Positions 1 to 64,000 of a DNA stretch of 64,000 bases are shown piece by piece. The notes beneath the pieces were generated by a model. That model ran no database searches. It was not told where the DNA came from and saw only the letters and a program-made list of their open reading frames with translations. The position numbers and the translations under genes are program-made. The stretch comes from a virus: the IMG/VR virus record IMGVR_UViG_3300032516_000005; one strand, written 5' to 3'. Within the stretch, counting starts at the first letter, position 1. Each line of letters opens with the position of its first letter.

Positions 1-181
1 CGCTCTGGTTCGTCAGCGTGACGTTGACGTCGTCCGTCACGACACCCAGGTTCTCGCTCGGGACGAAGACGACGTCCGGCGCGAGCCGGGTGCCGTCCGC
101 GCGTTGGAGACCGTGGGGAAGAGCGATCGTCGCGCCTGCAGCGAGACTGAACGCCAGGGTATTCTTCAGCTGTTGCGCCAT
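1..181 (-). CDS. Partial spike-like protein (runs off window start); N-terminus paralogous to 1198-2469
   Basis: Hand translation MAQQLKNTLAFSLAAGATIALPHGLQRADGTRLAPDVVFVPSENLGVVTDDVNVTLTNQS aligns with MATRLIQIVPF...GTVALPHQINVNGVPEKPDFV...QVSVTNNG; absent from ORF track; TAGTGT 6 nt before ATG. Confidence 0.7.
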   Translation of the reverse strand, partial: MAQQLKNTLAFSLAAGATIALPHGLQRADGTRLAPDVVFVPSENLGVVTDDVNVTLTNQS

Positions 182-240
182 GTCGGCACACTAACACCAT
201 GCCGCCCGCGTGTAAGCGCTAACGTGCTACCGCTGGACCT

Positions 241-663
241 ATGACGTACAGGGTCCAGCTGGCCTACTTCCGGTTGACGGGGAAGTTCCTGACGTACGCG
301 GATTGTGACATCGCGCGTACGGACCTCACGCAGATCTGGGAAGCGATCCATGACCTGCGTCGCATTGGACGGTTGCCGGGTCTGCGTCCGAATGCAGGTC
401 GTGACCTGTTCATCATCGTGGATGTTCCAGATCACCCGGAGCGTGTGCTGCACCTGGTGATGCCACCGTTCATCAACGACGACGACATCACGCCAGTTCG
501 TGTGCCGACGGGTGAGCTGCCGCCGCTGGTACGAATGGCACTCGATGAGATTCCGTCGGCGCGAACGACGACGCGCGACGTCGTCAAGGTCGTGCTCGAC
601 GACGACGGTGGCGATACGCCCGTTGATCGACCGTTGCCCGGTAAGCTACGTGACGAGCCGTAG
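241..663 (+). CDS. Hypothetical protein
   Basis: 140-aa ORF, natural composition, divergent from the gene ending at 181. Confidence 0.65.
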   Translation: MTYRVQLAYFRLTGKFLTYADCDIARTDLTQIWEAIHDLRRIGRLPGLRPNAGRDLFIIVDVPDHPERVLHLVMPPFINDDDITPVRVPTGELPPLVRMALDEIPSARTTTRDVVKVVLDDDGGDTPVDRPLPGKLRDEP

Positions 664-679
664 GATCAGGCGTCGCGGG

Positions 680-1171
680 CTAAGGCACGAGCGTGAAAGC
701 GACCCGCCAGCATAGCGGGTCAGCTTCCCATGCCTGCGCGCCACGGTAGGCACCACGCCACTGCCGCTCGAACTCGGCGAGGTACGTCGAGCCGTCAGGC
801 GGAACCGTGCCTGCCAGCTTGGCCTCGGCTTCGGTGATCGTCGAGAGTTGGTGCAGCGTGCAGCTCTTGATGAGAACGGTCTTTTCAGCACGCATGCCAG
901 TCATCGGACGCCAACCATCAGGTGTCACAGGTGCTGCACTTCCAACGTCAGGCGCAAACGACGACACGCAGACGATGTCGTTGCCGACGTACCCCCACGG
1001 TTCTAACGCTTGTGAGATCGATCCGACCGGGAATGGAACGTCGGTGCTCGTGAAGCCTGCTTGACGCCGTGCGATATCTGAAGTCGACAACGGTTTCCAC
1101 GTCGTGATCTTGCGACCGTTCCGCACAGCACGCGCAAGGTGAGCACAAAATTCGAGGGGTCTGCCAGTCAT
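680..1171 (-). CDS. ASCH/PUA-like phage protein
   Basis: From MTGRPLEF: RAVRNGRKITT...PWG...WRP...LSTITEAEAKLAG...FERQW...WEADPLCWRVAF resembles the common phage ASCH-like family. Confidence 0.6.
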   Translation of the reverse strand: MTGRPLEFCAHLARAVRNGRKITTWKPLSTSDIARRQAGFTSTDVPFPVGSISQALEPWGYVGNDIVCVSSFAPDVGSAAPVTPDGWRPMTGMRAEKTVLIKSCTLHQLSTITEAEAKLAGTVPPDGSTYLAEFERQWRGAYRGAQAWEADPLCWRVAFTLVP

Positions 1172-1197
1172 GGGAATGCTCCGTGGTTGTAGTCGAA

Positions 1198-2469
1198 CTA
1201 GAACTTCGCGACGACCATCCAGTTCGAAACGCCGTCGGAGACGAGGATCGCCGAGCCTTGTGCGAGTGCGATGACGTAGGTTGCGGCACCGTTGACGGTG
1301 TTGCCGGGGCTTGGCGTGATCGTGATGGCGTTGGCAGATCCCGATGAGTTCTTCACGACGATCATCGCGCCGGGATGCCATTCAGCACGCGGTAGATTGA
1401 CCGCGGTCACGTTGCCGAACGGGTAGTACGCCATCATGCCGGGGCTCAGCTCCAACGGCTGTTGATTGATCACCGGGTTGAGCGCACTGATGTCAGCGAT
1501 CTGCCTAACGGTGCCGCCAAAAAAGCTCTGTAGCACCGAGACGTTGTTCGACGCCTTTGCATAGATCGTCAGGGTCGCTGCTCCGGCGCCACCATCGTCG
1601 AATGTGTTGGCCTCGACCAGCGCAAACTTGTCGACTTCGACGTTCACGTCTATTGCGATGCCCGGGACTAGAATTGGAGACTGTTGTCGGATCTGTGAAT
1701 CGTGTCGTACCGAAATCCGTACCGACTTGGCGAGAGCGACGTTGGCCAAATCGATGATGGGCGAGCCGCCATCGCCACCGATGATCGTGTTGTCATCGAG
1801 AATGAACACGTCCCCGTCGGTCATGTCGCTGATCGGTGCGACGCCACTGTTAGCGCTCTGCAGGTAGAGACCGTGAACTTCACGTAACCCGATCAACTCG
1901 ACACCGTCATCCATGGAAACGACGGGCACGGTCGCGAAAAGTCCTGGGCCCCTGCCGCGACCTTCCCAGACCGTACTGGTTTGATCCCACGTGCCCGCTG
2001 GAATGCTGAGCGCTGCGAACTGATCGTCGAACTGCAGCAACTTCGGACCGCTGATCGCGCTCATGGCAACGTCGAGCAACGTCCAATCGTCGAAGACGTT
2101 GTCGTGCGGCGTGCCACCAGGCTGATACACGAACGCGTACGTGCTGCCACCGCCACCACTGCCGCCACCGGATGCGACTACGAACGGCCGCGGGATCAAA
2201 CTTGGGTAGAGCGTATCGGGCACAGTACCGAGCTGCCGCGAGGTCGTGTGCTTGAGTTCAAGCCAGACGTTGACACTGGCAGGGCTCGCGCCGTTGTTGG
2301 TGACGCTGACCTGCGCTGCCGTAACGGTCACCGTGAAGCCTGCAGTGTCAGCCGCGACGAAATCGGGCTTCTCGGGAACGCCGTTGACGTTGATCTGATG
2401 CGGTAGCGCAACCGTACCGCTCGCAGGTACGGCCGTGAACGGAACGATCTGGATCAGACGCGTGGCCAT
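1198..2469 (-). CDS. Putative spike / receptor-binding protein
   Basis: Beta-rich; N-terminal module, GGGSGGGG hinge, central beta-helix-like region, C-terminal VNLP...IVVKN...ITITP...TVNG...LVSDGVSNW domain typical of phage fibre tips. Confidence 0.6.
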   Translation of the reverse strand: MATRLIQIVPFTAVPASGTVALPHQINVNGVPEKPDFVAADTAGFTVTVTAAQVSVTNNGASPASVNVWLELKHTTSRQLGTVPDTLYPSLIPRPFVVASGGGSGGGGSTYAFVYQPGGTPHDNVFDDWTLLDVAMSAISGPKLLQFDDQFAALSIPAGTWDQTSTVWEGRGRGPGLFATVPVVSMDDGVELIGLREVHGLYLQSANSGVAPISDMTDGDVFILDDNTIIGGDGGSPIIDLANVALAKSVRISVRHDSQIRQQSPILVPGIAIDVNVEVDKFALVEANTFDDGGAGAATLTIYAKASNNVSVLQSFFGGTVRQIADISALNPVINQQPLELSPGMMAYYPFGNVTAVNLPRAEWHPGAMIVVKNSSGSANAITITPSPGNTVNGAATYVIALAQGSAILVSDGVSNWMVVAKF

Positions 2470-2485
2470 GCGATGAACGTATCAT

Positions 2486-2501
2486 GATCGCGCACGCAAT
2501 C
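2486..2501. promoter_or_regulatory. GATCGC-N4-GCGATC operator-like palindrome (GATCGCGCACGCAATC)
   Basis: One mismatch to consensus; upstream of TACGTT-N6-ATG of the spike gene. Confidence 0.7.
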
Positions 2502-2545
2502 GACGGACCCGACACGGCTCGACAACACCGCGCGCGTGACGCACG

Positions 2546-3295
2546 ATGCGGTCCGTGCCGCCGAAGCTCTACCATTCGCCGTTGACCGGCGACGTCTGGC
2601 CTGACGTTCGCCCTGCGATCGGGACGCTTGCAGGGCTCGCGAACTTCTTGAACGAGAAGCGGCCGCGACGGCGGCCGCCTGAGGGCCACGACGCAGCGAT
2701 CACGCTCGCGACAGAGGCAGCAGGCGCATTCGCAGGGATCCCGAAGATCACGCGAACCGGCCTCGAAGGTGTTCCGATCGCCGACGCGTACTGGAAGGCG
2801 AAAGAAGCCAAGCGCGTCCTGACTCGGCTCGTCGACGACGGGATCTTCATCAAGCACCAGCAGGAGTGGGGCAGCTCGTGGCTGCGCAGCCATGAAGCTT
2901 GGAGTGTCGACGATCCCTTCTCGCGCGCTCGTAACGTCATGGCGCCGATGCGCGCTGCGCGGCTTGCGTACTACGCCGCGAGCTTGACCGAGAAGGCGGG
3001 TGCAGGGAACGACATCGCCATGGACGCCTACGGCTACGTGCATGCAGCGACGCTGGGGGCGCTCGCAGAGCTGGAGGACGGCGGGGTCGACAAAGTTGCT
3101 GGGGCGGCCGTCGAGCGCGTCTGGCGCTTCGTGGTGGCCGCTGGGAGGCTTCCCAAGAGCCCGGACGATGACGACCTGCTAGCGGCGTTCGAAGCCGCGT
3201 TGATGGTCGGAGAGTCAGAATTTGCTCAGAATTTGGCGAAGTGCGGGTACGGCTTCGTAGACGTACCCCCAGTCGATACAGACACGCCCACGTAG
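2546..3295 (+). CDS. Hypothetical helical protein with C-terminal AFEAA motif
   Basis: 249-aa ORF; AAFEAALMVGESEFAQNL resembles the C-termini of 59243-59839 and 60658-61263. Confidence 0.65.
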   Translation: MRSVPPKLYHSPLTGDVWPDVRPAIGTLAGLANFLNEKRPRRRPPEGHDAAITLATEAAGAFAGIPKITRTGLEGVPIADAYWKAKEAKRVLTRLVDDGIFIKHQQEWGSSWLRSHEAWSVDDPFSRARNVMAPMRAARLAYYAASLTEKAGAGNDIAMDAYGYVHAATLGALAELEDGGVDKVAGAAVERVWRFVVAAGRLPKSPDDDDLLAAFEAALMVGESEFAQNLAKCGYGFVDVPPVDTDTPT

Positions 3296-3714
3296 TTTCA
3301 ACACGTTGGGCGTGCTCTTCGGGTCGGATTTCACGCCCCCTTTTTTGCGCCTGAACGATTCTGAATACTTGTAGTCCGTACTTGTTACGTAGACTACCAA
3401 ATCAGGGGAGGTGATTCCTCTTTCCTATATCTATAGGATCGACGTACTTCGTAAACCCATTTACTCTTATTATGATTTAAGAGAGATCGTAAGTACTAGA
3501 GGAGGAGGAATCACCTCAGGGTGTTTTGGGTAGAAAACTGTAGCAAAATTACTGTGTTACACGAAAGGGGTTGTGAAGGGCGTGAAAGTTCACAACCCCT
3601 CCAATTCGGACGAGATCAGCGGGGACCCGCGTAAGTGGTTGTCAGCTCGTTGCGGGTCCGTTTGAATCCTGTTGACACGCGTGCGCACCGTAAACAAGAA
3701 TTGGGTAGATCCAC
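3296..3714. other. AT-rich intergenic island with nested inverted repeats; candidate replication origin
   Basis: Only long AT-rich non-coding stretch; GAGGTGATTCCTC (3408-3420) / GAGGAATCACCTC (3505-3517); TTTCACGCCC (3329-3338) / GGGCGTGAAA (3578-3587); hairpin 3566-3600. Confidence 0.45.
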
Positions 3715-4482
3715 ATGGTGCAGGCACGCAAGAAACGTGATCGCAAGGTCAAGTCAGATGAATTATTGGATTTGACTGGGCTACCAATTTCGGTCGTTAA
3801 GCACTATCGCGCATGCGCTCAAAAGCTGGACATGAGCGTTACCGAGTACTTGGTACTGAAATTGACCCACGATTGTTACGTTGACGTGGTCGCAGTTGCA
3901 GCTACCAAACGACCTGATGGCAGGGATACTATTTACGCGTCAAAGGCTGAACCGGCAGTTGCGACCACCAAGAGCGGCTACAAAGGCGTCTACGCCTACG
4001 GAAAGCGCTGGGCTGCTGTGGTCTTCGTGAACGGCACACGTCAACGCCTGGGTGTCTGGGACACGCCTGACGAAGCTGCACACGCCTACGACAACCACCT
4101 CATTGCCGCTGCTGACGGCGACCCCAACGTTGCCGTGAATTTTCCGAGTCCACTAGACGACCTGCAAACGGCCGGGGCAGCGTTCGTAGAACGGTTTGCG
4201 ACAGGCGAGCCGCTCACGGACATCGAGCATGCCGCCTGGCAGCGCTCAACGCAGAGCCGCGTGGTTCCTGATCGTGGCGGTTTATCGATTCTTCCTCCGA
4301 CGACAGACGCCAGCAAGATCAACGCGAATATGCCGTTGATGAACCGCCCCGCGATTGGCCTGCACAAGCGCACAGGTTCCCCCGTTGCGCCGAAGCCGCG
4401 AGATCCGACGTTCATCCCTGCGGAGCTGCCTCCACCTATAACCGAGTTCGTGCCGCCGCCATTGGACGACCCCGATGCTTGA
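3715..4482 (+). CDS. AP2-domain DNA-binding protein
   Basis: SGYKGVYAYGKRWAAVVFVNGTRQRLGVWDTPDEAAHAYD...VNFP is the AP2/ERF signature; possible RHH-like N-terminus. Confidence 0.8.
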   Translation: MVQARKKRDRKVKSDELLDLTGLPISVVKHYRACAQKLDMSVTEYLVLKLTHDCYVDVVAVAATKRPDGRDTIYASKAEPAVATTKSGYKGVYAYGKRWAAVVFVNGTRQRLGVWDTPDEAAHAYDNHLIAAADGDPNVAVNFPSPLDDLQTAGAAFVERFATGEPLTDIEHAAWQRSTQSRVVPDRGGLSILPPTTDASKINANMPLMNRPAIGLHKRTGSPVAPKPRDPTFIPAELPPPITEFVPPPLDDPDA

Positions 4483-4487
4483 GCCTA

Positions 4488-4657
4488 TTGCAGTTGACGG
4501 CCTGCACGCCGTTCGATAAGACACTCAATCGGTCCACTGTAGCGAGCCAGGGAATCGAACCCTGCGCGGTCAGCTTGTAACGCTGATCTCATCCCCAGAT
4601 GAGCCGCTCGCTGTAAACCGCGCACGGGTTGCAGTTGACGGCCTGCACGCCGTTCGA
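4488..4657 (+). repeat. 29-bp direct repeat flanking the tRNA
   Basis: TTGCAGTTGACGGCCTGCACGCCGTTCGA at 4488-4516 and 4629-4657. Confidence 0.9.
4540..4612 (-). tRNA. tRNA-Val (anticodon TAC), atypical, CCA not encoded
   Basis: Cloverleaf: AGCGAGC/GCTCGCT acceptor, CTCA/TGAG D-stem, TCAGC-GTTACAA-GCTGA anticodon arm, CAGGG-TTCGATT-CCCTG T-arm, discriminator A. Confidence 0.8.
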
Positions 4658-4789
4658 AACTTGTGTGGCCCCGTCGGTACGGCTAGGGGACCGATCCGAC
4701 GGGGGCTTAGTCGAGCAGAGAGCTACGAGCGCTGGAGCTACAACGCCCGCCGACACTCTACGGGTAACACACCACAGAAAACGCTGTCA

Positions 4790-4841
4790 ACGTCTACGTC
4801 TACGTCTACGTCTACGTCTACGTCTACGTCTACGTCTACGT
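4790..4841. repeat. (ACGTCT)n microsatellite, about 8.5 units
   Basis: Directly visible; on the minus strand it reiterates the TAG stop of 4836-5360. Confidence 0.95.
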
Positions 4842-5360
4842 GCTGCTGCCAGCGTCGTGCGGCACGATCGACGGCTCGTCGACTTGTGCGGCCGTCGAAA
4901 CGTACGCTGCGTGCACTGCTGCAGCTTCAGGCGTCTGCGGACCAAAGTCCGCTGCCGTTGCCGGCATGACGACGCGGTTCTTGTCCCGCTCTTTGCGATA
5001 CTTCTCGTAGCCTGCCGCGATCTGCGCTGTGTAGCGCAGCTCCCCCGGCATTTCACGTACGTGCTGATCGATGCCCGGGATCTTCTCGATCGCGTCTGCA
5101 ATGTCCACTAGGGCCTTGTGCGGCCAGCCCGCTGTTGCCTGCGGATCCAGATTGCCGACCGCGAACTGCACGACCTTGACCGCGGCATGGAATCCGTCGA
5201 GGAGTTGCTTCGTGACCCCTGAGCCGTCAACGTCGACGAGCTTTGCGGCTGTGAGCTGCTTGTCCAGCTCGTAGTTCTTGTTCTGGGCTTCACGAAGCTG
5301 ATCACGCAGCTTGTCGAAGTCAGAGAGCTTGACGGTGACGGTGGGTTCGCTATCGGCCAT
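4836..5360 (-). CDS. Hypothetical protein with N-terminal coiled coil
   Basis: 174-aa ORF directly preceded by a sigma70-like promoter. Confidence 0.75.
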   Translation of the reverse strand: MADSEPTVTVKLSDFDKLRDQLREAQNKNYELDKQLTAAKLVDVDGSGVTKQLLDGFHAAVKVVQFAVGNLDPQATAGWPHKALVDIADAIEKIPGIDQHVREMPGELRYTAQIAAGYEKYRKERDKNRVVMPATAADFGPQTPEAAAVHAAYVSTAAQVDEPSIVPHDAGSST

Positions 5361-5367
5361 GAAACGG

Positions 5368-5396
5368 ACCGTAGCGACCGTGCTTCAACGAGTCAA
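5368..5396 (-). promoter_or_regulatory. Sigma70-like promoter, leaderless
   Basis: TTGACT-N17-TACGGT, 7 nt before the ATG at 5360. Confidence 0.65.
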
Positions 5397-5418
5397 GAGC
5401 ACTGTGTCAACGCGGTAG

Positions 5419-5958
5419 CTACCGGAAGTTCTTCCACATCTGCGACGGCTGCGGTTCAGCACAGCGCTCGACGTACTTCGCGTTGGGCTTCTTGTTGTAC
5501 GGCACGTCGACGTCGCCGGTCTCGAAGTAGATAAGCTGTCCGATCGGCATCCCTGCGTAGACGCGCACGGGCTCGACGACGTGGATCTCCAGCGTCCAGT
5601 GGTTACAGAACCCGACGTCACCGCGACCGGCCGTACAGTGGATCGTGATGCCGAGCCTGCCAATGCTCGACTTACCGTCGAGGAACGGTACATGCTTATG
5701 GGTCTCGGTGTACTCAACCGTCGAGCCTAGGTAGAGCGTGTTGGGGTGCAGCACGAAACCGCCAAGGTCAATCTTGTGCCGCATGATGCGGTTCGCGGTC
5801 TTGCAGTCGATGCCTCGCGGCGTCCGTGCATACGTCATGAGCGTCGCGCCTAGATGCACGTCGTATGAGTTCGTCCCAAGGGCTTTCTCGTCGAACGGCT
5901 CGATGATGATCTCACCACGTGCCATTGCGGCACGAATCAAACGGTCGCTGAGGATCAC
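5419..5958 (-). CDS. dcd: dCTP deaminase
   Basis: VILSD, NSYDVHLG, GKSSIGRLG, AGRGDVGF, TLEI, IGQLIYF, PY...KY motifs; start reset to the GTG at 5958. Confidence 0.92.
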   Translation of the reverse strand: MILSDRLIRAAMARGEIIIEPFDEKALGTNSYDVHLGATLMTYARTPRGIDCKTANRIMRHKIDLGGFVLHPNTLYLGSTVEYTETHKHVPFLDGKSSIGRLGITIHCTAGRGDVGFCNHWTLEIHVVEPVRVYAGMPIGQLIYFETGDVDVPYNKKPNAKYVERCAEPQPSQMWKNFR

Positions 5959-6317
5959 GGTTTCTCCTGCGCGGCGAGTCGTTGCGCGAGCGGCTCGCCG
6001 ATGATGTCGCCGTCGGCCGACGTGGGAACGTAGGGCAAGTACGTCTGGTCGTTGAGCAGCTGCTCGACGCTTGTGATCACGAGCGGAGCCTCTGCAGCAA
6101 ACACCTTCGGCGCCGGCCCGCGTCCGATGATCTCGCGCAGCGATTGCTGCCACGGATGCTCAGCGTGCAGGTTGACGAACTTGCGTGTCCACGCGAGCAA
6201 CGCAGGAACGTCAGCGAGCCGAATCGAATCGACGCCTTCTTTCAAAGGGCAGGTCGCGCAACACAGCTCGCCGTGCTCGTTGATGTACCGGGCGGCGTTG
6301 CCGCACTTGCAATTCAC
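5955..6317 (-). CDS. Hypothetical Cys-rich (Zn-binding) protein
   Basis: CKCG...CCATC; TTGACA-N17-GAGAAT-N8-GTG upstream; overlaps the dcd start. Confidence 0.65.
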   Translation of the reverse strand: MNCKCGNAARYINEHGELCCATCPLKEGVDSIRLADVPALLAWTRKFVNLHAEHPWQQSLREIIGRGPAPKVFAAEAPLVITSVEQLLNDQTYLPYVPTSADGDIIGEPLAQRLAAQEKP

Positions 6318-6594
6318 GGTGCGCGATTCTCGGGGGCAGTACGTGTCTTGTCAAGATGATGTTCGCAAGCTCGTCAGCTGCGATTGGTGATGTCGAAACC
6401 GCCACGGCGCCGCTCACGTGCACGTTCGATCTTCTGAAGTTGATCCAGGCGCACTGCTTCAGAAATCGGCTTCCCCCGCTTCTTACGAGGAGGACGCTTC
6501 CGGCCATTGCGCATACCGTCACCTGTACAGACGTCACCGTTGACGATGCGCCACGACGAGCTGATCACGAGACCATTCATTCGCGCAGCCTACG

Positions 6595-6912
6595 CTAGGC
6601 CTCCAATTTCTTGGTACGTTTCTGCTCAGCGCGTGCCGTAAGCCCGAGGACGATCTGATCAACGTCGCGGTTCGGTTCAGGATGCTTGAGTCGCGGGTCC
6701 GGTGCAGGCATCTCGACGATGCCGACACGTGACCGCCAGGCCATGTCTGGATTGCCGTCGACCTCGTAGCCGACCGCGAGCAGGTCTCGATACGCTTGCG
6801 CGACACGTTCAGCGTCGGCACGGGTAATCAGCGTTCCTTCGAGCCCGAGCGACATCGTGATGCCTGTGTCGGTCTCGGTCCAGATGACGGTGTGGTAGAC
6901 GACGTCACTCAT
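6595..6912 (-). CDS. Hypothetical protein
   Basis: Member of a packed minus-strand small-gene run; GGAG upstream. Confidence 0.6.
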   Translation of the reverse strand: MSDVVYHTVIWTETDTGITMSLGLEGTLITRADAERVAQAYRDLLAVGYEVDGNPDMAWRSRVGIVEMPAPDPRLKHPEPNRDVDQIVLGLTARAEQKRTKKLEA

Positions 6913-6915
6913 AAA

Positions 6916-7140
6916 CTACTCCGGGTGCAGAACGTTGTAGACGTCGAGCAGGTGTACTGCAACTCGTTGCATCTGCAGCATGGTCACGCGCATGTCGACG
7001 GCGTCGCTGCCCTTGTGACAGCGACAGCCGCCGTTGGTAGCCATGCCGCCGGGGCTGCCCCAGATACACGAATTGTCGCCGCAGCCGACGTTCATGCCGA
7101 GAGCAGTCGCAATGTCGTGGAGCTTCTTGCGTTTGCTCAC
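6916..7140 (-). CDS. Hypothetical protein (CGDNSC...GMATNGGCRC)
   Basis: Cys motif; AAGGA upstream. Confidence 0.6.
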   Translation of the reverse strand: MSKRKKLHDIATALGMNVGCGDNSCIWGSPGGMATNGGCRCHKGSDAVDMRVTMLQMQRVAVHLLDVYNVLHPE

Positions 7141-7333
7141 GTCGATCCTTTTTAGTGGCCGGTCAAATAGATGAGTGGAATGCGGCGCAACTACTTAGCG
7201 GTGGCTGGCTGACAATGTCAAGAACTCGTGCACGCTTCACGATCAGCCCACCGAATAGTCACATACGACGCTGGAGCCACGGCGGCACACGTACCTTGGA
7301 ATAAACGTCATAGCCGCACCCCACTCAAAAAGT

Positions 7334-7543
7334 TCATTGCGCCTCCATCGCGCGACCTGTCACGACCCACATGCCGTTGATGAACTCCTGAACCATCCCG
7401 TCGCGGCGTGCCATCAAGCCGTGCCCTTTGGGGCACGACGCAGGCTCCGACGCCGTCTCGTGCGCGCCGCGGCATCCGGGTTGATCGAGCAGTACGCGTT
7501 TCGCTTCGGCACCACACGTCTCGCAGTAGAGTTGGACGTTCAT
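7334..7543 (-). CDS. Small Zn-ribbon-like protein
   Basis: MNVQLYCETCG...CPKGHG; ATGA overlap with the upstream gene. Confidence 0.5.
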   Translation of the reverse strand: MNVQLYCETCGAEAKRVLLDQPGCRGAHETASEPASCPKGHGLMARRDGMVQEFINGMWVVTGRAMEAQ

Positions 7544-7770
7544 ACGAACCGCCACCAGCTCTCGAAGCTCTCTTTCCACTCCCAACCCAGCGCTTCGAGC
7601 TTGCCGCGATCGTCACCGCCGAGAGCGTCACGGTGCACGCCCTGTACGTAGATCTCGTCGTGTTCGCACGCGATGTCGCCGGGGTTCTCAGCGCTCAAGT
7701 AGCTCTGGATGATGCGAAGACCTTCGACGATCTTCTGGAACTCGGTCATGTCTTCAGGCGCAAGCATCAC
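7540..7770 (-). CDS. Hypothetical protein
   Basis: CEHDEIY...LEALGW...W phage-like small protein; coupled to neighbours. Confidence 0.6.
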   Translation of the reverse strand: MMLAPEDMTEFQKIVEGLRIIQSYLSAENPGDIACEHDEIYVQGVHRDALGGDDRGKLEALGWEWKESFESWWRFV

Positions 7771-7970
7771 GGCAGCTCCGGCTTGGAGCGCATCCGTTCG
7801 ACTTCATCAGCTGCGCGCACGAGCAGCGCTGCATAGTTGCGCGCTGCGATCGGTTCGAGCGTGACCCGTGGATCTGACAGCAGCTCGACACCGCCACGGC
7901 TCGCGTGCACGTGAACTGCAGGATCGTCACTGATAGGTAGACCAGGGACCTCGCCAATTCGGGCACTCAT
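7767..7970 (-). CDS. Hypothetical protein
   Basis: 67 aa, stop overlaps the next start. Confidence 0.5.
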   Translation of the reverse strand: MSARIGEVPGLPISDDPAVHVHASRGGVELLSDPRVTLEPIAARNYAALLVRAADEVERMRSKPELP

Positions 7971-8019
7971 GCCCCTTTGGTCTAACGGCTCGCTCCACGC
8001 AAATCAAGAGCTAGTTGCG

Positions 8020-8922
8020 CTAGATGCTGGGTGTTGCCCAGCACAGTGGCGCGAACGTCATCGGCCCGATGATCCCGTCAGCCGTCAGCCCGTGCTTTGT
8101 CTGGAAAGCCTTGACGGCTGCCTCGGTCTTGGGACCGAAAACGCCATCCGGAGTTGTGCCGACACGACGCTGCACCCACGAAACGCGTGCACCATTCGGG
8201 ACGCCGAGCTTCATCAAGTTGAAGCGGTTGCAGTCAACGGTGCGGTTGAACCCGGGCCAGTTGAGTCCGTCACCTTGATACTGGTGGATCCACCAGTTCC
8301 CGCCACCCCACGGGATCGGAACAGTGGGATCGTACGCGCCGCCCGAGAACGGCTTCGAGATGTCACGATGCACAGGCGTACGAACCTGCCACGGCCACGG
8401 CTTTGCGAGCCAGGGGGGCGACGTTGCGAGGTCAGGTGCCATCTGGTTGTGCAGGTCTTCGTTCCAGACGCGGCCGCTGGTGTAGATCATCGGGATCACG
8501 CCGAACGTCGTGCGCATCGCGTTCCAGATCTCGCGATACCAGTCGAGAGCCTGTTCTGCGGTGCAACCGAACGCCGTCGGGCTGCCAGCTGATTCGATGT
8601 CGAGCGCAGGCGGCAAATCCTTGTCGGGGATGAGTCCACCGGCTTTGTCGATCGCGAGCTTGAGTGCTGCGATCTGCGACGCGATCGACACCAGGTCGCC
8701 CTGACCATTCTTGTAGCGCGGGTACAGGTACGGTCCACGCACGAGCCCTGCGGCCTTGATGCCGCTCCAATCTCGAAGGAATGCCGTGTCAACCCAGTTG
8801 CCGTACGCAGCACGTACGATCACGAACGTCAGCCGTGAACCGTCAGCGCTTGGTTGTTTCGCGAGCACCCAGTTCGGTGGGCCGTTGTCATCAATCGACG
8901 CAAAATCGATTCCGAGCAGCAT
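8020..8922 (-). CDS. Endolysin: GH25 muramidase plus C-terminal peptidoglycan-binding domain
   Basis: GIDF, AGLVRGPY, LPPALDIE, PMIYT, WWIHQY, VDCNRF; PGBD VQRRVG..PDGVFGPKTEAAVKAFQ..HGLTADGIIGPMT; start at MLLGIDF with GGAG. Confidence 0.9.
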   Translation of the reverse strand: MLLGIDFASIDDNGPPNWVLAKQPSADGSRLTFVIVRAAYGNWVDTAFLRDWSGIKAAGLVRGPYLYPRYKNGQGDLVSIASQIAALKLAIDKAGGLIPDKDLPPALDIESAGSPTAFGCTAEQALDWYREIWNAMRTTFGVIPMIYTSGRVWNEDLHNQMAPDLATSPPWLAKPWPWQVRTPVHRDISKPFSGGAYDPTVPIPWGGGNWWIHQYQGDGLNWPGFNRTVDCNRFNLMKLGVPNGARVSWVQRRVGTTPDGVFGPKTEAAVKAFQTKHGLTADGIIGPMTFAPLCWATPSI

Positions 8923-8935
8923 TGAGGTCTCCTGG

Positions 8936-9175
8936 TTATGGATCGTCGCTGTCAACCTTGTCGGCGATGTCGACGACGTTGACGAGCGCACGCAGTTCAG
9001 CCTCAACGATGTCCGGTGTTGTCTTGCCGGCGAGACCGTCCTGCAAGGTCACGATGATCGCATGGATTGTCTGGAGGGCGTCTTGCGCCTTGTCTGGCCC
9101 GACTCGTGTGAGCGCTCGAATGGTCTTGAGCGTCCCGAGCGCGATCTCGACAGCCTTGAGGCTATCAGGCAACAT
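8936..9175 (-). CDS. Hypothetical helical protein in the lysis operon
   Basis: MLPDSLKAVE...; coupled to the upstream stop. Confidence 0.55.
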   Translation of the reverse strand: MLPDSLKAVEIALGTLKTIRALTRVGPDKAQDALQTIHAIIVTLQDGLAGKTTPDIVEAELRALVNVVDIADKVDSDDP

Positions 9176-9657
9176 CACCGCTTCGTGGGCCACGTCGCGA
9201 TCCACTGCTTCTGCCGCTTGTGTCGTCCACGTAACGGCGGAAGCCAGACACCTGGCGGTGGCCCCTTACGCTCGTGGTAGATCGGCGGCGGCCCCATGTG
9301 TGAATGCCGGATCGGTGGCGGCGGCGGTGGCGGTTGTGTCGGTCGCCGTGCGCGTGTCCCGAAGCTTGTACGGCATGACTTCTTGAGCCGGCGGGTCTCA
9401 GTAGCGAACCAGTCGCGTGTATCCGCGCCGACGTCACGTCCCCGCGCCAACAAGTCCTGCACTTCATACAGGTGCAGCGCTGCATCTGGGCAACGCCCTT
9501 TGTCGAGCGCTGTACTCGCCTCGCGCAAGTGCTTGCGAATGTCGTAGAACCGCTTCGTTTCGGGTCCGATGTACAGCTCGGGGTCAGCGAACCGTTTGTG
9601 GCGCCGACCCAACATCACATCACCCTTGGTTCGCGCGGTCTTGTGCTTCGCCTTCAT
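9175..9657 (-). CDS. Basic, Pro-rich hypothetical protein
   Basis: AAAGG upstream; contains MLGRRHKR. Confidence 0.55.
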   Translation of the reverse strand: MKAKHKTARTKGDVMLGRRHKRFADPELYIGPETKRFYDIRKHLREASTALDKGRCPDAALHLYEVQDLLARGRDVGADTRDWFATETRRLKKSCRTSFGTRARRPTQPPPPPPPIRHSHMGPPPIYHERKGPPPGVWLPPLRGRHKRQKQWIATWPTKR

Positions 9658-9667
9658 GACGAACCTT

Positions 9668-9985
9668 TCACTTCGGAGGTTCAGCTGCAGGTGCAGTTGC
9701 GGTTGCGGTTGCAGTTGCCGGTGCGGCTGCCGGTGCGGCTGCCGGCGCGGCTGCCGGCGCGGCTGCCGGTGCAGGTGTAGTCGGCTCCGTGCTGGTGCTG
9801 GTGAACAGCCCGACCGCGCCCGTGATCGTCTTCCCGGTGGCGTAGATGCCGAAGACGTACAGGTTGAACTCCTTCCACGCGTCGATGGTCATGTGACCGA
9901 GCGCGGTGAGAACGGTTGACGCGATCGTGAGCACGAGCGCGAACAGGCCCCGTTCGCTCTTCCAGAGATCCGTGAGTGCACCCAT
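9668..9985 (-). CDS. Holin-like two-TM protein
   Basis: Two hydrophobic segments then a PAAA-repeat tail; first gene of the operon ending in the endolysin. Confidence 0.55.
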   Translation of the reverse strand: MGALTDLWKSERGLFALVLTIASTVLTALGHMTIDAWKEFNLYVFGIYATGKTITGAVGLFTSTSTEPTTPAPAAAPAAAPAAAPAAAPATATATATAPAAEPPK

Positions 9986-10000
9986 GCCAGACCCTATCAC

Positions 10001-10016
10001 GATCGCTGCTGAGATC
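10001..10016. promoter_or_regulatory. Operator-like palindrome variant (GATCGCTGCTGAGATC)
   Basis: Adjacent to TAGGGT-N5-ATG of the lysis operon. Confidence 0.6.
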
Positions 10017-10363
10017 GGACGTGTCGCAGTTACTTCCCAAACAGCCGTGCAAACCGATCAAGTATGCCGCTGCTCTGAACAGCCGTACCGAGATCGGCGG
10101 CGACACGCCGCCATGGCACGGTGGCAGCCTTCACGAGCACGCGTGGCACGACCGTCATCAGGTACGCGACTACGCGATCATCGGTCTGATTCACGATGGT
10201 CACGCGGTCCAAGGTCGCGTCACGAAGTAGGATGTCCCCGGCGTTCGGCGTCACCGCGACTGGCTGCTCGTGTGGACGTAGCGGTGGATCGATCACAAGC
10301 ACGATCGAACCACCCGGCTGTAGGAGCCCGGCCAGTGGCCGCCGCCAGGATGCCTTCCGACGC

Positions 10364-10849
10364 CTAGTTGCTGCCCTGCGCTTCGGTATCAACGTCGTCT
10401 TCGACGTCGTCTTCGGCGTCATCTTCGGCGTCGTCTTCGGCGTCGTCTTCGGCATCGTCCTCTCCATCATCATCGTCCAGGGCTTCGTCTTCCAGCTCGT
10501 CGTCGTCCTGCTCGTCGTCGTCCTGCTCCTCATCTGCGGTGTCCGCGCGCAGAGGCGCGCCAGCAGGCAAGGTAGGAGGCCGGGGTACGCCGTTCGCGGC
10601 AACCACCCGCAGGTCTGGCTTGGCAGGCTGGGCCGGGGGCTTGGTGCCCGGTTTGGGCCCCGGTTTGATCTCCGGCGTCACAATGTTGAGTTCGCGTGTA
10701 CGTTCCCTGAGGTAATTCGCGCTGATACCTAGGAGGGCAGCCGTTCCACGAACAGACTGGCCGTGTTCGAGTGCGAACTCGATGATGGACCGCTCCGCTT
10801 GGCGTAGCTGGACCCAGTACGGAGCGTCTTCGTCTCGCTTCTTCGGCAT
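10364..10849 (-). CDS. Fis-like HTH protein with long acidic tail
   Basis: AERSIIEFALE..QSVRGTAALLGISANYLRERTREL matches the HTH_8 pattern; C-terminal D/E repeats. Confidence 0.7.
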   Translation of the reverse strand: MPKKRDEDAPYWVQLRQAERSIIEFALEHGQSVRGTAALLGISANYLRERTRELNIVTPEIKPGPKPGTKPPAQPAKPDLRVVAANGVPRPPTLPAGAPLRADTADEEQDDDEQDDDELEDEALDDDDGEDDAEDDAEDDAEDDAEDDVEDDVDTEAQGSN

Positions 10850-11214
10850 TACATACCCCCCGCGGGTGGATCTACAGGCAGCATGGACGCGGTGACCCCG
10901 GGGTCATTGCTCCCAAGGTTCTGCAGTGCGCGGACGTGGAAATCACCCAGAATGGGCGTCCAGACGATAGATCCGAGCCCAACAACGATGGGCGTGACCC
11001 AAAACCGTCCGGATAGACCCAGAAACGGCAGGTCCTGGGTCCAACCGATCGCAAGAGCGACTGCAACCCCGTAAGCGAAGCCGCTACACGCTGCGCAAAG
11101 TGTATAGCGATCCAACCAATCGGGATACCGCGACCACAATGATTTCGTGATCATAGCCCGCGCGAACAGGTAGAACGCAGCCACGGTCAGCAGGGGATAG
11201 AGCAAGATCGTCAT
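10849..11214 (-). CDS. Membrane protein with CxxC (DUF1360-like)
   Basis: Three hydrophobic segments; TLCAACSGF. Confidence 0.55.
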   Translation of the reverse strand: MTILLYPLLTVAAFYLFARAMITKSLWSRYPDWLDRYTLCAACSGFAYGVAVALAIGWTQDLPFLGLSGRFWVTPIVVGLGSIVWTPILGDFHVRALQNLGSNDPGVTASMLPVDPPAGGM

Positions 11215-11228
11215 TTGCGCGCGAACTC

Positions 11229-11687
11229 CTAGACCTTCTCAGCGCGATCGTCCGCGATCTCGTGCAGCTCATCGCCCAGCTTGTCATCGTGTCCACTGGT
11301 TGCGATCGAATGTCCGACCACGCCGACCCAGCGATTACACAGGTATTCGGAATGGCAGAAATCACCCTCGGGACCGCCATCGGCTTTGGGCCGTGGACCC
11401 TTCATACAAAGGCCGGCAACGCCCGTGGCGATCATGCGGTCCATCTTGTGAAGGTCCTGAAGCCGCGCGTCCTGCATCTCGGCGGGGCTCCAGTTTGGGT
11501 TCTCCATGTCAGCGAGCCGTGCGATCGGCGCCGTTCCGAGGTAGTCGGTGATACGTGCCGCGCGATGGATGTTCCATTGCGCGTGCGAGGTGTCCCCGGT
11601 GTTGAACGCGGTGCAGTTACCGCAACGACGGGCACGCGTGAAGGTCCGCTCGGGCGCGCTGATCTGACTCATCTTGTGGTCGTACAC
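11229..11687 (-). CDS. Cys-rich hypothetical protein
   Basis: RCGNCTAF...GLC...CNRW; start may be 11672. Confidence 0.65.
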   Translation of the reverse strand: MYDHKMSQISAPERTFTRARRCGNCTAFNTGDTSHAQWNIHRAARITDYLGTAPIARLADMENPNWSPAEMQDARLQDLHKMDRMIATGVAGLCMKGPRPKADGGPEGDFCHSEYLCNRWVGVVGHSIATSGHDDKLGDELHEIADDRAEKV

Positions 11688-11705
11688 ATTGCCACGCGAA
11701 CCGTC

Positions 11706-11817
11706 AATCGCGGATGCGACTGAACCCGCGTTGACAACGTCGAATCACGCCCTTAGAGTGGCCCACGGTTCACCAGAGCAGTCACATCCGCGATCGAACT
11801 TGATCGCGTGAGCGATC
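11706..11817 (+). promoter_or_regulatory. Sigma70-like promoter with three operator-like sites
   Basis: TTGACA(11731)-N17-TAGAGT; GATCGCGTGAGCGATC at 11802-11817; variants at 11706-11721 and 11780-11795. Confidence 0.75.
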
Positions 11818-11835
11818 AACGTCGAGGGAGATTCC

Positions 11836-14331
11836 ATGGCCGCGCAGAAGGAAAAAGAGCAGCGCTTCGATCAGGGTAAGTTGCAGGGAATGCATGAGCC
11901 CCTGACCGTTCGAGTCGAAAAGATGCGCGGCAACGTGCGTCAACCGATCGAGCTGCCTTCCAAGGGAAGCGAACAGAACGGCTTCTCGCCACCCGGTTCG
12001 AACTGGACGCGTGACGAAGTGCTCGGGCTCGAAAACTTCATCCTCACGAAGTGGTCTGGCGGCGGCTACTACGAGTTCACGGTGACCGATGCAAAGGCCG
12101 ATCGCATGACCTGGCAGGGCGTATGGGACCCGCGGCTCTACCCCGAGCGCATCCCGCCCAACACTGCAGAGGCCGCTGTCGTGGGCGCTGCGCAGACCAC
12201 CACCCCGATCGCAGGGCCACAGCCCATGCCACCTGGTGTGCAGCCGTTCGGGAGTTCCATGCAGAACAACTGGCCACCGTCCGGTAACCAGCTCGGTTAC
12301 AACAACCCGCCGCATTCTGGTCCCGTGATGGGCATGATGCCGCAGGGGCAACCGCAACAGCAGCAGCCCAGCTATGCGCCACAGCCCGGCTATGCGCCAC
12401 AGCAGGCACCGATGCCGCAGGCACCGCAGGCACCGCCGATGTGGAACCCGCAGGCTCAATGGCAGGCCGGCTACGGGGCACAGCCCGGCTACGGGTCACA
12501 CCCCGGCTACGGGCCGTCCTATGGTGGGCGTTCACGGTTCATCGATGATGATCCACGCGAATCGCGCCGGACACGTGCCTTCGAGCGTGATCATCATGAT
12601 GACGACAAGGAGAAGCGTGAGCTGCGTGAGCGCGAGTTGGAGCAAAAGCTCCGGCAAGCCGAGCTGAGTTCCAAGGAGATGGAGTACAAGGCAACGCTCG
12701 ATCGGATCCAGCAGCAGCAGTCCACGCAGATTCAGCAGATGCAGCAGCAGCACGCCACGCAGATGCAGACGCTACAGGAAGAACTGCGCCGTATCGGTGA
12801 AGCCCGCAATAAGGGCGAGGATGACGAAGTTCGGCGTATGCGGGAGGAGTCTCAAAAGCACCGCGAGCACGCGCAGGCCGAAGTGCAACGTCTGCGTGAG
12901 CAGGCGCAGGCCGAGCAAGCCCTCCTGCAGCGCCAGCTGCAAGAGCAGCAGATCATGCAGATGCGGCAGGCTAGCGAGGCTCAGGTCGCAGCTATTCGTG
13001 AGCAGCTCTCACGGATGGCCGAAGCGCCGCGTGGCGAGAACGACGAGGTCCGTCAGCTACGCATGGAGCAGGAGCGTCAGCGTCAAGACACGGAGCGTGT
13101 CCGGCAGGAGACCGAGCGGCGCCTCGAAGCTGAGCGGCTCGATCGCGAGCGCGAGCGTGAGCGCTACGAGCGGGAACGGCGTGACGAGGTCTTCCAGCGC
13201 GAACTGCGTTCGCAAGAAGAGGCGCGGGCACGTCGCGACGAGATGATGCAACGTGACATGAAGGAGCAGCGCGAAGCGACCGAACGACGCATCGAACAGC
13301 TCGCGCAGAACAACCGCGCGAACGATCCGATGATCGATGCGATGAAGGAAAACGCACGTCTCAACGCCGAGCAAATGCGTGAGATCGCGCGGATGCAGAC
13401 CGATTCCACGAACCGGATGTCGCAGTTCATGGTCGCACCGATGCAGCTCGCGCAGATCATGAAGGAGAACTCGTCCGGTTCGGACGGGTTGATGCGGAAC
13501 GTCGTCGACTCCGTTAGCGGCATCGTGGGCATGTACAAGAACGCCGCCGAGACGATCATGCAGATGAGCGGTGGTGGGGGCGACCCGCCCGCGGCACGGC
13601 TGATTCAGGAAGGCATCGGACGGGCGAGTGAGGTCGCCGAGAAGTTCCTGGCCGTCAAGCGCGACCAGGTGATCTCGGAATCGAAGGTCAAGCAAGCTGA
13701 AGCAATGCGCGACCAGACGAAGATTCAGGCCGACGCGCATCTGCGTGCGACCCAGATGCAGACGCAAGCAGCCATGGCAACTGGCCGGCAGTGGAGCCCG
13801 CCACCGCCTGTCGCGAGCAGCAACAGCAACAGTGGGCTAGGTGGCGTGCAAGCGCACCCGAGCGCGAATGGGCAGCACCAGCAGGCCGCGCAGGCCACGC
13901 AGACTGCACAGGCCCCAGCTGCGAAGCCGAAACGGACCGGCATGATCGACGATCAGGTGCCCGATCCCGCGCAACCAAAACGGACCGGCATGATCGACGA
14001 TCAGGTGCCTGATCCTGCCCCGCCTCCGAACAGCACGGGGCCGAGCGAAGAGGAGGTCTTCGGTGTCGCGCTGGAGAGCGTTCTCCGGCTTCGACGCGGC
14101 GTGGCTGAAAACAAGTTGACACCCGACAAGGTGATCGACGCGATCCTGCAGGGTGTCGAGCACGTCGTGACGAACAACATCGTCATCCCCGCGTTCGTCC
14201 TGTTTCAACAGGAACGCTGGGCTGACTTCATCGACGTCATGCTACCCGAGGCGCCCCAGGACTTCCGTGCCGAGTGTGTGCGCATCATGATCGAAGAGGT
14301 CGAGGTCACCCCAGAAGGCGAATCTTCGTAG
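11836..14331 (+). CDS. Large Gln/Pro-rich coiled-coil protein (putative assembly/scaffold factor)
   Basis: 831 aa, GAGGGAG RBS, globular ends, long E/R/Q coiled coil, duplicated PKRTGMIDDQVPDPA. Confidence 0.8.
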   Translation: MAAQKEKEQRFDQGKLQGMHEPLTVRVEKMRGNVRQPIELPSKGSEQNGFSPPGSNWTRDEVLGLENFILTKWSGGGYYEFTVTDAKADRMTWQGVWDPRLYPERIPPNTAEAAVVGAAQTTTPIAGPQPMPPGVQPFGSSMQNNWPPSGNQLGYNNPPHSGPVMGMMPQGQPQQQQPSYAPQPGYAPQQAPMPQAPQAPPMWNPQAQWQAGYGAQPGYGSHPGYGPSYGGRSRFIDDDPRESRRTRAFERDHHDDDKEKRELRERELEQKLRQAELSSKEMEYKATLDRIQQQQSTQIQQMQQQHATQMQTLQEELRRIGEARNKGEDDEVRRMREESQKHREHAQAEVQRLREQAQAEQALLQRQLQEQQIMQMRQASEAQVAAIREQLSRMAEAPRGENDEVRQLRMEQERQRQDTERVRQETERRLEAERLDRERERERYERERRDEVFQRELRSQEEARARRDEMMQRDMKEQREATERRIEQLAQNNRANDPMIDAMKENARLNAEQMREIARMQTDSTNRMSQFMVAPMQLAQIMKENSSGSDGLMRNVVDSVSGIVGMYKNAAETIMQMSGGGGDPPAARLIQEGIGRASEVAEKFLAVKRDQVISESKVKQAEAMRDQTKIQADAHLRATQMQTQAAMATGRQWSPPPPVASSNSNSGLGGVQAHPSANGQHQQAAQATQTAQAPAAKPKRTGMIDDQVPDPAQPKRTGMIDDQVPDPAPPPNSTGPSEEEVFGVALESVLRLRRGVAENKLTPDKVIDAILQGVEHVVTNNIVIPAFVLFQQERWADFIDVMLPEAPQDFRAECVRIMIEEVEVTPEGESS

Positions 14332-14356
14332 CGACACGACTACGATCGCGCGTGAT

Positions 14357-14372
14357 GATCGCGCGCGCGATC
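14357..14372. promoter_or_regulatory. Operator-like palindrome GATCGCGCGCGCGATC
   Basis: Perfect palindrome just before TACGTT-N6-GTG. Confidence 0.8.
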
Positions 14373-14388
14373 GTGTTACGTTAGCTGC

Positions 14389-14802
14389 GTGAGTAACCAC
14401 TGTCCAACTGCGCCTTCCTCGGCTTCAGTGTGTGCAGTGTTCGACGGTGCGTCAGGCGCCTGGCCGAAGTTCATCGGTCACTGGTTCCTACGGGCAGTAC
14501 TGATCGTGCCAGGCCTGATCATCGGCGGCGTCCGTGACCGCAGGATCATCCCCGCTGCGCTCGCCAGCTCGACCATGGTGTCGCTGTTTCTGATGTTCTA
14601 CACGGCCGTCAGCCGCGGTAAGCACAGCGCCATGCAGATGAGCAGCCGCCGTCGTGTACGCGGTAACTTGCGCAGCGGCACACGACACACCGCTACGCAG
14701 CGTATGTCGCCCGCTGAACAGCGAATTTTGGGTTTGCGCAAGCGCGCAGCGCAGCGCCGCTTAGCGAAGCACGTAGGTCAGCGCAACTTCTCGAAGCGCT
14801 GA
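14389..14802 (+). CDS. Two-TM protein with Arg-rich tail
   Basis: N-terminal Cys pair, two hydrophobic helices, basic C-terminus. Confidence 0.65.
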   Translation: MSNHCPTAPSSASVCAVFDGASGAWPKFIGHWFLRAVLIVPGLIIGGVRDRRIIPAALASSTMVSLFLMFYTAVSRGKHSAMQMSSRRRVRGNLRSGTRHTATQRMSPAEQRILGLRKRAAQRRLAKHVGQRNFSKR

Positions 14803-15242
14803 ACCAGCTGCTCGAAGCGCGGGTTACTGAGCGCCAACGGCGAACGTGTCGCACGAATCTGATCGATGGCTTCGGTTGCGCTCATGTCATACGCGATTTG
14901 CATCGCCATCGCGGCGATCAATGCTGAACGGTTGATCCCCATTCGACAGGTCACAAGGACACGGGCGCCAGACTCCAGGTAGCGCGCGACGGTTCGGGCG
15001 TTCGAAATTACGAGCGCTGTGTCGCTTTCCGATAGCGGCCGCAGGAAATCGTCGTTGATCGGGACACGCAGGACTGTCTGTCCGGGGTACGCATAGCTCG
15101 GAGGTTGAAATTCCTTCGCACAGAGGATGATCACGTTGATCCAGTGGTAGCGGCCAGGCAGTGGCCGCGCGCCGACGAACAGATGCGGCGCCACGAGGTT
15201 GGCGTCGATGTTCGGGCTGCGCAGGGACCGCGTCACAACCAT
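14778..15242 (-). CDS. Dual-specificity protein phosphatase
   Basis: P.LFVG, PINDD acid loop, VLVTCRMGINRSA (CX5R), AIDQIRATR...LSNPRF. Confidence 0.88.
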   Translation of the reverse strand: MVVTRSLRSPNIDANLVAPHLFVGARPLPGRYHWINVIILCAKEFQPPSYAYPGQTVLRVPINDDFLRPLSESDTALVISNARTVARYLESGARVLVTCRMGINRSALIAAMAMQIAYDMSATEAIDQIRATRSPLALSNPRFEQLVQRFEKLR

Positions 15243-15269
15243 GACGCTATCGCACTGCGCGAACGCTGG

Positions 15270-15758
15270 CTACTCGTCGTCGTAGTCGTCGCCAAACATA
15301 CGATCGTTGTTGCACCGTTTCGATCCGCTCATGGCACTACGAACGGCGCCGATCACCGCGAGCGTCGCGACCACCGCGATCGAGATCGTCGAAATGGTCT
15401 GTAGGATGGTCTGTGTCCGCTCCAGCTTGAGTGATTCTGCATCCGTAGCTGCGTCGCCAAGCCCGTTGCGTGACGGCGCCGGCTGCATCGTCGGGTAGCT
15501 GCCGCCATCGACGGGGTTGCCGTAGTACCACCCCTGACGTACGGGAATGTACTGCAGGTCAACCGATGCCTCGAAGTCGTTCGGGACGTCGCCGAGCCCT
15601 GCGTACCCACGCGTGATTGCGCCGGGATCGAACGGCTGCCAGCGACCGTACGGGATGATGGTGTTGTTGCCGGCTGGCGCGTGGTCGCCCATCCCATTGA
15701 TGCTGCGTTGCATCTCGTTGACGGCGATGCCGAGCCCGTTGCGCGATGCGACCAACAT
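15270..15758 (-). CDS. Putative virion membrane protein with repeated G[LM]G motifs
   Basis: NGLG, NGMGD, AGLGD, NGLGD, MFGD; one C-terminal TM. Confidence 0.7.
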   Translation of the reverse strand: MLVASRNGLGIAVNEMQRSINGMGDHAPAGNNTIIPYGRWQPFDPGAITRGYAGLGDVPNDFEASVDLQYIPVRQGWYYGNPVDGGSYPTMQPAPSRNGLGDAATDAESLKLERTQTILQTISTISIAVVATLAVIGAVRSAMSGSKRCNNDRMFGDDYDDE

Positions 15759-16225
15759 TAGCGGTGCCGCCGGTTGCGAACGACGTTGTAGACGCCAATG
15801 CCGATACCCGCGACGACAGTAGTAACCGTCAGCGCGCCCATCGCTGTCTGCCAGAACGCCATGCGCTTGAGTGCCGCTGCTTGCGCCTGCTGCTGTGCGA
15901 GGATCAATTGCAGCGTCGCGTCCGCGTCACCGAAGCCGCCGCCACCGACCATTGACGCATCGTAGTGGTAACCCTCAGGGCTCTGGTAGCCACCTGGGTG
16001 TTGTGTGAGTCGAACGGTCGCCGTCCCCGGCAGACCATACGGACGGCCGGTCAGCCACGCGTCAGATTCGTTGACGATGCCGAGGCCACTGGCCTTGAGA
16101 TCTTCGAGCGATGCGTAGGGCATATAAAACCTCCGCTGCGCAGCGCCGAGCTGCATGGTCGTGGTTGATGGCGCGACACCCACGCGGGCCGCGAACTGGA
16201 CGGAGTCTTGGGTTGCCATCAGCAT
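15758..16225 (-). CDS. Putative virion membrane protein
   Basis: Start MLMATQ; QLGA, SGLG, GFGD; C-terminal TM plus RNRRHR. Confidence 0.7.
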   Translation of the reverse strand: MLMATQDSVQFAARVGVAPSTTTMQLGAAQRRFYMPYASLEDLKASGLGIVNESDAWLTGRPYGLPGTATVRLTQHPGGYQSPEGYHYDASMVGGGGFGDADATLQLILAQQQAQAAALKRMAFWQTAMGALTVTTVVAGIGIGVYNVVRNRRHR

Positions 16226-16245
16226 TGCGCCCAAACTCTATCACG

Positions 16246-16261
16246 GATCGCGTGCGCGATC
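16246..16261. promoter_or_regulatory. Operator-like palindrome GATCGCGTGCGCGATC
   Basis: Next to a minus-strand TAGAGT -10 box. Confidence 0.8.
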
Positions 16262-16263
16262 AG

Positions 16264-16380
16264 TTACGTGCGTCGACGGCGATACCTGGGAGCCGGCTTG
16301 TGAAAGCCCATCGCAACCATGATGCCCGCCGAGAGCAAGAGCCCCGCGACCCCGAGCCAGATACCTCCGCGTTCGCCCAC
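16264..16380 (-). CDS. Very small TM protein with basic tail
   Basis: MGERGGIWLGVAGLLLSAGIMVAMGFHKPAPRYRRRRT. Confidence 0.5.
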   Translation of the reverse strand: MGERGGIWLGVAGLLLSAGIMVAMGFHKPAPRYRRRRT

Positions 16381-16382
16381 GA

Positions 16383-17837
16383 CTACGCCGCCCGCCTGCG
16401 ACGAATGACCCAGTAGCTGCCACCACCGATGGCTGCCGCTACGCCAACGAACGTGAGCCACATGATCGGGTTGTTCGCACGGAAGAACTTGTCCTTTTCT
16501 TCGCCTGCAGGCGTCTCACCTTCACCGGGAAGTGCACGCGTCTCGGCAGTCTTGATGAAGTTGGCGGGAACCAGCGGCGTAACAGTGTCAGCTCCGAGCC
16601 CGCCGCAGTTACCGTAGAGACAACGGAACTGCTCGTCATCGTAACCGCGAAACCCGCTGTACGCAGCGAGTCCTGGACTCACCGTCGTCGGCGCCGTCCC
16701 GATCGGGCAGTAGATCGCGAAGACCTTGCGTGTCTTGTTGAACCGCGCGAGGCAACCCGCGTAACGCTTGCTTGCCGGCGGCGTGATCGTTCCGGGGAAC
16801 GGCAACGTCCCCGGTGGCGGTTCCAAACCGTACGTATGCGGCGGTACCTGCACTGGCTGGGCCTCGCGCTGCGCTTGATACTGCCCATTCGCGTCGATGT
16901 AGCCCGCTCCGTCTGGACACGTCTGCAGCGCCTGAACGTAGCGGCCACCTGGACATTGGTACGTCTGCGGCTGCGACGGCGGCTGCGACTGCGACGGCAG
17001 CTTCCCACCCTGTTGCAGACACGCGTTGTAACTGTCCCAGTAACTCGGCGACACCTGCGATCCAGGAGAGGGCTGTGGTGGCGGAACGCACTCTACTAAC
17101 TGCGCTTGCGGCTTCGGGCACGCACTGAGATCCGACACGCGCGTCCCATCAGGGCACACGTACATCGTCATGACAGTTGGAGGTGACGGCTGGCCTGGCG
17201 TTGGCGGTGCGGTTGTTGACGGCGTTGGCAACACGGTCGTTCCGCCCACGCGCAGCCGCTCCCAGTGACCGGCCATGAGCGCTGTTGCCGCCACCCACGT
17301 GACGTTGAGCCACTGCGCGATTGTCTGCGCGAACGTCATCGCATTCGTAGCGAGGTACTTGGGGTCCGGGGAGAAATCGAAGATCGCAAGCGATCCACCG
17401 ATGCCGCGCGACACGGGCATATACGCAGCCAACGTGCGCTTGTCGAGTTTCCCGTCGACGGTAATCGGTGCTGCGGCTGCGCCAGTCCGCGCGAGCTGCA
17501 CGTTTGCCATGTTGATCAGGTTCTGCAGCAACCTGAACACGAAATCTGCGGTGCCGGTACCTGTGCATGCATCGGTTGTGCACGTAAAGGACAGCGCAGA
17601 TACCGGCTGCTTCGTGAGTGCCGCAGGGTCGAACCGTAGTGGCATCAACGGCTTCGGGCACGCACTGAGATCCGACACGCGCGTCCCATCAGGGCACACG
17701 TACATCGTCATGACAGTTGGAGGTGACGGCGACTGCGGCTTCGGCGGCTGCGGTGGCTGCGGCGGTGGCTGCGTTGGCGCTGTGTCAGCAGTGACTGCGA
17801 ACGCACCAGCGCCGAATGATCTCGTCGTGAACAGCAT
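16383..17837 (-). CDS. Mosaic tail-anchored putative virion protein (family A)
   Basis: MLF..SFGA leader, Cys mini-domains, PGBD-like helix, GHWERLRVG, YAGCLARFN domain, GLGAD, C-terminal TM plus RRRR. Confidence 0.8.
   Translation of the reverse strand: MLFTTRSFGAGAFAVTADTAPTQPPPQPPQPPKPQSPSPPTVMTMYVCPDGTRVSDLSACPKPLMPLRFDPAALTKQPVSALSFTCTTDACTGTGTADFVFRLLQNLINMANVQLARTGAAAAPITVDGKLDKRTLAAYMPVSRGIGGSLAIFDFSPDPKYLATNAMTFAQTIAQWLNVTWVAATALMAGHWERLRVGGTTVLPTPSTTAPPTPGQPSPPTVMTMYVCPDGTRVSDLSACPKPQAQLVECVPPPQPSPGSQVSPSYWDSYNACLQQGGKLPSQSQPPSQPQTYQCPGGRYVQALQTCPDGAGYIDANGQYQAQREAQPVQVPPHTYGLEPPPGTLPFPGTITPPASKRYAGCLARFNKTRKVFAIYCPIGTAPTTVSPGLAAYSGFRGYDDEQFRCLYGNCGGLGADTVTPLVPANFIKTAETRALPGEGETPAGEEKDKFFRANNPIMWLTFVGVAAAIGGGSYWVIRRRRAA
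17109..17730. repeat. Exact 82-bp intragenic duplication
   Basis: 17109-17190 equals 17649-17730, encoding PSPPTVMTMYVCPDGTRVSDLSACPKP. Confidence 0.9.
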
Positions 17838-18929
17838 TTACGCGCTCCGCTTGCGACGGTGAATCAACCAGTAGCTCCCACCGCCGACGGCGACGGCACC
17901 GCCGGCAACAGCGATCCAGAACAGCGGCTTCTTGTAGAGAGGAATTCCCTCTTGTTTCGGGTCTTGTGGAAGCGGTTGACCGGACCCTGGATCCGTCGGC
18001 GTAGGTTCCTCGCCACCCTTGGTTGTGCCTGGGGGCGGTTCGTCTGCGCCGAGACCACAGTCGCCGTAAAGGCAGCTGCCATCCACGTCGAAGAGGCCCA
18101 GGCCGGTCTTCGCACCGATCGGTACGTAGATCGACCAGACCTTCCGCTTGACGTTGAGGCGCGCGATCGATCCTGGCGGATACTTGGCCTTCGCGATGCC
18201 CGGCGTCGCGCCCGGCATTGCGCCTGGCGTTGCGCCTGGCGTTGCGCTCGGTGCCGTCGGTGACGCTTGCGGTGACAGCGTCATGTACTGCGGCCTGATC
18301 AGCGCCATCTGCGCCATCATGGCCGCCTTCGGGCTGATCGGCGTCGTCGGCGTCGGCGTCGGCGCTGTGGTCGGCGTCGGCGTCGGCGCTGTGGTCGTGG
18401 AGCCCGGCACTAGAATCCCGATGACCTTCAGGAGCGTTGGCGCCGCTTCACTCAGCTTGCTGAAGAACGTGTTCAGCGCGTTCTGGATCGTATTGGCGAT
18501 GTTGTTCACCGTCGAACACGAGCTGGGGTAAACCCGACATACGGTCGGTGCCATGCTGACGACCCACCCGACTTTGTCGGCGTCCCGAAGCAGCGACGGG
18601 ATGCTGAGGCTGATGAGTGGAACACCTTGCAGTGTCGAATCCATGCTTTGCAGCGCCTTGAACGCGCTCGTGATCCCCGACGCGACACTCGACGACCCGG
18701 CGATCTGCGCGAGCGCGCTGGCGAAGGTGCCGCCCTGGTCGCGGATGATCTCGTACACGGCAGCAGCGGTGTAGCCATCCATCACGCCGTTGGCCGTGAT
18801 GCCGTTGCCCTTGCCCGCTTTGATCAGCGCGTTCTGAAGCGCTTTGATGGCGGCTAGGTCGTAGCCTCCAAACCCTGTCGGGCCGTAGAAACCGGATGCG
18901 CCTGCGCTGAGAAATTGGGTCTGCAACAT
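17838..18929 (-). CDS. Mosaic tail-anchored putative virion protein (family A)
   Basis: GFGG leader, LQNAL..ITANG..T helix, YPPGSIARLN domain, CLYGDCGLGAD, PLYKKPLFW-TM-RRKR. Confidence 0.8.
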   Translation of the reverse strand: MLQTQFLSAGASGFYGPTGFGGYDLAAIKALQNALIKAGKGNGITANGVMDGYTAAAVYEIIRDQGGTFASALAQIAGSSSVASGITSAFKALQSMDSTLQGVPLISLSIPSLLRDADKVGWVVSMAPTVCRVYPSSCSTVNNIANTIQNALNTFFSKLSEAAPTLLKVIGILVPGSTTTAPTPTPTTAPTPTPTTPISPKAAMMAQMALIRPQYMTLSPQASPTAPSATPGATPGAMPGATPGIAKAKYPPGSIARLNVKRKVWSIYVPIGAKTGLGLFDVDGSCLYGDCGLGADEPPPGTTKGGEEPTPTDPGSGQPLPQDPKQEGIPLYKKPLFWIAVAGGAVAVGGGSYWLIHRRKRSA

Positions 18930-18956
18930 CCGCGTGCTCCTTGAGGTCAGTCGATC

Positions 18957-19013
18957 GATCGCGTGCGCGATCGGAACCCCTTCAAGCTACGCGGAGTGAC
19001 CCTACGCTGTCAA
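18957..19013 (-). promoter_or_regulatory. Promoter TTGACA-N18-TAGCTT with downstream operator
   Basis: -35 at 19008-19013, -10 at 18984-18989, GATCGCGTGCGCGATC at 18957-18972; same layout as 21804-21860. Confidence 0.85.
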
Positions 19014-20995
19014 ACGTGCCGACGGCGGTAGAGCACGTAACCGCCGCCGCCAATCGCTGCAGCGCCTGTGCCGACCGCAACCCAAAATAGCGGCTGCTTG
19101 TAAAGCGGCAGCGTTCCGGTCGCCTTCTGAAACGCCGTGCGTGGAACTGTTGGAACGCCGGCCGGCAACGTCGCTGGTTGCTCCACTACGAAGTGTGTCG
19201 CGCTCGAAGCACCCAATCCACTCAACGACGTTCCGATGCGGATCGCGACGAGATAACGGCCCGTCGCGGGATTGAACGTCGCGATAGTTCCTGCAGGATA
19301 ACGCGATCGCGACGGCAGCTGCGCCAGTGGAACGATGGGGGGCGTGAGTGGCAGCAGAGGACGTCCCGAAGGCGGTACAGGCGGCGGGCAGCCCATGACG
19401 ATGTCGGCTGCAGTCGCCATCGACATTGCTTTCGGTCCGATTGATGCTGGCATCAACGGCATCACCTTGGGCGGCGCCGATGTCGTCGAAGGCGGCGACT
19501 TTGGAAAGTCCTGCGCCAACAACTTGAGGACCGCGTAGATCAACTCCGCGACATCGAGCGCCGCACAGGCCATACGACCTTGTGCCGCACCTACGACAAC
19601 CGCTGCTGCTGCTGCTGGCGTCGCGACGATGCCTGCGCCCGTCGCTGCAACAGCTACGACGATGTCGCTGTTGATGATCGCGCAGCCGTACTCCTTGATC
19701 GTGTGATAGATCTCGCCGACGTTGTCTTCGATCCAGTTCCACGTATCTTTGGCGACTTCTTCGATTGCGTTTGCAGCGGCGCCAACCGCGTCGGCCGCGT
19801 AATCCCACGGGTACTTCGTGCCGCTATCTGGCCGAGGTCGGGGGATGGACTTGATCTTGAGCGTTTCGGTGCGTTCGTCCCAGAACGCGCCCATGTACGC
19901 AGCCTTTAGGTATCGCCCTTCGAAAACCTTGAAGGCGATCGCGCCGCGACGAACACTGAGTTCGGGGTGCCCCGAGACGCTTTCGTTCTTGTGCCTATCC
20001 CACTCCTTGAAATCCGCAGGCGCAAGGTTGGCCTTGGGCGCGTGCCCTTCGTACGTTGTGACGCCGCCCCAATCCGTATCGATGATCGCACGGCCCTTCA
20101 CCCATTCGCGGTGATCCCTGACGATGCCGCCAGCTGGGAAACTCGTCCCCGGCGGTACTCTTGGAATGTTGACGGCACAAGGTGTCCCGCACGGTGGATG
20201 TACACGAACGATAGGTGTGGCTGTCGAGATGGGCCCCGTACACGCTTGGCCTACGCGAAGCCGTTCCCAGTGACCTGAGACTGACGCTGTTGATCCGACC
20301 CAGATGAACGCCTTGTCAGCTGAGCACGTGCCTGGTGCCATTACGTCCGGCGCAGAACATGCGTCCAAACCGGACAGTCCAGACAGCAAAGGCCCGTGCA
20401 CGCGCGGATCATAGAAGACCGGCGCGCGGTACCCAGACAGGGACAGCGGTTCGCCGAACCCGCCTGACGGCGATGGCTTCGGAACGACTGCGATCAACGT
20501 CGCTAGCGGTGCCGCGGCTACTGCAATCGCCGACTTGACCGTTCCCATCGCGACATCGATCCCACTGGCGACGCTACCGCCACCGGGAATGATGCGAATG
20601 AGATCCAAGATCACGCTGTAGACGCTGTCGATGATCCACGGCGAGAGGATGATGCTGATGACCTGATCACCGTAAGGGATGAGGCCGATCGGCTTCTTGA
20701 TCAGGTTGACGACGTTCAGCGCCGCACCGACGACGGGATGGATCTGCTCGCCGATCACGTGCGCTGCGTTCGCCAGCGCGATGATCGTTCCCAGTGTCAT
20801 CTTGCCGTCGTACTGCGCGGGATCGATCTCGAACTTGCTACGGTCGAAAGCGAGCTTTCGCAGCTGCTCCTGTAGCAAACGCACGCCAACAGCAGCCGCA
20901 GTTGACACCGCCAAGTCGGCCGCTGAAGCGCCGAGTTGCAGGTTCTGTGGGGGCGCGCTGAGCAAGCTGCCGCTGGTGTAGCCTGCGAAGATCAT
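19010..20995 (-). CDS. Mosaic tail-anchored putative virion protein (family A)
   Basis: 661 aa; LQEQL..YDG..T helix, GHWERLRVG, long hydrophobic Ala-rich helices, YPAGTIATFN domain, SGLGA, PLYKQPLFW-TM-RRRH. Confidence 0.8.
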   Translation of the reverse strand: MIFAGYTSGSLLSAPPQNLQLGASAADLAVSTAAAVGVRLLQEQLRKLAFDRSKFEIDPAQYDGKMTLGTIIALANAAHVIGEQIHPVVGAALNVVNLIKKPIGLIPYGDQVISIILSPWIIDSVYSVILDLIRIIPGGGSVASGIDVAMGTVKSAIAVAAAPLATLIAVVPKPSPSGGFGEPLSLSGYRAPVFYDPRVHGPLLSGLSGLDACSAPDVMAPGTCSADKAFIWVGSTASVSGHWERLRVGQACTGPISTATPIVRVHPPCGTPCAVNIPRVPPGTSFPAGGIVRDHREWVKGRAIIDTDWGGVTTYEGHAPKANLAPADFKEWDRHKNESVSGHPELSVRRGAIAFKVFEGRYLKAAYMGAFWDERTETLKIKSIPRPRPDSGTKYPWDYAADAVGAAANAIEEVAKDTWNWIEDNVGEIYHTIKEYGCAIINSDIVVAVAATGAGIVATPAAAAAVVVGAAQGRMACAALDVAELIYAVLKLLAQDFPKSPPSTTSAPPKVMPLMPASIGPKAMSMATAADIVMGCPPPVPPSGRPLLPLTPPIVPLAQLPSRSRYPAGTIATFNPATGRYLVAIRIGTSLSGLGASSATHFVVEQPATLPAGVPTVPRTAFQKATGTLPLYKQPLFWVAVGTGAAAIGGGGYVLYRRRHV

Positions 20996-21789
20996 TTTGC
21001 GCGTCGCCGCCGGATCAGCCAGTAGCTTCCGCCACCGACGACCACGACAGCGCCTGCGATGATGGCCCAGTACAAGGGCTTCTCGTAGAAAGCGAGCGTG
21101 CCGGTCTGCTGCTTGAGCGTTTTCTCGGGGACTTGCGGAATCGGCGCGCCCGTCGCGTCTTTCGGTGGCGGCGCGTCAGCAGATTGCGTCTCGACGAGGG
21201 GCGACAGCGTAGGGGCACTGAAGATGCCGAAACCCGCAGTCACGCGCGGAATCGCGATGCGCCACTTCCCAGTTTTGGCGCTGAATGCCGTGATGGTACC
21301 TGGTGGGTACACGCTTGCGGGAACTGCACCGGGAACTGCACCGGGAACGGCACCGGCTCCTGCGTCAGGTACTGCACCAGGCACGGCGTCGGGGGCAGCT
21401 GGCGTCGGTGTTTTCGTCGGCGACGGCTGACGCATGAGCTGCGCGAAGATGTTTGACTTGGTGAACGTCGGTGCCGTCGGTGCCGTCGTTGGCGTCGGCG
21501 TCGGCGGTGGCAATGTCGTTGGCGCAGTAGATGGCCCCAGAGCCATAGCCGCACCGAAACCAAAACCGTATCCGGTCGTCGGCGTGTGCTGCTCCATCTG
21601 TTGACCACGTCCAGCGCACGCGCCTTGTGCGCCGGCCGTGCTGTACGCACCCATGGCTTGCGGAATCGAACGGCTCGCGGCGACACCGTCAATGTGTGGT
21701 CCGATGCCGCACGCGATGTTCTGGAGGACTTCAACCTCTGCTGAGTCGCCAAGCGCGTGCGCCAGGCCGTTACGCTGTGCAAAAAGCAT
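20992..21789 (-). CDS. Mosaic tail-anchored putative virion protein (family A)
   Basis: MLFAQRNGL..ALGD leader, GFGFGA, YPPGTITAFS domain, FYEKPLYW-TM-RRRR. Confidence 0.8.
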   Translation of the reverse strand: MLFAQRNGLAHALGDSAEVEVLQNIACGIGPHIDGVAASRSIPQAMGAYSTAGAQGACAGRGQQMEQHTPTTGYGFGFGAAMALGPSTAPTTLPPPTPTPTTAPTAPTFTKSNIFAQLMRQPSPTKTPTPAAPDAVPGAVPDAGAGAVPGAVPGAVPASVYPPGTITAFSAKTGKWRIAIPRVTAGFGIFSAPTLSPLVETQSADAPPPKDATGAPIPQVPEKTLKQQTGTLAFYEKPLYWAIIAGAVVVVGGGSYWLIRRRRAK

Positions 21790-21803
21790 GTGGGCTCCAG
21801 GTC

Positions 21804-21860
21804 GATCGCGTGCGCGATCTCGACGCTTTCAAGCTACCTGTCGCATGCGTGCGTTGTCAA
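21804..21860 (-). promoter_or_regulatory. Promoter TTGACA-N18-TAGCTT with downstream operator
   Basis: -35 at 21855-21860, -10 at 21831-21836, GATCGCGTGCGCGATC at 21804-21819; divergent with the protease gene. Confidence 0.85.
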
Positions 21861-21890
21861 ACCTTTCGCCAGCATGATAGCGTTCTTGAC

Positions 21891-22694
21891 ATGCCTAGCC
21901 GCGCGCTCATGCGCCGACCTGCCGACGGAGCGCTTGGCGCCACCACCGAAGGTCTCCGTCCCACAACCGGAGAAAAGACTGCCATCGTCGCGATGATCGC
22001 AGGTGGGATCGCCGTGATCGGTGGAGCGATCGCGTACAGCGTCGCTGCACGACGCCGCACGCAGGTGCTACGCGGCGCACTTGGCCGCGTCGAAGCTCGC
22101 GTGAAGCAGGGCGGTATGACGCTCACGCATCACTACGATCCCGAGATGCCGATCGGACAGCGTGTCAAGATCCTGCAAGACCTCGTGTGGAAGGGCGTGC
22201 AGAACCCGCAGATGCGTGAGCTGGCGCTCGCGATCACCGGCAACGGCACACGCGACGTCACGGTCGGCAAGCGGCGATTCAGCGTCAAGGGCGCGAACTG
22301 TCCGGCGCGCGACGGACTCTGCGAAGCCGAGTCGATCTACAACTGGACGAAGAGCAACATCCGCTACACGGGTGACGTCGCGCCCGTGACGATGCCCGGC
22401 GGTGAAGTCGAGGGCGTTGACCTGTTCCAGAGCGCGCTCCGCACCGTCGAGTTCGGCGGTGAGGACTGCGACGGGCACACCATCGTGACGTCGACGCTGC
22501 TCGCGCTCAACGGCATCCCGCCGAAGTTCCGCATCACGGCACCGTCGAAGTCGAGCGACTGGGCACACATTTACGGGCTCGCTGGCCTGCCGAAGACCCA
22601 GCCCACTCGGTGGGTAGCGCTCGACACGACGCTGCCCGGGAACATGTTTGGTCGGGAAGCTCCGAATGCCAAGCACATGGACTTCGTGGCGTAG
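21891..22694 (+). CDS. Membrane-anchored transglutaminase-like cysteine protease (putative maturation protease)
   Basis: IYNWTKSNIRYTGD, GEDCDGH (Cys), WAHIY (His), WVALDTT (Asp); N-terminal TM; start reset to MPSRAL, 7 nt after TAGCGT. Confidence 0.8.
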   Translation: MPSRALMRRPADGALGATTEGLRPTTGEKTAIVAMIAGGIAVIGGAIAYSVAARRRTQVLRGALGRVEARVKQGGMTLTHHYDPEMPIGQRVKILQDLVWKGVQNPQMRELALAITGNGTRDVTVGKRRFSVKGANCPARDGLCEAESIYNWTKSNIRYTGDVAPVTMPGGEVEGVDLFQSALRTVEFGGEDCDGHTIVTSTLLALNGIPPKFRITAPSKSSDWAHIYGLAGLPKTQPTRWVALDTTLPGNMFGREAPNAKHMDFVA

Positions 22695-22703
22695 GAGATC
22701 ATC

Positions 22704-23080
22704 GTGGCCAAGACTTGCAAAATCCCACGTGTGTTCGACGTGTGCACGAAGACGCTGAGCTTGCGTGGACACACTACCGCATCACCGGCCAGGGCATCCC
22801 CGTGATGTTGATCGACAGCAAGAAGCGCTACAAGAACGTCCTCGTGTCGGCGTCGTCGCGTTTCGCGCAACACGGTGCGCAGCCCGAAGTGAGTCTGTTC
22901 GCTGCACGCGCGAACGGCGAACCGCTACGCAATGCTGAAGGTCAGCTGATCCAGCTCTGGGGCGGTGGTCGTGGCGACCTGAGTGCCAGCCGTGCGTTGA
23001 AAGACGCGGGCGCCACGAAGGTCACGTCGTGTTCACAAGTCTCGCGCAGTTCGTTGGATCGTCGTCGACGTCGTCGGTAG
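22704..23080 (+). CDS. Hypothetical protein with poly-Arg tail; 5' end apparently frameshifted
   Basis: GGAG-GTG at 22704 is out of frame with the main ORF; one extra A in TGCAAAATCCC restores MAKTCKNPTCVRRV. Confidence 0.45.
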
Positions 23081-23085
23081 AACTT

Positions 23086-23418
23086 GTGCCGGTTCACTAC
23101 TACCAAGACGACAACGGCTACCTCGTCTACGAGAACACGAACACCGGCAAGACCGCGCGCGTCTGGGACGGTGACCTCGTCAGCGCCGTCGAGATTTGCA
23201 AGGACTGGCACGGCGGGCAGAACAGCCCGTGCTACCGCATGATGTCGAACGACTTCTCGTATCGAAACCTGAAGCGCGTGCTCGGCGAGCTGCGCAAAGC
23301 GCAGCACCTGGCTGACAACACCGACGCGAAGATCGACGGCGACGACTACCTGGACTTGCTGACGACGATCGAAGATCTCGAAGGCATCGTCGCGCGCATC
23401 GACAAGATCGCGGATTAG
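23086..23418 (+). CDS. Hypothetical protein
   Basis: MPVHYYQDDNG...; strongly C-ending codons; in the protease operon. Confidence 0.65.
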   Translation: MPVHYYQDDNGYLVYENTNTGKTARVWDGDLVSAVEICKDWHGGQNSPCYRMMSNDFSYRNLKRVLGELRKAQHLADNTDAKIDGDDYLDLLTTIEDLEGIVARIDKIAD

Positions 23419-23422
23419 TCAT

Positions 23423-24010
23423 ATGCCCGAGTTCAACTACTTTGGACGACTCGCGCTGGTCGACTACCGTACGTTCGTGCCGATCGTCGCCCAAGCGTAT
23501 CTGGCTCGGCCTGTCTTCGAAGAGTCAGCCGCTCCAGCGTGGGTTGCGCTGCGTGACAACACGAATCGGCTGTTCAAGCAGATGTCACGCAAGGTCAACG
23601 TCGTGTTCACGGAGCAAGATCCGTATCCTGACTTCGAAGCCATGCAGCGCGACATCGAGAACAACCGCCGGATGCTCATCTGGACTGGCGCCAGCGACCA
23701 CGGCGTCTGGACGCCCGAAGAGAACTGGCGCTTCCGTGCCGTACACGATTACATGGTGCACTTGGCAGGCGGGCACCTATTCACGTTGCGCGGCGAGATG
23801 GCGGCGTACAACCGTCACGTCAAGATTGCGCCACCGCGTGCTCGGCCAGCGCTGTTCGCTGAAGTCGTCGGTCAGGTCTGCACGTACCTGTATCTTGACA
23901 ACCAGTTTCCACCGCAGAAGATCTGTCAACTCTACGGCTTCGACTACGTCAACGTCGGGCTGTGGAATGCCGTTGATTACGAACGGAATTTCCTGCACTC
24001 AAGTTCTTGA
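23423..24010 (+). CDS. Putative metal-binding protein (FRAVHDxxxH...GE motif)
   Basis: NWRFRAVHDYMVH...FTLRGEMAAY..H...ALFAEVVGQ resembles a zincin-like module of large phage proteins. Confidence 0.55.
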   Translation: MPEFNYFGRLALVDYRTFVPIVAQAYLARPVFEESAAPAWVALRDNTNRLFKQMSRKVNVVFTEQDPYPDFEAMQRDIENNRRMLIWTGASDHGVWTPEENWRFRAVHDYMVHLAGGHLFTLRGEMAAYNRHVKIAPPRARPALFAEVVGQVCTYLYLDNQFPPQKICQLYGFDYVNVGLWNAVDYERNFLHSSS

Positions 24011-24017
24011 TGATGCC

Positions 24018-24302
24018 CTAGCTGCTGCGTCGACGTGCACGTAGCGTAAGCATCGCCGCAACGCCCGCACCGATCGCTGCGAGCCCTGCAATCGCGACGC
24101 CCGGCACGATGACCTTCAGAGCTGCGCTACGTACGTTGCAGCGAACAGCGTCGACCAACGCAGCGTTGACGTTGCGGGCATCCTCATTGCTGATGACCTG
24201 CATGTTGAGGACTTTGATCTCGGTGAGTTTCTTGGCCAACGTGTTCGGGTCGGCCGTAGCGCAGGCCGCGCCGAATGGTTGTGCGTACGAGAGTGCAAGC
24301 AT
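24018..24302 (-). CDS. Small tail-anchored putative virion protein
   Basis: MLALSYAQPFGA leader, Cys pair, TM plus RARRR. Confidence 0.65.
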   Translation of the reverse strand: MLALSYAQPFGAACATADPNTLAKKLTEIKVLNMQVISNEDARNVNAALVDAVRCNVRSAALKVIVPGVAIAGLAAIGAGVAAMLTLRARRRSS

Positions 24303-24920
24303 CTAGGTATGCTCACATACAACGGCCGTCACGTCCGTTGGAGATTTCGGTAACAAATCACTGTGACCCACAACTTCGCCGTCGACGATCGCGAATCTCT
24401 TAGCGTCCATCTGACGACCCTTGAAAAATTCGCGCATATCGAAGCGCAGCTGACGCCCTACACGTACGAACGGAATGTTGCGTTCTCGCACGTGTCGACG
24501 AATCGTTTGGACACTGAGGTTGCAAGCCTGTGAAATCTGCGAAATGTTGGCTAGCGGCTTGAGTTCCAACTTGTCGAGCAGCGAGTCGATCTCATTGACT
24601 GTCGCCGTACGCGACTCGACCTTCACGACCACGCGTTCTATGTTCGCTGTGTGTTGTGCGATGTACGCCAGCAGCTTCGCGTCAGGATGAAACCATTCAC
24701 CGTGGTCACGCGCGGAAGCGAACTTGGCGTGGAGTTTTTGTTCCAGTGCACCTGCGTGACTTGTGAGCTGGACGCCCAGCAGGTGTAGTCGACACGGACT
24801 TCCTCCGATTAGTCCGTTGAAGCGCGACGCGAAATTACTGGTAGCCCCGATCTTGATCAACTTTTCAGGCATCGCGGCTTGGACGAAGTACACCAAATCG
24901 AATCCGATCAAGTGTTTCAC
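24303..24920 (-). CDS. GIY-YIG (T5orf172/MUG113-like) domain fused to an excisionase-like HTH
   Basis: VYFVQ..LIKIG...R...LEQKLHAKF...GEWF; LSVQTIRR...IPFVRVGRQLRF. Confidence 0.75.
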   Translation of the reverse strand: MKHLIGFDLVYFVQAAMPEKLIKIGATSNFASRFNGLIGGSPCRLHLLGVQLTSHAGALEQKLHAKFASARDHGEWFHPDAKLLAYIAQHTANIERVVVKVESRTATVNEIDSLLDKLELKPLANISQISQACNLSVQTIRRHVRERNIPFVRVGRQLRFDMREFFKGRQMDAKRFAIVDGEVVGHSDLLPKSPTDVTAVVCEHT

Positions 24921-25105
24921 GGCTTGCGCTTCAGGTACGTCATGACGTCGTTAGGGACGAACCGAACCTGGCCCTGAACTACGAGTTTAGGAAAGTCACG
25001 TTTCTTCGTGAGACGCAGAACTGTTCGCGGACTGACCTGAAGAAATCGCGCGAGCTGCTTGGGTGTGATGGGTCGTTCCCAGGCTGGATGACCGGATTGC
25101 GTCAC
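24917..25105 (-). CDS. Excisionase-like HTH_17 protein
   Basis: ITPKQLARFLQVSPRTVLRL...FP...GQVRF...V..YL; start uncertain. Confidence 0.7.
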   Translation of the reverse strand: MTQSGHPAWERPITPKQLARFLQVSPRTVLRLTKKRDFPKLVVQGQVRFVPNDVMTYLKRKP

Positions 25106-25209
25106 GGGAATTGCGTTTGTCGCTGTGTCTCCTAGCGAACGTAATTTTCTTCTCCTCACGCAATTACTTCTATCACGTCGTCGGAAGAATGTCGAAACGC
25201 GCCACAAGT

Positions 25210-25302
25210 GATCGCTGTTGGGACTGTCGTCTACGTGCCAGTAGTAACCATGTGAAATTGCTAGTGAATCAACTTGATCGCGGGCGCGATCGCCAGTAGG
25301 TT
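25210..25302 (+). promoter_or_regulatory. Two operator-like sites and -10 box of the capsid operon
   Basis: GATCGCTGTTGGGACT at 25210-25225, GATCGCGGGCGCGATC at 25276-25291, TAGGTT-N7-ATG. Confidence 0.75.
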
Positions 25303-25309
25303 GAACAAC

Positions 25310-26194
25310 ATGATGGTCCCGTGGACGGCGGCACAACACGCCTCGATGCATTGGCGCCCCGACGCGATCACGCGAACGGGCGTCATCGAGCCGATGTGGA
25401 TTCGCCAGGTCAGTCCAGTGGACATGGCGCGGCACACGATCGATCCGTTCATCAACAGCGTGCGTGGGCCAGGCCCCGCCGTGTCGCCCTACCCGTCGCC
25501 CGAAGACATCGCCTACGTCGCAGGCAAGCTCGCGCAAGAGTTTGCGCGCGGTCGCGCTGCCGTGATCTCTCTCGGTACCGAGAAGATCAGGGTCACTGCA
25601 GGCACGCCGCCGGCTGGTGGCATCGTCGGAACGATCACCGCAGCTGCCCAACAGCTCGCACGCGGCAGCACGGTTGCCATCGAAGTCGGTGGACGACGTG
25701 TGATCGTCTGCTGCAGCGGTCCTGGCGGTGAGCCCGTCGTGGCATCAGCGGCTTCCGCCGCGCCCGCGAAGCCGACGCACACTGAAGCTTCCGCCGCGCC
25801 CGCGAAGCCGACGCACACTGAAGTTTCGGTGCGCGACGGCAACGGCTTCGGTACGCCGTTGATCGCGAACACGATCCTTCCCAAGGTCCCGCAGCCGGGC
25901 AACGTTCCGCAGTTCCCGTATCTCGACTACGGAAGCTACTACCGCGAGAAGATCTACGACGACAACATGTGGGCGCGTCGCACGGCGCAAGCGACCCTTG
26001 CACAACGGTTTGCACCCGTACCGATTCAGATGATGAATGCCGCGAACCGGCATCCAATCCTGAACGCGCAGCATCAGGCTCAGACGCCACTGCACTCGCG
26101 CGCACCGATGGCACAGAAGCGCATGCCCGAGCCCGCGCGCGTGTTCCCGCAGCAGGTCGCGATGACGTACATGGTTCGCAAGGAGCAACGCTGA
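25310..26194 (+). CDS. Putative virion protein
   Basis: First gene of the capsid operon; NGFG motif; internal duplication ASAAPAKPTHTE. Confidence 0.65.
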   Translation: MMVPWTAAQHASMHWRPDAITRTGVIEPMWIRQVSPVDMARHTIDPFINSVRGPGPAVSPYPSPEDIAYVAGKLAQEFARGRAAVISLGTEKIRVTAGTPPAGGIVGTITAAAQQLARGSTVAIEVGGRRVIVCCSGPGGEPVVASAASAAPAKPTHTEASAAPAKPTHTEVSVRDGNGFGTPLIANTILPKVPQPGNVPQFPYLDYGSYYREKIYDDNMWARRTAQATLAQRFAPVPIQMMNAANRHPILNAQHQAQTPLHSRAPMAQKRMPEPARVFPQQVAMTYMVRKEQR

Positions 26195-26445
26195 TGCCCA
26201 GCGTGTTCACCATTGACGGCGCCACCGTGCCGCCTGCCAAGCCGGCGAAGGCCAAGCGTGTGCGCAAGACTGCCACGCTCGGTGACACGCCCGTCATCGG
26301 CTTCTGCAAGTCCGTGAGCAATCCCAAAACCAGCTGCGAGATGCAGCTCTGTTACGTCGGACTCGGTACGCGCACGCGCACCGGCAAGAAGAGCCGGACC
26401 GGCTGGGAATTCCAACAAGGGTCTTCGCGCTGTTCGCGACGCTAG
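26194..26445 (+). CDS. Small basic Cys-containing protein
   Basis: AAGGAG RBS, TGATG coupling; TLGD then a 4-Cys basic domain. Confidence 0.65.
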   Translation: MPSVFTIDGATVPPAKPAKAKRVRKTATLGDTPVIGFCKSVSNPKTSCEMQLCYVGLGTRTRTGKKSRTGWEFQQGSSRCSRR

Positions 26446-26495
26446 CGCGCCACGACAACGCTTTTTTTCAACGACAACCAGAGAAGGACAAGATC

Positions 26496-27389
26496 ATGAA
26501 GAACGACAGTGGCGCGCTTGGTAACTACGGCGAAGGTGAAGACATGGGCGTTGGCGAGGTCGACATGTTCGGCCTCGACGAGTTCGGTCAGCCCGTCGGC
26601 GACGCGATGTGGGGTTCCGTCATCGGTGGCGGCATCGGTACAGGCGTCGCGATCATGACGCGTGCGATGACCGCGACGTCCTCGACGCTCCATCAGTACA
26701 GCGAGTTGACCGGCCTCGTGGCTGGCGGCGCTGCGGGTGGCGTCATGATGGCGTTCGAAGGCACGCGCCGCATGGGCATCGCCGCGATCGCGACCGCGCT
26801 CGTGACCAACGGGCTGCGTCAGCTGGAGCGGTCACTGTTCGCGCCGCAATCCACGGTCGCCGAACTTCAGGCACAACTCGCTGCAGCCATCGCTGACAAG
26901 GATGGCAAGTCGGCATCCGTGAAGCTGCCTCCGAAGGGCGCCGGCTGGGGTGGGGTCGTGATGGATCCGACCGCGGTCATCCAGCCCTACCAGGGCAACG
27001 GCTTCGGCATCCACTCGATCGAGCCCGGTTACGTCGTCCCGGCGAACCTGCCGTCGATCATGAACGGCTTCGGTGGACCGGGCAACGTCACGATGAACCC
27101 GACGGGCGTCATCTGGCCGCAGGGTCACCCGAACGCGGGCTTCGGCGCTGCGGCGATCGAGCCGGGCTACCTGATCCCGGGTTCGAACAACGGCAGCTTC
27201 GCGTCGGGCGGTGGCGCAGGCTTTGGGATCGATCAGCCGGAGACGATGGGACCGCCGACGCTCGTCGGTGCCGGTGACTACGGCATGGGCAACAACGCGG
27301 GCGCCACGCAGACCCGCCTCCTCGGCGGCCCGAACGTGTCGTCCATGGGCGCGCACTTCGGCGCGACCCTGTTCGGCGGCAGCAACTAA
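26496..27389 (+). CDS. Gly/FG-repeat-rich membrane protein upstream of the capsid gene
   Basis: AGGA RBS, highly biased codons, 2-3 Gly-zipper TMs, more than 10 [FLM]G motifs. Confidence 0.8.
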   Translation: MKNDSGALGNYGEGEDMGVGEVDMFGLDEFGQPVGDAMWGSVIGGGIGTGVAIMTRAMTATSSTLHQYSELTGLVAGGAAGGVMMAFEGTRRMGIAAIATALVTNGLRQLERSLFAPQSTVAELQAQLAAAIADKDGKSASVKLPPKGAGWGGVVMDPTAVIQPYQGNGFGIHSIEPGYVVPANLPSIMNGFGGPGNVTMNPTGVIWPQGHPNAGFGAAAIEPGYLIPGSNNGSFASGGGAGFGIDQPETMGPPTLVGAGDYGMGNNAGATQTRLLGGPNVSSMGAHFGATLFGGSN

Positions 27390-27431
27390 CGACCAACGAA
27401 CGACCGACGAACGACCAACGAACGACCAACG
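27388..27431 (+). repeat. 4 x 11-bp tandem repeat AACGACC(A/G)ACG
   Basis: Directly visible. Confidence 0.9.
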
Positions 27432-27551
27432 TTGTCCCTGCGATTCAGCGCGGCTGAATTGCAGCGGCGATCGCTGGTCGGCGATCAAAGCTGACGCGAA
27501 TTTTCGCGGCAGCGCTTTTAGGCGGCGTTGAGCCGCCCTTTCACGACAACC
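27431..27551 (+). ncRNA. Candidate multi-hairpin structured leader of the capsid mRNA
   Basis: GTTGTC/GACAAC closing stem around four hairpins, abutting the CAGGAG RBS. Confidence 0.45.
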
Positions 27552-27564
27552 AGGAGACGAGACC

Positions 27565-28314
27565 ATGGCCGGAGCAGTTGGCGTAGCCCCATCAACCACC
27601 ACCCTCACGCTGCCCGACGGCAGCACGATCGCACTCGCGGACTGGATCGACGACAAGCTGTACGGCACCGTGCAGTTCTCGAACGGTCTCACCACGCCGC
27701 TCGAAGCGTTCTCTTCGGGTCGCTCGCAGCCGATCCCCGGCGGCACGCGCGTACAGACGCGCGTCGACACGAACATCCCCCGCAACGGCGACTCGGGACT
27801 CCCGAAGGACTGGGAGATGCTCGTCTACGGCTGGGGCATCAAGCTGGTTCGCGTCATGCGCGCACCGGACACTGCCCCGCTCGCGCCGACCCTGAAGGAC
27901 GACTACAACCAGATCATCCCGGGTCCGGGTGCCGGCGTCGCGCCGTTCGCGCTGTCGGATCCGCCGACGCTCCAGACGCTGTTCCAGGTGGACCGCGTGA
28001 CGTTCTTCCAGTACGAGTACAACGCGAAGTTCTACACGCAGGGCGTGTTCCAGGACTACCCGCAGGGACACGGCTACTCCGTGTTCAGCACGAACACCGC
28101 GTTCGAGCTGGCGCAGAACGGCGTCCCGTCCCCGCGTGATCGCGTGGCGCTGGTGCTGCCGGTGCACGAGCGTGAGAACCTCGGCTACAAGGGAATTTTC
28201 CAGCCCGAGGCGCCGTGCAAGATCGCGCAGGCGGCGAGCGACGGTGCGACCGCGCTCAACTTCGCGGACGTGAAGCTCTACAAGTACGGTCTCATCAAGC
28301 GTACGGTTGTGTGA
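27565..28314 (+). CDS. Putative major capsid protein (large, single jelly-roll type)
   Basis: 249 aa, beta-rich, LYGT...F...DTN...G.LP...V.GWGI pattern; extreme codon bias, strong RBS, strong terminator; no HK97 features recognised. Confidence 0.6.
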   Translation: MAGAVGVAPSTTTLTLPDGSTIALADWIDDKLYGTVQFSNGLTTPLEAFSSGRSQPIPGGTRVQTRVDTNIPRNGDSGLPKDWEMLVYGWGIKLVRVMRAPDTAPLAPTLKDDYNQIIPGPGAGVAPFALSDPPTLQTLFQVDRVTFFQYEYNAKFYTQGVFQDYPQGHGYSVFSTNTAFELAQNGVPSPRDRVALVLPVHERENLGYKGIFQPEAPCKIAQAASDGATALNFADVKLYKYGLIKRTVV

Positions 28315-28322
28315 GGGCGTAA

Positions 28323-28378
28323 CCTCTCGATAAAGTTCGAGAGGACACCCACTTCGGCAACGAAGTGGGTTTTGTTTT
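28323..28378 (+). terminator. Double hairpin, Rho-independent terminator
   Basis: CCTCTCGA/TCGAGAGG, then ACCCACTTCG-GCAA-CGAAGTGGGT plus TTTGTTTT. Confidence 0.85.
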
Positions 28379-28412
28379 ACCTTGCGTTTACAAGATAGGC
28401 CATGCACAACCT

Positions 28413-29228
28413 ATGAGCATGCGCAGCCGTTACACCCGCGACGTTCCGCCCTCACTTCAACCGCCACCGGAACGTTGGCAGAAGCTCGTCGGGCACCGGT
28501 TCGGTCGACTCACCGTGTTGGGCTTTGCGGGAACGATGACGCCGCACGGACAGAAGATGGCGACGTGTCGCTGCGACTGCGGCTTCTACGTCGATGTCAT
28601 GCCCGCGAGCCTTCGCAGCGGTGCTACGGCGTCTTGTGGTTGTGCGCATTCGGAGAGCGTCGAACGGCGCAACCGGCAGAACACGAAGCACGGTGCAGCA
28701 CGTGTACAAGCGGGTTCACGTTCGCTGCCCTACCTCTACCGCTCGTGGGTGCAGATGAAGCAACGCTGCTTCAGCTCAACACACGAGGCCTATGCAGACT
28801 ACGGCGGGCGCGGCATCACGATGTGCTCCGAGTGGCGTGCTGACTACCAACGCTTCGAGGACGACATCCACGCAGCGATTGGTCGTCGCCCTGCACGAAC
28901 GCACTCGCTCGACCGCATCAACAACGACGGCAACTACGAGCCCGGCAACGTCAGGTGGGCAACGTCCGAGCAACAGAGCCGCAATCGTCGTTCGACAAGA
29001 CGCTTCGAGCTGAACGGCGAAGTGCGACCACTCGCTGAGTGGTCGGACATTGCCGCGCGTCGGTACGAGACAGTTAAGTCGCGGATCCTGACCTACGGCT
29101 GGCCACTCGACGAAGCGCTCGGGACGCCGTCTGGTTCAGGCCGCTGCCCGCTCGAAGAACGCGTGAAGTGGACAACAACCGAGGCCTACCAGAGCTACCT
29201 GAAGCGCGAGAAGTTCGTGGTAGGATGA
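28413..29228 (+). CDS. HNH homing endonuclease
   Basis: G.RFGRLTV, CRCDCG, SCGC, YGGRGITMC, SLDRINNDGNYEPGNVRWAT..Q.RN. Confidence 0.88.
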   Translation: MSMRSRYTRDVPPSLQPPPERWQKLVGHRFGRLTVLGFAGTMTPHGQKMATCRCDCGFYVDVMPASLRSGATASCGCAHSESVERRNRQNTKHGAARVQAGSRSLPYLYRSWVQMKQRCFSSTHEAYADYGGRGITMCSEWRADYQRFEDDIHAAIGRRPARTHSLDRINNDGNYEPGNVRWATSEQQSRNRRSTRRFELNGEVRPLAEWSDIAARRYETVKSRILTYGWPLDEALGTPSGSGRCPLEERVKWTTTEAYQSYLKREKFVVG

Positions 29229-29292
29229 CGGGCATGGCGAAGTGGAAGAAGTCCGATCGTCCCTACGACAGTGAACATCTCGACGCAGGGCG

Positions 29293-30129
29293 ATGCGGTG
29301 CTCGCGTGAAACCGGGCCGCGACGGCTACGAGTGCAGGTCGGCGGCACGACGCCGCCGACGGGCCTGATCCTCTGCGACCTTCCCGGTGTCGGTTTCACG
29401 GCCGAGTCGTGGGTGCGTACGCGTGCCTGCTACTTGCCCGGTGCGCTGTTCCTGATGGCGCCGCTGTCGATGACGAGCTGCTTTATCGACGAGTCGTTCA
29501 CGATCGGTGGGCCGTTCAAGATCACCGTCTGGGGTGCACGCGGCCTCGACAACCTGATTCGCCAGTGCGTCATCAAGGGCACCACGCCGATCTTCTTCCG
29601 TGATCTGTTCGATCAGTTCAACGGCGGCGCGATCGGCTTGCTCGACATGCAGAGCGTGCAGCTCCTCGACATGCTGCCCAACTTCGCGCCACCGACCGCA
29701 AACGACATGGACGCGCCGATCAACAGCGCGATCTATTGGACGGGCGGTCAGGCGTACTTGATGGGCGTCGACATCGAGAACACGGCCCCGGTGGCGCCTG
29801 TCGTCGGTGCGACGAACGCGGTGATCACCGTCGCCGGTAACGGCGCGCACATGCAGCTTCGTAGCGTGACCTGCTCAAGCCTCCCGGCGAACCTGTACCC
29901 CGGCGTCGGTGCGGCGGCCGTCGACGGTGGCTACATCACGCAGAACGACACGCCCTACGAACCGTTCGTTCCGGTCGGACCCGCGACGACGGTTGCAGGC
30001 ACGCTCGGGGCCTTCAAGTCGGGCGCCACGCCGATCCAGGCCGCGTGGCCTGCAGTGGTCTACCCCGCCCTGGGCTCGAACTTTCCCGACTTCGTCGACG
30101 AGGGCACGCGCGTCTGGCGCAAGTCGTAG
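29293..30129 (+). CDS. Beta-rich structural-like protein, 5' end unclear or disrupted
   Basis: Good codon bias from about 29330 but no convincing start or RBS. Confidence 0.5.
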   Translation: MRCSRETGPRRLRVQVGGTTPPTGLILCDLPGVGFTAESWVRTRACYLPGALFLMAPLSMTSCFIDESFTIGGPFKITVWGARGLDNLIRQCVIKGTTPIFFRDLFDQFNGGAIGLLDMQSVQLLDMLPNFAPPTANDMDAPINSAIYWTGGQAYLMGVDIENTAPVAPVVGATNAVITVAGNGAHMQLRSVTCSSLPANLYPGVGAAAVDGGYITQNDTPYEPFVPVGPATTVAGTLGAFKSGATPIQAAWPAVVYPALGSNFPDFVDEGTRVWRKS

Positions 30130-30174
30130 ACCTCGCTTCCTCTCACCCCCTCTTTCACGCTCTCAGGAGAATCC

Positions 30175-30396
30175 ATGGCTCGTAGCATCGAAATTGCCGT
30201 CAAGAAGACCGTCACCGCCAAGCTCCGCGAGCGCGGCATGTCGGAGAAGTCCGCGGACGCGGTCGCCGACAAGAACGCCCCTGCCGCGCTGAAGACGTTC
30301 AACGACGCTCTCGTCAAGCACAAAGCGCCGACGGAAACCGCGTATGAACAGGCATTTCAAGCCGTTACGCAGTGGACGGCGACGCTGAAGCCGTAG
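30175..30396 (+). CDS. Small hypothetical protein
   Basis: CAGGAG RBS, biased codons, terminator follows. Confidence 0.75.
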   Translation: MARSIEIAVKKTVTAKLRERGMSEKSADAVADKNAPAALKTFNDALVKHKAPTETAYEQAFQAVTQWTATLKP

Positions 30397-30434
30397 CGCT
30401 CGCTCTCGTTCTCGCTCTCTAGGTCAAGGAAAAG

Positions 30435-30469
30435 CGGCCCGGTCTTCGAACCGGGCCGTTTCTGTTTTT
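30435..30469 (+). terminator. Rho-independent terminator
   Basis: CGGCCCGGT-CTTCGA-ACCGGGCCG plus T-rich tail. Confidence 0.8.
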
Positions 30470-30793
30470 CGGGGTCCTTTTCAGGTCTTCCCGATCATCA
30501 TCGCGAGTGGTGATGGCGGCGGCGGTGGCACGCCACAGAGCGATGTTCTACGGTACGACAGCCAGTCATCCCGGATCTCGTTCCGCGACGCGCAGTGGTG
30601 TCTCAACCACTGACTTCATCGCCGCCAACACGGGCTTCTATGCAAAGCAGTCGCGTCGGCCCGCTGTGTACGGTTCCGCGGCCGCGAGGCCGAGGCGCTA
30701 CTTTAGTTAGCGAGATCTGCGCTTTACAACATGCTCGTGACTTGACTGTCAGGGGGCCCATCTAGGATGGTCCACAGAACAAGGGAGCACGAC

Positions 30794-33124
30794 ATGAGCA
30801 AGAGCAAGATCGACACGGAATTGTACTCGTACGAAATCGAGAAGGGTCTCTACTTGGTTCGGCAGGCCGTCACGCCTGCCGCCAAGCCGAAATCCGTCGA
30901 GACACCGACCAACCACATCGCCGTCATCGACTGCAGCGGCAGCATGGGCAGTGACCTGCCGCGCATCCGCGAGCAGCTCAAGAAGAAGCTGCCGAAGCTG
31001 ATGAAGGACGGCGACACGCTGTCGCTCGTCTGGTTCTCGGGCAAGGGCCAGTTCGGCGCCTTGATCGAAGCCGAGCCCGTCAGCACGCTGGCTGACCTGG
31101 CCGACATCAACCAGGCCGTCGATCGCTGGCTGCGCCCGATCGGTCTCACAGGCTTCAAGGAGCCGCTGCAGGAGGTCGAGAAGCTCGTCGCGCGCGTCAG
31201 CAAGAAGAACAAGAACCCGTTCGCGTTGTTCTTCATGAGCGACGGCTGCGACAACCAGTGGAACCGTGCCGACATCCTCAAGGTCGTTGAGCAGACCGCA
31301 GGCGGGCTCGCGTCGTCGACGTTCGTCGAGTACGGCTACTACGCCGACCGGCCGTTGCTCGCTGCCATGGCTGAAAAGGCCGGCGGCGTACACATCCACG
31401 CCGACGCGTTCGACAAGTACGAAGTCACATTCGAGGCCGCGATGCAGAAGCGCCCGATGGGCGGCAAGCGCGTCGAGGTCGAGATCGACGGTGACGCGAT
31501 CGGTGGTTTCGCATACGCGCTCGCCGACGGTGAGATCACGACGTACGACGCGAGTTCCGGTAAAGCCCTCGTGGCCGAGGGCACCGTTGACATCTTCTAC
31601 CTGTCGCCGACGAAGCAGGGCGTGACCGAGTCGCTTGCAGGCCACATGCATCCCCATAACGCAGCGACGGCACGCCAGATCACTGTCAGCGGTGTCTACG
31701 CTGCGCTCTCGCTGTTCGCCGTACGCATGAAGCCCGAGGTCGTCTATCCGATCCTCAAGGCTCTCGGCGACGTTACGTTCATCAACGCGTTCTCGGTCTG
31801 CTTCGGTAAGCAGAAGTACTCCGAGTTCATGGACGCTGCGAAGGCCGCTGCGTTCGAGCCCAAGTTCCGGTTCACGAACGGCTGGGATCCGAACAAGGTC
31901 CCTGCTGACGACGCGTTCACCGTGCTCGATCTTCTCAAGACGCTTGCCGACGACGATTCGGCACGCGTGCTGCTCAACCATCCCGCATTCAAGTACTCGC
32001 GCATCGGGCGTGGCCGCGTCGACGCCGACGAGAACCTGACGTCTGCAGAAGAAGACCAGGTCGAAGTGATCCGGACCAAGATGGCCGGTGAGAAGAACGC
32101 CAAGAAGCTGAAGGAACTGCAGGTCGAGATCGATACGATCCTGGCCGCCAAGCGCGACGCGCTCAAGTTCGTGGCCGACGAGGCGTCGAACGGCTACCCA
32201 ATCTCGAACCTGACGTACAACGAGTGCAGCCCGAACGTCAGCATGCTGATCAAGAAGACGGGCACGGTTGACTTGACGTCACGGCACGATCAAGCCGGAT
32301 CGGACATTCACGACAAGATCCCGTCGAGCTTCCCGACGCACATCTGGCGGAACTACGCGATCATCAGCCATGGGCTCGTGAACGTCGAGAAGCTGCCGGT
32401 GAAGATCTCGACAGAAACGTGGACTGCGCTAACGAACGCGGGCGTCGAGATGCTGGCCGACGGTGACAACAAGTTCATCATCAACGTCAAGCCGCTGCCG
32501 ATCATCAACCGCAAGATGGTCAAGGCGGTCTCGGCGAAAGACATCATCGAGCTGGAGTACGAGCTGACCAAAGCTCGTGCCGCCCAAAAAGTCTACAAGG
32601 CGTACTCGAACGAGATGTTCCCCGAGGCCAAGCTCGCGGGCTTCGCTGACAAGTACGGCGACGACGGCGCTGCCTGGCTGAAAGACCAGGGCTTCACGTA
32701 CAATGGCTTCGCGCCCAAGTTGACGTTTGCGGCGTCGACGGACTTCATCATGGGCAAGGAGCTGGAGGTCAAGCTCAAGGGCTTCTCGACACTGCCGCCG
32801 CTCAAGGACGTCAAGGCCAAGATGGGTGCCAAGATGAACGGCCCCGCGACGCTCATGGCGATCGTCATCAAGGACGTCGAGAATTTCCTCAAGAACAACC
32901 CGAAGAACCTGCACCAGAAGTGGCTGACGGGTCAGACCGAAGCACAGATCGCCAAGACCCGCGGCTTGATCTGGCAGACGGCGCAGATTCGCTTCTCGAT
33001 TATCGTCGGTCAGACGTGGTTCAGCGAGTTCAAGTCGCTCGACGAGAATCAGCTGACCGTCAAGATCGGCACCGAGGACGTTGTCGGGACCTGTGAGCTG
33101 CGCGAAATTCAGATCAAGGTCTGA
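30794..33124 (+). CDS. VWA (MIDAS) domain protein
   Basis: IAVIDCSGSM, GLTGF, FFMSDG, MAEKAGG; GGGAG RBS; TTGACT-N16-TAGGAT upstream. Confidence 0.85.
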   Translation: MSKSKIDTELYSYEIEKGLYLVRQAVTPAAKPKSVETPTNHIAVIDCSGSMGSDLPRIREQLKKKLPKLMKDGDTLSLVWFSGKGQFGALIEAEPVSTLADLADINQAVDRWLRPIGLTGFKEPLQEVEKLVARVSKKNKNPFALFFMSDGCDNQWNRADILKVVEQTAGGLASSTFVEYGYYADRPLLAAMAEKAGGVHIHADAFDKYEVTFEAAMQKRPMGGKRVEVEIDGDAIGGFAYALADGEITTYDASSGKALVAEGTVDIFYLSPTKQGVTESLAGHMHPHNAATARQITVSGVYAALSLFAVRMKPEVVYPILKALGDVTFINAFSVCFGKQKYSEFMDAAKAAAFEPKFRFTNGWDPNKVPADDAFTVLDLLKTLADDDSARVLLNHPAFKYSRIGRGRVDADENLTSAEEDQVEVIRTKMAGEKNAKKLKELQVEIDTILAAKRDALKFVADEASNGYPISNLTYNECSPNVSMLIKKTGTVDLTSRHDQAGSDIHDKIPSSFPTHIWRNYAIISHGLVNVEKLPVKISTETWTALTNAGVEMLADGDNKFIINVKPLPIINRKMVKAVSAKDIIELEYELTKARAAQKVYKAYSNEMFPEAKLAGFADKYGDDGAAWLKDQGFTYNGFAPKLTFAASTDFIMGKELEVKLKGFSTLPPLKDVKAKMGAKMNGPATLMAIVIKDVENFLKNNPKNLHQKWLTGQTEAQIAKTRGLIWQTAQIRFSIIVGQTWFSEFKSLDENQLTVKIGTEDVVGTCELREIQIKV

Positions 33125-33132
33125 TTCTCGAA

Positions 33133-33909
33133 TCAGGGCGCTGCTGTGACTGACAGGATGACCTGACCAGCAGCGACTGAGCTGCTGCCCTTGGCGTAAA
33201 GCGTCTGGTGGCGATCAATGCGGATGCGGCGCTCCTGGCCGGACGGCAAGTTGATTGCGCTCGCGGTGTGAAGTGCGTTTGGTGTGAATGCAAGTACGGC
33301 CGTCGCACCGCGTGGCTCAACGACGTGCACGACAACTTCGATGGCATGCGCGCCGGCTGTGACCAGTCGTTCTGCGGGTGTGTTGGAGTCGATCGACGAC
33401 AACCGTTGGTAGAACGGCGTAGTGGACAGATGAAACGGCGGCAGCGGTGGTTCACCCAACCCTGTAACGGATCCCAGCTCCGTGTGCGTAACAGCCATCG
33501 GTGCGGGTGCTGACGTCGGAGCACTCGCACTCCCATTTCCCGTGTTGATCACGAACACCTGCGGTGCCGCAGGAGCCGCTGCTGGCGCAGGCTGCGGCAA
33601 GTAGCGCGGATCAACAGATCCCAGTACGGTCTGCGTGCCGTCATCCTTGCGACGCACGAGCAAGTAAACGACCACGCCCATCACGCCGACGACAGCGATG
33701 ATCCCAAGACCGATCGCGAGCGACATCCACAACGGACCGCGATCGCCGCGGTCGCCGAATTCTTCGTCCCGCGCAAGCTGACGCTCCTCGGCCTTGACGC
33801 GCGCGATGGCGAGTCGGTCCTGTGCTTCTGCGAGTTGTGCGGCACGACGTGCGGCAAGGTGTTGCAGATGCGCACGTAGCCGCGGGGGCGTTCGACGCTG
33901 GGAAGGCAC
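33133..33909 (-). CDS. TM protein with C-terminal small beta domain, paralogous to 35633-35938
   Basis: TM plus RRK, TGLGE, then AGAHAIEVVV...LPSGQE...QTLYAKG. Confidence 0.7.
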   Translation of the reverse strand: MPSQRRTPPRLRAHLQHLAARRAAQLAEAQDRLAIARVKAEERQLARDEEFGDRGDRGPLWMSLAIGLGIIAVVGVMGVVVYLLVRRKDDGTQTVLGSVDPRYLPQPAPAAAPAAPQVFVINTGNGSASAPTSAPAPMAVTHTELGSVTGLGEPPLPPFHLSTTPFYQRLSSIDSNTPAERLVTAGAHAIEVVVHVVEPRGATAVLAFTPNALHTASAINLPSGQERRIRIDRHQTLYAKGSSSVAAGQVILSVTAAP

Positions 33910-33938
33910 GAGGACAGGATACTACGAGTGCGAGTTGG

Positions 33939-33954
33939 GATCTTGCAAGCGATC
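33939..33954. promoter_or_regulatory. Operator-like variant GATCTTGCAAGCGATC
   Basis: Upstream of TATCCT-N6-GTG. Confidence 0.55.
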
Positions 33955-34960
33955 ACGTGTTGGACTTGGCTGTGCCCCGTACAGCCCGGCCGCGGCACAG
34001 ATCACGGCTCAGGGCTTGCCCTGCGAGGGTACTCAACGTCGGCGCGTACTGACTCAGTAGCAGGTCGACCTCGCGTGTCTTCTCAACCACGTACGGTTGC
34101 ACATCACGCAGGAACGCAAGCACCGCCTCACGTCGCGTCAACGACCACTTCAACTGATGTCGCCGAGGCGGCTGCTTTCTACAAAAGCGCAAGACACCGC
34201 CGTAAACCGCATGCAGCCGCAGCAGCGCCTCCACGCGTGTCTGGTTGAAAGCGATCGCGAGATGCCATGTCGTTGATTTCATGCGCAAATCTACCGACCC
34301 GTCGCCGTCGAAGTAGCCTGCGAAGTAGGCAAGCTCGGTCGACGTCACCGTTGGCCGTTCGAATGCTGTGGCACCCCGTCGGGGACGAAGACAGATCAAG
34401 GTTCCAGCGGCACGCGCACGTTGGTAATGCAACGTACACAGCTGCTGCGCACGCGCTGCTCGACGACAACCGTCAGTCGTACAACGAGGATGTTGCGGTC
34501 GCTTCGACTTTGCCTCCAAGGGCAAATTCCGCGAAGTCAGTGCGATCTTCTTCATACGTTTCAGATCGTGGATTAGTTGCTGCGCTTCAGGCGCAGGCAT
34601 CCGCGTAGAGAAACGTGTGAGCACAGCTTCAACCTGTGCGCGTTTCTCTCCGAGATACGGTCGGATGTCTTCGAGGAAGCACGCCACGATGTTGAAGCGC
34701 GACAGCGCCCAACTTGTTTTCTCACGCCAATTTGCGCGCTGACGTTGGATCACGTTCAACGAACCGCCGTAGAAATCGTGTAGCTGTTGGAGGACGACCG
34801 GGTTCGTTTGCCCGAAGTCGACACGTGTACGCCAGCTCCGACCGGCGTTAATCGGGAACACGCCGATCGATCCTTCGGCATCGAAGTAGCCCGCGAAATA
34901 GGCGCAACGATCAGTAGTTGGACGACGTGGCGCAGTCATCAGCGTGATCGTGCTTATCAC
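33953..34960 (-). CDS. Free-standing double-motif LAGLIDADG endonuclease
   Basis: AYFAGYFDAEGSI and AYFAGYFDGDGSV, each followed by QT..L..L...YGG and I/V.PY...K; central Cys/His motif. Confidence 0.88.
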   Translation of the reverse strand: MISTITLMTAPRRPTTDRCAYFAGYFDAEGSIGVFPINAGRSWRTRVDFGQTNPVVLQQLHDFYGGSLNVIQRQRANWREKTSWALSRFNIVACFLEDIRPYLGEKRAQVEAVLTRFSTRMPAPEAQQLIHDLKRMKKIALTSRNLPLEAKSKRPQHPRCTTDGCRRAARAQQLCTLHYQRARAAGTLICLRPRRGATAFERPTVTSTELAYFAGYFDGDGSVDLRMKSTTWHLAIAFNQTRVEALLRLHAVYGGVLRFCRKQPPRRHQLKWSLTRREAVLAFLRDVQPYVVEKTREVDLLLSQYAPTLSTLAGQALSRDLCRGRAVRGTAKSNT

Positions 34961-35027
34961 ATTGCGTAACCACGACGGATCAAAAAACGCTCAGGGCTTC
35001 CAGCGTTAGCACGGTTCGTCTAGAGTC

Positions 35028-35043
35028 AGTCCCAACAGCGATC
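35028..35043. promoter_or_regulatory. Operator-like variant, exact reverse complement of 25210-25225
   Basis: AGTCCCAACAGCGATC just after TAGAGT, upstream of the small capsid gene. Confidence 0.65.
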
Positions 35044-35081
35044 GACCTTCGACCGCCGCCGATCCTTACACGGAGAAGATC

Positions 35082-35618
35082 ATGGGCCGCCTACCACTTC
35101 AATTTGCCGGTAAGGACGTCACGTTTCGCATACCCTATAATATTGCCGCCGAGCTGGATGTCGGTCCGAACCTCTCGGGCATCGTGTTCCCCGAGGCGAG
35201 TTTCCTGCACAACGTCGACAAGCCGTTCGAGATCCATCGCGTGATCATTCGGCTCACGGCAAAGGGAACGCCGGCCACGTTCGTCACGCCGACGGTGCTC
35301 GAACCGCAACCTACGACACTCGAAGAGCGCGTGCGGATGCGTATCCTCGACTTCTCGAAGAACGAGAACCTCACGAAGTCATCCACGTTCGTGAGCCTTC
35401 TGCTCAATCGCAACACAGGTGCCTGGGATCTCGAAGAGCCGTACACGATCGTGCGGTCCGAAGGTTTTCAGGTGCAGATCGACACGCAGGACTATCCAGC
35501 GGTCGTCATCCTCGATGCCACCATCCAACCCGAACGTGTTGACGTCCAGTTCGTGCGCATCGAACTCAACTTCCAGGGGTATCTTGACATCATCGGGCCG
35601 CCGAGCGAAGTACGCTGA
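35082..35618 (+). CDS. Putative second (small) single-jelly-roll capsid or penton protein
   Basis: 178 aa, alternating beta strands, DKPFEIHRV...VRMRILD...WDLEEPY...FQVQI...IELNFQGY; GGAG RBS. Confidence 0.55.
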   Translation: MGRLPLQFAGKDVTFRIPYNIAAELDVGPNLSGIVFPEASFLHNVDKPFEIHRVIIRLTAKGTPATFVTPTVLEPQPTTLEERVRMRILDFSKNENLTKSSTFVSLLLNRNTGAWDLEEPYTIVRSEGFQVQIDTQDYPAVVILDATIQPERVDVQFVRIELNFQGYLDIIGPPSEVR

Positions 35619-35632
35619 GCTGACGAGTCGCG

Positions 35633-35938
35633 ATGCAGAACTCCCACTTTCAGACGATCACGGTCCTCCCCGTTGGATCAACGACACCGACGACGATCAT
35701 CAAGGCGGGAAAGCATCCAATGCGCGCCGTCGTGAGCAACGTCGGGCCTGTACTGGTCTTCGTTGCTGCAACGACGACCGACTTGGCGCCGTTGCCGTCG
35801 ACGGCGACGTACCGGCTGTTTCCCGGTGAGCAAGCCGTGTTCGTTGCGGCACCAAAAGAAGGTCTCTACGTCATCGGTGCTGCGGTGGGTGGCCTGGTGT
35901 CGGTCTCGGATTCTGAAGCGCTGCCTGTAGCGCTGTGA
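35633..35938 (+). CDS. Small all-beta putative virion protein
   Basis: 101 aa, co-transcribed with the small capsid gene. Confidence 0.6.
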   Translation: MQNSHFQTITVLPVGSTTPTTIIKAGKHPMRAVVSNVGPVLVFVAATTTDLAPLPSTATYRLFPGEQAVFVAAPKEGLYVIGAAVGGLVSVSDSEALPVAL

Positions 35939-35949
35939 AAGGATTTGCC

Positions 35950-36315
35950 ATGAAGAACCGCGAGACCTGGGATGATCGTTACGGCTTGCTCAACCCCCCC
36001 TATCTGTACTTCGGGTCGATCATCGTCACCGCCAACTTCCTGGCTGGTGTGGACAGTGGGCGGTCAACGATTCTCGTGAACGCGGGCGGTGTAACGGTGA
36101 CGTTGCCGCTCGCTGCGGATAGCGTCGGCAAGGCGTTCTTCATCAAGAACATCTCAGCGATTGGCGCCACCACGATCTTGCCGAGCGGCACCGACCTGAT
36201 CGATGGTGTCACCGCGGGCGGTGGTGGGCAGTCACTGCCGGATCAGTACGACGTGATGCTCGTCGTCTCCGACGGCATCTCGAACTGGTTCATCCTGAGT
36301 TCTTCGAACCTCTAG
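35950..36315 (+). CDS. Spike-tip-like domain protein
   Basis: VTLPLA...GKAFFIKNI...TILPSGTDLIDG...VVSDGISNW, similar to the C-terminus of 1198-2469. Confidence 0.7.
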   Translation: MKNRETWDDRYGLLNPPYLYFGSIIVTANFLAGVDSGRSTILVNAGGVTVTLPLAADSVGKAFFIKNISAIGATTILPSGTDLIDGVTAGGGGQSLPDQYDVMLVVSDGISNWFILSSSNL

Positions 36316-36770
36316 TAACAGAAACCGAACCTGTTGTGCGGCGGGTACAGCGCGCACATGGGCTTGACCGCCGGACAGTCGCTGTTCATGTCACAAGTCT
36401 TCGTGCACTTGTTGCTGACGCAGTGATGCTCGGTCGTGCAATCGAAGTCCTGTGAGCACGAAGCGCCTTGGCCAGCAGCGCCTGGCGCATGACAGTAACC
36501 GACGGTCAACTGCTGGCTGAGCGGGTAGCATGCATCACCCAGTGCGCAGCCGGTCTGCGCGATGATGTCGCAGGTGTTGGGATCCGCGTCCTGGATCAGC
36601 TGCGGAGCGTCGATCATCGTTGCGTCGATGCTGTGCGGTCCGTCTCCGGTCGAGTCGACAACAGCATCCACTGTCGGACCCGGCCCCGTCGAATCTGGTG
36701 CGCAGCCCATCGTCATCACCGGGCTCGACGAGCACCCAACGATCAAAACACTCACGAAGAAATGTCGCAT
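36312..36770 (-). CDS. Myxobacterial-type Cys-rich lipoprotein
   Basis: MRHFFVSVLIVGC lipobox, IDA/DAP linker, CDIIAQTGC..GDACY...C...G...GASC...DC. Confidence 0.65.
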   Translation of the reverse strand: MRHFFVSVLIVGCSSSPVMTMGCAPDSTGPGPTVDAVVDSTGDGPHSIDATMIDAPQLIQDADPNTCDIIAQTGCALGDACYPLSQQLTVGYCHAPGAAGQGASCSQDFDCTTEHHCVSNKCTKTCDMNSDCPAVKPMCALYPPHNRFGFCY

Positions 36771-36860
36771 CAAACCTCTAGACGTAAGCATATACTGAGC
36801 ATTCACTTGTCGAGAGCATGTTGTGAATGGCCGGCTAACTACGCTAAATAGCAAAGTTTT

Positions 36861-37841
36861 TCAGTCGAAAGCGTCAATGCCCAGTTCCAGCGCCCCGATT
36901 CCTGCGGTGTTCGCGTGGATGATCAAGAACGAGACACCGGGACTTTCGATCGTGAACACGTTGCTCTGATCAGCGGCGATCGCAACGCTCGCCGCAAGGA
37001 GCACTTCAAAGTGATCGGTGATGCCGAATGGGGCTACCGTGTTTGAAGTCGCCAGCACTTCACTGAAAGTGCCGGTGATGGTGACGTTGACTGCGACAGC
37101 CGATCGGTTTCGTGCCGATACGCGAACACGTCGGCGGCCGACGATCGGCATGACGCGAATGATGCGATCCGTGGCGTCTGGACTACAGAGGAACGACAGG
37201 TGAAACGGTGCGCGCGCCGTTGGCGGCAACGCTGCACGGCCGTTGAAGTAGAGAAGCAGGCGTAGCTCGGGATTGATCCAGATCGGCCCGTTGTACCCGA
37301 ACGTCTGCCCGGCGAGCTGTGTTCCGTACGGCTGACCTGGACCGCCCCCGAGAGGAAAATAACGATCGGCGAACCACGCTACGGGATGCGCGCGGATGAT
37401 GATGGGGCCCGGCTGCTGTCCGATGAGTGGTGCGTGCGTGTCGAGAACTTGCTCGCTCTGGAGGATGCCGCCCTTGTTGACGAAGCCCTGATCGATCGTG
37501 CAATTCACCAAATCGGGACCCGGCACGAGTGGTAGATTCACGAACGTCGGAGGCACTTGCGGCAGCGGAACGTAGTGCACGATGCAGCGGTCGATGTCGC
37601 TACGCGGCGCGATCGCGATCGCGGCCAAGCTCGGAATCTCCGGCAGCGTGAACTGCCCGAGGATCGGAATCGACCCGTTGCCGATCGGCGGTTGCGGTGT
37701 CACGACGGGGGGATAGCTGATCGAGCCGTTGTTCGGATCTTGCGCCATCCCACGATTGCCCCAGTTCGTCAGGATCAGTTCGTAGACGTTGTCGCCGAGC
37801 TGCTTCGCATCAGCGAAAGTCCGCGGGTTGATCTGGGCCAT
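36861..37841 (-). CDS. Beta-rich putative virion protein (vertex candidate)
   Basis: Start MAQINP, 7 nt after TACATT; Pro/beta-rich, C-terminal jelly-roll-like strand pattern. Confidence 0.6.
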   Translation of the reverse strand: MAQINPRTFADAKQLGDNVYELILTNWGNRGMAQDPNNGSISYPPVVTPQPPIGNGSIPILGQFTLPEIPSLAAIAIAPRSDIDRCIVHYVPLPQVPPTFVNLPLVPGPDLVNCTIDQGFVNKGGILQSEQVLDTHAPLIGQQPGPIIIRAHPVAWFADRYFPLGGGPGQPYGTQLAGQTFGYNGPIWINPELRLLLYFNGRAALPPTARAPFHLSFLCSPDATDRIIRVMPIVGRRRVRVSARNRSAVAVNVTITGTFSEVLATSNTVAPFGITDHFEVLLAASVAIAADQSNVFTIESPGVSFLIIHANTAGIGALELGIDAFD

Positions 37842-37924
37842 GGCCCTGAATGTACGAGTCGCCCTTGAAACGGTCAAACGGTCCTTGGTGGGATCGTCTA
37901 CGTCCCCTTGACGCTCTCGCGCCT

Positions 37925-37940
37925 GATCGCTTGCGCGATC
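37925..37940. promoter_or_regulatory. Operator-like palindrome GATCGCTTGCGCGATC
   Basis: In a divergent promoter region; TAGCAT-N6-ATG follows. Confidence 0.8.
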
Positions 37941-37968
37941 AACACTCAGATCGTGCTAGCATGGCGCC

Positions 37969-38136
37969 ATGTTCGGTCGACGCATTCCAACCCCCGTACG
38001 TCAAGCAAGTCCGCGCCCCGGCGCGAACACCAATTGCTGCGTGCGGACGGTGCCGGGTCAACAGCCCGCGCAACGTCCAGTGCAGCAGCCGACGCAGCGT
38101 CCAGTGCAGCGTCCGAACCCCTACGTCAAGCGCTAA
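37969..38136 (+). CDS. Small basic Pro/Gln-rich peptide (MFGRRIP...)
   Basis: Hand-translated 55-aa ORF directly after the -10 box. Confidence 0.45.
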   Translation: MFGRRIPTPVRQASPRPGANTNCCVRTVPGQQPAQRPVQQPTQRPVQRPNPYVKR

Positions 38137-38154
38137 GCGCAACAGGAGACCAGC

Positions 38155-38466
38155 ATGCTCGGTTACACACTCGGCAAGAACGGCAAGAGCGGCAAGGGCA
38201 AGCCCAAGAAGAAGTCCACCACCTGTCGCCAGGGCATCGTCAAATTCAAGACGAAGCGCGGCAAGGTCATCTCGTTCAAGGGCAAGACTGGCCCCGGTTG
38301 CGGTCCCCGCCCCAAGCCGAAGACAGGCCACCTCGCGCCCTACAAGAGCGCGATGGCACGCGCAGCGACGGCTTGCAAAGGCCTCAAGAAGGATCAATTC
38401 CAGAGCTGTGTCGCCAGCGCAATGCATGGCAAGGCGCTGGGCAGGCGTCGTCGGACACGCGGATAG
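38155..38466 (+). CDS. Highly basic putative DNA-condensing core protein
   Basis: CAGGAG RBS; Lys/Arg-rich, four Cys; TLG near the N-terminus, ALG before the poly-Arg end. Confidence 0.7.
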   Translation: MLGYTLGKNGKSGKGKPKKKSTTCRQGIVKFKTKRGKVISFKGKTGPGCGPRPKPKTGHLAPYKSAMARAATACKGLKKDQFQSCVASAMHGKALGRRRRTRG

Positions 38467-38477
38467 TACGAGCCCGC

Positions 38478-38687
38478 GTGGATCTTCTTCAAACTCTCAT
38501 CGAACGCTGGGGCTTCCCAGCTGCCTTTGCCGTATGGCTCATGATGGGGGTCACGCGAGATTTGCGTGAGATCCGCGCGCTCATCCACAAGCAGGTGATC
38601 TTGAACGCCGTGATCTTGAAAACCCTCGACATCCCAGAGGCGGTCACACTCACTGCGAGTGTCATCCCCGAGGATAAGGCAGGCTAG
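38478..38687 (+). CDS. Small single-TM protein (YvrJ/holin-like)
   Basis: MDLLQTLIERWGFPAAFAVWLM. Confidence 0.55.
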   Translation: MDLLQTLIERWGFPAAFAVWLMMGVTRDLREIRALIHKQVILNAVILKTLDIPEAVTLTASVIPEDKAG

Positions 38688-38688
38688 C

Positions 38689-38910
38689 GTGTGGTCATTC
38701 CTCGCTTCGGTCACCGTATTCATCGTCTTCATCGTCGGGCTCGGGCTCTGGCGACAGTTCACACGGCGCGAAATCAAGCACGTGATCGTGAACGTTGATC
38801 AGCAGATCAACGTCGCAGCAGAGGTCGCGCAACGCCGTCACGTCCAGCGCTTCGGACGGTCCAGCACCGACCTCACACAGACCCTCAACGGCGCCGCACA
38901 CAAGTCGTGA
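38689..38910 (+). CDS. Small single-TM protein
   Basis: N-terminal TM; AGGCAGG upstream. Confidence 0.55.
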   Translation: MWSFLASVTVFIVFIVGLGLWRQFTRREIKHVIVNVDQQINVAAEVAQRRHVQRFGRSSTDLTQTLNGAAHKS

Positions 38911-38916
38911 ACCTGC

Positions 38917-39207
38917 GTGGAAGTCGATGTTGTACCGCTCGCTGCAGCGATCGCTGTTGCGCTTGCGTGGATTCCCGTGGGCTTGCGCTTCGTGCGCTCG
39001 TGGCGCGCACGAGGCAATCCGATCAGCCTCGCAATCTGTGCGCTGATCGTTCAAGCGCTTTACGCGCCGATCTACCTGGTGATGGCGCTCCACGATTTGT
39101 GGCCGATCGCGACGGTCATCACCATCAATGGGATTTCCTGCGCGACGTTCTACGTCACGATCCACTGCGCCAGCCGCAAGTTCCCTGACACGCGGAACGA
39201 CGCGTAG
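38917..39207 (+). CDS. Three-TM membrane protein
   Basis: Three hydrophobic segments. Confidence 0.6.
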   Translation: MEVDVVPLAAAIAVALAWIPVGLRFVRSWRARGNPISLAICALIVQALYAPIYLVMALHDLWPIATVITINGISCATFYVTIHCASRKFPDTRNDA

Positions 39208-39224
39208 CCACCAAGGAGACTTCG

Positions 39225-39656
39225 ATGTCGACCTCTCAAGGCCCTCTTGCCATGATGCGTAACATCCAGCAGCAAGCCACTGACCTGACAGCACGTCTCG
39301 CCGGCCAATCGGCCACGGCTGCCATGATGGGCCTCGGTGATGACGGTCAGCTGGTCGTGAAGGTCACCGAGTCGATCGCGGACCGCATCATCCGCATCCG
39401 TGCGCGTATGCTCACCGTCGGCATTCCCGTTGCCGTCGGAACGGGTGTCCTCACGACAGTCGCGTTCGCGGGTGCGTTTGGGCTCGCGAAGACTGAACGC
39501 GTCTGGGCCCCCGCGTTGCTGTTGGGCAGCGTCGCAACGCTTGCAGCGCTGGTCAGCGTGGCCGTAGCAGCGAAGACGGCTACAGCTGCCAGCGACGCTG
39601 TTGCAGCTGCGCTCGTCAATGCGAAAAGCGCTGCTGCAGCGCCAGCCTCGTACTAG
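39225..39656 (+). CDS. Two-TM putative virion protein
   Basis: AAGGAG RBS; MMGLGD boundary then two TMs. Confidence 0.7.
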   Translation: MSTSQGPLAMMRNIQQQATDLTARLAGQSATAAMMGLGDDGQLVVKVTESIADRIIRIRARMLTVGIPVAVGTGVLTTVAFAGAFGLAKTERVWAPALLLGSVATLAALVSVAVAAKTATAASDAVAAALVNAKSAAAAPASY

Positions 39657-39991
39657 CGTTGGCCGTGCGGGACGTGGACGTACGTTCCCGGCGGTAGACC
39701 GACGGGGCAGTTGATCGACCGCGTCGCCCATTGGACCTGGCCGTTCGGCGTCCGGGTCAGGTAACGCATCTGGCAGATGAACGGCCGCGACTGCGAGACC
39801 GCCTGCGGTCCACCGGGCGGCAGAAGTGCCGGCGGTAGCGGTCGCGCGTTCTGCGGCAGCCCGTGCTGCTGCTGGAGCGCTTGCATGGCATTCGCCAGCT
39901 GGCCCTGCATGCCGCCCGGTGCAGTCGGATCGACTGCGATCGAACCAAGGTTGGCACCGTCGGCGCCGCGAATGCTTGCATACATCGTCAT
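39653..39991 (-). CDS. Hypothetical protein
   Basis: GAGGAG RBS; NLGS; Cys pair; downstream of the thioredoxin. Confidence 0.6.
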   Translation of the reverse strand: MTMYASIRGADGANLGSIAVDPTAPGGMQGQLANAMQALQQQHGLPQNARPLPPALLPPGGPQAVSQSRPFICQMRYLTRTPNGQVQWATRSINCPVGLPPGTYVHVPHGQR

Positions 39992-40003
39992 CTGATTTCT
40001 CCT

Positions 40004-40318
40004 CTAGTAGTGGGGACCCAAAGCAACTTCGCGCGCGGCGACGTTGAACAACCATACGATCTGAGTATCGGGAATCGCGCTTTCGACGCGGATGACACCC
40101 GACGGACGTCGCAGCACGAACGTCGCCGGAACGTTGTTGACGTTGAGACGCGTCCCCAGGTCAGCGTTTCGTGGATCGTTTGCGTCGAGCATGACCACAG
40201 GAACCTGTGGGTAGTGCTGCGCGATGCGTTGGAACCGCGGCTTGTATTCTTCGCAGGCCTCACAACCTGAAATCGTGAAGAGCACCACGATCACGCGTGA
40301 GTTTTGGGGAGTATTCAT
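40004..40318 (-). CDS. Thioredoxin-like protein
   Basis: VVLFTISGCEAC...P.F..IA...LDA...LNVNNVPATF (CxxC plus cis-Pro loop). Confidence 0.85.
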   Translation of the reverse strand: MNTPQNSRVIVVLFTISGCEACEEYKPRFQRIAQHYPQVPVVMLDANDPRNADLGTRLNVNNVPATFVLRRPSGVIRVESAIPDTQIVWLFNVAAREVALGPHY

Positions 40319-40342
40319 CGCGGGGCTTGCCATCCTACTCTG

Positions 40343-40402
40343 GATCACGGGCGCGATCGAGGTATCTGCGGAATTTACCCGTAGACGATCGCGCGCGCGA
40401 TC
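40343..40402. promoter_or_regulatory. Two operator-like palindromes in a divergent promoter
   Basis: GATCACGGGCGCGATC at 40343-40358; GATCGCGCGCGCGATC at 40387-40402. Confidence 0.8.
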
Positions 40403-40449
40403 TTTGACCCCTTTACAGCCTGCGTGATACATCTTTGGGAGGAGATCCC

Positions 40450-41166
40450 ATGCTTTTCCAGTCTCACAACGGCAGCTCGAACGGCGCATACGGCGCCGCC
40501 CAGCACGCCTACGACCCGAATGATGGGACGTATGGCGCGTACAACCCCAACGACGCGTACAACCCCGACACCGCGTACGACGCAGCCATCTACGGCGGCG
40601 GCTACGGTGGCTACAACGGATTCGGCGCCGCCGCAAAGCTGGTTGGCCCAGGGAAGGGCCAGGACTTCAACTGCAACGCGTTCATCTGCTACGGCGGCAG
40701 CGCGACCAACGACAACTTGTTCAAGTCGTTGCAGCAGAAGATCAACCAGCTCGCGAGTCCCGGCACGAAGCCGCTCATCGTCGACGGCTTCCTCGGACCC
40801 ACCACAGTCACGGCACTCCGAGCACTGGAGACGACGTTCAACAGCTTCTCGACCAAGGAGCAGGTCGCTGCGGATGCGCCCACCATCGTCGGGATGCTCG
40901 ATGCACTGATCGCGATGCGTGCTGCTGCAGCACAAGTAGGCCTGTCCCCGCCACTCGCGCCGGCAGGCACGCCAGTCACGTACACGCCGCCGACCCTGCC
41001 CGCAGCCCCCGGCAAGCCCGCGCCGCAACTGCCCGCAGCCCCCGGCGAGCCCGCGCCAGAAAAGTCCAACACGATGCTCTACGTGTTGGGCGGTCTCGCG
41101 GCAGTCCTCGTCGTGGGTGGCGTCGGCTACTACGTGTACCGCCGCAAGGCACAGCGGGAAGGCTAG
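40450..41166 (+). CDS. Tail-anchored PGBD-like putative virion protein (family B)
   Basis: MLF leader with YDP/YNP repeats, NGFGA, DFNCNAFICYG, LQQKIN..PLIVDGFLGPTT, TM plus RRK. Confidence 0.8.
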   Translation: MLFQSHNGSSNGAYGAAQHAYDPNDGTYGAYNPNDAYNPDTAYDAAIYGGGYGGYNGFGAAAKLVGPGKGQDFNCNAFICYGGSATNDNLFKSLQQKINQLASPGTKPLIVDGFLGPTTVTALRALETTFNSFSTKEQVAADAPTIVGMLDALIAMRAAAAQVGLSPPLAPAGTPVTYTPPTLPAAPGKPAPQLPAAPGEPAPEKSNTMLYVLGGLAAVLVVGGVGYYVYRRKAQREG

Positions 41167-41169
41167 TCC

Positions 41170-41922
41170 GTGCTCTTCACGACGTACAACGGCGTTGGCG
41201 GATTCGGATCGGTGATCCACGGATTCGGTGCTCCACGCACGTTCATCAAGGGTACCGACTTCAACTGCAATCAGTACATCTGCTACGGCATCGGACCGAA
41301 CCACCAGCTGTTCAAGGATCTCCAAACGACGCTTAACCGTTACGGGCAAACGTTTGGTTCGTTCAAACCGCTTCTCGTTGACGGCTTCATCGGTGACTCG
41401 ACGGTGAAGGCTGTCGCCATTGCCGCAGCGACAGCGAACATCGCGTCGCTTGGAATGACGCGGGAAGCCGTTGCCGCGAACGCGCCTGCACTGATCGAGC
41501 AGCTGACTGCTTTCCTGGTGCCGGTTGTGCCAACGCAGCCGATACAACCTCCGATCGTCGTCACGCAGCAACAGCCACAGCCCGCGCAACCGGCACGACC
41601 TCAACCCGTACAACCGGGTCAGCTTTCGCCGCAACCCGCGCCACCGCCCGCGCAACCCACGCCAGTCACGCACCCTGGTGCGCAGACGACACCCTCACCT
41701 GGTGCGCAGACGCCACCCGCCGCATCGTTAGTGCCGCTGACACCGACAGCGTCCAAGATCCCGACGTGGGTCTGGATCACTGCAGGCGTCACAGGTGCCG
41801 TCGTGGTCGGCCTGGTCGGCTTCGCGTTGCGCAAGCCGGCACCTGAAGCGCTTGGCCGCGACGATGACTACGATTACGACGACTACGGTTACGGTTCTCG
41901 CTACCGGCGCCGTTGGTGGTAA
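41170..41922 (+). CDS. Tail-anchored PGBD-like putative virion protein (family B)
   Basis: GGFG, HGFGA, DFNCNQYICYG, PLLVDGFIGDST, TM, ALGR...RRRWW. Confidence 0.8.
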   Translation: MLFTTYNGVGGFGSVIHGFGAPRTFIKGTDFNCNQYICYGIGPNHQLFKDLQTTLNRYGQTFGSFKPLLVDGFIGDSTVKAVAIAAATANIASLGMTREAVAANAPALIEQLTAFLVPVVPTQPIQPPIVVTQQQPQPAQPARPQPVQPGQLSPQPAPPPAQPTPVTHPGAQTTPSPGAQTPPAASLVPLTPTASKIPTWVWITAGVTGAVVVGLVGFALRKPAPEALGRDDDYDYDDYGYGSRYRRRWW

Positions 41923-41925
41923 CAC

Positions 41926-42501
41926 ATGTTCGGCATGCTCACACAGAACGTCAACTTCAAGTGCAACGAGGTGATCTGCTACGGCGTCGGAGCTGTGCAC
42001 GAACAGTTCAAGACGTTGCAGGCAATGATCAACGCATTCGCTGCGCGAGGCGGCTTCGCGCCGCTCGATGTCGATGGCTTCATCGGTGACAAGACCATCG
42101 TTGCTGCCAACGCTGTTGCTCAAGTCACGGGCATACCGTCGCCAGGGACGACATGGCCGGCGCTCGCCGCCAACGCGCTGGCGTTCATGGCGCAACTTCA
42201 AGGCTTCCTGAGCACGGCATCGCCGCAAGCGCTCACCACAACCGCTGCAGCACCGCCGCCCGAGATCACGGCGACTGTCCAGCAAGTGGTCACGGCGTGC
42301 CGTGTCAGCAAGCAAGATCCAACGTGTGCGAAGGCCACGTTGATGTGTCAGCAGGTTCACGGGACGCCTGCAGCCAAGCTCGCCGACGTCGTGCAGATCT
42401 GCGGAGCCGTCCGAGGTCGCACGTGGATCTGGTGGGTCGTCGGCGGGGTCGCTGCAGCGACCGGCGTCGGTCTCGTGCTCTACCATCGAAAACGCCCGTA
42501 A
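41926..42501 (+). CDS. Tail-anchored PGBD-like putative virion protein (family B)
   Basis: MFG, NFKCNEVICYG, PLDVDGFIGDKT, 4-Cys linker, TM plus HRKR. Confidence 0.8.
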   Translation: MFGMLTQNVNFKCNEVICYGVGAVHEQFKTLQAMINAFAARGGFAPLDVDGFIGDKTIVAANAVAQVTGIPSPGTTWPALAANALAFMAQLQGFLSTASPQALTTTAAAPPPEITATVQQVVTACRVSKQDPTCAKATLMCQQVHGTPAAKLADVVQICGAVRGRTWIWWVVGGVAAATGVGLVLYHRKRP

Positions 42502-42507
42502 CCAGTC

Positions 42508-42523
42508 GATCGCATCCGCGATC
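42508..42523. promoter_or_regulatory. Operator-like palindrome GATCGCATCCGCGATC
   Basis: Followed by TGG-TAGGCT-N5-ATG. Confidence 0.8.
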
Positions 42524-42544
42524 GGGGTTGTGGTAGGCTGGCCC

Positions 42545-43477
42545 ATGCTCGTAAGCAGCTATGTCAACGGCTTCGGCGCTGCCAGCTTCGGTCAGGCGCG
42601 ATCATTGTTCGAGGTCGCTGCCATCGCGGTGCAGCGTGCACAAAGTCCGGGGGGCGGCTTCGGCAACGCCTTCGGCCTGGCAACGAGCTTCGAGGCCTTC
42701 ACAGCTGCTTCTGCTGCACGGCGTCCTGAGACCTTCGTGTCCTCCGGGGTGTTCTGTCGCGTACCAGATGTCCGTGGCCTGTTCAGCATCGAGTGTTTCG
42801 CGAACGCGAAGCGTGGCCCCGCTGATGATCCCGCCAAGGCGTTGCAACGGGCCACCGACCTGCTCATGAATCAGATCCCGCTGTTCGAAGATACGCGCAC
42901 GGCGCAACAGCGTGGGGAGCCGATCAAAGTCAAGCTGCCGGACGGGTCGACCGAAGCTGTCCGCATCCCGGCGTTCCCTATGAACCCGGTGCTCTCGATT
43001 GGTGGCGGGTATGACGGACTCATCGGCGGTGGCACGATGCAGTTTGCTGCACCCGCGATGCTTCTGGCCGGCGCGTTGTCGGCGCCACCTCCCAGTGTCG
43101 TGCCCGCGTTCGCGTCGCCGACAGCGTTCACGTTCACGCGAGACGCGGGTGCAATCGCAGGCTACTTCACCCAGGTTGCGAACAACTTCGGACGTCTCTT
43201 GGCCGAGATGAAGGCGCGTGGCAACACACCTGCCGTGACACCGCTCGTTCCCGAGACCGTGATCGTTCGTCCCGACAGTGTCGAAGTGAAAAAGCGCTCC
43301 CTCGCGCCTATCATCGGAGCCGCTGCTGCGATGATCGGTCTCACTGCAATCGGCGCCGTCGCAGCCGCGAAACACAAGCCTGCGATGGCCTACGAAGACG
43401 ACCTCCCGAGCCCTGCATTCGGTCGCCGTCGCCACCACAGCCGTGGGCACCACGGACTGCGGCCGCGAGGCTGGTGA
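42545..43477 (+). CDS. Tail-anchored putative virion protein (divergent family B)
   Basis: MLV..NGFGA, GGFG, ALQRA...YDGLIGGGT, TM, AFGRRR. Confidence 0.75.
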   Translation: MLVSSYVNGFGAASFGQARSLFEVAAIAVQRAQSPGGGFGNAFGLATSFEAFTAASAARRPETFVSSGVFCRVPDVRGLFSIECFANAKRGPADDPAKALQRATDLLMNQIPLFEDTRTAQQRGEPIKVKLPDGSTEAVRIPAFPMNPVLSIGGGYDGLIGGGTMQFAAPAMLLAGALSAPPPSVVPAFASPTAFTFTRDAGAIAGYFTQVANNFGRLLAEMKARGNTPAVTPLVPETVIVRPDSVEVKKRSLAPIIGAAAAMIGLTAIGAVAAAKHKPAMAYEDDLPSPAFGRRRHHSRGHHGLRPRGW

Positions 43478-43480
43478 ACC

Positions 43481-43927
43481 GTGATCGTCGCACAGTTCGG
43501 TGAGAGCGCGAACACGCTCGTCAAACAGTGGAAGGGCGGCTACCGCAACGGCTTCCCGACCTTCCGTGCCGCTGAGCCACCCGTGCGGCCGATGCACTAC
43601 GACCAGAGCCAGATTTACTCGGGCGTGATCGGTCGCCAGTACGAAGACAGCACCAACCGCTACATGTACCTGTACGACCCGAACATGTACCTGCAGCCGG
43701 GGTTCAGTGGTTTTGGGGCAGCCGACGGCATGTCAACTCAGACCAAGATCGCGATCGGCGTCGGCGCGGGTGTGCTTGTGCTCGGTGCTGCTTTGTTGGC
43801 GCGCCACCAGCTCGCGCAGGAACATGTCGATCCGTATGAGCGGCACCGTACGACGCGCAAATTTGCGCCACGTTGGGCCAGTGAATCAGGTGAGACGTAT
43901 CGTGCAGGTCGGCGTCTGCGTAGGTAG
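43481..43927 (+). CDS. Single-TM putative virion protein
   Basis: QFGE; SGFGA before the TM; basic tail. Confidence 0.7.
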   Translation: MIVAQFGESANTLVKQWKGGYRNGFPTFRAAEPPVRPMHYDQSQIYSGVIGRQYEDSTNRYMYLYDPNMYLQPGFSGFGAADGMSTQTKIAIGVGAGVLVLGAALLARHQLAQEHVDPYERHRTTRKFAPRWASESGETYRAGRRLRR

Positions 43928-43974
43928 CGTACGACTACTAGCGTGGGCACTAAAGCGCGAGTATAATCGCACGC

Positions 43975-44214
43975 GTGAGCACACGAACCAAGCGTCCGAC
44001 GCGGTCGCGCCAAGCTTCCAGTCGCGCCAGCGATCGCATTTCGCACCTGCACGTCGTCGTTGATGACGAGCTGCGTACCAAGCTGGAAGCGTACGCACGC
44101 AAACGTGACGGCAAGCCCCCGTCCAAGCACTACGACCGGAAGCCAAACCTCTCGGCGGCTGTTCGTGATCTGCTCCGATCGTCGCTGGGTCTGCCCGCCG
44201 CTGAAGCTGCGTAG
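43975..44214 (+). CDS. Ribbon-helix-helix DNA-binding protein
   Basis: LHVVVDDELRTKLEAYA...NLSAAVRDLL; TATAAT-N7-GTG. Confidence 0.75.
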   Translation: MSTRTKRPTRSRQASSRASDRISHLHVVVDDELRTKLEAYARKRDGKPPSKHYDRKPNLSAAVRDLLRSSLGLPAAEAA

Positions 44215-44216
44215 AC

Positions 44217-44232
44217 GATCGCGGACACGATC
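44217..44232. promoter_or_regulatory. Operator-like variant GATCGCGGACACGATC
   Basis: Followed by TACCGT-N6-ATG. Confidence 0.75.
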
Positions 44233-44253
44233 ACCCTGTGATACCGTTAGGGC

Positions 44254-44730
44254 ATGCTGCAACGGCGCATGCCCTACATCCCCAACGGCAAGTCCAAGGG
44301 ACGCCGCCCGAGCGACTTCGATCCCAGTCAACTGACGGTCGGGACCGAGGTCGAGATGGAACACACAACCAATCGCCGTGTCGCACAGCGCATCGCGATG
44401 GATCACCTAACCGAGGACCGCAGCTACTACAAGAAGCTCGCGAAGATCCACCTCGATGGCCGTCAACGCCGTGGACACAACTTCGGTGACGCTGCCTGCT
44501 CACACACTTCGCGCGTGGTTCGCGGTGGTGTGGGTGCCCTGATCGGCGGCGTCATCGGCGGCATGATCGGCGGCGGCGTGGCATTGGCCGTCACGACGTC
44601 GCAGTTCGAGGTCGCGCACCCGATCGAGACTGTAAAACGCGCCAAGACCATGGGGTTGGTTGCAATGGGCATCGCGGTCCTCGGCGCCGTTGGTGGCCTC
44701 ATGGCGGGTTCTGCAAAGCCGGAGTGCTGA
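44254..44730 (+). CDS. DUF5661-like domain fused to a Gly-zipper hairpin ending PEC
   Basis: QL..G.EVEMEHT....A.RIAMDHL.ED..YY.KL; NFGD; two TMs; KPEC. Confidence 0.75.
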   Translation: MLQRRMPYIPNGKSKGRRPSDFDPSQLTVGTEVEMEHTTNRRVAQRIAMDHLTEDRSYYKKLAKIHLDGRQRRGHNFGDAACSHTSRVVRGGVGALIGGVIGGMIGGGVALAVTTSQFEVAHPIETVKRAKTMGLVAMGIAVLGAVGGLMAGSAKPEC

Positions 44731-44731
44731 A

Positions 44732-44995
44732 ATGAAACGTCGTCGTCAGCTCGGCATCGAAATCAAGTGCACGCAGTCACCGCGCTGGGCTCGCGGTATC
44801 GGCGGCATGCTCGTCGGTAGCGCGGCCGGCGCAATCTTGGGCGTTTTGGTCGGCGGTGCCGTCGGCGTCAACCGGCTCACGGATAACTCGTCAAAGAACG
44901 CGCCGGTCCGCGGTGCACTCCTCGCCGCATTCGGGCTCACGATCACGGGCGCGGTCGTCGGTGCTGTTGCCGGTACCGTCCCTCCAGAGTGCTGA
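44732..44995 (+). CDS. Gly-zipper hairpin protein ending PPEC
   Basis: MKRRRQLG, Cys, two GxxxG TMs. Confidence 0.7.
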   Translation: MKRRRQLGIEIKCTQSPRWARGIGGMLVGSAAGAILGVLVGGAVGVNRLTDNSSKNAPVRGALLAAFGLTITGAVVGAVAGTVPPEC

Positions 44996-45213
44996 TGGAC
45001 GAGCAGTGCTCACCCAAGTCACGTGGTGCACGCGCCGTTGATGGCGCACTGCTCGGCGCTGTCGTCGGGATCTTGAGCGGCGCGATCATGAGCGCCCTCA
45101 TTCTCGGAGTCGATCGCAGTGCCAAGAAGGGTGCCTTGGTCGTCTCGCTGGGCATCTTCGGGTTCGCCGTCGTTGGTCAAGCGATCGCAACAGCTGCACC
45201 GCCCGAGTGCTAG
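44995..45213 (+). CDS. Gly-zipper hairpin protein ending PPEC
   Basis: TGATG coupling; Cys, two GxxxG TMs. Confidence 0.7.
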   Translation: MDEQCSPKSRGARAVDGALLGAVVGILSGAIMSALILGVDRSAKKGALVVSLGIFGFAVVGQAIATAAPPEC

Positions 45214-45283
45214 CGTGGCGCTCTCAGCGCGGTTCACAGTGCGAAGTCGTCCATCTGTTGCGTCGCGAGTTCCCTGAGCGCCA

Positions 45284-45478
45284 TCACTTATTCTGCTCCC
45301 ATCGAATGAGGGCGCGGAGGCGACGCGCCGGAACTTCCTGTTCTCGCTTGAGGTGTCCACGAACGATCCAGTGCCAGCTCGGGCGATCGCTCGCGCGCAC
45401 GTAGCGTGCGTTGTTCCACGACGCATGACGGCCGGCATCCCTGTACTCGATGAGCTGGCCTGGGTAGAAGGTCTTCAC
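45284..45478 (-). CDS. Small SH3-like hypothetical protein
   Basis: FYPGQLIEY...W...V...V..RRLR. Confidence 0.45.
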   Translation of the reverse strand: MKTFYPGQLIEYRDAGRHASWNNARYVRASDRPSWHWIVRGHLKREQEVPARRLRALIRWEQNK

Positions 45479-45624
45479 AGCTTGAACTGTCGACAGCCGG
45501 CGATGCCCCAGTGTGCCTGGCCGGTACGTCCACAGCGCTTGCACAGCGCACGGTAGTCGTTGCCGCCAACACCGCGTACGAACCACCGCAGACTCGCCAA
45601 GATGCGCTTGATCATCGTCATGGC

Positions 45625-45849
45625 CTAATCCTTCCCCGGTCCTTCGTCGTCGCGCCACACGTCGAGTGCCTCTGCGGCAGCCTCCATAGCGTTCTGCGCC
45701 GCGGTCAGCTCGGCGTCGGCCGTCGCGATGAGATCATCGTCGGCGTCAGCCGGGAGTTTGTTGTGGACGTCGAACGCGGTGTACAGCCGCTCGCCGGCAT
45801 CGCGTTGGCGCTGGCGTAGTCGATCGAGGCCGACGGTGTTACGTCTCAC
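45625..45849 (-). CDS. Hypothetical helical protein
   Basis: GTGA coupling with the upstream gene. Confidence 0.5.
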   Translation of the reverse strand: MRRNTVGLDRLRQRQRDAGERLYTAFDVHNKLPADADDDLIATADAELTAAQNAMEAAAEALDVWRDDEGPGKD

Positions 45850-46334
45850 AGCGCACCGCCTGGCGTCGCCAGGTACAGCGCCAGTGACCGCACGCCGTTG
45901 GTTTGCGTGAGTGCCTCTGCGCCATGCTGGGTGAGCCACGCAATGATGTTTGTCTCGATCACGAGGCGCGCGTTGTTGATGCTCGCCTGGTGCGCGGCAG
46001 TTTCGCGCTCGGCGCACTCGACCTCGTGGCGCCAGTCGGTGAAGACCTGAAACGCAGCGCAGATGTCACGCGCGATCATGTGGTGCAGACACTCGATTGC
46101 GGTCTTCAGTGACGTCGTGTAGTCGTTCACCCTCGGCCAGTGCCGATGCGACAGGCGATGGAACCCGCGGCCTCGGGTCAGGTCCGTGATCCACCGGCGC
46201 GTGGGCGCATCACCGGACCCGTAGCCCGTGTGCACGGTCTTGTGGATCTTGAACTGACCGCTCGTGGACAGGTACGCGCCGTCGGCTTGCTTGGCGAACT
46301 GGATCGGCGCTGTCTTGATGTCGAAGTCGATCAT
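45846..46334 (-). CDS. Hypothetical protein
   Basis: GAGGAG RBS before MIDFDIK. Confidence 0.6.
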   Translation of the reverse strand: MIDFDIKTAPIQFAKQADGAYLSTSGQFKIHKTVHTGYGSGDAPTRRWITDLTRGRGFHRLSHRHWPRVNDYTTSLKTAIECLHHMIARDICAAFQVFTDWRHEVECAERETAAHQASINNARLVIETNIIAWLTQHGAEALTQTNGVRSLALYLATPGGAL

Positions 46335-46663
46335 GACTTGACTCCTCGCACGTAGAACCGCCCGAGGTCGGACAAGAAAACCCAGTGCTCCCCGCGAATC
46401 CGTGCGTGCTCGACGAGTGCACCACGCTTCTTTTCGATGCACGTGAGATCGCGCTTGTGGTTGTGCGTGATTTCGCGCATCCGCCGCCCGCCGTTCGGGC
46501 TTTGGCTGATCCACTCCAGGGTATAGCCCTGATCGCCCGTCAGCCATGAGCCAGGCAGCTCGACCAGCGCGCGCAGGTACGTCACGCGGTCGAGCAGCGA
46601 CTGCGATGGATACGTGACCAGCTCGGCTTCGGCGCGCTTGAGCTGAAGTTTGTAGCCTTGCAC
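46331..46663 (-). CDS. Hypothetical protein
   Basis: Packed between neighbours, coupled stop/start. Confidence 0.5.
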   Translation of the reverse strand: MQGYKLQLKRAEAELVTYPSQSLLDRVTYLRALVELPGSWLTGDQGYTLEWISQSPNGGRRMREITHNHKRDLTCIEKKRGALVEHARIRGEHWVFLSDLGRFYVRGVKS

Positions 46664-46665
46664 GA

Positions 46666-47112
46666 CTAGTAGCCCCCGCCGTCCGCGCACTCGGGACCGA
46701 GACCGCGCGCGATGCTCTCGGGCACCGTCAGCGCGAGCCCGCAGCGCCCGCACTTGCCCTCGTGCCAGACCTCGCACCCAGGCGGCAGCTCGCCCTTCGC
46801 GATGAACGACCAGGCCCACGCAAAGCCCTTGGCCGACGAAGCCTCGGACGTGACAGTCGATTTGCGGCCGTGGCGGTAGGTGACGCCGTCCTCGAAGATC
46901 GTCCCGAGGAACGTGTAGTCGTCGTTGTTGTTGCGGCCCGTCAGGACCGACACGAACCACGGCGGCGTCGGAGCCTCGCCCTTCGCGACCTTTTTAGCCT
47001 TGATGCGGAACGTGAACCGCGTGCCCGTCTTGACGCTGACCAGGGTCAGGCGCGCCTTGCCGGCGAGCGCGAAGGTCCGAGCAGCGGTTCCGGTAGCGAT
47101 CTGGGTGGTCAT
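46666..47112 (-). CDS. DUF6011-like Zn-finger protein
   Basis: HEGKCGRCGLALTVPESIARGLGPECA; CAGGAG RBS. Confidence 0.8.
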   Translation of the reverse strand: MTTQIATGTAARTFALAGKARLTLVSVKTGTRFTFRIKAKKVAKGEAPTPPWFVSVLTGRNNNDDYTFLGTIFEDGVTYRHGRKSTVTSEASSAKGFAWAWSFIAKGELPPGCEVWHEGKCGRCGLALTVPESIARGLGPECADGGGY

Positions 47113-47135
47113 AGTCAATTCTCCTGTGCCCCTAT

Positions 47136-47176
47136 GACGTCGGGGCGGGACGCCCATTCAAACAAAGCGAGAGTTA
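47136..47176 (-). promoter_or_regulatory. Conserved ECF-like promoter, copy 1
   Basis: TAACTCTCGCTTTGTTTGAAT-N16-CGTC. Confidence 0.7.
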
Positions 47177-47181
47177 CTTGC

Positions 47182-48117
47182 TCAGGCCTTGCGGGGGAAC
47201 GCCTGGGGCGTCCAAGTGTCGATTTTCTCAGTCAAATCGGCAATGTGTCGGGTCAGGGACGTGATGTGCCCTTCCAGCGTCAGGCGCTGGGACGCGATCT
47301 CCTGCTTGAACTCGCGCGATCCCTTCAGCGCCGTCGCGTACTCGGGCACGTACTGCCCGTGCCGCAGCCCCGGGCGCGTCTCGTACGTGCCTCGGCCGGT
47401 CTGGTACTGGACCTTGGTGAGCGTCGCGAGGCCCGCCAGCTGGCCCTGGCGCAGCTTCAGCGAGCTTTGGACGATGCCCCGGTACATCTTGGTCCCCTCG
47501 CACGAGACCTCGTAGGGCGCGTAGCCAACGCCGTAGCAGTCCCCGTGGATCATGCCGTCGCCGGGTCGCTCGTAGCCGTGGTGAACCATCTTGGCCCCAG
47601 TGGTCTTGTCGGCAATGTAGTCGCCGAAGCAGCACGGGCAGATCCCGCAACGCTGGCCACGATCCTCGAAGTCCTTCGCGACCTTCGCGACCTTCGCGCG
47701 GGTCTTCGCACCCTCGCGCGCGAGCTTGGCGATCACTTCGATCGCCTTGCGGACGGTGCGAACGAAGCGGTAGCCCTCGCTGGTCTGGTCGAAGCGCAGC
47801 GTGTGCCACGAGCCGTCGGCGTAGCGCGCGACGTAACGCGCCTTGGTCTCGGGGTCGAGCGCGCAGGTCTGCGAGTCGAAGCCGTCGGGCTTGACGTCGT
47901 CGATCTTCTGCACGAGCAACTCGTCGCGGTAGAGGCCGCGCACGACGTACTCCTGGTGCTTTTTGAAGTTGCCGCCGTAGCCGCCCTTCGAGTGCACGAT
48001 GAACGGCGGGCACGCGGTGTAGCGCGTCGCGCGCTTGTCCATGACCGTCGTCGTCGCCGGCACGGCGTGGTACGCGCGCGGCCAGGTCTCGGGGGTCTCG
48101 ATGTAGTAGGTGGTCAT
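47182..48117 (-). CDS. Hypothetical protein with Zn-binding motif
   Basis: GICPCC...MVHHGYERPG.G..HGDC.G...PYE. Confidence 0.75.
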   Translation of the reverse strand: MTTYYIETPETWPRAYHAVPATTTVMDKRATRYTACPPFIVHSKGGYGGNFKKHQEYVVRGLYRDELLVQKIDDVKPDGFDSQTCALDPETKARYVARYADGSWHTLRFDQTSEGYRFVRTVRKAIEVIAKLAREGAKTRAKVAKVAKDFEDRGQRCGICPCCFGDYIADKTTGAKMVHHGYERPGDGMIHGDCYGVGYAPYEVSCEGTKMYRGIVQSSLKLRQGQLAGLATLTKVQYQTGRGTYETRPGLRHGQYVPEYATALKGSREFKQEIASQRLTLEGHITSLTRHIADLTEKIDTWTPQAFPRKA

Positions 48118-48125
48118 GGCGGTAG

Positions 48126-48166
48126 GACGGGTGCTTAGGGCAGGTATTCAAACAAAGCGAGAGTTA
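48126..48166 (-). promoter_or_regulatory. Conserved ECF-like promoter, copy 2
   Basis: TAACTCTCGCTTTGTTTGAAT-N16-CGTC. Confidence 0.7.
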
Positions 48167-48342
48167 GTGGCCAGGCCAGGTGCGCGACGCACTACGTCGA
48201 CACCGCTACAGTTGAGCGATCGGTCGAGGTGTTTGTCGCCGTCCGCAACGGCAGCGTTGCCGTCGCGGTACCAGCGGCCATGCCGCTTGCAGGTCCGGCA
48301 CTCGTACCGGAGGAAGTGGTTCGCGGTGGTCGTCATGGTCAT
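48148..48342 (-). CDS. Small Zn-finger-like protein
   Basis: GAGGAG RBS; CRTC...H...C. Confidence 0.5.
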   Translation of the reverse strand: MTMTTTANHFLRYECRTCKRHGRWYRDGNAAVADGDKHLDRSLNCSGVDVVRRAPGLATNSRFV

Positions 48343-48347
48343 GCTCC

Positions 48348-48890
48348 TCAAGTCAGTTCGTCCATGTGGGACGCCTGCATGTCGTCGTTGTGTTCTTCAT
48401 CGCCGAACGCGTGCCCGCAGGAGCACTTGACCATCACGGTCGCGTGGTAGCCGTAGAACGTCTTCGTCCCGCGGCCCTTGCCCTCGGTCCGCGAAGTCTG
48501 CTCGGCCTCGACCTCGACCTCCAGCTCGCACGCCTCGTGCGCATCCTCGAAGGCTTCGCGCGTCGCCGCCTGGCAGGTGCAGTGCTCGGACGCCTGACCA
48601 GCACACGCGGAGCATGCCAGCTGCGCCTTGGCCAACGCGTCAGCGAGCTTGTCGACCTTGGCCTCAGCCACGGTCTTCGCGTGCGCCGCGACGACCTCGG
48701 TCATGTCGACGTCGAGATCAAAGTTCGCCTCCTTGAGTTCCGTCCCGCACTCGGCGCAGGTCAGGTAGACCCGCACCGTTCCCGAGACGCGGCCCTCGGC
48801 ATCGACGTCCGCGTCGTCCGCTTCGGGGTCGTTCGAGTCGTCGAACGAGACGAACTTGTTACAGTCGGAGCAGCGCATTACGGTCCCCAC
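48348..48890 (-). CDS. Acidic multi-CxxC protein
   Basis: CSDC, CAEC, CSAC, CSCG; start may be MRCSD. Confidence 0.7.
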   Translation of the reverse strand: MGTVMRCSDCNKFVSFDDSNDPEADDADVDAEGRVSGTVRVYLTCAECGTELKEANFDLDVDMTEVVAAHAKTVAEAKVDKLADALAKAQLACSACAGQASEHCTCQAATREAFEDAHEACELEVEVEAEQTSRTEGKGRGTKTFYGYHATVMVKCSCGHAFGDEEHNDDMQASHMDELT

Positions 48891-49294
48891 TTCGCCGTGA
48901 ACGCTTCGTGGGCGGCGTCTTCGCCCATCTTCGCGTCATGCACGGCTCGGTAGTCGGTATCCGTGCCGCTCGCGTTTGCCACGAGTGCGGCGCGCACTGC
49001 AGCCGCGGTGGCTCGCATAAGCACGTCGAGGTCAGCCCTGAATTCTTGCTTCTTGTTCATGGTCAGCTCCTTGCTTGCTTGTACGACGGTCAGGCCAGGC
49101 ACCATGCAGGCGTCTAGGAATGCCGCCCGGTCAAACGTTTTGTGCCGTGCAGTCATGGCGTCAGCCATGTGGCGCGCGACGACGTTGAGCGTCTCGATCG
49201 CCGTTCGCACGTGCTCGCTCGTATAGGCGGTTTGTGCATGGGCGCGCGCATACGAAAATGCAAGTGCGATCGCGGCGACGTCTTTCGGCGACAC
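48878..49294 (-). CDS. Hypothetical protein
   Basis: FDRAAFLDAC motif common in phage small proteins; internal AAGGAG-ATG at MNKKQ. Confidence 0.6.
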   Translation of the reverse strand: MSPKDVAAIALAFSYARAHAQTAYTSEHVRTAIETLNVVARHMADAMTARHKTFDRAAFLDACMVPGLTVVQASKELTMNKKQEFRADLDVLMRATAAAVRAALVANASGTDTDYRAVHDAKMGEDAAHEAFTAKWGP

Positions 49295-49296
49295 GA

Positions 49297-49572
49297 CTAG
49301 ACCTTTCCCGTCGGCCTGATCATCGCGTTGATGTCTGCCGCAGCGTCTGCCGCAGCAACAATCGCGACATGTTCGGCGCTGGCACGAGCAGCGCTGGCAT
49401 GGGCGCGCACGGCGCGAGCCGCCAGCGCTTCGTGCGCCTTGATCACTGCAGCCAAGTGCGCTGCGCTTGTCTCGACTTGACGATCCAGTTCCCTGGCGTA
49501 CCCCACGGCGCTCTCGGCCGCGACGCGTGCGGCAAGCTGGGTTCGTTCAGTCTTGGTGAGACGACGCGACAT
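49297..49572 (-). CDS. Ala-rich coiled-coil protein
   Basis: AAGGAG RBS. Confidence 0.65.
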   Translation of the reverse strand: MSRRLTKTERTQLAARVAAESAVGYARELDRQVETSAAHLAAVIKAHEALAARAVRAHASAARASAEHVAIVAAADAAADINAMIRPTGKV

Positions 49573-49627
49573 GATTCACTCCTTAGCGAGAGCTTGTTGT
49601 CAGTAACAGTCGGGTTCCGCCTGTAAA

Positions 49628-49669
49628 GACGCCCGGTGACCGTCCTGTATTCAAACAAGTCGAGAGTAA
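49628..49669 (-). promoter_or_regulatory. Conserved ECF-like promoter, copy 3
   Basis: TTACTCTCGACTTGTTTGAAT-N17-CGTC. Confidence 0.65.
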
Positions 49670-49765
49670 GTGCACAATCTCGTAAGTATCTGTTTTCAGG
49701 CCCAAAAACAGGGCAGATCCCGCCTACTTGCGCGCAGAAGACCGGACGCCAGGCACGGGATCACT

Positions 49766-49903
49766 CCTGGGAATCGGCCTGGGAATCGGCCTGGGAATCG
49801 GCCTGGGAATCGGCCTGGGAATCGGCCTGGGAATCGGCCTGGGAATCGGCCTGGGAATCGGCCTGGGAATCGGCCTGGGAATCGGCCTGGGAATCGGCCT
49901 GGG
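49766..49903. repeat. Perfect 12-bp tandem array (CCTGGGAATCGG) x 11.5
   Basis: Directly visible, no spacers, intergenic. Confidence 0.95.
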
Positions 49904-49907
49904 TCAG

Positions 49908-50162
49908 CTAGACCCGCGCCGCGGTCGCGGCGCTTTGGCTCACACGACGGGCGCGCCGTGCCGACAACCTGTCGGGACGGATCACGTGGCAGCCGTAGTA
50001 ACGCTCCAGTGCACGGATCTCGCGCTCGGTCATGTCACGCAGCGTTCGAAGCTTCGTGGCTTCGCGTAGCGCTGCAAACTCGTCGACGGTGCGCGCACGC
50101 GTCGCGGTAGCGCCCTTGTTGTAGCCCCAGGTCGGTCCCTCGGCAGTTTTCTTGTGCGCCAT
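49908..50162 (-). CDS. Small basic hypothetical protein
   Basis: 84-aa ORF divergent from 50233. Confidence 0.5.
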   Translation of the reverse strand: MAHKKTAEGPTWGYNKGATATRARTVDEFAALREATKLRTLRDMTEREIRALERYYGCHVIRPDRLSARRARRVSQSAATAARV

Positions 50163-50186
50163 CGTATGCGGGGGACGCTAACCCGC

Positions 50187-50225
50187 GATCGCTCCTGTGA
50201 TCAAGTAGCGGTTTGGGTGTAGAAT
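50187..50225 (+). promoter_or_regulatory. Operator-like variant plus -10 box
   Basis: GATCGCTCCTGTGATC at 50187-50202; TAGAAT-N7-ATG. Confidence 0.65.
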
Positions 50226-50232
50226 CAGCCCC

Positions 50233-50910
50233 ATGCTCACCATTGGATCCGAGACCATGGCCCTCGTCAGGCACCCTGAAACCGTTGTCGTGCAAGCTGG
50301 CGGCGGTTTCGTTCAGAACGTTCCGTGGAACGTGCCTGGATTCGGTGGCTACATGAGCGCGGACACGCAGTTGATGGGCGGCAACGACGCTCCCATGTTC
50401 GGTGCGGTCGGCTTGACGGAAAACGATAAGAAGCAGCTCGCGGAGCGGATCGTCTTCGCGCACTTCGTCCCTGACATCCAAGCGATCCTCGAAGTGGTCA
50501 CAGTCGCCGAACGTCAGGAAGTCGCTGCACGTGCGGTCGCGCTCGGCGCCAACGCGGGTCAAGTACGGCAGGCGCTCGCCAACATTGAGCAGGGTACAGG
50601 CGGTACAGGTACAGGTACAGGTACAGGCTTCAAGCTGTTCTCCACTCCGTTGCCGATGCCGGCGCGGATCATCTGGGGCGTTTTGAGCACCGCTTCGTTT
50701 GCCGTGAGCGTCTACCACGGCTACAAGCGCAACGACTCCATCGGCTGGGCGATCTGGTGGGGCTTCATGGGCGGTCTGTTCCCCGTCATCACGCCGACGA
50801 TCGCGTTCGCACAGGGCTTCGCGCAGCCAAAGCGGGAGCGTGCAGGCTTCGGCCGCGCGAAGCTGCGGGCGTATCGCGGCCGCGGTCGCAGCCGGCGGTA
50901 CGGAGCCTGA
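50233..50910 (+). CDS. Two-TM putative virion protein
   Basis: PGFGG, MFGA, TM-YHGYKRNDSIGWAIWWG-TM, AGFG plus Arg-rich tail. Confidence 0.75.
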   Translation: MLTIGSETMALVRHPETVVVQAGGGFVQNVPWNVPGFGGYMSADTQLMGGNDAPMFGAVGLTENDKKQLAERIVFAHFVPDIQAILEVVTVAERQEVAARAVALGANAGQVRQALANIEQGTGGTGTGTGTGFKLFSTPLPMPARIIWGVLSTASFAVSVYHGYKRNDSIGWAIWWGFMGGLFPVITPTIAFAQGFAQPKRERAGFGRAKLRAYRGRGRSRRYGA

Positions 50911-50912
50911 GC

Positions 50913-51845
50913 ATGGCGACGGCGTTCTGCTATCCGTCGTTCCATGCGACGTTCGCGCCGCTCGTCGGCGGCGCCGCCGATCAGCGCTTTCTGTTTTCGG
51001 GTTGCAGCGTCAATTTCGAAGGCAACATCCCGTGCGCGCCCGAGGCCATGCGTGCAAGCGCCGAGAGGCAGCTCCAAACGTCAGGTTTCTGGCCGGTCGG
51101 CAAGCCGCTCGATCTCGCGACGTACACGCTCGCGCGCAACATCCAGAGCGAGGTCGGTGGCGGAACGGTCGAGGAACGTGTCGCTATCGGTGAATCGACG
51201 GTCAACCAAGGCAAGCTGCGAGGCCTGTCGCCACGCGATGCTGCACTAGCTGTTGCATTGTTTCGTCAACCGAGTCGGTTGTACGGCGCGATCAATACGC
51301 CCAGTGGGGGCAGTCTCGGCACGGGCCGGTTTACGTCGACAAACGCCGACCCGAACATCTTGACGACGCTCCTAGCTGATCTCGTCATCACAGGCCAGAG
51401 CGGTAACTTCAGCCAAGGTGCCGTCGATCAGGACGGTCTCGAATTCCGATCGTCGTTCCCAATTCCGATGAATCGAATCTTGAGCGAAGCGCAGAGCGGC
51501 AAGTTCTGGGTCGGTCCCTTGCCTGGTGTCGACCATTGGCACACGACGCTGTTCAATAAGCTCAATGTCAGTGCAGCGTCGCCGCAAGGAATTTTGCTGA
51601 TCGAACGCGCACGACAGTTCTTTGGCGCGCCCATCTACACAGGCAACCGCGTCGCGGCGAGCATGCGTCCAGTCTGGGCGGCAAACTTACCGATCTGCAG
51701 CAGCGTTTCGAGCACCGCTCCGTCGGGCCGTAGCGACTTCGCGAACTTCCTGATCGGTATGGGCGCCGTTGGCGGGCTGATTGGCCTCGGTTGGCTGTCA
51801 CTGCGCGTCGCGAAGAATCTGGCACAAGGACCCGCCGGTCGATGA
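50913..51845 (+). CDS. SleB/Hydrolase_2-like cell-wall hydrolase with C-terminal anchor
   Basis: TLARNIQSEVGG...ERVAIG...VN (catalytic Glu pattern); shared TM anchor. Confidence 0.6.
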   Translation: MATAFCYPSFHATFAPLVGGAADQRFLFSGCSVNFEGNIPCAPEAMRASAERQLQTSGFWPVGKPLDLATYTLARNIQSEVGGGTVEERVAIGESTVNQGKLRGLSPRDAALAVALFRQPSRLYGAINTPSGGSLGTGRFTSTNADPNILTTLLADLVITGQSGNFSQGAVDQDGLEFRSSFPIPMNRILSEAQSGKFWVGPLPGVDHWHTTLFNKLNVSAASPQGILLIERARQFFGAPIYTGNRVAASMRPVWAANLPICSSVSSTAPSGRSDFANFLIGMGAVGGLIGLGWLSLRVAKNLAQGPAGR

Positions 51846-52615
51846 ACGTTGTCGGTGAACGCATCCTGATCGTCGGCGACAGTCTGTCGCATCCAGGCCC
51901 CGACAAAGGCCCGTCGATCGTCGACATCACGACGCCGATCGGTGTGTCATCGGCGCCAGGCGAGCTGATCGCACGGCAGCTGCTTGCAGCCGGCGCACAG
52001 GCTGCGCGTGTCAACGCCAAGGTCGGACGCTCGGCGCGAAGCTTCCTATCGACCGAGAGCACGTTGCTCGCGCGCGATCAGATCGAGTTCCGGCCGACCA
52101 AAGTCATCGTCTGGCTCGGCACCAACGACATCGACGGCGGCCTCACGCCCGCAGCACTCGCCTCGACAGCCAACGCCATGGCGCAGATCCGCGATGCGTA
52201 TCGAGCGATGGGCGCTGAGGTCTTTGCGCTCGGCCCGCCAACGTACCCGAACGCGCGCTACAACAACGCCGCGCCGATCATGTTCGACGTGATCCAGGAC
52301 GTCTTCGGTGTTGATCATACATTCGACATCCGGCCATTCACGCCAGGCGCTGCCCGAACAGGTGACGGCATTCACTTCACGGCGGCGGGTGCAGCTGCCG
52401 TTGCACCAGGCATCGCACAAATGCTCGCGGCGCCGACAACCACCGTCAGCGAACAGTCGGGTATGTCCAACGGTGTGAAGTTCGTACTTGGTTTCGTAGC
52501 CGTCGCAGGTCTTGCAGGGCTCGGTTGGTTCACGCTGGGTATCGCAAAGCGCGCCGCGCAACGGCCAGGGCTGGCCGCTCGTGCACGACGACGCCAAGCG
52601 AATGCCTACACCTGA
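51842..52615 (+). CDS. SGNH/GDSL hydrolase with C-terminal anchor
   Basis: ILIVGDSLS, AKVG, WLGTND, DGIHF blocks. Confidence 0.88.
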   Translation: MNVVGERILIVGDSLSHPGPDKGPSIVDITTPIGVSSAPGELIARQLLAAGAQAARVNAKVGRSARSFLSTESTLLARDQIEFRPTKVIVWLGTNDIDGGLTPAALASTANAMAQIRDAYRAMGAEVFALGPPTYPNARYNNAAPIMFDVIQDVFGVDHTFDIRPFTPGAARTGDGIHFTAAGAAAVAPGIAQMLAAPTTTVSEQSGMSNGVKFVLGFVAVAGLAGLGWFTLGIAKRAAQRPGLAARARRRQANAYT

Positions 52616-61441: not shown

Positions 61442-62095
61442 TCACTTGGTCGACTCCTTGTGCTTGGCCCACTCGGCGATGCCGCGGTCCGTGGCGTAGA
61501 TCTCGCGAACGTCTTGGTAGCTCGACCCGCCGACGAGACCGAGCTTGGACAGGCGCAGGTACGCGGCCTCTTCGTCGCCGTCTTCGACAGGCCAACGGAA
61601 CTTCTTGCTCTTGACGCTGCGTTTGCCGTTCTCGACGAGCGAGCCAAGCAGCTTGATTGCGTCGTGGTCACCGGGAAGCAGCCAGAACGGTAGCGTCGAG
61701 ATCAGGATCTCGCGACCACACGTTGGGCACGGCTTGATCGCCGTCCCCGTACCGTGTTGTGCGTACAACTCACGCGTCGCAGGTGTCGCCGTGTCGCACT
61801 GCTGACAGGCGAAGTACTTGCCGCTGTCGAGCAGGTTCGCGTAACTTCGAAAGTTGTCGTCGGCGGTGAGCCGGCGTTCGCCTGCTTCACGCAGCTTCGC
61901 TTCGATCACCCAGCGTGGTGCCTGGTCGACGATCTCGTAATCGATGCCGCTGTACTTGTCCGAGTGGTTGTACTCCTCGGCCAGCTCGCGGATGACGTCT
62001 TCCGCTTCGTCAGCAGTGACACTACCGTCGACGAGCTGCCATTGCCAGGCGCTGCGGCCCGACGAGAACTTGTGCTGGTACTTGAGCCACTTCAT
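61442..62095 (-). CDS. Zn-ribbon hypothetical protein
   Basis: CQQC...CPTCG; winged-helix-like end. Confidence 0.65.
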   Translation of the reverse strand: MKWLKYQHKFSSGRSAWQWQLVDGSVTADEAEDVIRELAEEYNHSDKYSGIDYEIVDQAPRWVIEAKLREAGERRLTADDNFRSYANLLDSGKYFACQQCDTATPATRELYAQHGTGTAIKPCPTCGREILISTLPFWLLPGDHDAIKLLGSLVENGKRSVKSKKFRWPVEDGDEEAAYLRLSKLGLVGGSSYQDVREIYATDRGIAEWAKHKESTK

Positions 62096-62283
62096 CCTGG
62101 CGCACGCCATTCGCGGATCAGGTCCAGCAAGATCGCTGGATCGATGTTGTCACGCAGCTTGTGCAGCGCATCGACGGCGCGCTCACGCATGGTGGTTCCA
62201 TTAGCCGCGCCAATGGCCGCACGAATCGCCTCGCGTGCGAGGCTCTCCCAACGCGCTACACGTTCCTTGTCGTCGTCGGTCAT
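62092..62283 (-). CDS. Small hypothetical protein
   Basis: IDPAILLDLI; coupled. Confidence 0.55.
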   Translation of the reverse strand: MTDDDKERVARWESLAREAIRAAIGAANGTTMRERAVDALHKLRDNIDPAILLDLIREWRAPG

Positions 62284-62573
62284 GGAATCGCCTTTGCCTT
62301 GACCATGCCCGTCGCACGCATGACCCAGGTCTGAAGCTCCTTGAGCGGCTCGGGCAGCATCGACCGCCGCACGCTCGCAAACGCATCTTCGATGGCGATC
62401 GCTTCGGTTCGGCCCCGGCCAATGTGTGCACCGGTCGCGTGATGCGCGAGCGCGCCACGTACGCCACCGCCGAGATCCGCAAAAATCTGCAGACCTGTGA
62501 TGCCCAGCATCGCGCGCTGCACGGCCAGTTCGCCTAGTGTGGTCTGTTCAGTGATCTTTTTGGGGTCGGTCAC
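62280..62573 (-). CDS. Hypothetical protein
   Basis: Coupled; GRGRTEAIAIEDAF. Confidence 0.55.
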   Translation of the reverse strand: MTDPKKITEQTTLGELAVQRAMLGITGLQIFADLGGGVRGALAHHATGAHIGRGRTEAIAIEDAFASVRRSMLPEPLKELQTWVMRATGMVKAKAIP

Positions 62574-62769
62574 TTGCACACCATCCACTTGCAGGTCGAA
62601 CAGTCCTCGCCGGGATCCTGCGCCCCGAGCCGGCGACCGCAGCGGCAGTAGCGCACGGTCTGGACGGGCTGAGGCAGGTCCAGTGGAGGAGTCTTCGGGT
62701 TCAGCATCACCTGTCGTTTGTAACGCGCCGATTTAGACAAGTCAAGAGCATCGTCGCAACAGCGATCGC

Positions 62770-63147
62770 CTACTGTTTACCGTCGAAGAGTCCCATTCTC
62801 TCGGCGAGTTTGCGCAGTACGTGGCAGGCGTCGGTGCGGCAGAGTGCTGGCATGCTGAACAAGTCTTCGCATTCGTCGTCGTCGATCACGACCAGGCGCC
62901 AGCGCCCTCGACGACCGCTCCACGCGAGCTTGCCCCACGGCGGAAATGGAACGGCAACGGGGCGCCCCGCCGTGTACCGCTCGCGGAATACACGTTCGGT
63001 GCGCGCAAGCGACTGCCCGATCGCGTCGTCGAGCTGGTCAATCCTGCGCTGACCTTCGATGATCCCACGCACGACGTCGTGCAGTGGCGGCGAACCTGGC
63101 GGTGGAACGTACGGCTCGATCTTGCGCTTGCGGCGTGGCGGCATCAC
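62770..63147 (-). CDS. Hypothetical protein
   Basis: GAGGA RBS; coupled. Confidence 0.6.
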   Translation of the reverse strand: MMPPRRKRKIEPYVPPPGSPPLHDVVRGIIEGQRRIDQLDDAIGQSLARTERVFRERYTAGRPVAVPFPPWGKLAWSGRRGRWRLVVIDDDECEDLFSMPALCRTDACHVLRKLAERMGLFDGKQ

Positions 63148-63890
63148 GTCCTCGCGAACCCAGCCTCGCGCTTGGCCTTCGTCCGGTTGTCGACCGGGAT
63201 GAACTCGATGAAGTAACTGCCCGCATCGCAGATCGCGTCGTAGATTTCACGGACGGCACGCGCACCGATCGCTCCTGCGATCTGTTGGTAGGGCAAATTC
63301 GCGAGCCAGAAGATCTGCTCGTCGGTCGCGCACGTGCCGTCAGGCTGGCCGAGCAAGCCGCCGACGAACGTCGCGACGTCGGGGCTGAGCTTGAGCGTCA
63401 GGCGCTTGGCATTCTTCTTCGGCTTGGGGACGGGCTTCGAACGGCATACGGCGGCGCGCCACTTGTTGCCGCCCTCGTCGTACGGCCACGGCTCAAGCGC
63501 ATAGTTCCAGCAGTTGTCTGCAGGACCGCGCTCGCCGTGCTCTTCGCTGAGCAGGCCGCAGGTCTTGCACGGCACGATGTTCCAGTCGTCTGGCTCGTAC
63601 CCGTTGTAGAGGTACGGCGTGACCGCCTCGAATGCCCAGCGCGTCGGATCGACGACAAGGCCTTCGTCTTGAACGTAGATCCAACCGTGCGGCGTGAAGC
63701 CTAGCCTCGCGCGATCAGCAAAGTGACTGTGCGGCGAGATCGGGCCGAGCCAGTGACCGTAGACGGCCGCGCCGCCAGGCACGAGCTTGGCCTCGACGAT
63801 CTTGACCGCGATCTCGTAGCACCGCGCGACCCAGGCTTTTGCCGGCTCGCCAATCGCCTTCTCACAGGCCTGGAGCGTCAACGGCTTCAT
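63144..63890 (-). CDS. Papain/transglutaminase-like fold candidate
   Basis: RCYE...HGW...VVDPT gives a Cys-His-Asp order; ORF solid, fold tentative. Confidence 0.5.
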   Translation of the reverse strand: MKPLTLQACEKAIGEPAKAWVARCYEIAVKIVEAKLVPGGAAVYGHWLGPISPHSHFADRARLGFTPHGWIYVQDEGLVVDPTRWAFEAVTPYLYNGYEPDDWNIVPCKTCGLLSEEHGERGPADNCWNYALEPWPYDEGGNKWRAAVCRSKPVPKPKKNAKRLTLKLSPDVATFVGGLLGQPDGTCATDEQIFWLANLPYQQIAGAIGARAVREIYDAICDAGSYFIEFIPVDNRTKAKREAGFART

Positions 63891-64000
63891 CGCGGGAAGT
63901 GCTTGTCCAAGAGGGCGCGTGCTTCAGCCTCACGGCCGATAGGGCAGTCGATCTCGATGTGAACGTCGTCGTGGGTAACGCCTACGACATGCGGCTTCGC

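Follow-up and report, generated by a model that had tools for sequence, protein, structure and literature searches.

A recurrent 16-bp palindrome at scattered promoters of virion-type and lysis genes in a viral genome: a candidate operator for a symmetric regulator

Genes and palindrome copies in the window

The window, by which we mean the whole 64-kb stretch of DNA analyzed here from a large uncultured bacterial virus, encodes apparent membrane or virion proteins, a GH25 endolysin, a thioredoxin, a ribbon-helix-helix (RHH) protein and several further putative regulators. As a sequence-only reading of this DNA had proposed, one palindrome with the consensus cGATCGC-[G/T]CG[C/A]-GCGATCg links many short transcription units on both strands. 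All 20 positions listed in that reading are confirmed and carry exact copies, copies with one or two mismatches, or copies of the GACT variant (Table 1); the copies at 11047, ~27464, 44020, 54220 and 63267 are additional. The palindrome is absent from blocks at 3.3-7.8, 45-49.7 and 54.3-63 kb, in agreement with the earlier statement that none was seen before early gene blocks. Promoters of other types serve these blocks, where the tRNA, integrase, LuxR and DUF6011/DUF6283 genes are located.

Table 1. Palindrome copies, associated promoters and the RHH gene in the window
Position	Strand	Feature	Placement	Gene content and relatives
2486..2501		1 mismatch	class A for 1198-2469(-): 1-nt gap, TGATACGTT, 6 nt, ATG	ortholog keeps site in G008 and G013
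10001..10016		1 mismatch	class A for 9668-9985(-)	unit runs on to GH25 endolysin gene 8020-8955(-)
11047		variant		
11706..11721		looser copy of AGTCnC-N4-GCGATC variant	promoter region of 11229-11687(-)	operon also holds weak Fis-type HTH gene 10364-10849
11731..11817	+	class B promoter	TTGACA-N17-TAGAGT, two sites, SD, ATG of 11836-14331 (831 aa)	
11780-11795, 11802-11817		AGTCnC-N4-GCGATC variant and exact copy, in tandem	6 nt apart, behind TTGACA-N17-TAGAGT	pair shared with L003 and L004; G013 keeps one site
14357..14372		exact	class A for 14389-14802(+): 1-nt gap, TGTTACGTT, 6 nt, GTG	G008 ortholog: extended -10 only
16246..16261		exact	class A for 15758-16225(-): 2-nt gap, TGATAGAGT, 9 nt, ATG	layout repeated in L003, L004, L008
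18957..19013	-	class B promoter	TTGACA-N18-TAGCTT, 11 nt, exact palindrome 18957-18972, SD, ATG of 17838-18929(-)	G008 ortholog: promoter kept, only a GATCGC half-site, fused to SD
21804..21860	-	class B promoter	TTGACA-N18-TAGCTT, 11 nt, exact palindrome 21804-21819, SD, ATG of 20992-21789(-)	661-aa gene 19010-20995 follows; conserved in L001-L004 and L012
25210..25225		AGTCnC-N4-GCGATC variant, as GATCGC-TGTT-GGGACT	upstream of small HTH_17 gene 24917-25159(-)	
25276..25291		exact	5 nt upstream of TAGGTT, 7 nt, ATG of 25310-26194(+)	heads block with conserved all-beta proteins 26496-27389 and 27565-28314
~27464		wider-spaced, GATCGC-N6-GCGATC		
33939..33954		2 mismatches	14 nt upstream of TAGTAT; 9 nt on, GTG of 33133-33909(-)	
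35028..35043		AGTCnC-N4-GCGATC variant	1 nt downstream of TAGAGT, leader of 35082-35618(+)	
37925..37940		exact	13 nt upstream of TGCTAGCAT; ATG at 37969	
40343..40402		divergent region, two sites	40343 (1 mismatch) over thioredoxin gene promoter (40004-40348, -); exact site 40387 adjoins TTGACC -35 of gene with ATG 40450 (+)	
42508..42523		exact	class A for 42545-43477(+): 7-nt gap, TGGTAGGCT, 5 nt, ATG	G008 ortholog: TGATAGGCT, no palindrome
43975..44214	+	79-aa RHH protein, candidate binder	leaderless GTG 7 nt after TATAAT	
44020..44035		variant	within RHH codons 16-21	kept at same codons in three genomes although N4 changes
44217..44232		1 mismatch	2 nt past RHH stop codon; class A for DUF5661 gene 44254-44730(+)	order RHH stop-palindrome-DUF5661 conserved in G001 and G002
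50187..50202		1 mismatch	17 nt upstream of TAGAAT, 7 nt, ATG of 50233-50910(+)	
54220..54235		exact, non-coding	gap between convergent genes; 29 nt downstream of TGATAGTTT, minus strand	target uncertain, may be 78-aa ORF 53907-54143(-)
63267..63282		exact	inside gene 63144-63890(-); no promoter context	probably chance or neutral

Exact matches to GATCGC-N4-GCGATC number 11 in the 64-kb window, compared to 0.02 expected from shuffles, and when up to two mismatches are allowed the count is 59 compared to 10.8. The spacing is specific to N8, as GATC-N8-GATC occurs 37 times versus 0-13 times at all other spacings from 0 to 20. The asymmetric variant AGTCnC-N4-GCGATC recurs (5 matches, 0.10 expected). 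Ten of the 11 exact copies are non-coding, nine or ten of these being at promoters; with non-coding DNA taken as at most 20% of the window, based on rough gene calls with three over-extended starts corrected, our own arithmetic gives a binomial P of ~9e-7. One-mismatch copies inside genes also exceed their codon-shuffle null (8 versus 1.24 expected), and several in-gene near-matches fall in Ile-Ala-rich membrane-helix codons or internal repeats. Nevertheless, palindrome density in non-coding DNA is roughly 40 times that in genes, and the intergenic enrichment for which the sequence-only reading had suggested a check therefore holds.

Promoter layouts

Most copies fall into two layouts. In class A, the palindrome usually lies 1-3 nt, and in some cases 5-18 nt, upstream of an extended -10 element, and the start codon follows 3-9 nt past this element, indicating a leaderless mRNA; over all sites the gaps range from 1 to 20 nt. 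In class B, the promoter is complete (TTGACA-N17/18-TAnnnT) and the palindrome lies behind it, spanning roughly +5 to +21. The copies are thus placed between about -32 and -17, immediately before or beside the -35 position, or in this downstream interval, which agrees with the earlier description of sites either where a -35 box would be or downstream of full TTGACA promoters. Promoter proximity is likewise borne out in the window and in a complete relative, G001: an extended -10 and a start codon come just after 17 of its 36 exact copies, compared to 0.4% of random positions.

The palindrome could be envisioned to act as a nucleic-acid hairpin, by stabilizing the 5' leader, by serving as a processing site, or by separating units as an insulator or U-less terminator. 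Its two arms form a 6-bp stem around a 4-nt loop (-7.6 kcal/mol), the class B copies belong to the transcribed leader, and several class A copies occur a few nucleotides past the stop codon of the upstream gene (e.g., 42508 and 44217). However, the transcripts of class A units begin only after the palindrome, no T-run follows it, and the asymmetric GACT variant is selected as such. Moreover, in degenerate promoter copies a stem pair is broken by a single change and no compensation occurs, so it is the letters that are conserved and not the pairing, and we regard a hairpin function as highly improbable. Because, in addition, the central 4 nt are variable and have no fixed orientation with respect to transcription, we infer that the palindrome is recognized as a duplex by a symmetric protein.

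Conservation among relatives

The palindrome is found in three IMG/VR records (36, 44 and 20 copies, versus 0 for a reversed control) and is retained at orthologous promoters even though the proteins share only 43-54% identity. The replication genes of G001 lie in its site-poor part. G003 and G005 contain the same word and layout although they lack the 249-aa and 661-aa marker proteins; G003 shares ~35 genes with G001 and thus is a distant relative, not an independent virus. G008, G010 and L005/L006 have the same extended -10 leaderless promoters without the upstream motif, which indicates that the core promoters do not need the palindrome. At one orthologous gene, the site is found at +5 to +21 in the window's clade but is absent behind the same core promoter in G008, while L009 has a related palindrome, GTCGC-N4-GCGAC, directly upstream of the -35 box. 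As other relatives keep palindrome-free core promoters, the palindrome seems to be an operator added onto them, and a repressor would be the simplest regulator to act through it.

The sequence-only reading had described the upstream copies as activator-like, and their position is indeed as it stated. A factor bound at about -25 could replace the -35 contact and turn class A promoters on late, similar to P1 Lpa or to sigma adaptation by mycobacterial PafBC, and in a dual version the same factor would turn class B genes off in the manner of phi29 p4. Class A copies are stereotyped in their gap to the extended -10, and class A promoters lack a -35 box. Window promoters that have no palindrome often contain TTGACA, which fits a role of the palindrome as a -35 substitute. 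Most class A sites are centered near -25, a position at which activators of the Lpa and PafBC types act; the palindrome of the P1 Lpa-dependent late promoters is centered near -22. In these systems, one element in the -22 to -26 zone, combined with a -10 but no -35, is common to many scattered late or regulon promoters. Lpa-dependent late promoters are known in P1 (PMC8198154), PafBC promoters consist of a -10 and a -26 element (PMC8635444), and AvtR is an RHH protein that both activates and represses (PMC5569661). However, Lpa and PafBC elements activate, and the PafBC element is asymmetric (PMC8635444), while the palindrome is also found at +5 to +21 and next to -35 boxes; an activator alone could not use all of these positions and gaps of 1-20 nt.

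Extended -10 promoters generally work without a -35, and relatives use such leaderless promoters, orthologous ones included, free of the palindrome; the window has at least one of this type, at 193(-). The products of class B genes, apparently membrane or virion proteins, also resemble those of class A genes. The activator part of the earlier description is thereby weakened, and we consider an activator or dual regulator unlikely, although the least so of the alternatives discussed here.

Candidate binding proteins

Five binders were named in the sequence-only reading, and among these the RHH protein (43975-44214) is the most likely one encoded in the window, judging from sequence comparisons. 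Homologs occur in G001, G002, G003, G005 and G008, and the protein co-occurs with sites in four of five site-bearing lineages; the LuxR, HTH_17 and Fis-like candidates were not found in G003. The beta-strand and helix B vary hardly or not at all among homologs (59-95% identity). The window protein itself is not recognized by Pfam, but it aligns to the G003 homolog with 95.5% probability in hhalign, and that homolog has sub-threshold Pfam matches to FitA-like and CopG RHH families. The structure model is of low confidence (pLDDT 64) and the protein has an 11-residue insert between its helices. In addition to the sites within and just behind the RHH gene of the window, a near-palindrome lies upstream of the gene in G003 and G005. 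G008, which has the RHH protein, keeps about two promoter sites.

The proposal fares less well in G013 (98% complete), where promoters carry looser sites, at least 12 in all, and where no homolog of the RHH protein or of any other window candidate regulator is detectable. A different binder may be used in G013, or else the RHH protein is not the binder. As the window comprises 64 kb of a 167-kb genome, the binder may also be encoded elsewhere or by the host. In the latter case, a host transcription factor would be exploited by several viruses of one host group and no viral binder would be needed, possibly explaining both the looser sites of G013 and the shared word and layout in G003/G005 without the marker proteins. 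Phages typically carry one to three sites for a host factor, far fewer than the 36-44 copies per record found here, and the relatedness of G003 to G001 and the co-occurrence of RHH genes with sites also argue against a host factor, which we view as improbable.

Comparison with known systems

One of the closest parallels is the immunity repressor of mycobacteriophage L5 and Cluster A, with its operators and stoperators (PMC9283540, PMC6550527). There, one repressor uses more than 20 short sites genome-wide, in promoters and short intergenic gaps, silencing host-type promoters and blocking read-through. However, a two-domain monomer recognizes the 13-bp sites of L5, which are asymmetric and depend on orientation, whereas the palindrome is 16-18 bp, perfect and without orientation bias, and occurs only in virion-type and lysis units at fixed distances from the -10.

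P22 Arc/Mnt, SIRV1 SvtR and AFV6 AvtR are small RHH proteins whose dimers cooperatively bind adjacent sub-sites, and which repress their own genes and hold structural genes off (PMC5569661). The candidate RHH protein, with a site in or beside its own gene, is similar in this respect, but it has the insert between its helices and its binding is putative; SvtR has 4 sites and AvtR ~8 (PMC5569661), compared to 36-44 per genome here.

Dam-sensitive operators built around GATC include those of pap/Lrp, agn43/OxyR and IS10. The palindrome is likewise GATC-built, and the virus group (G001) encodes a D12 (Dam-type) methyltransferase; however, GATC is ubiquitous (622 copies) and the enzyme is also kept by relatives with no or almost no palindrome. 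For these reasons, gating of binding by GATC methylation is as speculative as when it was first suggested.

Proposed mode of control

We propose that the palindrome is the operator of one sequence-specific, two-fold symmetric and probably virus-encoded regulator, for which the RHH protein is the likeliest binder, and that this regulator represses by occlusion or roadblock; we judge this proposal, which is drawn from sequence, to have about an even chance of being correct. The virion-type and lysis genes would be transcribed from many short host-type promoters, either extended -10 with leaderless starts or full TTGACA/TAnnnT, each with one or two operators within the region covered by RNA polymerase. 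Binding of the RHH protein would involve a dimer of dimers, with one dimer per cGATCg sub-site and centers 12 bp apart. Blocking of RNA polymerase by occlusion or roadblock would be the simplest single mechanism fitting all positions, and because class B sites lie behind consensus promoters of three different genes, only negative control appears sensible there.

The "late" or structural role of the target genes, as the earlier reading labeled them, is only partly shown: it draws on a single GH25 endolysin, encoded in the unit behind the 10001 site, on one very conserved all-beta protein with only weak leads to PRD1-type capsid families, and on the location of replication genes in the site-poor part of G001. 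If the proposal is correct, the bound regulator would keep these genes silent early in infection or, given the presence of a tyrosine recombinase, in a carrier or lysogenic state.

A promoter-associated palindrome

The exact palindrome GATCGC-N4-GCGATC occurs 11 times in the 64-kb window, versus 0.02 expected from dinucleotide shuffles, and copies with up to two mismatches number 59, versus 10.8 expected. The spacing is specific, since GATC-N8-GATC occurs 37 times while any other spacing from 0 to 20 occurs 0–13 times. An asymmetric form, AGTCnC-N4-GCGATC (the GACT variant), is also enriched (5 vs. 0.10 in the window), and four relatives have 2–6 copies each. Across the window and its relatives, 38 distinct exact sites combine to the consensus cGATCGC-[G/T]CG[C/A]-GCGATCg. 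All positions listed in the sequence-only reading were recovered as exact, one- or two-mismatch, or GACT-variant copies, and further exact and variant copies were added to them (see table).

Equal density inside genes, which that reading had named as evidence against a regulatory site, was not found: on a rough, self-trained gene map with obvious over-extended starts corrected from upstream regions, 10 of the 11 exact copies are non-coding, within at most 20% of the window (binomial P ~9e-7, our own arithmetic), and only the copy at 63267 clearly lies within a gene. Intragenic one-mismatch copies do exceed a codon-shuffle null (8 vs. 1.24); several are in Ile-Ala-rich membrane-helix codons or internal repeats. 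As expected of an operator, the word is over-represented and concentrated in non-coding DNA inside the RNA polymerase footprint of promoters.

Other related words were observed. Two near-identical GATCAGGTGCC[C/T]GATC words, 48 nt apart within the gene for an 831-aa protein (11836–14331), reflect a protein-internal repeat (PKRTGMIDDQVPDPA twice). A GACT-variant site within gene 10849–11214 has identical letters in the ortholog, which may reflect coding constraint or a site within the gene. The gap between the genes of two conserved all-beta proteins contains GATCGC-N6-GCGATC, and the equivalent gap in relatives contains an inverted GACT-variant pair, 13 nt apart, as well as hairpins; this gap may be an attenuator or processing site.

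Promoter layouts

The two placements described from the sequence alone, upstream of -10 and downstream of full TTGACA promoters, are both seen and are here called classes A and B. The class A palindrome spans about -32 to -17, and copies with 1–3 nt gaps are centered at about -24.5 to -26.5. Because the start codon closely follows the -10 box, class A mRNAs would be leaderless or nearly so. The palindrome is present at 7 of the approximately nine non-coding promoters in the window that combine an extended -10 with a start codon; in the related IMG/VR record G001, 17 of 36 copies have class A context, versus 0.4% of random positions.

The reported absence of the site before other gene blocks also holds, with no palindrome at the head of the blocks at 3.3–7.8 kb, 45–49.7 kb, and 54.3–63 kb. 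These blocks hold a tRNA, DUF6011 and DUF6283 proteins, a tyrosine recombinase, and a LuxR-type protein, and their promoters have a TTGACA or CTCTCGCTTTG box. The CTCTCGCTTTG-box promoters are a second promoter class, without the palindrome. The tyrosine recombinase (Phage_integrase family) is conserved in the relatives G001, G008, G013, and G010; it may function in integration or dimer resolution, which is relevant to whether the virus can be temperate. Elsewhere, the leaders before the genes at 26496 and 27565 have a common CGACAACCAG followed by a Shine-Dalgarno sequence (SD), and the leader before 30175 bears only a loose resemblance to them (TTTCACG...CAGGAGA), which hints at a signal for translation or stability that the most conserved genes have in common.

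Table. Coordinates of palindrome copies and other features in the window and in related records
Position (strand)	Feature	Details
2486, 10001, 14357, 16246, 42508, 44217	Class A examples	Palindrome, 1–3 nt gap (less often 5–18), extended -10 TGnTAnnnT, 3–9 nt, ATG/GTG
18957, 21804	Class B examples	Full TTGACA-N17/18-TAnnnT, 10–11 nt, palindrome at ~+5 to +21, SD, ATG
11731–11817	Class B, third case	Promoter, 22 nt, variant and exact site 6 nt apart
40387	Other placement	Adjoins TTGACC -35
37925, 50187	Other placement	13–17 nt upstream of -10
11780, 25210, 35028	GACT-variant members	Window
54220, 63267	Exact copies	Added to the earlier list
44020, 11047	Variant copies	Added to the earlier list
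11047–11062 (-)	Intragenic GACT-variant site	Ortholog: L004:15305–15320
13951–13966, 13999–14014	GATCAGGTGCC[C/T]GATC words	
27390–27564	Gap between all-beta protein genes	Relatives: L003:825–869
47163–47173, 48153–48163 (-)	Identical CTCTCGCTTTG box, then GTTTGAAT	Upstream of 46666–47112 and 47182–48117
26460–26495, 27530–27564	Leaders with CGACAACCAG	
30140–30174	Loosely similar leader	
4539–4612 (-)	tRNA-Val	Anticodon TAC; palindrome-free block
56019–56903 (-)	Tyrosine recombinase	
43975–44214 (+)	Putative ribbon-helix-helix (RHH) protein	79 aa
58830–59249 (-)	LuxR/GerE-type HTH protein	
33953–34960 (-), 28365–29228 (+), 24303–24920 (-)	Mobile-type nuclease genes	
L119:951–1982 (-)	D12 (Dam-type) adenine methyltransferase	G001
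L119:5083–8844 (-)	Family-A DNA polymerase	G001
L096, record positions 93561–94993	CRISPR-like array	G008 (IMGVR_UViG_3300036768_000843), contig end

Conservation in related viruses

The 661-aa protein encoded at 19010–20995 has metagenomic homologs, and at their loci the identical exact palindrome occurs at orthologous promoters, with proteins only 43–54% identical. As expected of an operator, it is the letters and not the base pairing that are kept at orthologous promoters across diverged relatives.

Whole records were found by scanning IMG/VR with the class A DNA pattern, and exact copies were then counted. There are 36 in G001 (221 kb), 44 in G002 (196 kb), 20 in G004 (91 kb), 7 in G003 (150 kb), 8 in G005 (147 kb), and 7–11 in the fragments G014–G016 (36–79 kb), and a reversed control pattern has 0 copies in every record. 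Six further records (G006, G007, G008, G009, G010, and G011), all with a very conserved 249-aa protein (27565–28314 in the window), contain 0 or 1 exact copy. G013 contains three exact and at least 9 one-mismatch copies of a looser GATCG-N6-CGATCc, mostly at promoters. G003 and G005 repeat the arrangement of palindrome, extended -10, and leaderless start, and in one instance a single palindrome serves two divergent promoters. They lack the 249-aa and 661-aa markers; with ~35 genes in common with G001, they count as distantly related rather than as an independent virus.

No match was obtained in an IMG/VR scan with the 661-aa protein, in DNA searches of phage databases, or in either of two genome-contig scans, the last giving no host or prophage lead. 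In G008, 18 copies of CCGATC-N7-GATCGG gave the appearance of co-variation; these belong to a CRISPR-like array and are not operators. The array has at least 18 repeats of ~37 nt (core CCGATCAGCCGACGATCGG) with spacers of 23–37 nt, some of them duplicated. It may be virus-borne or a junction with host DNA, and is a possible host lead.

A proposed operator for repression or activation

The compensatory stem changes and T-run that would mark a terminator or structured RNA are absent: in degenerate promoter copies a stem pair is broken with no compensating change, and the sequence after the palindrome has no T-run. Class A copies, moreover, lie upstream of their own transcript. Conservation of letters rather than pairing, the lack of a T-run, and the class A position together argue for recognition of duplex DNA and against a hairpin or terminator. 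Restriction-site and terminator readings were rejected on account of the promoter-locked positions and the missing T-run. As the site is symmetric and its center has no orientation bias, its binder is most likely a dimer or tetramer.

Several observations bear on the sign of control. Class B copies are located just past the start site of consensus promoters at three different genes. In orthologous genes, the site is found at +5 to +21 or is missing with the core promoter unchanged. For example, the 363-aa gene (17838–18929 (-) in the window) keeps TTGACA-N18-TAGCTT in G008, with the palindrome reduced to a GATCGC half-site fused to the SD, and the G008 counterparts of genes 42545, 14389, and 21789 have the extended -10 only. 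Leaderless promoters of this extended -10 type also serve the palindrome-free relatives G010, G008, and L005/L006, where they have no upstream motif in common, and in locus L009 a related palindrome, GTCGC-N4-GCGAC, is directly upstream of -35. The class B positions, the variation among orthologs, and the promoters of palindrome-free relatives favor an add-on negative operator, and on these comparisons we give repression through the palindrome about an even chance.

Activation or dual control is considered less likely than repression. In its favor, activators of the Lpa and PafBC types act at the main class A position, and a -35 box is frequent among the window's palindrome-free promoters. Class A promoters fit the pattern of the P1 Lpa-dependent late promoters (PMC8198154) and the PafBC promoters (PMC8635444), with an element at a fixed place near -22 to -26 and a -10 but no -35; the resemblance is confined to the class A position. 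Rather than being restricted to one position, as an activator site would be, copies also occur between +5 and +21, beside the -35, and with 5–20 nt gaps, and the orthologous promoters in G008 are without the element.

Candidate binding proteins

The putative RHH protein is the best placed of the binders proposed in the sequence-only reading. Its gene, missed by the gene finder, begins at a leaderless GTG 7 nt past TATAAT. Homologs are 59–95% identical and show little or no variation in the beta-strand (ISHLHVV) and in helix B (PNLSAAVRDLLR). They are found in the window, G001 and G002 (56%), G003, G005, and G008, and are absent from the site-free G006, G007, G009, G010, and G011 as well as from G013, which has the looser sites. 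The window protein has no Pfam match, and its structure model places two helices where expected, at low confidence (pLDDT 64). Its hhalign comparison with the G003 homolog gives a probability of 95.5%, the main difference being an 11-residue insert between helices, and the G003 homolog has sub-threshold matches to the Pfam FitA-like RHH and CopG RHH (RHH_1) models.

In the window, G001, and G002, a palindrome occurs 1–2 nt past the RHH stop codon, after which comes the class A promoter that serves a DUF5661 gene. The RHH gene also has a variant site at the same codons, its N4 changing, and in G003 and G005 a near-palindrome is upstream of the gene. The half-site cGATCg is itself a small palindrome and would suit one RHH dimer per half, with centers 12 bp apart. 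There are two exceptions to the link between RHH and site: G008 has RHH but only about two promoter sites, which is consistent with a shrunken regulon, and G013 has sites but no detectable RHH. We tentatively propose RHH as the binder, at somewhat below even probability; the remaining probability goes to another virus protein or a host factor.

LuxR is rejected, as it is absent from G003, G005, G008, and G013, and so is HTH_17, which is absent from G003, G005, and G013 and has a recognition helix that varies among genomes with an identical palindrome. The Fis-like protein (10364–10849), absent from G003 and G013, fares worse than RHH. A phyletic profile (presence in site-bearing genomes but not G010) returned a MoxR ATPase, a DUF2201 protein, a glycosyltransferase, and three unknowns, with no evident DNA binder among them; BLAST is too weak for small regulators. 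The LuxR/GerE-type protein, conserved at 65–71% and only in G001 and G002, has an N-terminal half rich in Cys and His that is possibly a metal or redox sensor.

GATC methylation

GATC is abundant across the window (622 copies), with two per palindrome, and G001 encodes a D12 adenine methyltransferase. Beside this gene is a family-A DNA polymerase with a UDG domain and an intein with a LAGLIDADG endonuclease. The methyltransferase is kept in G010 and G008, which have no or almost no palindrome. Gating of palindrome binding by methylation, as earlier suggested, is possible but speculative.

In a more specific and rather improbable scheme, an RHH tetramer would read two GATC 12 bp apart at ~40 promoters, forming a late switch timed by replication or methylation. 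Its occupancy would depend on how much repressor there is relative to replicating genome copies, or on the virus Dam (fully, hemi-, or unmethylated GATC). If so, host-type promoters of virion genes would fire only post-replication, without a viral polymerase, sigma factor, or activator. A link to cyanobacterial HIP1 was rejected, as GCGATCGC is no more frequent than its sub-words predict (21 vs. 20.4).

Target genes

A GH25 endolysin that has a peptidoglycan-binding domain is encoded in the unit headed by the 10001 site. Most remaining targets encode novel proteins that contain membrane anchors and low-complexity linkers, and searches of PHROGs and Pfam left most target genes without a name. 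The 249-aa protein is 91–93% identical across relatives; its model is all beta-strand at low confidence (pLDDT 34), and Atlas gives weak leads to PRD1 capsid (P2/P3) families. In G001, a site-poor region contains the family-A DNA polymerase, an SNF2 helicase, AAA_24, and the Dam-type methyltransferase. The label of late or structural for palindrome-led genes is plausible. Within the presumed virion-gene block there are also three mobile-type nuclease genes: a double-motif LAGLIDADG endonuclease, an HNH endonuclease, and a T5orf172/MUG113 domain fused to HTH_17.

Relation to known systems and significance

The palindrome system resembles a dispersed-operator regulon, comparable to the L5 stoperators (PMC9283540, PMC6550527) and the viral RHH repressors SvtR and AvtR (PMC5569661). 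L5-type stoperators, however, are asymmetric 13-bp sites with an orientation that follows transcription; because the palindrome is symmetric and orientation-free, this system is not of the L5 type. Full-text literature searches with half-site words returned only unrelated cyanobacterial HIP1 papers.

For an uncultured virus group with very few recognizable genes, one putative operator word offers a way to mark the virion and lysis regulon by sequence alone. It can be used in every relative and predicts leaderless starts that gene callers miss, such as that of the uncalled RHH gene, and it leads to a candidate regulator and operator short enough to be tested as a pair. If the repressor reading is correct, morphogenesis in a large virus would be timed through direct control of dozens of host-type promoters, each self-sufficient, with no late activator, and operators gained or lost promoter by promoter among relatives would provide a natural series for regulon growth.

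Follow-up and report, generated by a model that had tools for sequence, protein, structure and literature searches.

Sulfolobus polyhedral virus 1 (SPV1, Portogloboviridae), which infects Saccharolobus and has a genome of 20 kb, forms its shell from hexamers of VP4 and pentamers of VP10 and has no motor. Members of the Halopanivirales (SH1, HHIV-2, HCIV-1 and P23-77) have two vertical jelly-roll capsid proteins, a small and a large one, an internal lipid membrane, a genome of about 16-31 kb and a packaging ATPase of the FtsK/HerA superfamily encoded in a conserved ATPase-capsid block; P23-77 represents this capsid architecture in bacteria. To our knowledge, every bacterial or archaeal virus described so far whose genome exceeds about 50 kb has a tail, an HK97 capsid, a portal and a terminase, while vertical single jelly-roll viruses have 16-31 kb, and we know of no single jelly-roll capsid for genomes above about 31 kb.

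We analysed 64,000 nt of the IMG/VR record IMGVR_UViG_3300032516_000005 (hereafter the window), with positions 25310-37841 as the study range. An earlier note, made from the sequence alone, had proposed that this region encodes two single jelly-roll capsid proteins of a lineage related to the Halopanivirales. The two proteins concerned are here termed SJR1 and SJR2. We propose, with moderate confidence, that this region encodes the core particle module of a lineage of large dsDNA bacterial viruses not described before, with SJR1 as major capsid protein and presumably motor-less packaging.

Gene content of the module and its relatives

The window is part of a contig of about 167 kb, of which about 103 kb lies outside the window and was seen only for 10 kb past the window's end; the genome is thus not about 64 kb in size. 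Three relatives (G002, G003 and G008; in ascending order of length 69.3, 137.8 and 195.6 kb) are taken as complete because their ends match, and genome sizes across the group range from 69 to 221 kb. The lineage is widespread in soil and sediment. A family A polymerase, helicases and lysis genes are encoded by the viruses themselves, and integrases were also found. Furthermore, integrated copies were identified in a Gemmatimonadota chromosome, in an island of about 40 kb that carries homologues of the 294-aa gene at 25310-26194. Gemmatimonadota are hosts of at least some members, and the lineage is probably temperate. Together with the endolysin in the window, these copies agree with the peptidoglycan-containing bacterial host that the earlier note had proposed. 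The features of the study range and selected genes outside it are as follows.

25276..25291, + strand: palindromic box GATCGC-N4-GCGATC (exact match), heading the operon that SJR1 closes
25310..26194, + strand: 294-aa protein, first gene of the putative capsid operon (gene call; syntenic in relatives)
26194..26445, + strand: 83-aa ORF (gene call)
26496..27389, + strand: 297-aa Gly-rich protein with GFG/GWG repeats and a hydrophobic Gly-zipper segment (sequence; GC3 0.84)
27565..28314, + strand: SJR1, a single jelly roll of 249 aa and candidate for the major, hexamer-forming capsid protein (fold, conservation)
28315..28385, + strand: double-hairpin intrinsic terminator (direct reading)
28413..29228, + strand: HNH homing endonuclease, inserted after the candidate capsid gene (phrog_374, E 2e-60)
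29293..30129, + strand: 278-aa protein with strong codon bias (GC3 0.86; gene call)
30767..33124, + strand: 785-aa von Willebrand A-domain (VWA) protein (phrog_2426, E 5e-166; weak VWA Pfam matches)
33133..34960, - strand: two ORFs separating the jelly-roll genes (gene calls), namely the next two entries
33133-33909, - strand: 258-aa ORF (gene call)
33953-34960, - strand: likely LAGLIDADG-type homing endonuclease (faint LAGLIDADG_3 match on a homologue in an ENA contig)
35082..35618, + strand: SJR2, a single jelly roll of 178 aa and candidate for the vertex (pentamer) or a second capsid protein (fold)
35633..35938, + strand: 101-aa protein, always adjoining SJR2 (same arrangement of homologues in G002, G003 and the Gemmatimonadota island)
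35950..36315, + strand: 121-aa protein (phrog_37034, E 4e-4; 60% identical in G001)
36861..37841, - strand: 326-aa conserved protein (48% identical in G001 and G002)
38155..38466, + strand: very basic 103-aa protein (29 K/R, 1 D/E by charge count), just outside the study range
8020-9006: endolysin, GH25 and PG_binding_1 (Pfam/PHROGs)
56019-56903: integrase (Pfam/PHROGs)

The SJR1 gene closes a late-type operon near lysis and membrane-protein genes, headed by a palindrome that is enriched in the window (24 matches with ≤1 mismatch versus 0.8 expected). It had been described as the most strongly expressed-looking gene, and each of the cited signs was borne out: its GC3 of 0.88 is the second highest among called window genes, after the 311-aa gene at 47182-48117 (0.92), CAGGAG sits 9 nt before its ATG, and two GC-rich hairpins followed by TTTTGTTTT were read directly after its stop. 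Translation and termination signals are strongest at this gene. No other window gene is conserved as well in the relatives as SJR1 (91% and 69% identity), and 1.84 billion proteins contain 126 clusters of its family at 50% identity. SJR2 is likewise encoded by a real ORF, preceded by a GGAG site; of 300 candidate clusters at 90% identity, 250 score E <= 0.001 against it. No relation between the two families was detectable. Two ORFs of the same sizes as SJR1 and SJR2 (249 aa, 2546-3295; 178 aa, 10196-10732) are unrelated to the jelly-roll genes.

The 297-aa Gly-rich gene always lies directly 5' of SJR1, with syntenic homologues in G001, G002, G003 and G009, and its product is a candidate membrane or scaffold partner. 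The 294-aa protein is 57-59% identical in G001 and G002 and, like the 326-aa protein, has no match in Pfam or PHROGs. The second best-conserved gene of the module encodes the VWA protein (72% identical in G001, 52% in G003). The basic 103-aa protein is conserved as well (70% in G001, 51% in G003) and is a candidate DNA-condensing core protein. Both HNH and LAGLIDADG endonucleases are present in the window according to Pfam/PHROGs; the HNH gene at 28413-29228 has no BLAST counterpart in G001 or G003, and one window protein, which the listing of the batch Pfam scan does not identify, matches LAGLIDADG_3 (E 4.5e-9). As the earlier note had seen, the window encodes an endolysin and many small membrane proteins: a membrane helix is predicted in 22 of the 88 called proteins, many at the C-terminus, and overall in 17-25% of proteins. 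The spikes that the note also listed could not be confirmed, as the proteins of 831, 661, 484 and 363 aa match nothing.

Tailed-phage hallmarks and packaging genes

No capsid, portal, terminase or tail family was identified in the window by Pfam (~95 ORFs) or PHROGs (30 largest), in agreement with the earlier reading. The same holds for the relatives, on which the proposed check for hallmark genes outside the window was run without refuting the earlier reading: none of eight families, namely four of terminases, two of portals and two of capsids (HK97 and T4; PF03237, PF03354, PF17289, PF04466, PF04860, PF07230, PF05065, PF07068), had a match in the related records searched (G002, G003, G008 and others), with the complete G003 included in every search, whereas the T4 capsid family was readily found in an Ackermannviridae genome used as positive control (E 8e-124). 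Pfam scans covering the whole proteomes of G003, G008 and the window gave no virion hallmark, and no tail sheath, tube or tape-measure family is present in these listings. These absences apply at HMM sensitivity, with structures predicted for two proteins only.

The packaging genes show a similar picture. In the window, a Walker A motif occurs only in a small membrane protein of 110 aa (9668-10000) and no polymerase was found, so neither a packaging ATPase nor a polymerase is visible in the window, as noted before. The search for an FtsK/HerA-type ATPase was extended to relatives. The FtsK family (PF01580) was absent from all five records searched, which included G002 and G003, and a HerA/DUF87-like ATPase is encoded only in G001 and G002, within the replication module; it is absent from the complete G003 and has no BLAST counterpart in G008. 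Thus, no FtsK/HerA-type ATPase lies beside the jelly-roll genes and none is conserved in the group. Almost all Walker A ORFs in G003 and G008 are replication/repair enzymes or carry the motif near the C-terminus. The exceptions are a 567-aa G003 protein that adjoins the particle genes and contains internal Walker A motifs without a family match, and a 540-aa P-loop protein of the replication module with no family assigned.

These results bear on whether the window could derive from a very divergent large tailed phage whose HK97 capsid, portal and terminase escape HMM searches and whose jelly rolls are decoration/cement or receptor-binding proteins. Genomes of 138-221 kb are typical of large myoviruses, and HNH endonucleases and the genome size range are shared with large tailed phages. 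Elsewhere, the VWA gene (phrog_2426) occurs in Ackermannviridae and phages like them (33-35% identity over 94% with Ackermannviridae; homologues in 504 phage records, mostly of this family). In addition, Atlas clusters of the same fold bear automatic 'Uroviricota' labels, and the jelly-roll cement proteins of KHP30, KHP40 and Pam1 and a tail-fibre domain are among the structural matches (Z 5-7). Most large proteins of the group are unmatched, and a cryptic HK97 fold may be hidden among them. However, of the hallmarks the large terminase is usually the one detected most easily, and no unassigned ORF with an N-terminal Walker A motif fit to be a large terminase was found in G003 or G008. The eight hallmark families are unmatched in three genomes taken as complete despite the strongly positive control, whose T4-type capsid gene sets Ackermannviridae apart from the relatives of the window. 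Furthermore, SJR1 is the best-conserved gene, a position seldom held by the decoration protein of a phage lineage. We therefore consider a tailed phage unlikely.

Predicted folds of SJR1 and SJR2

Structure prediction and fold comparison, as had been suggested, yielded single jelly rolls for both proteins. The AF2 model of SJR1 is a beta sandwich with one jelly roll (pLDDT 86, pTM 0.83). Its best VIA-align match is SPV1 (6oj0_A; Z 9.0, 140/178 residues, rmsd 3.4), 1.4 above the next row, followed by HHIV-2 (Z 7.6) and SH1 (Z 7.4), while cellular PHM reaches Z 7.3; the alignment tool calls Z 7-9 common for unrelated jelly rolls. Against 48,161 PDB representative chains, compared without Foldseek, SPV1 (8.3), HHIV-2 (7.8) and HCIV-1 (7.4) lead, and Foldseek places SPV1 first (prob 0.97). 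In the viral library, Foldseek gives SPV1 VP4 a prob of 0.98 at rank 7 by E-value. Thus, three separate rankings of SJR1 are all led by capsid proteins of membrane-containing viruses.

The SJR2 model is likewise a beta sandwich with one jelly roll (pLDDT 90). It matches SH1 (6qt9_C, Z 8.3), HCIV-1 and SPV1 (both 7.6) and P23-77, HHIV-2 and PRD1 P3 (all 7.5) in VIA-align, but nucleoplasmin-like domains tie with these capsid matches (Z 8.1-8.2). As modelled, SJR2 has a generic jelly-roll fold that matches capsid and cellular proteins equally well, and instead of a second major capsid protein it may be a minor protein or the vertex (pentamer) protein. Of the two capsid proteins claimed earlier, both folds are therefore confident jelly rolls and the 249-aa protein is most like capsid proteins, whereas the matches of the 178-aa protein do not separate capsid from cellular folds. 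Double jelly-roll capsid proteins of Bamfordvirae align to the two models over one barrel only (Z 5-7.6), and no sequence similarity of the jelly-roll proteins to any solved capsid protein was found.

The jelly roll is a common fold, and SJR1 and SJR2 could also be non-shell proteins (nucleoplasmin-like chaperone, Ena-like fibre, secreted/surface or carbohydrate-binding protein) of a virus or integrative element whose particle is otherwise built or non-icosahedral. We regard this as improbable: nucleoplasmin-like (Z 7.9-8.2), PHM, GOLD and Ena structures lie near the capsid matches of SJR2 and within 2 Z of those of SJR1, and the scanned part of the Gemmatimonadota island gave no replication or integrase gene, but SJR1 has capsid proteins as its top matches and lies in a late-type operon, distant relatives encode three tandem SJR1 paralogues, as expected for mixed capsomers and suited to a multi-subunit lattice, the Pfam listings (G003, G008, window) contain no relaxase or type IV secretion family, and 19 related contigs are classed as viral in IMG/VR.

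A putative SPV1-like particle and its implications

With a particle module built around SJR1 as the preferred reading, two described groups invite comparison. The Halopanivirales provide the second- and third-best matches of SJR1 (Z 7.4-7.6) and the best of SJR2, in addition to P23-77 VP17 and the VP16-VP17 complex (Z 6-7.5). They share two unlike jelly-roll proteins, here as predicted folds, and a membrane-protein-rich module with the window, although orientation and stoichiometry are unreadable from monomer models. Contrastingly, the jelly-roll genes here are not adjacent (6.8 kb apart in the window, 1.9 kb in G003), there is neither an adjoining nor a conserved packaging ATPase, sequence similarity is lacking, and genomes are 2-10 times larger, in line with the at least twofold excess that had been predicted. 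Given these differences and the best match to SPV1, the proposed halopaniviral kinship is not supported.

SPV1 is a closer analogue than the Halopanivirales. In addition to the structural matches of SJR1 and SJR2, both SPV1 and the window combine two different single jelly-roll proteins with many small membrane proteins, as judged here from genes and predicted folds, and neither has a conserved packaging ATPase. By analogy, the very basic small protein could act like the VP1 nucleoprotein. Differences from SPV1 include the lack of sequence similarity, the bacterial host, the genome size of 69-221 kb versus 20 kb and about 70 extra residues in loops of SJR1. Furthermore, SPV1 lacks the family A polymerase, helicases and lysis genes that the group of the window encodes (PMC8459092).

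Whereas the folds, the conservation, the signals of expression and the missing matches to tailed-phage hallmarks are results of the analysis, the capsid role, membrane, geometry and mode of packaging are inferences. From the resemblance of SJR1 to SPV1 VP4 and halopaniviral capsid proteins, upright, hexameric capsomers would be expected, with SJR1 as major capsid protein over a lipid layer. SJR2 would then be a second shell component, most likely a vertex pentamer comparable to SPV1 VP10 or, alternatively, another subunit of the capsomers, comparable to those of P23-77 and SH1, and the small membrane-anchored proteins would be seated in an internal membrane. As no packaging ATPase is conserved across the group, DNA is presumably not driven in through a portal; it might be condensed by the conserved very basic small proteins and then enclosed, as proposed for SPV1. 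Tentatively, the group may represent a new high-rank bacterial lineage with very large icosahedral, membrane-lined, SPV1-like shells and no portal or motor. Scaled roughly from SH1 and SPV1, genomes of 140-220 kb would correspond to shells with T of about 100-200 that measure 150-190 nm across.

The finding also concerns virus classifiers, by which such contigs are labelled Uroviricota by default. If our interpretation is true, genome size would no longer be tied to tailed-phage architecture, and it would need explaining how a particle without a motor comes to contain about 200 kb of DNA. The lineage would be a bacterial counterpart of SPV1, with single jelly-roll capsids scaling to giant-virus-like genome sizes. 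The single jelly-roll capsid lineage would then reach deep into Bacteria, a point relevant to whether capsids of this type are older than the divergence of bacteria and archaea.

Genes and predicted folds of two jelly-roll proteins

The window contains two genes encoding predicted single jelly-roll proteins, SJR1 and SJR2, which are candidate components of a viral shell. These genes, and others located between or near them, are:

21627-22694, membrane-anchored protein with a weak transglutaminase-core match (E 0.0016), 80-83% identical in the related viral records G001 and G002
27565-28314 (+), SJR1, 249 aa, candidate major capsid protein
28413-29228, HNH endonuclease within the putative capsid module
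30767-33124, 785-aa VWA protein (phrog_2426)
33953-34960, likely LAGLIDADG endonuclease within the putative capsid module
35082-35618 (+), SJR2, 178 aa, candidate vertex or second capsid protein
38155-38466, basic protein, 103 aa, 29 K/R versus 1 D/E
41525-41731, basic protein, 68 aa, 21 K/R versus 1 D/E
47182-48117 (-), 311-aa protein with the highest GC3 of the window (0.92)

SJR1 is the last gene of an operon (25310-28314) headed by a mismatch-free copy of the palindrome GATCGC-N4-GCGATC, which occurs 24 times in the window (at most one mismatch) versus 0.8 expected. The strong expression signals read earlier from the SJR1 gene were borne out: CAGGAG precedes the ATG by 9 nt, a pair of GC-rich hairpins and a T-run follow the stop codon, and the GC3 of the gene, 0.88, ranks second after that of the 311-aa gene. 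The SJR2 gene is preceded by a GGAG ribosome site. The two endonuclease genes lie between SJR1 and SJR2, which are spaced by 1.9 kb in the related record G003, and look like mobile insertions, given that the HNH gene has no BLAST counterpart in either G001 or G003.

AlphaFold2 models built from the respective family alignments (SJR1: pLDDT 86, pTM 0.83; SJR2: pLDDT 90, pTM 0.81) both show a beta sandwich whose long strands are paired as in a jelly roll. In a Foldseek search of the PDB, Sulfolobus polyhedral virus 1 (SPV1) was the top match of SJR1 (probability 0.97) and nearly all remaining matches were viral jelly-roll capsid proteins; SPV1 VP4 was also retrieved from a viral model library (probability 0.98). 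Comparison with 48,161 PDB representatives without Foldseek ranked SPV1 (Z 8.3), HHIV-2 (7.8) and HCIV-1 (7.4) as the top three, and re-alignment to the best 1000 Foldseek chains yielded Z 9.0 for SPV1 (140 residues, rmsd 3.4), 7.6 for HHIV-2, 7.4 for SH1 and 7.1 for P23-77 VP16-VP17. SJR2, a more generic jelly roll than SJR1, matched SH1 (Z 8.3) as well as HCIV-1, SPV1, Faustovirus, P23-77, HHIV-2 and PRD1 P3 (Z 7.5-7.6). One of the two main rival readings is that the jelly rolls serve a non-shell role; among the matches outside viral capsids, the cellular enzyme PHM scores Z 7.3 against SJR1 in the same 1000-chain re-alignment, and nucleoplasmin-like domains reach 8.1-8.2 against SJR2. For both models, these Z values are middling on the alignment tool's own scale, and neither protein matched any solved structure at the sequence level. 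At the level of these models, the jelly-roll fold of both proteins can be regarded as established, and kinship with the matched capsid proteins as not established.

No homology between SJR1 and SJR2 was detectable (hhalign probability 2.5%), and their co-folding score of 0.00 is evidence in neither direction. Relatives of SJR1 form 126 clusters at 50% identity in an exhaustive HMMER search, and 250 of 300 candidate clusters (90% identity) are relatives of SJR2 at E ≤ 0.001; neither set includes a cluster with a Pfam assignment or an informative name.

Gene content of the window and its relatives

The 64-kb window has a G+C content of 62% and contains no large internal repeats. Pfam scans of ~95 ORFs and PHROGs scans of the 30 largest identified a GH25 and PG_binding_1 endolysin, a tyrosine integrase, HNH and LAGLIDADG endonucleases, a LuxR-type regulator, the VWA protein, a phosphatase, a GDSL lipase and the weak transglutaminase-like match, and no capsid, portal, terminase or tail families. 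One quarter of the called proteins contain a predicted membrane helix, frequently C-terminal, and the single Walker A match is found in a 110-aa membrane protein close to the endolysin. The unusually well-conserved membrane-anchored protein (21627-22694) may be a maturation protease. The 311-aa protein is probably abundant too. Its matches are phrog_28271, of unknown function, and three viral Atlas clusters without a name, and it was rejected as an alternative capsid protein, given a low-confidence Atlas model and no homologue in G001 or G003 by BLAST. The ORFs at 2546-3295 and 10196-10732, whose equal sizes hinted at a duplication, share neither DNA nor profile similarity, and the duplication was rejected. 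Furthermore, a 484-aa ORF (16383-17837) contains a 124-bp direct repeat (17109-17229 and 17649-17769, 90% identical), and 1198-2469 belongs to the multi-copy family phrog_5596, with two to four paralogues per genome in G001, G002 and G003.

Metagenome contigs that encode proteins of the window reach 167 kb, and a phage collection contained no match to either a 13-kb DNA stretch or the SJR1 protein. Close relatives of SJR1 (55-93% identity) were identified on 16 IMG/VR contigs and distant ones on three. Four records were analysed whole:

G001, 221 kb, ends without overlap, related to the window
G002, 195.8 kb, ends matching over 177 bp, collinear with the window
G003, 137.9 kb, ends matching over 123 bp, related to the window
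G008, 69.5 kb, ends matching over 145 bp, distant from the window

Because of their matching ends, G002, G003 and G008 look complete. SJR1 is the best-conserved gene of the window (91% identity in G001 and 69% in G003), followed by the VWA protein (72% and 52%). The window, G001, G002 and G003 share this VWA protein, a 101-aa neighbor of SJR2 and the highly basic protein encoded at 38155-38466 of the window, which is 80-106 aa long across these genomes. This protein, conserved in G001 and G003, and the basic one at 41525-41731 are candidate DNA-condensing proteins. G001-G003 also have genes in common that lie outside the window: for replication, those of PolA-UDG, SNF2, AAA_24, a PD-(D/E)XK nuclease and a P-loop protein of 540 aa, and in addition those of a GP88-domain protein and another VWA protein. 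In G003, locus L026 (13223-15976) encodes a UvrD-type helicase with an intein-like insertion (Intein_splicing match, residues 330-559).

Tailed-phage hallmarks and candidate packaging ATPases

In the other main rival reading, the virus is a tailed phage whose hallmark genes are cryptic; the Uroviricota labels of Atlas clusters with the same jelly-roll fold and the sharing of the VWA gene with Ackermannviridae point weakly in this direction. Homologues of this VWA protein occur in 504 phage records (33-35% identity), mostly of Ackermannviridae, where they are unannotated or named 'minor tail protein'. Six-frame HMM searches of G001, G002, G003, G008 and other related records yielded no match to terminases (Terminase_6N, TerL_ATPase, Terminase_6C, Terminase_3), portals (Phage_portal, Portal_T4) or capsids (Phage_capsid of HK97 type, Gp23), and FtsK_SpoIIIE was without match in five records including G002 and G003; as a positive control, Gp23 was recovered at E 8e-124 in an Ackermannviridae phage with the shared VWA gene. 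The best 25 of 27 Pfam families in G008 (74 proteins) comprise PolA with UDG, SNF2, AAA_24, DUF3987, integrase, Dam, M23 peptidase, holin, GDSL lipase and similar, with no virion hallmark among them, and the best 25 of 49 families in G003 (145 proteins) are of the same kind. The earlier note would have abandoned its reading had terminase, portal and HK97 capsid genes been located elsewhere on the contig. As the HMM and Pfam searches gave no hallmark match, no such genes were found in the relatives that look complete, and the contig itself was followed for 10 kb past the window, which contain NUDIX, DUF2786 and ORFs without match.

Nearly all ORFs with a Walker A motif in G003 and G008 encode replication or repair enzymes or carry the motif near the C-terminus, the exceptions being the 540-aa replication-module protein and, in G003, a 567-aa protein that has no family and is encoded next to the particle genes. 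The 540-aa protein, which lacks a PDB relative and is located among SNF2, nuclease, AAA_24 and PolA genes, was rejected as a terminase on account of this setting and its mid-protein Walker A motif, and is read as a replication helicase. A HerA/DUF87-like ATPase is encoded in G001 and G002 only, and that of G001 matches phrog_2666 'terminase large subunit' (E 1e-17). It lies inside the replication module, and since it is missing from G003 (tblastn) and without a G008 counterpart by BLAST, it was dismissed as a universal, conserved packaging enzyme. Phage relatives of the G001 enzyme are limited to two unannotated gut contigs. Locus L036 of G001 (9878-11599) encodes this ATPase with two C-terminal winged-helix-like repeats, and the C-terminal half of its 354-aa neighbor (G001, 191665-192729) matches the SJR2 family (E 1.7e-9); the two could form a packaging pair specific to their lineage or make up a nested element of their own. 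The GP88-like protein (~430 aa, 68-75% conserved; PF17338/phrog_1392) is encoded in the early region and was rejected as a hidden capsid protein, with no support for such a role.

Host, affinities and putative virion

In distant relatives the SJR1 family consists of three tandem paralogues (~231-249 aa each), which suggests mixed-subunit capsomers in this branch. Both types of locus, one of each, are found in the closed chromosome of a Gemmatimonadota MAG (G009, CP070815.1). The loci in G009 and in the distant relatives are:

L055-L058 (G008), 66220-68412, three tandem SJR1-family paralogues
L039 (distant relative), 10001-12205, three tandem SJR1-family paralogues
L041 (distant relative), 3787-5622, three tandem SJR1-family paralogues
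G009, 1187199-1189333, three tandem SJR1-family paralogues
G009, 3679228-3719540, SJR1 (74% identical to that of the window) and SJR2 in a ~40-kb island of unmatched ORFs by tRNA-Arg

The G009 loci name a host phylum and show integration. The ~40-kb island may be a remnant, as its scanned part contains no integrase or replication gene.

We found no published description of such viruses. The closest analogue of the lineage is SPV1, whose nine assigned gene functions do not include an ATPase (PMC8459092). Halopanivirales come second, although their conserved block of ATPase and capsid genes has no equivalent here and their genome size differs from those of G002, G003 and G008 (195.8, 137.9 and 69.5 kb). 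Of the larger, Halopanivirales-related lineage proposed earlier, the predicted jelly-roll folds are supported, with halopaniviral proteins among their matches, and the kinship with Halopanivirales is not supported.

The simplest reading that fits all observations is that of large, probably temperate bacterial viruses with SJR1 as the shell builder, beside which SJR2 would form a second shell component. Simple scaling from SPV1, whose 20-kb genome goes with T=43 and a shell of 87 nm, and from SH1, with 31 kb, T=28 and about 80 nm, suggests that a genome of 140-220 kb would occupy a shell of roughly 150-190 nm with T ~100-200.
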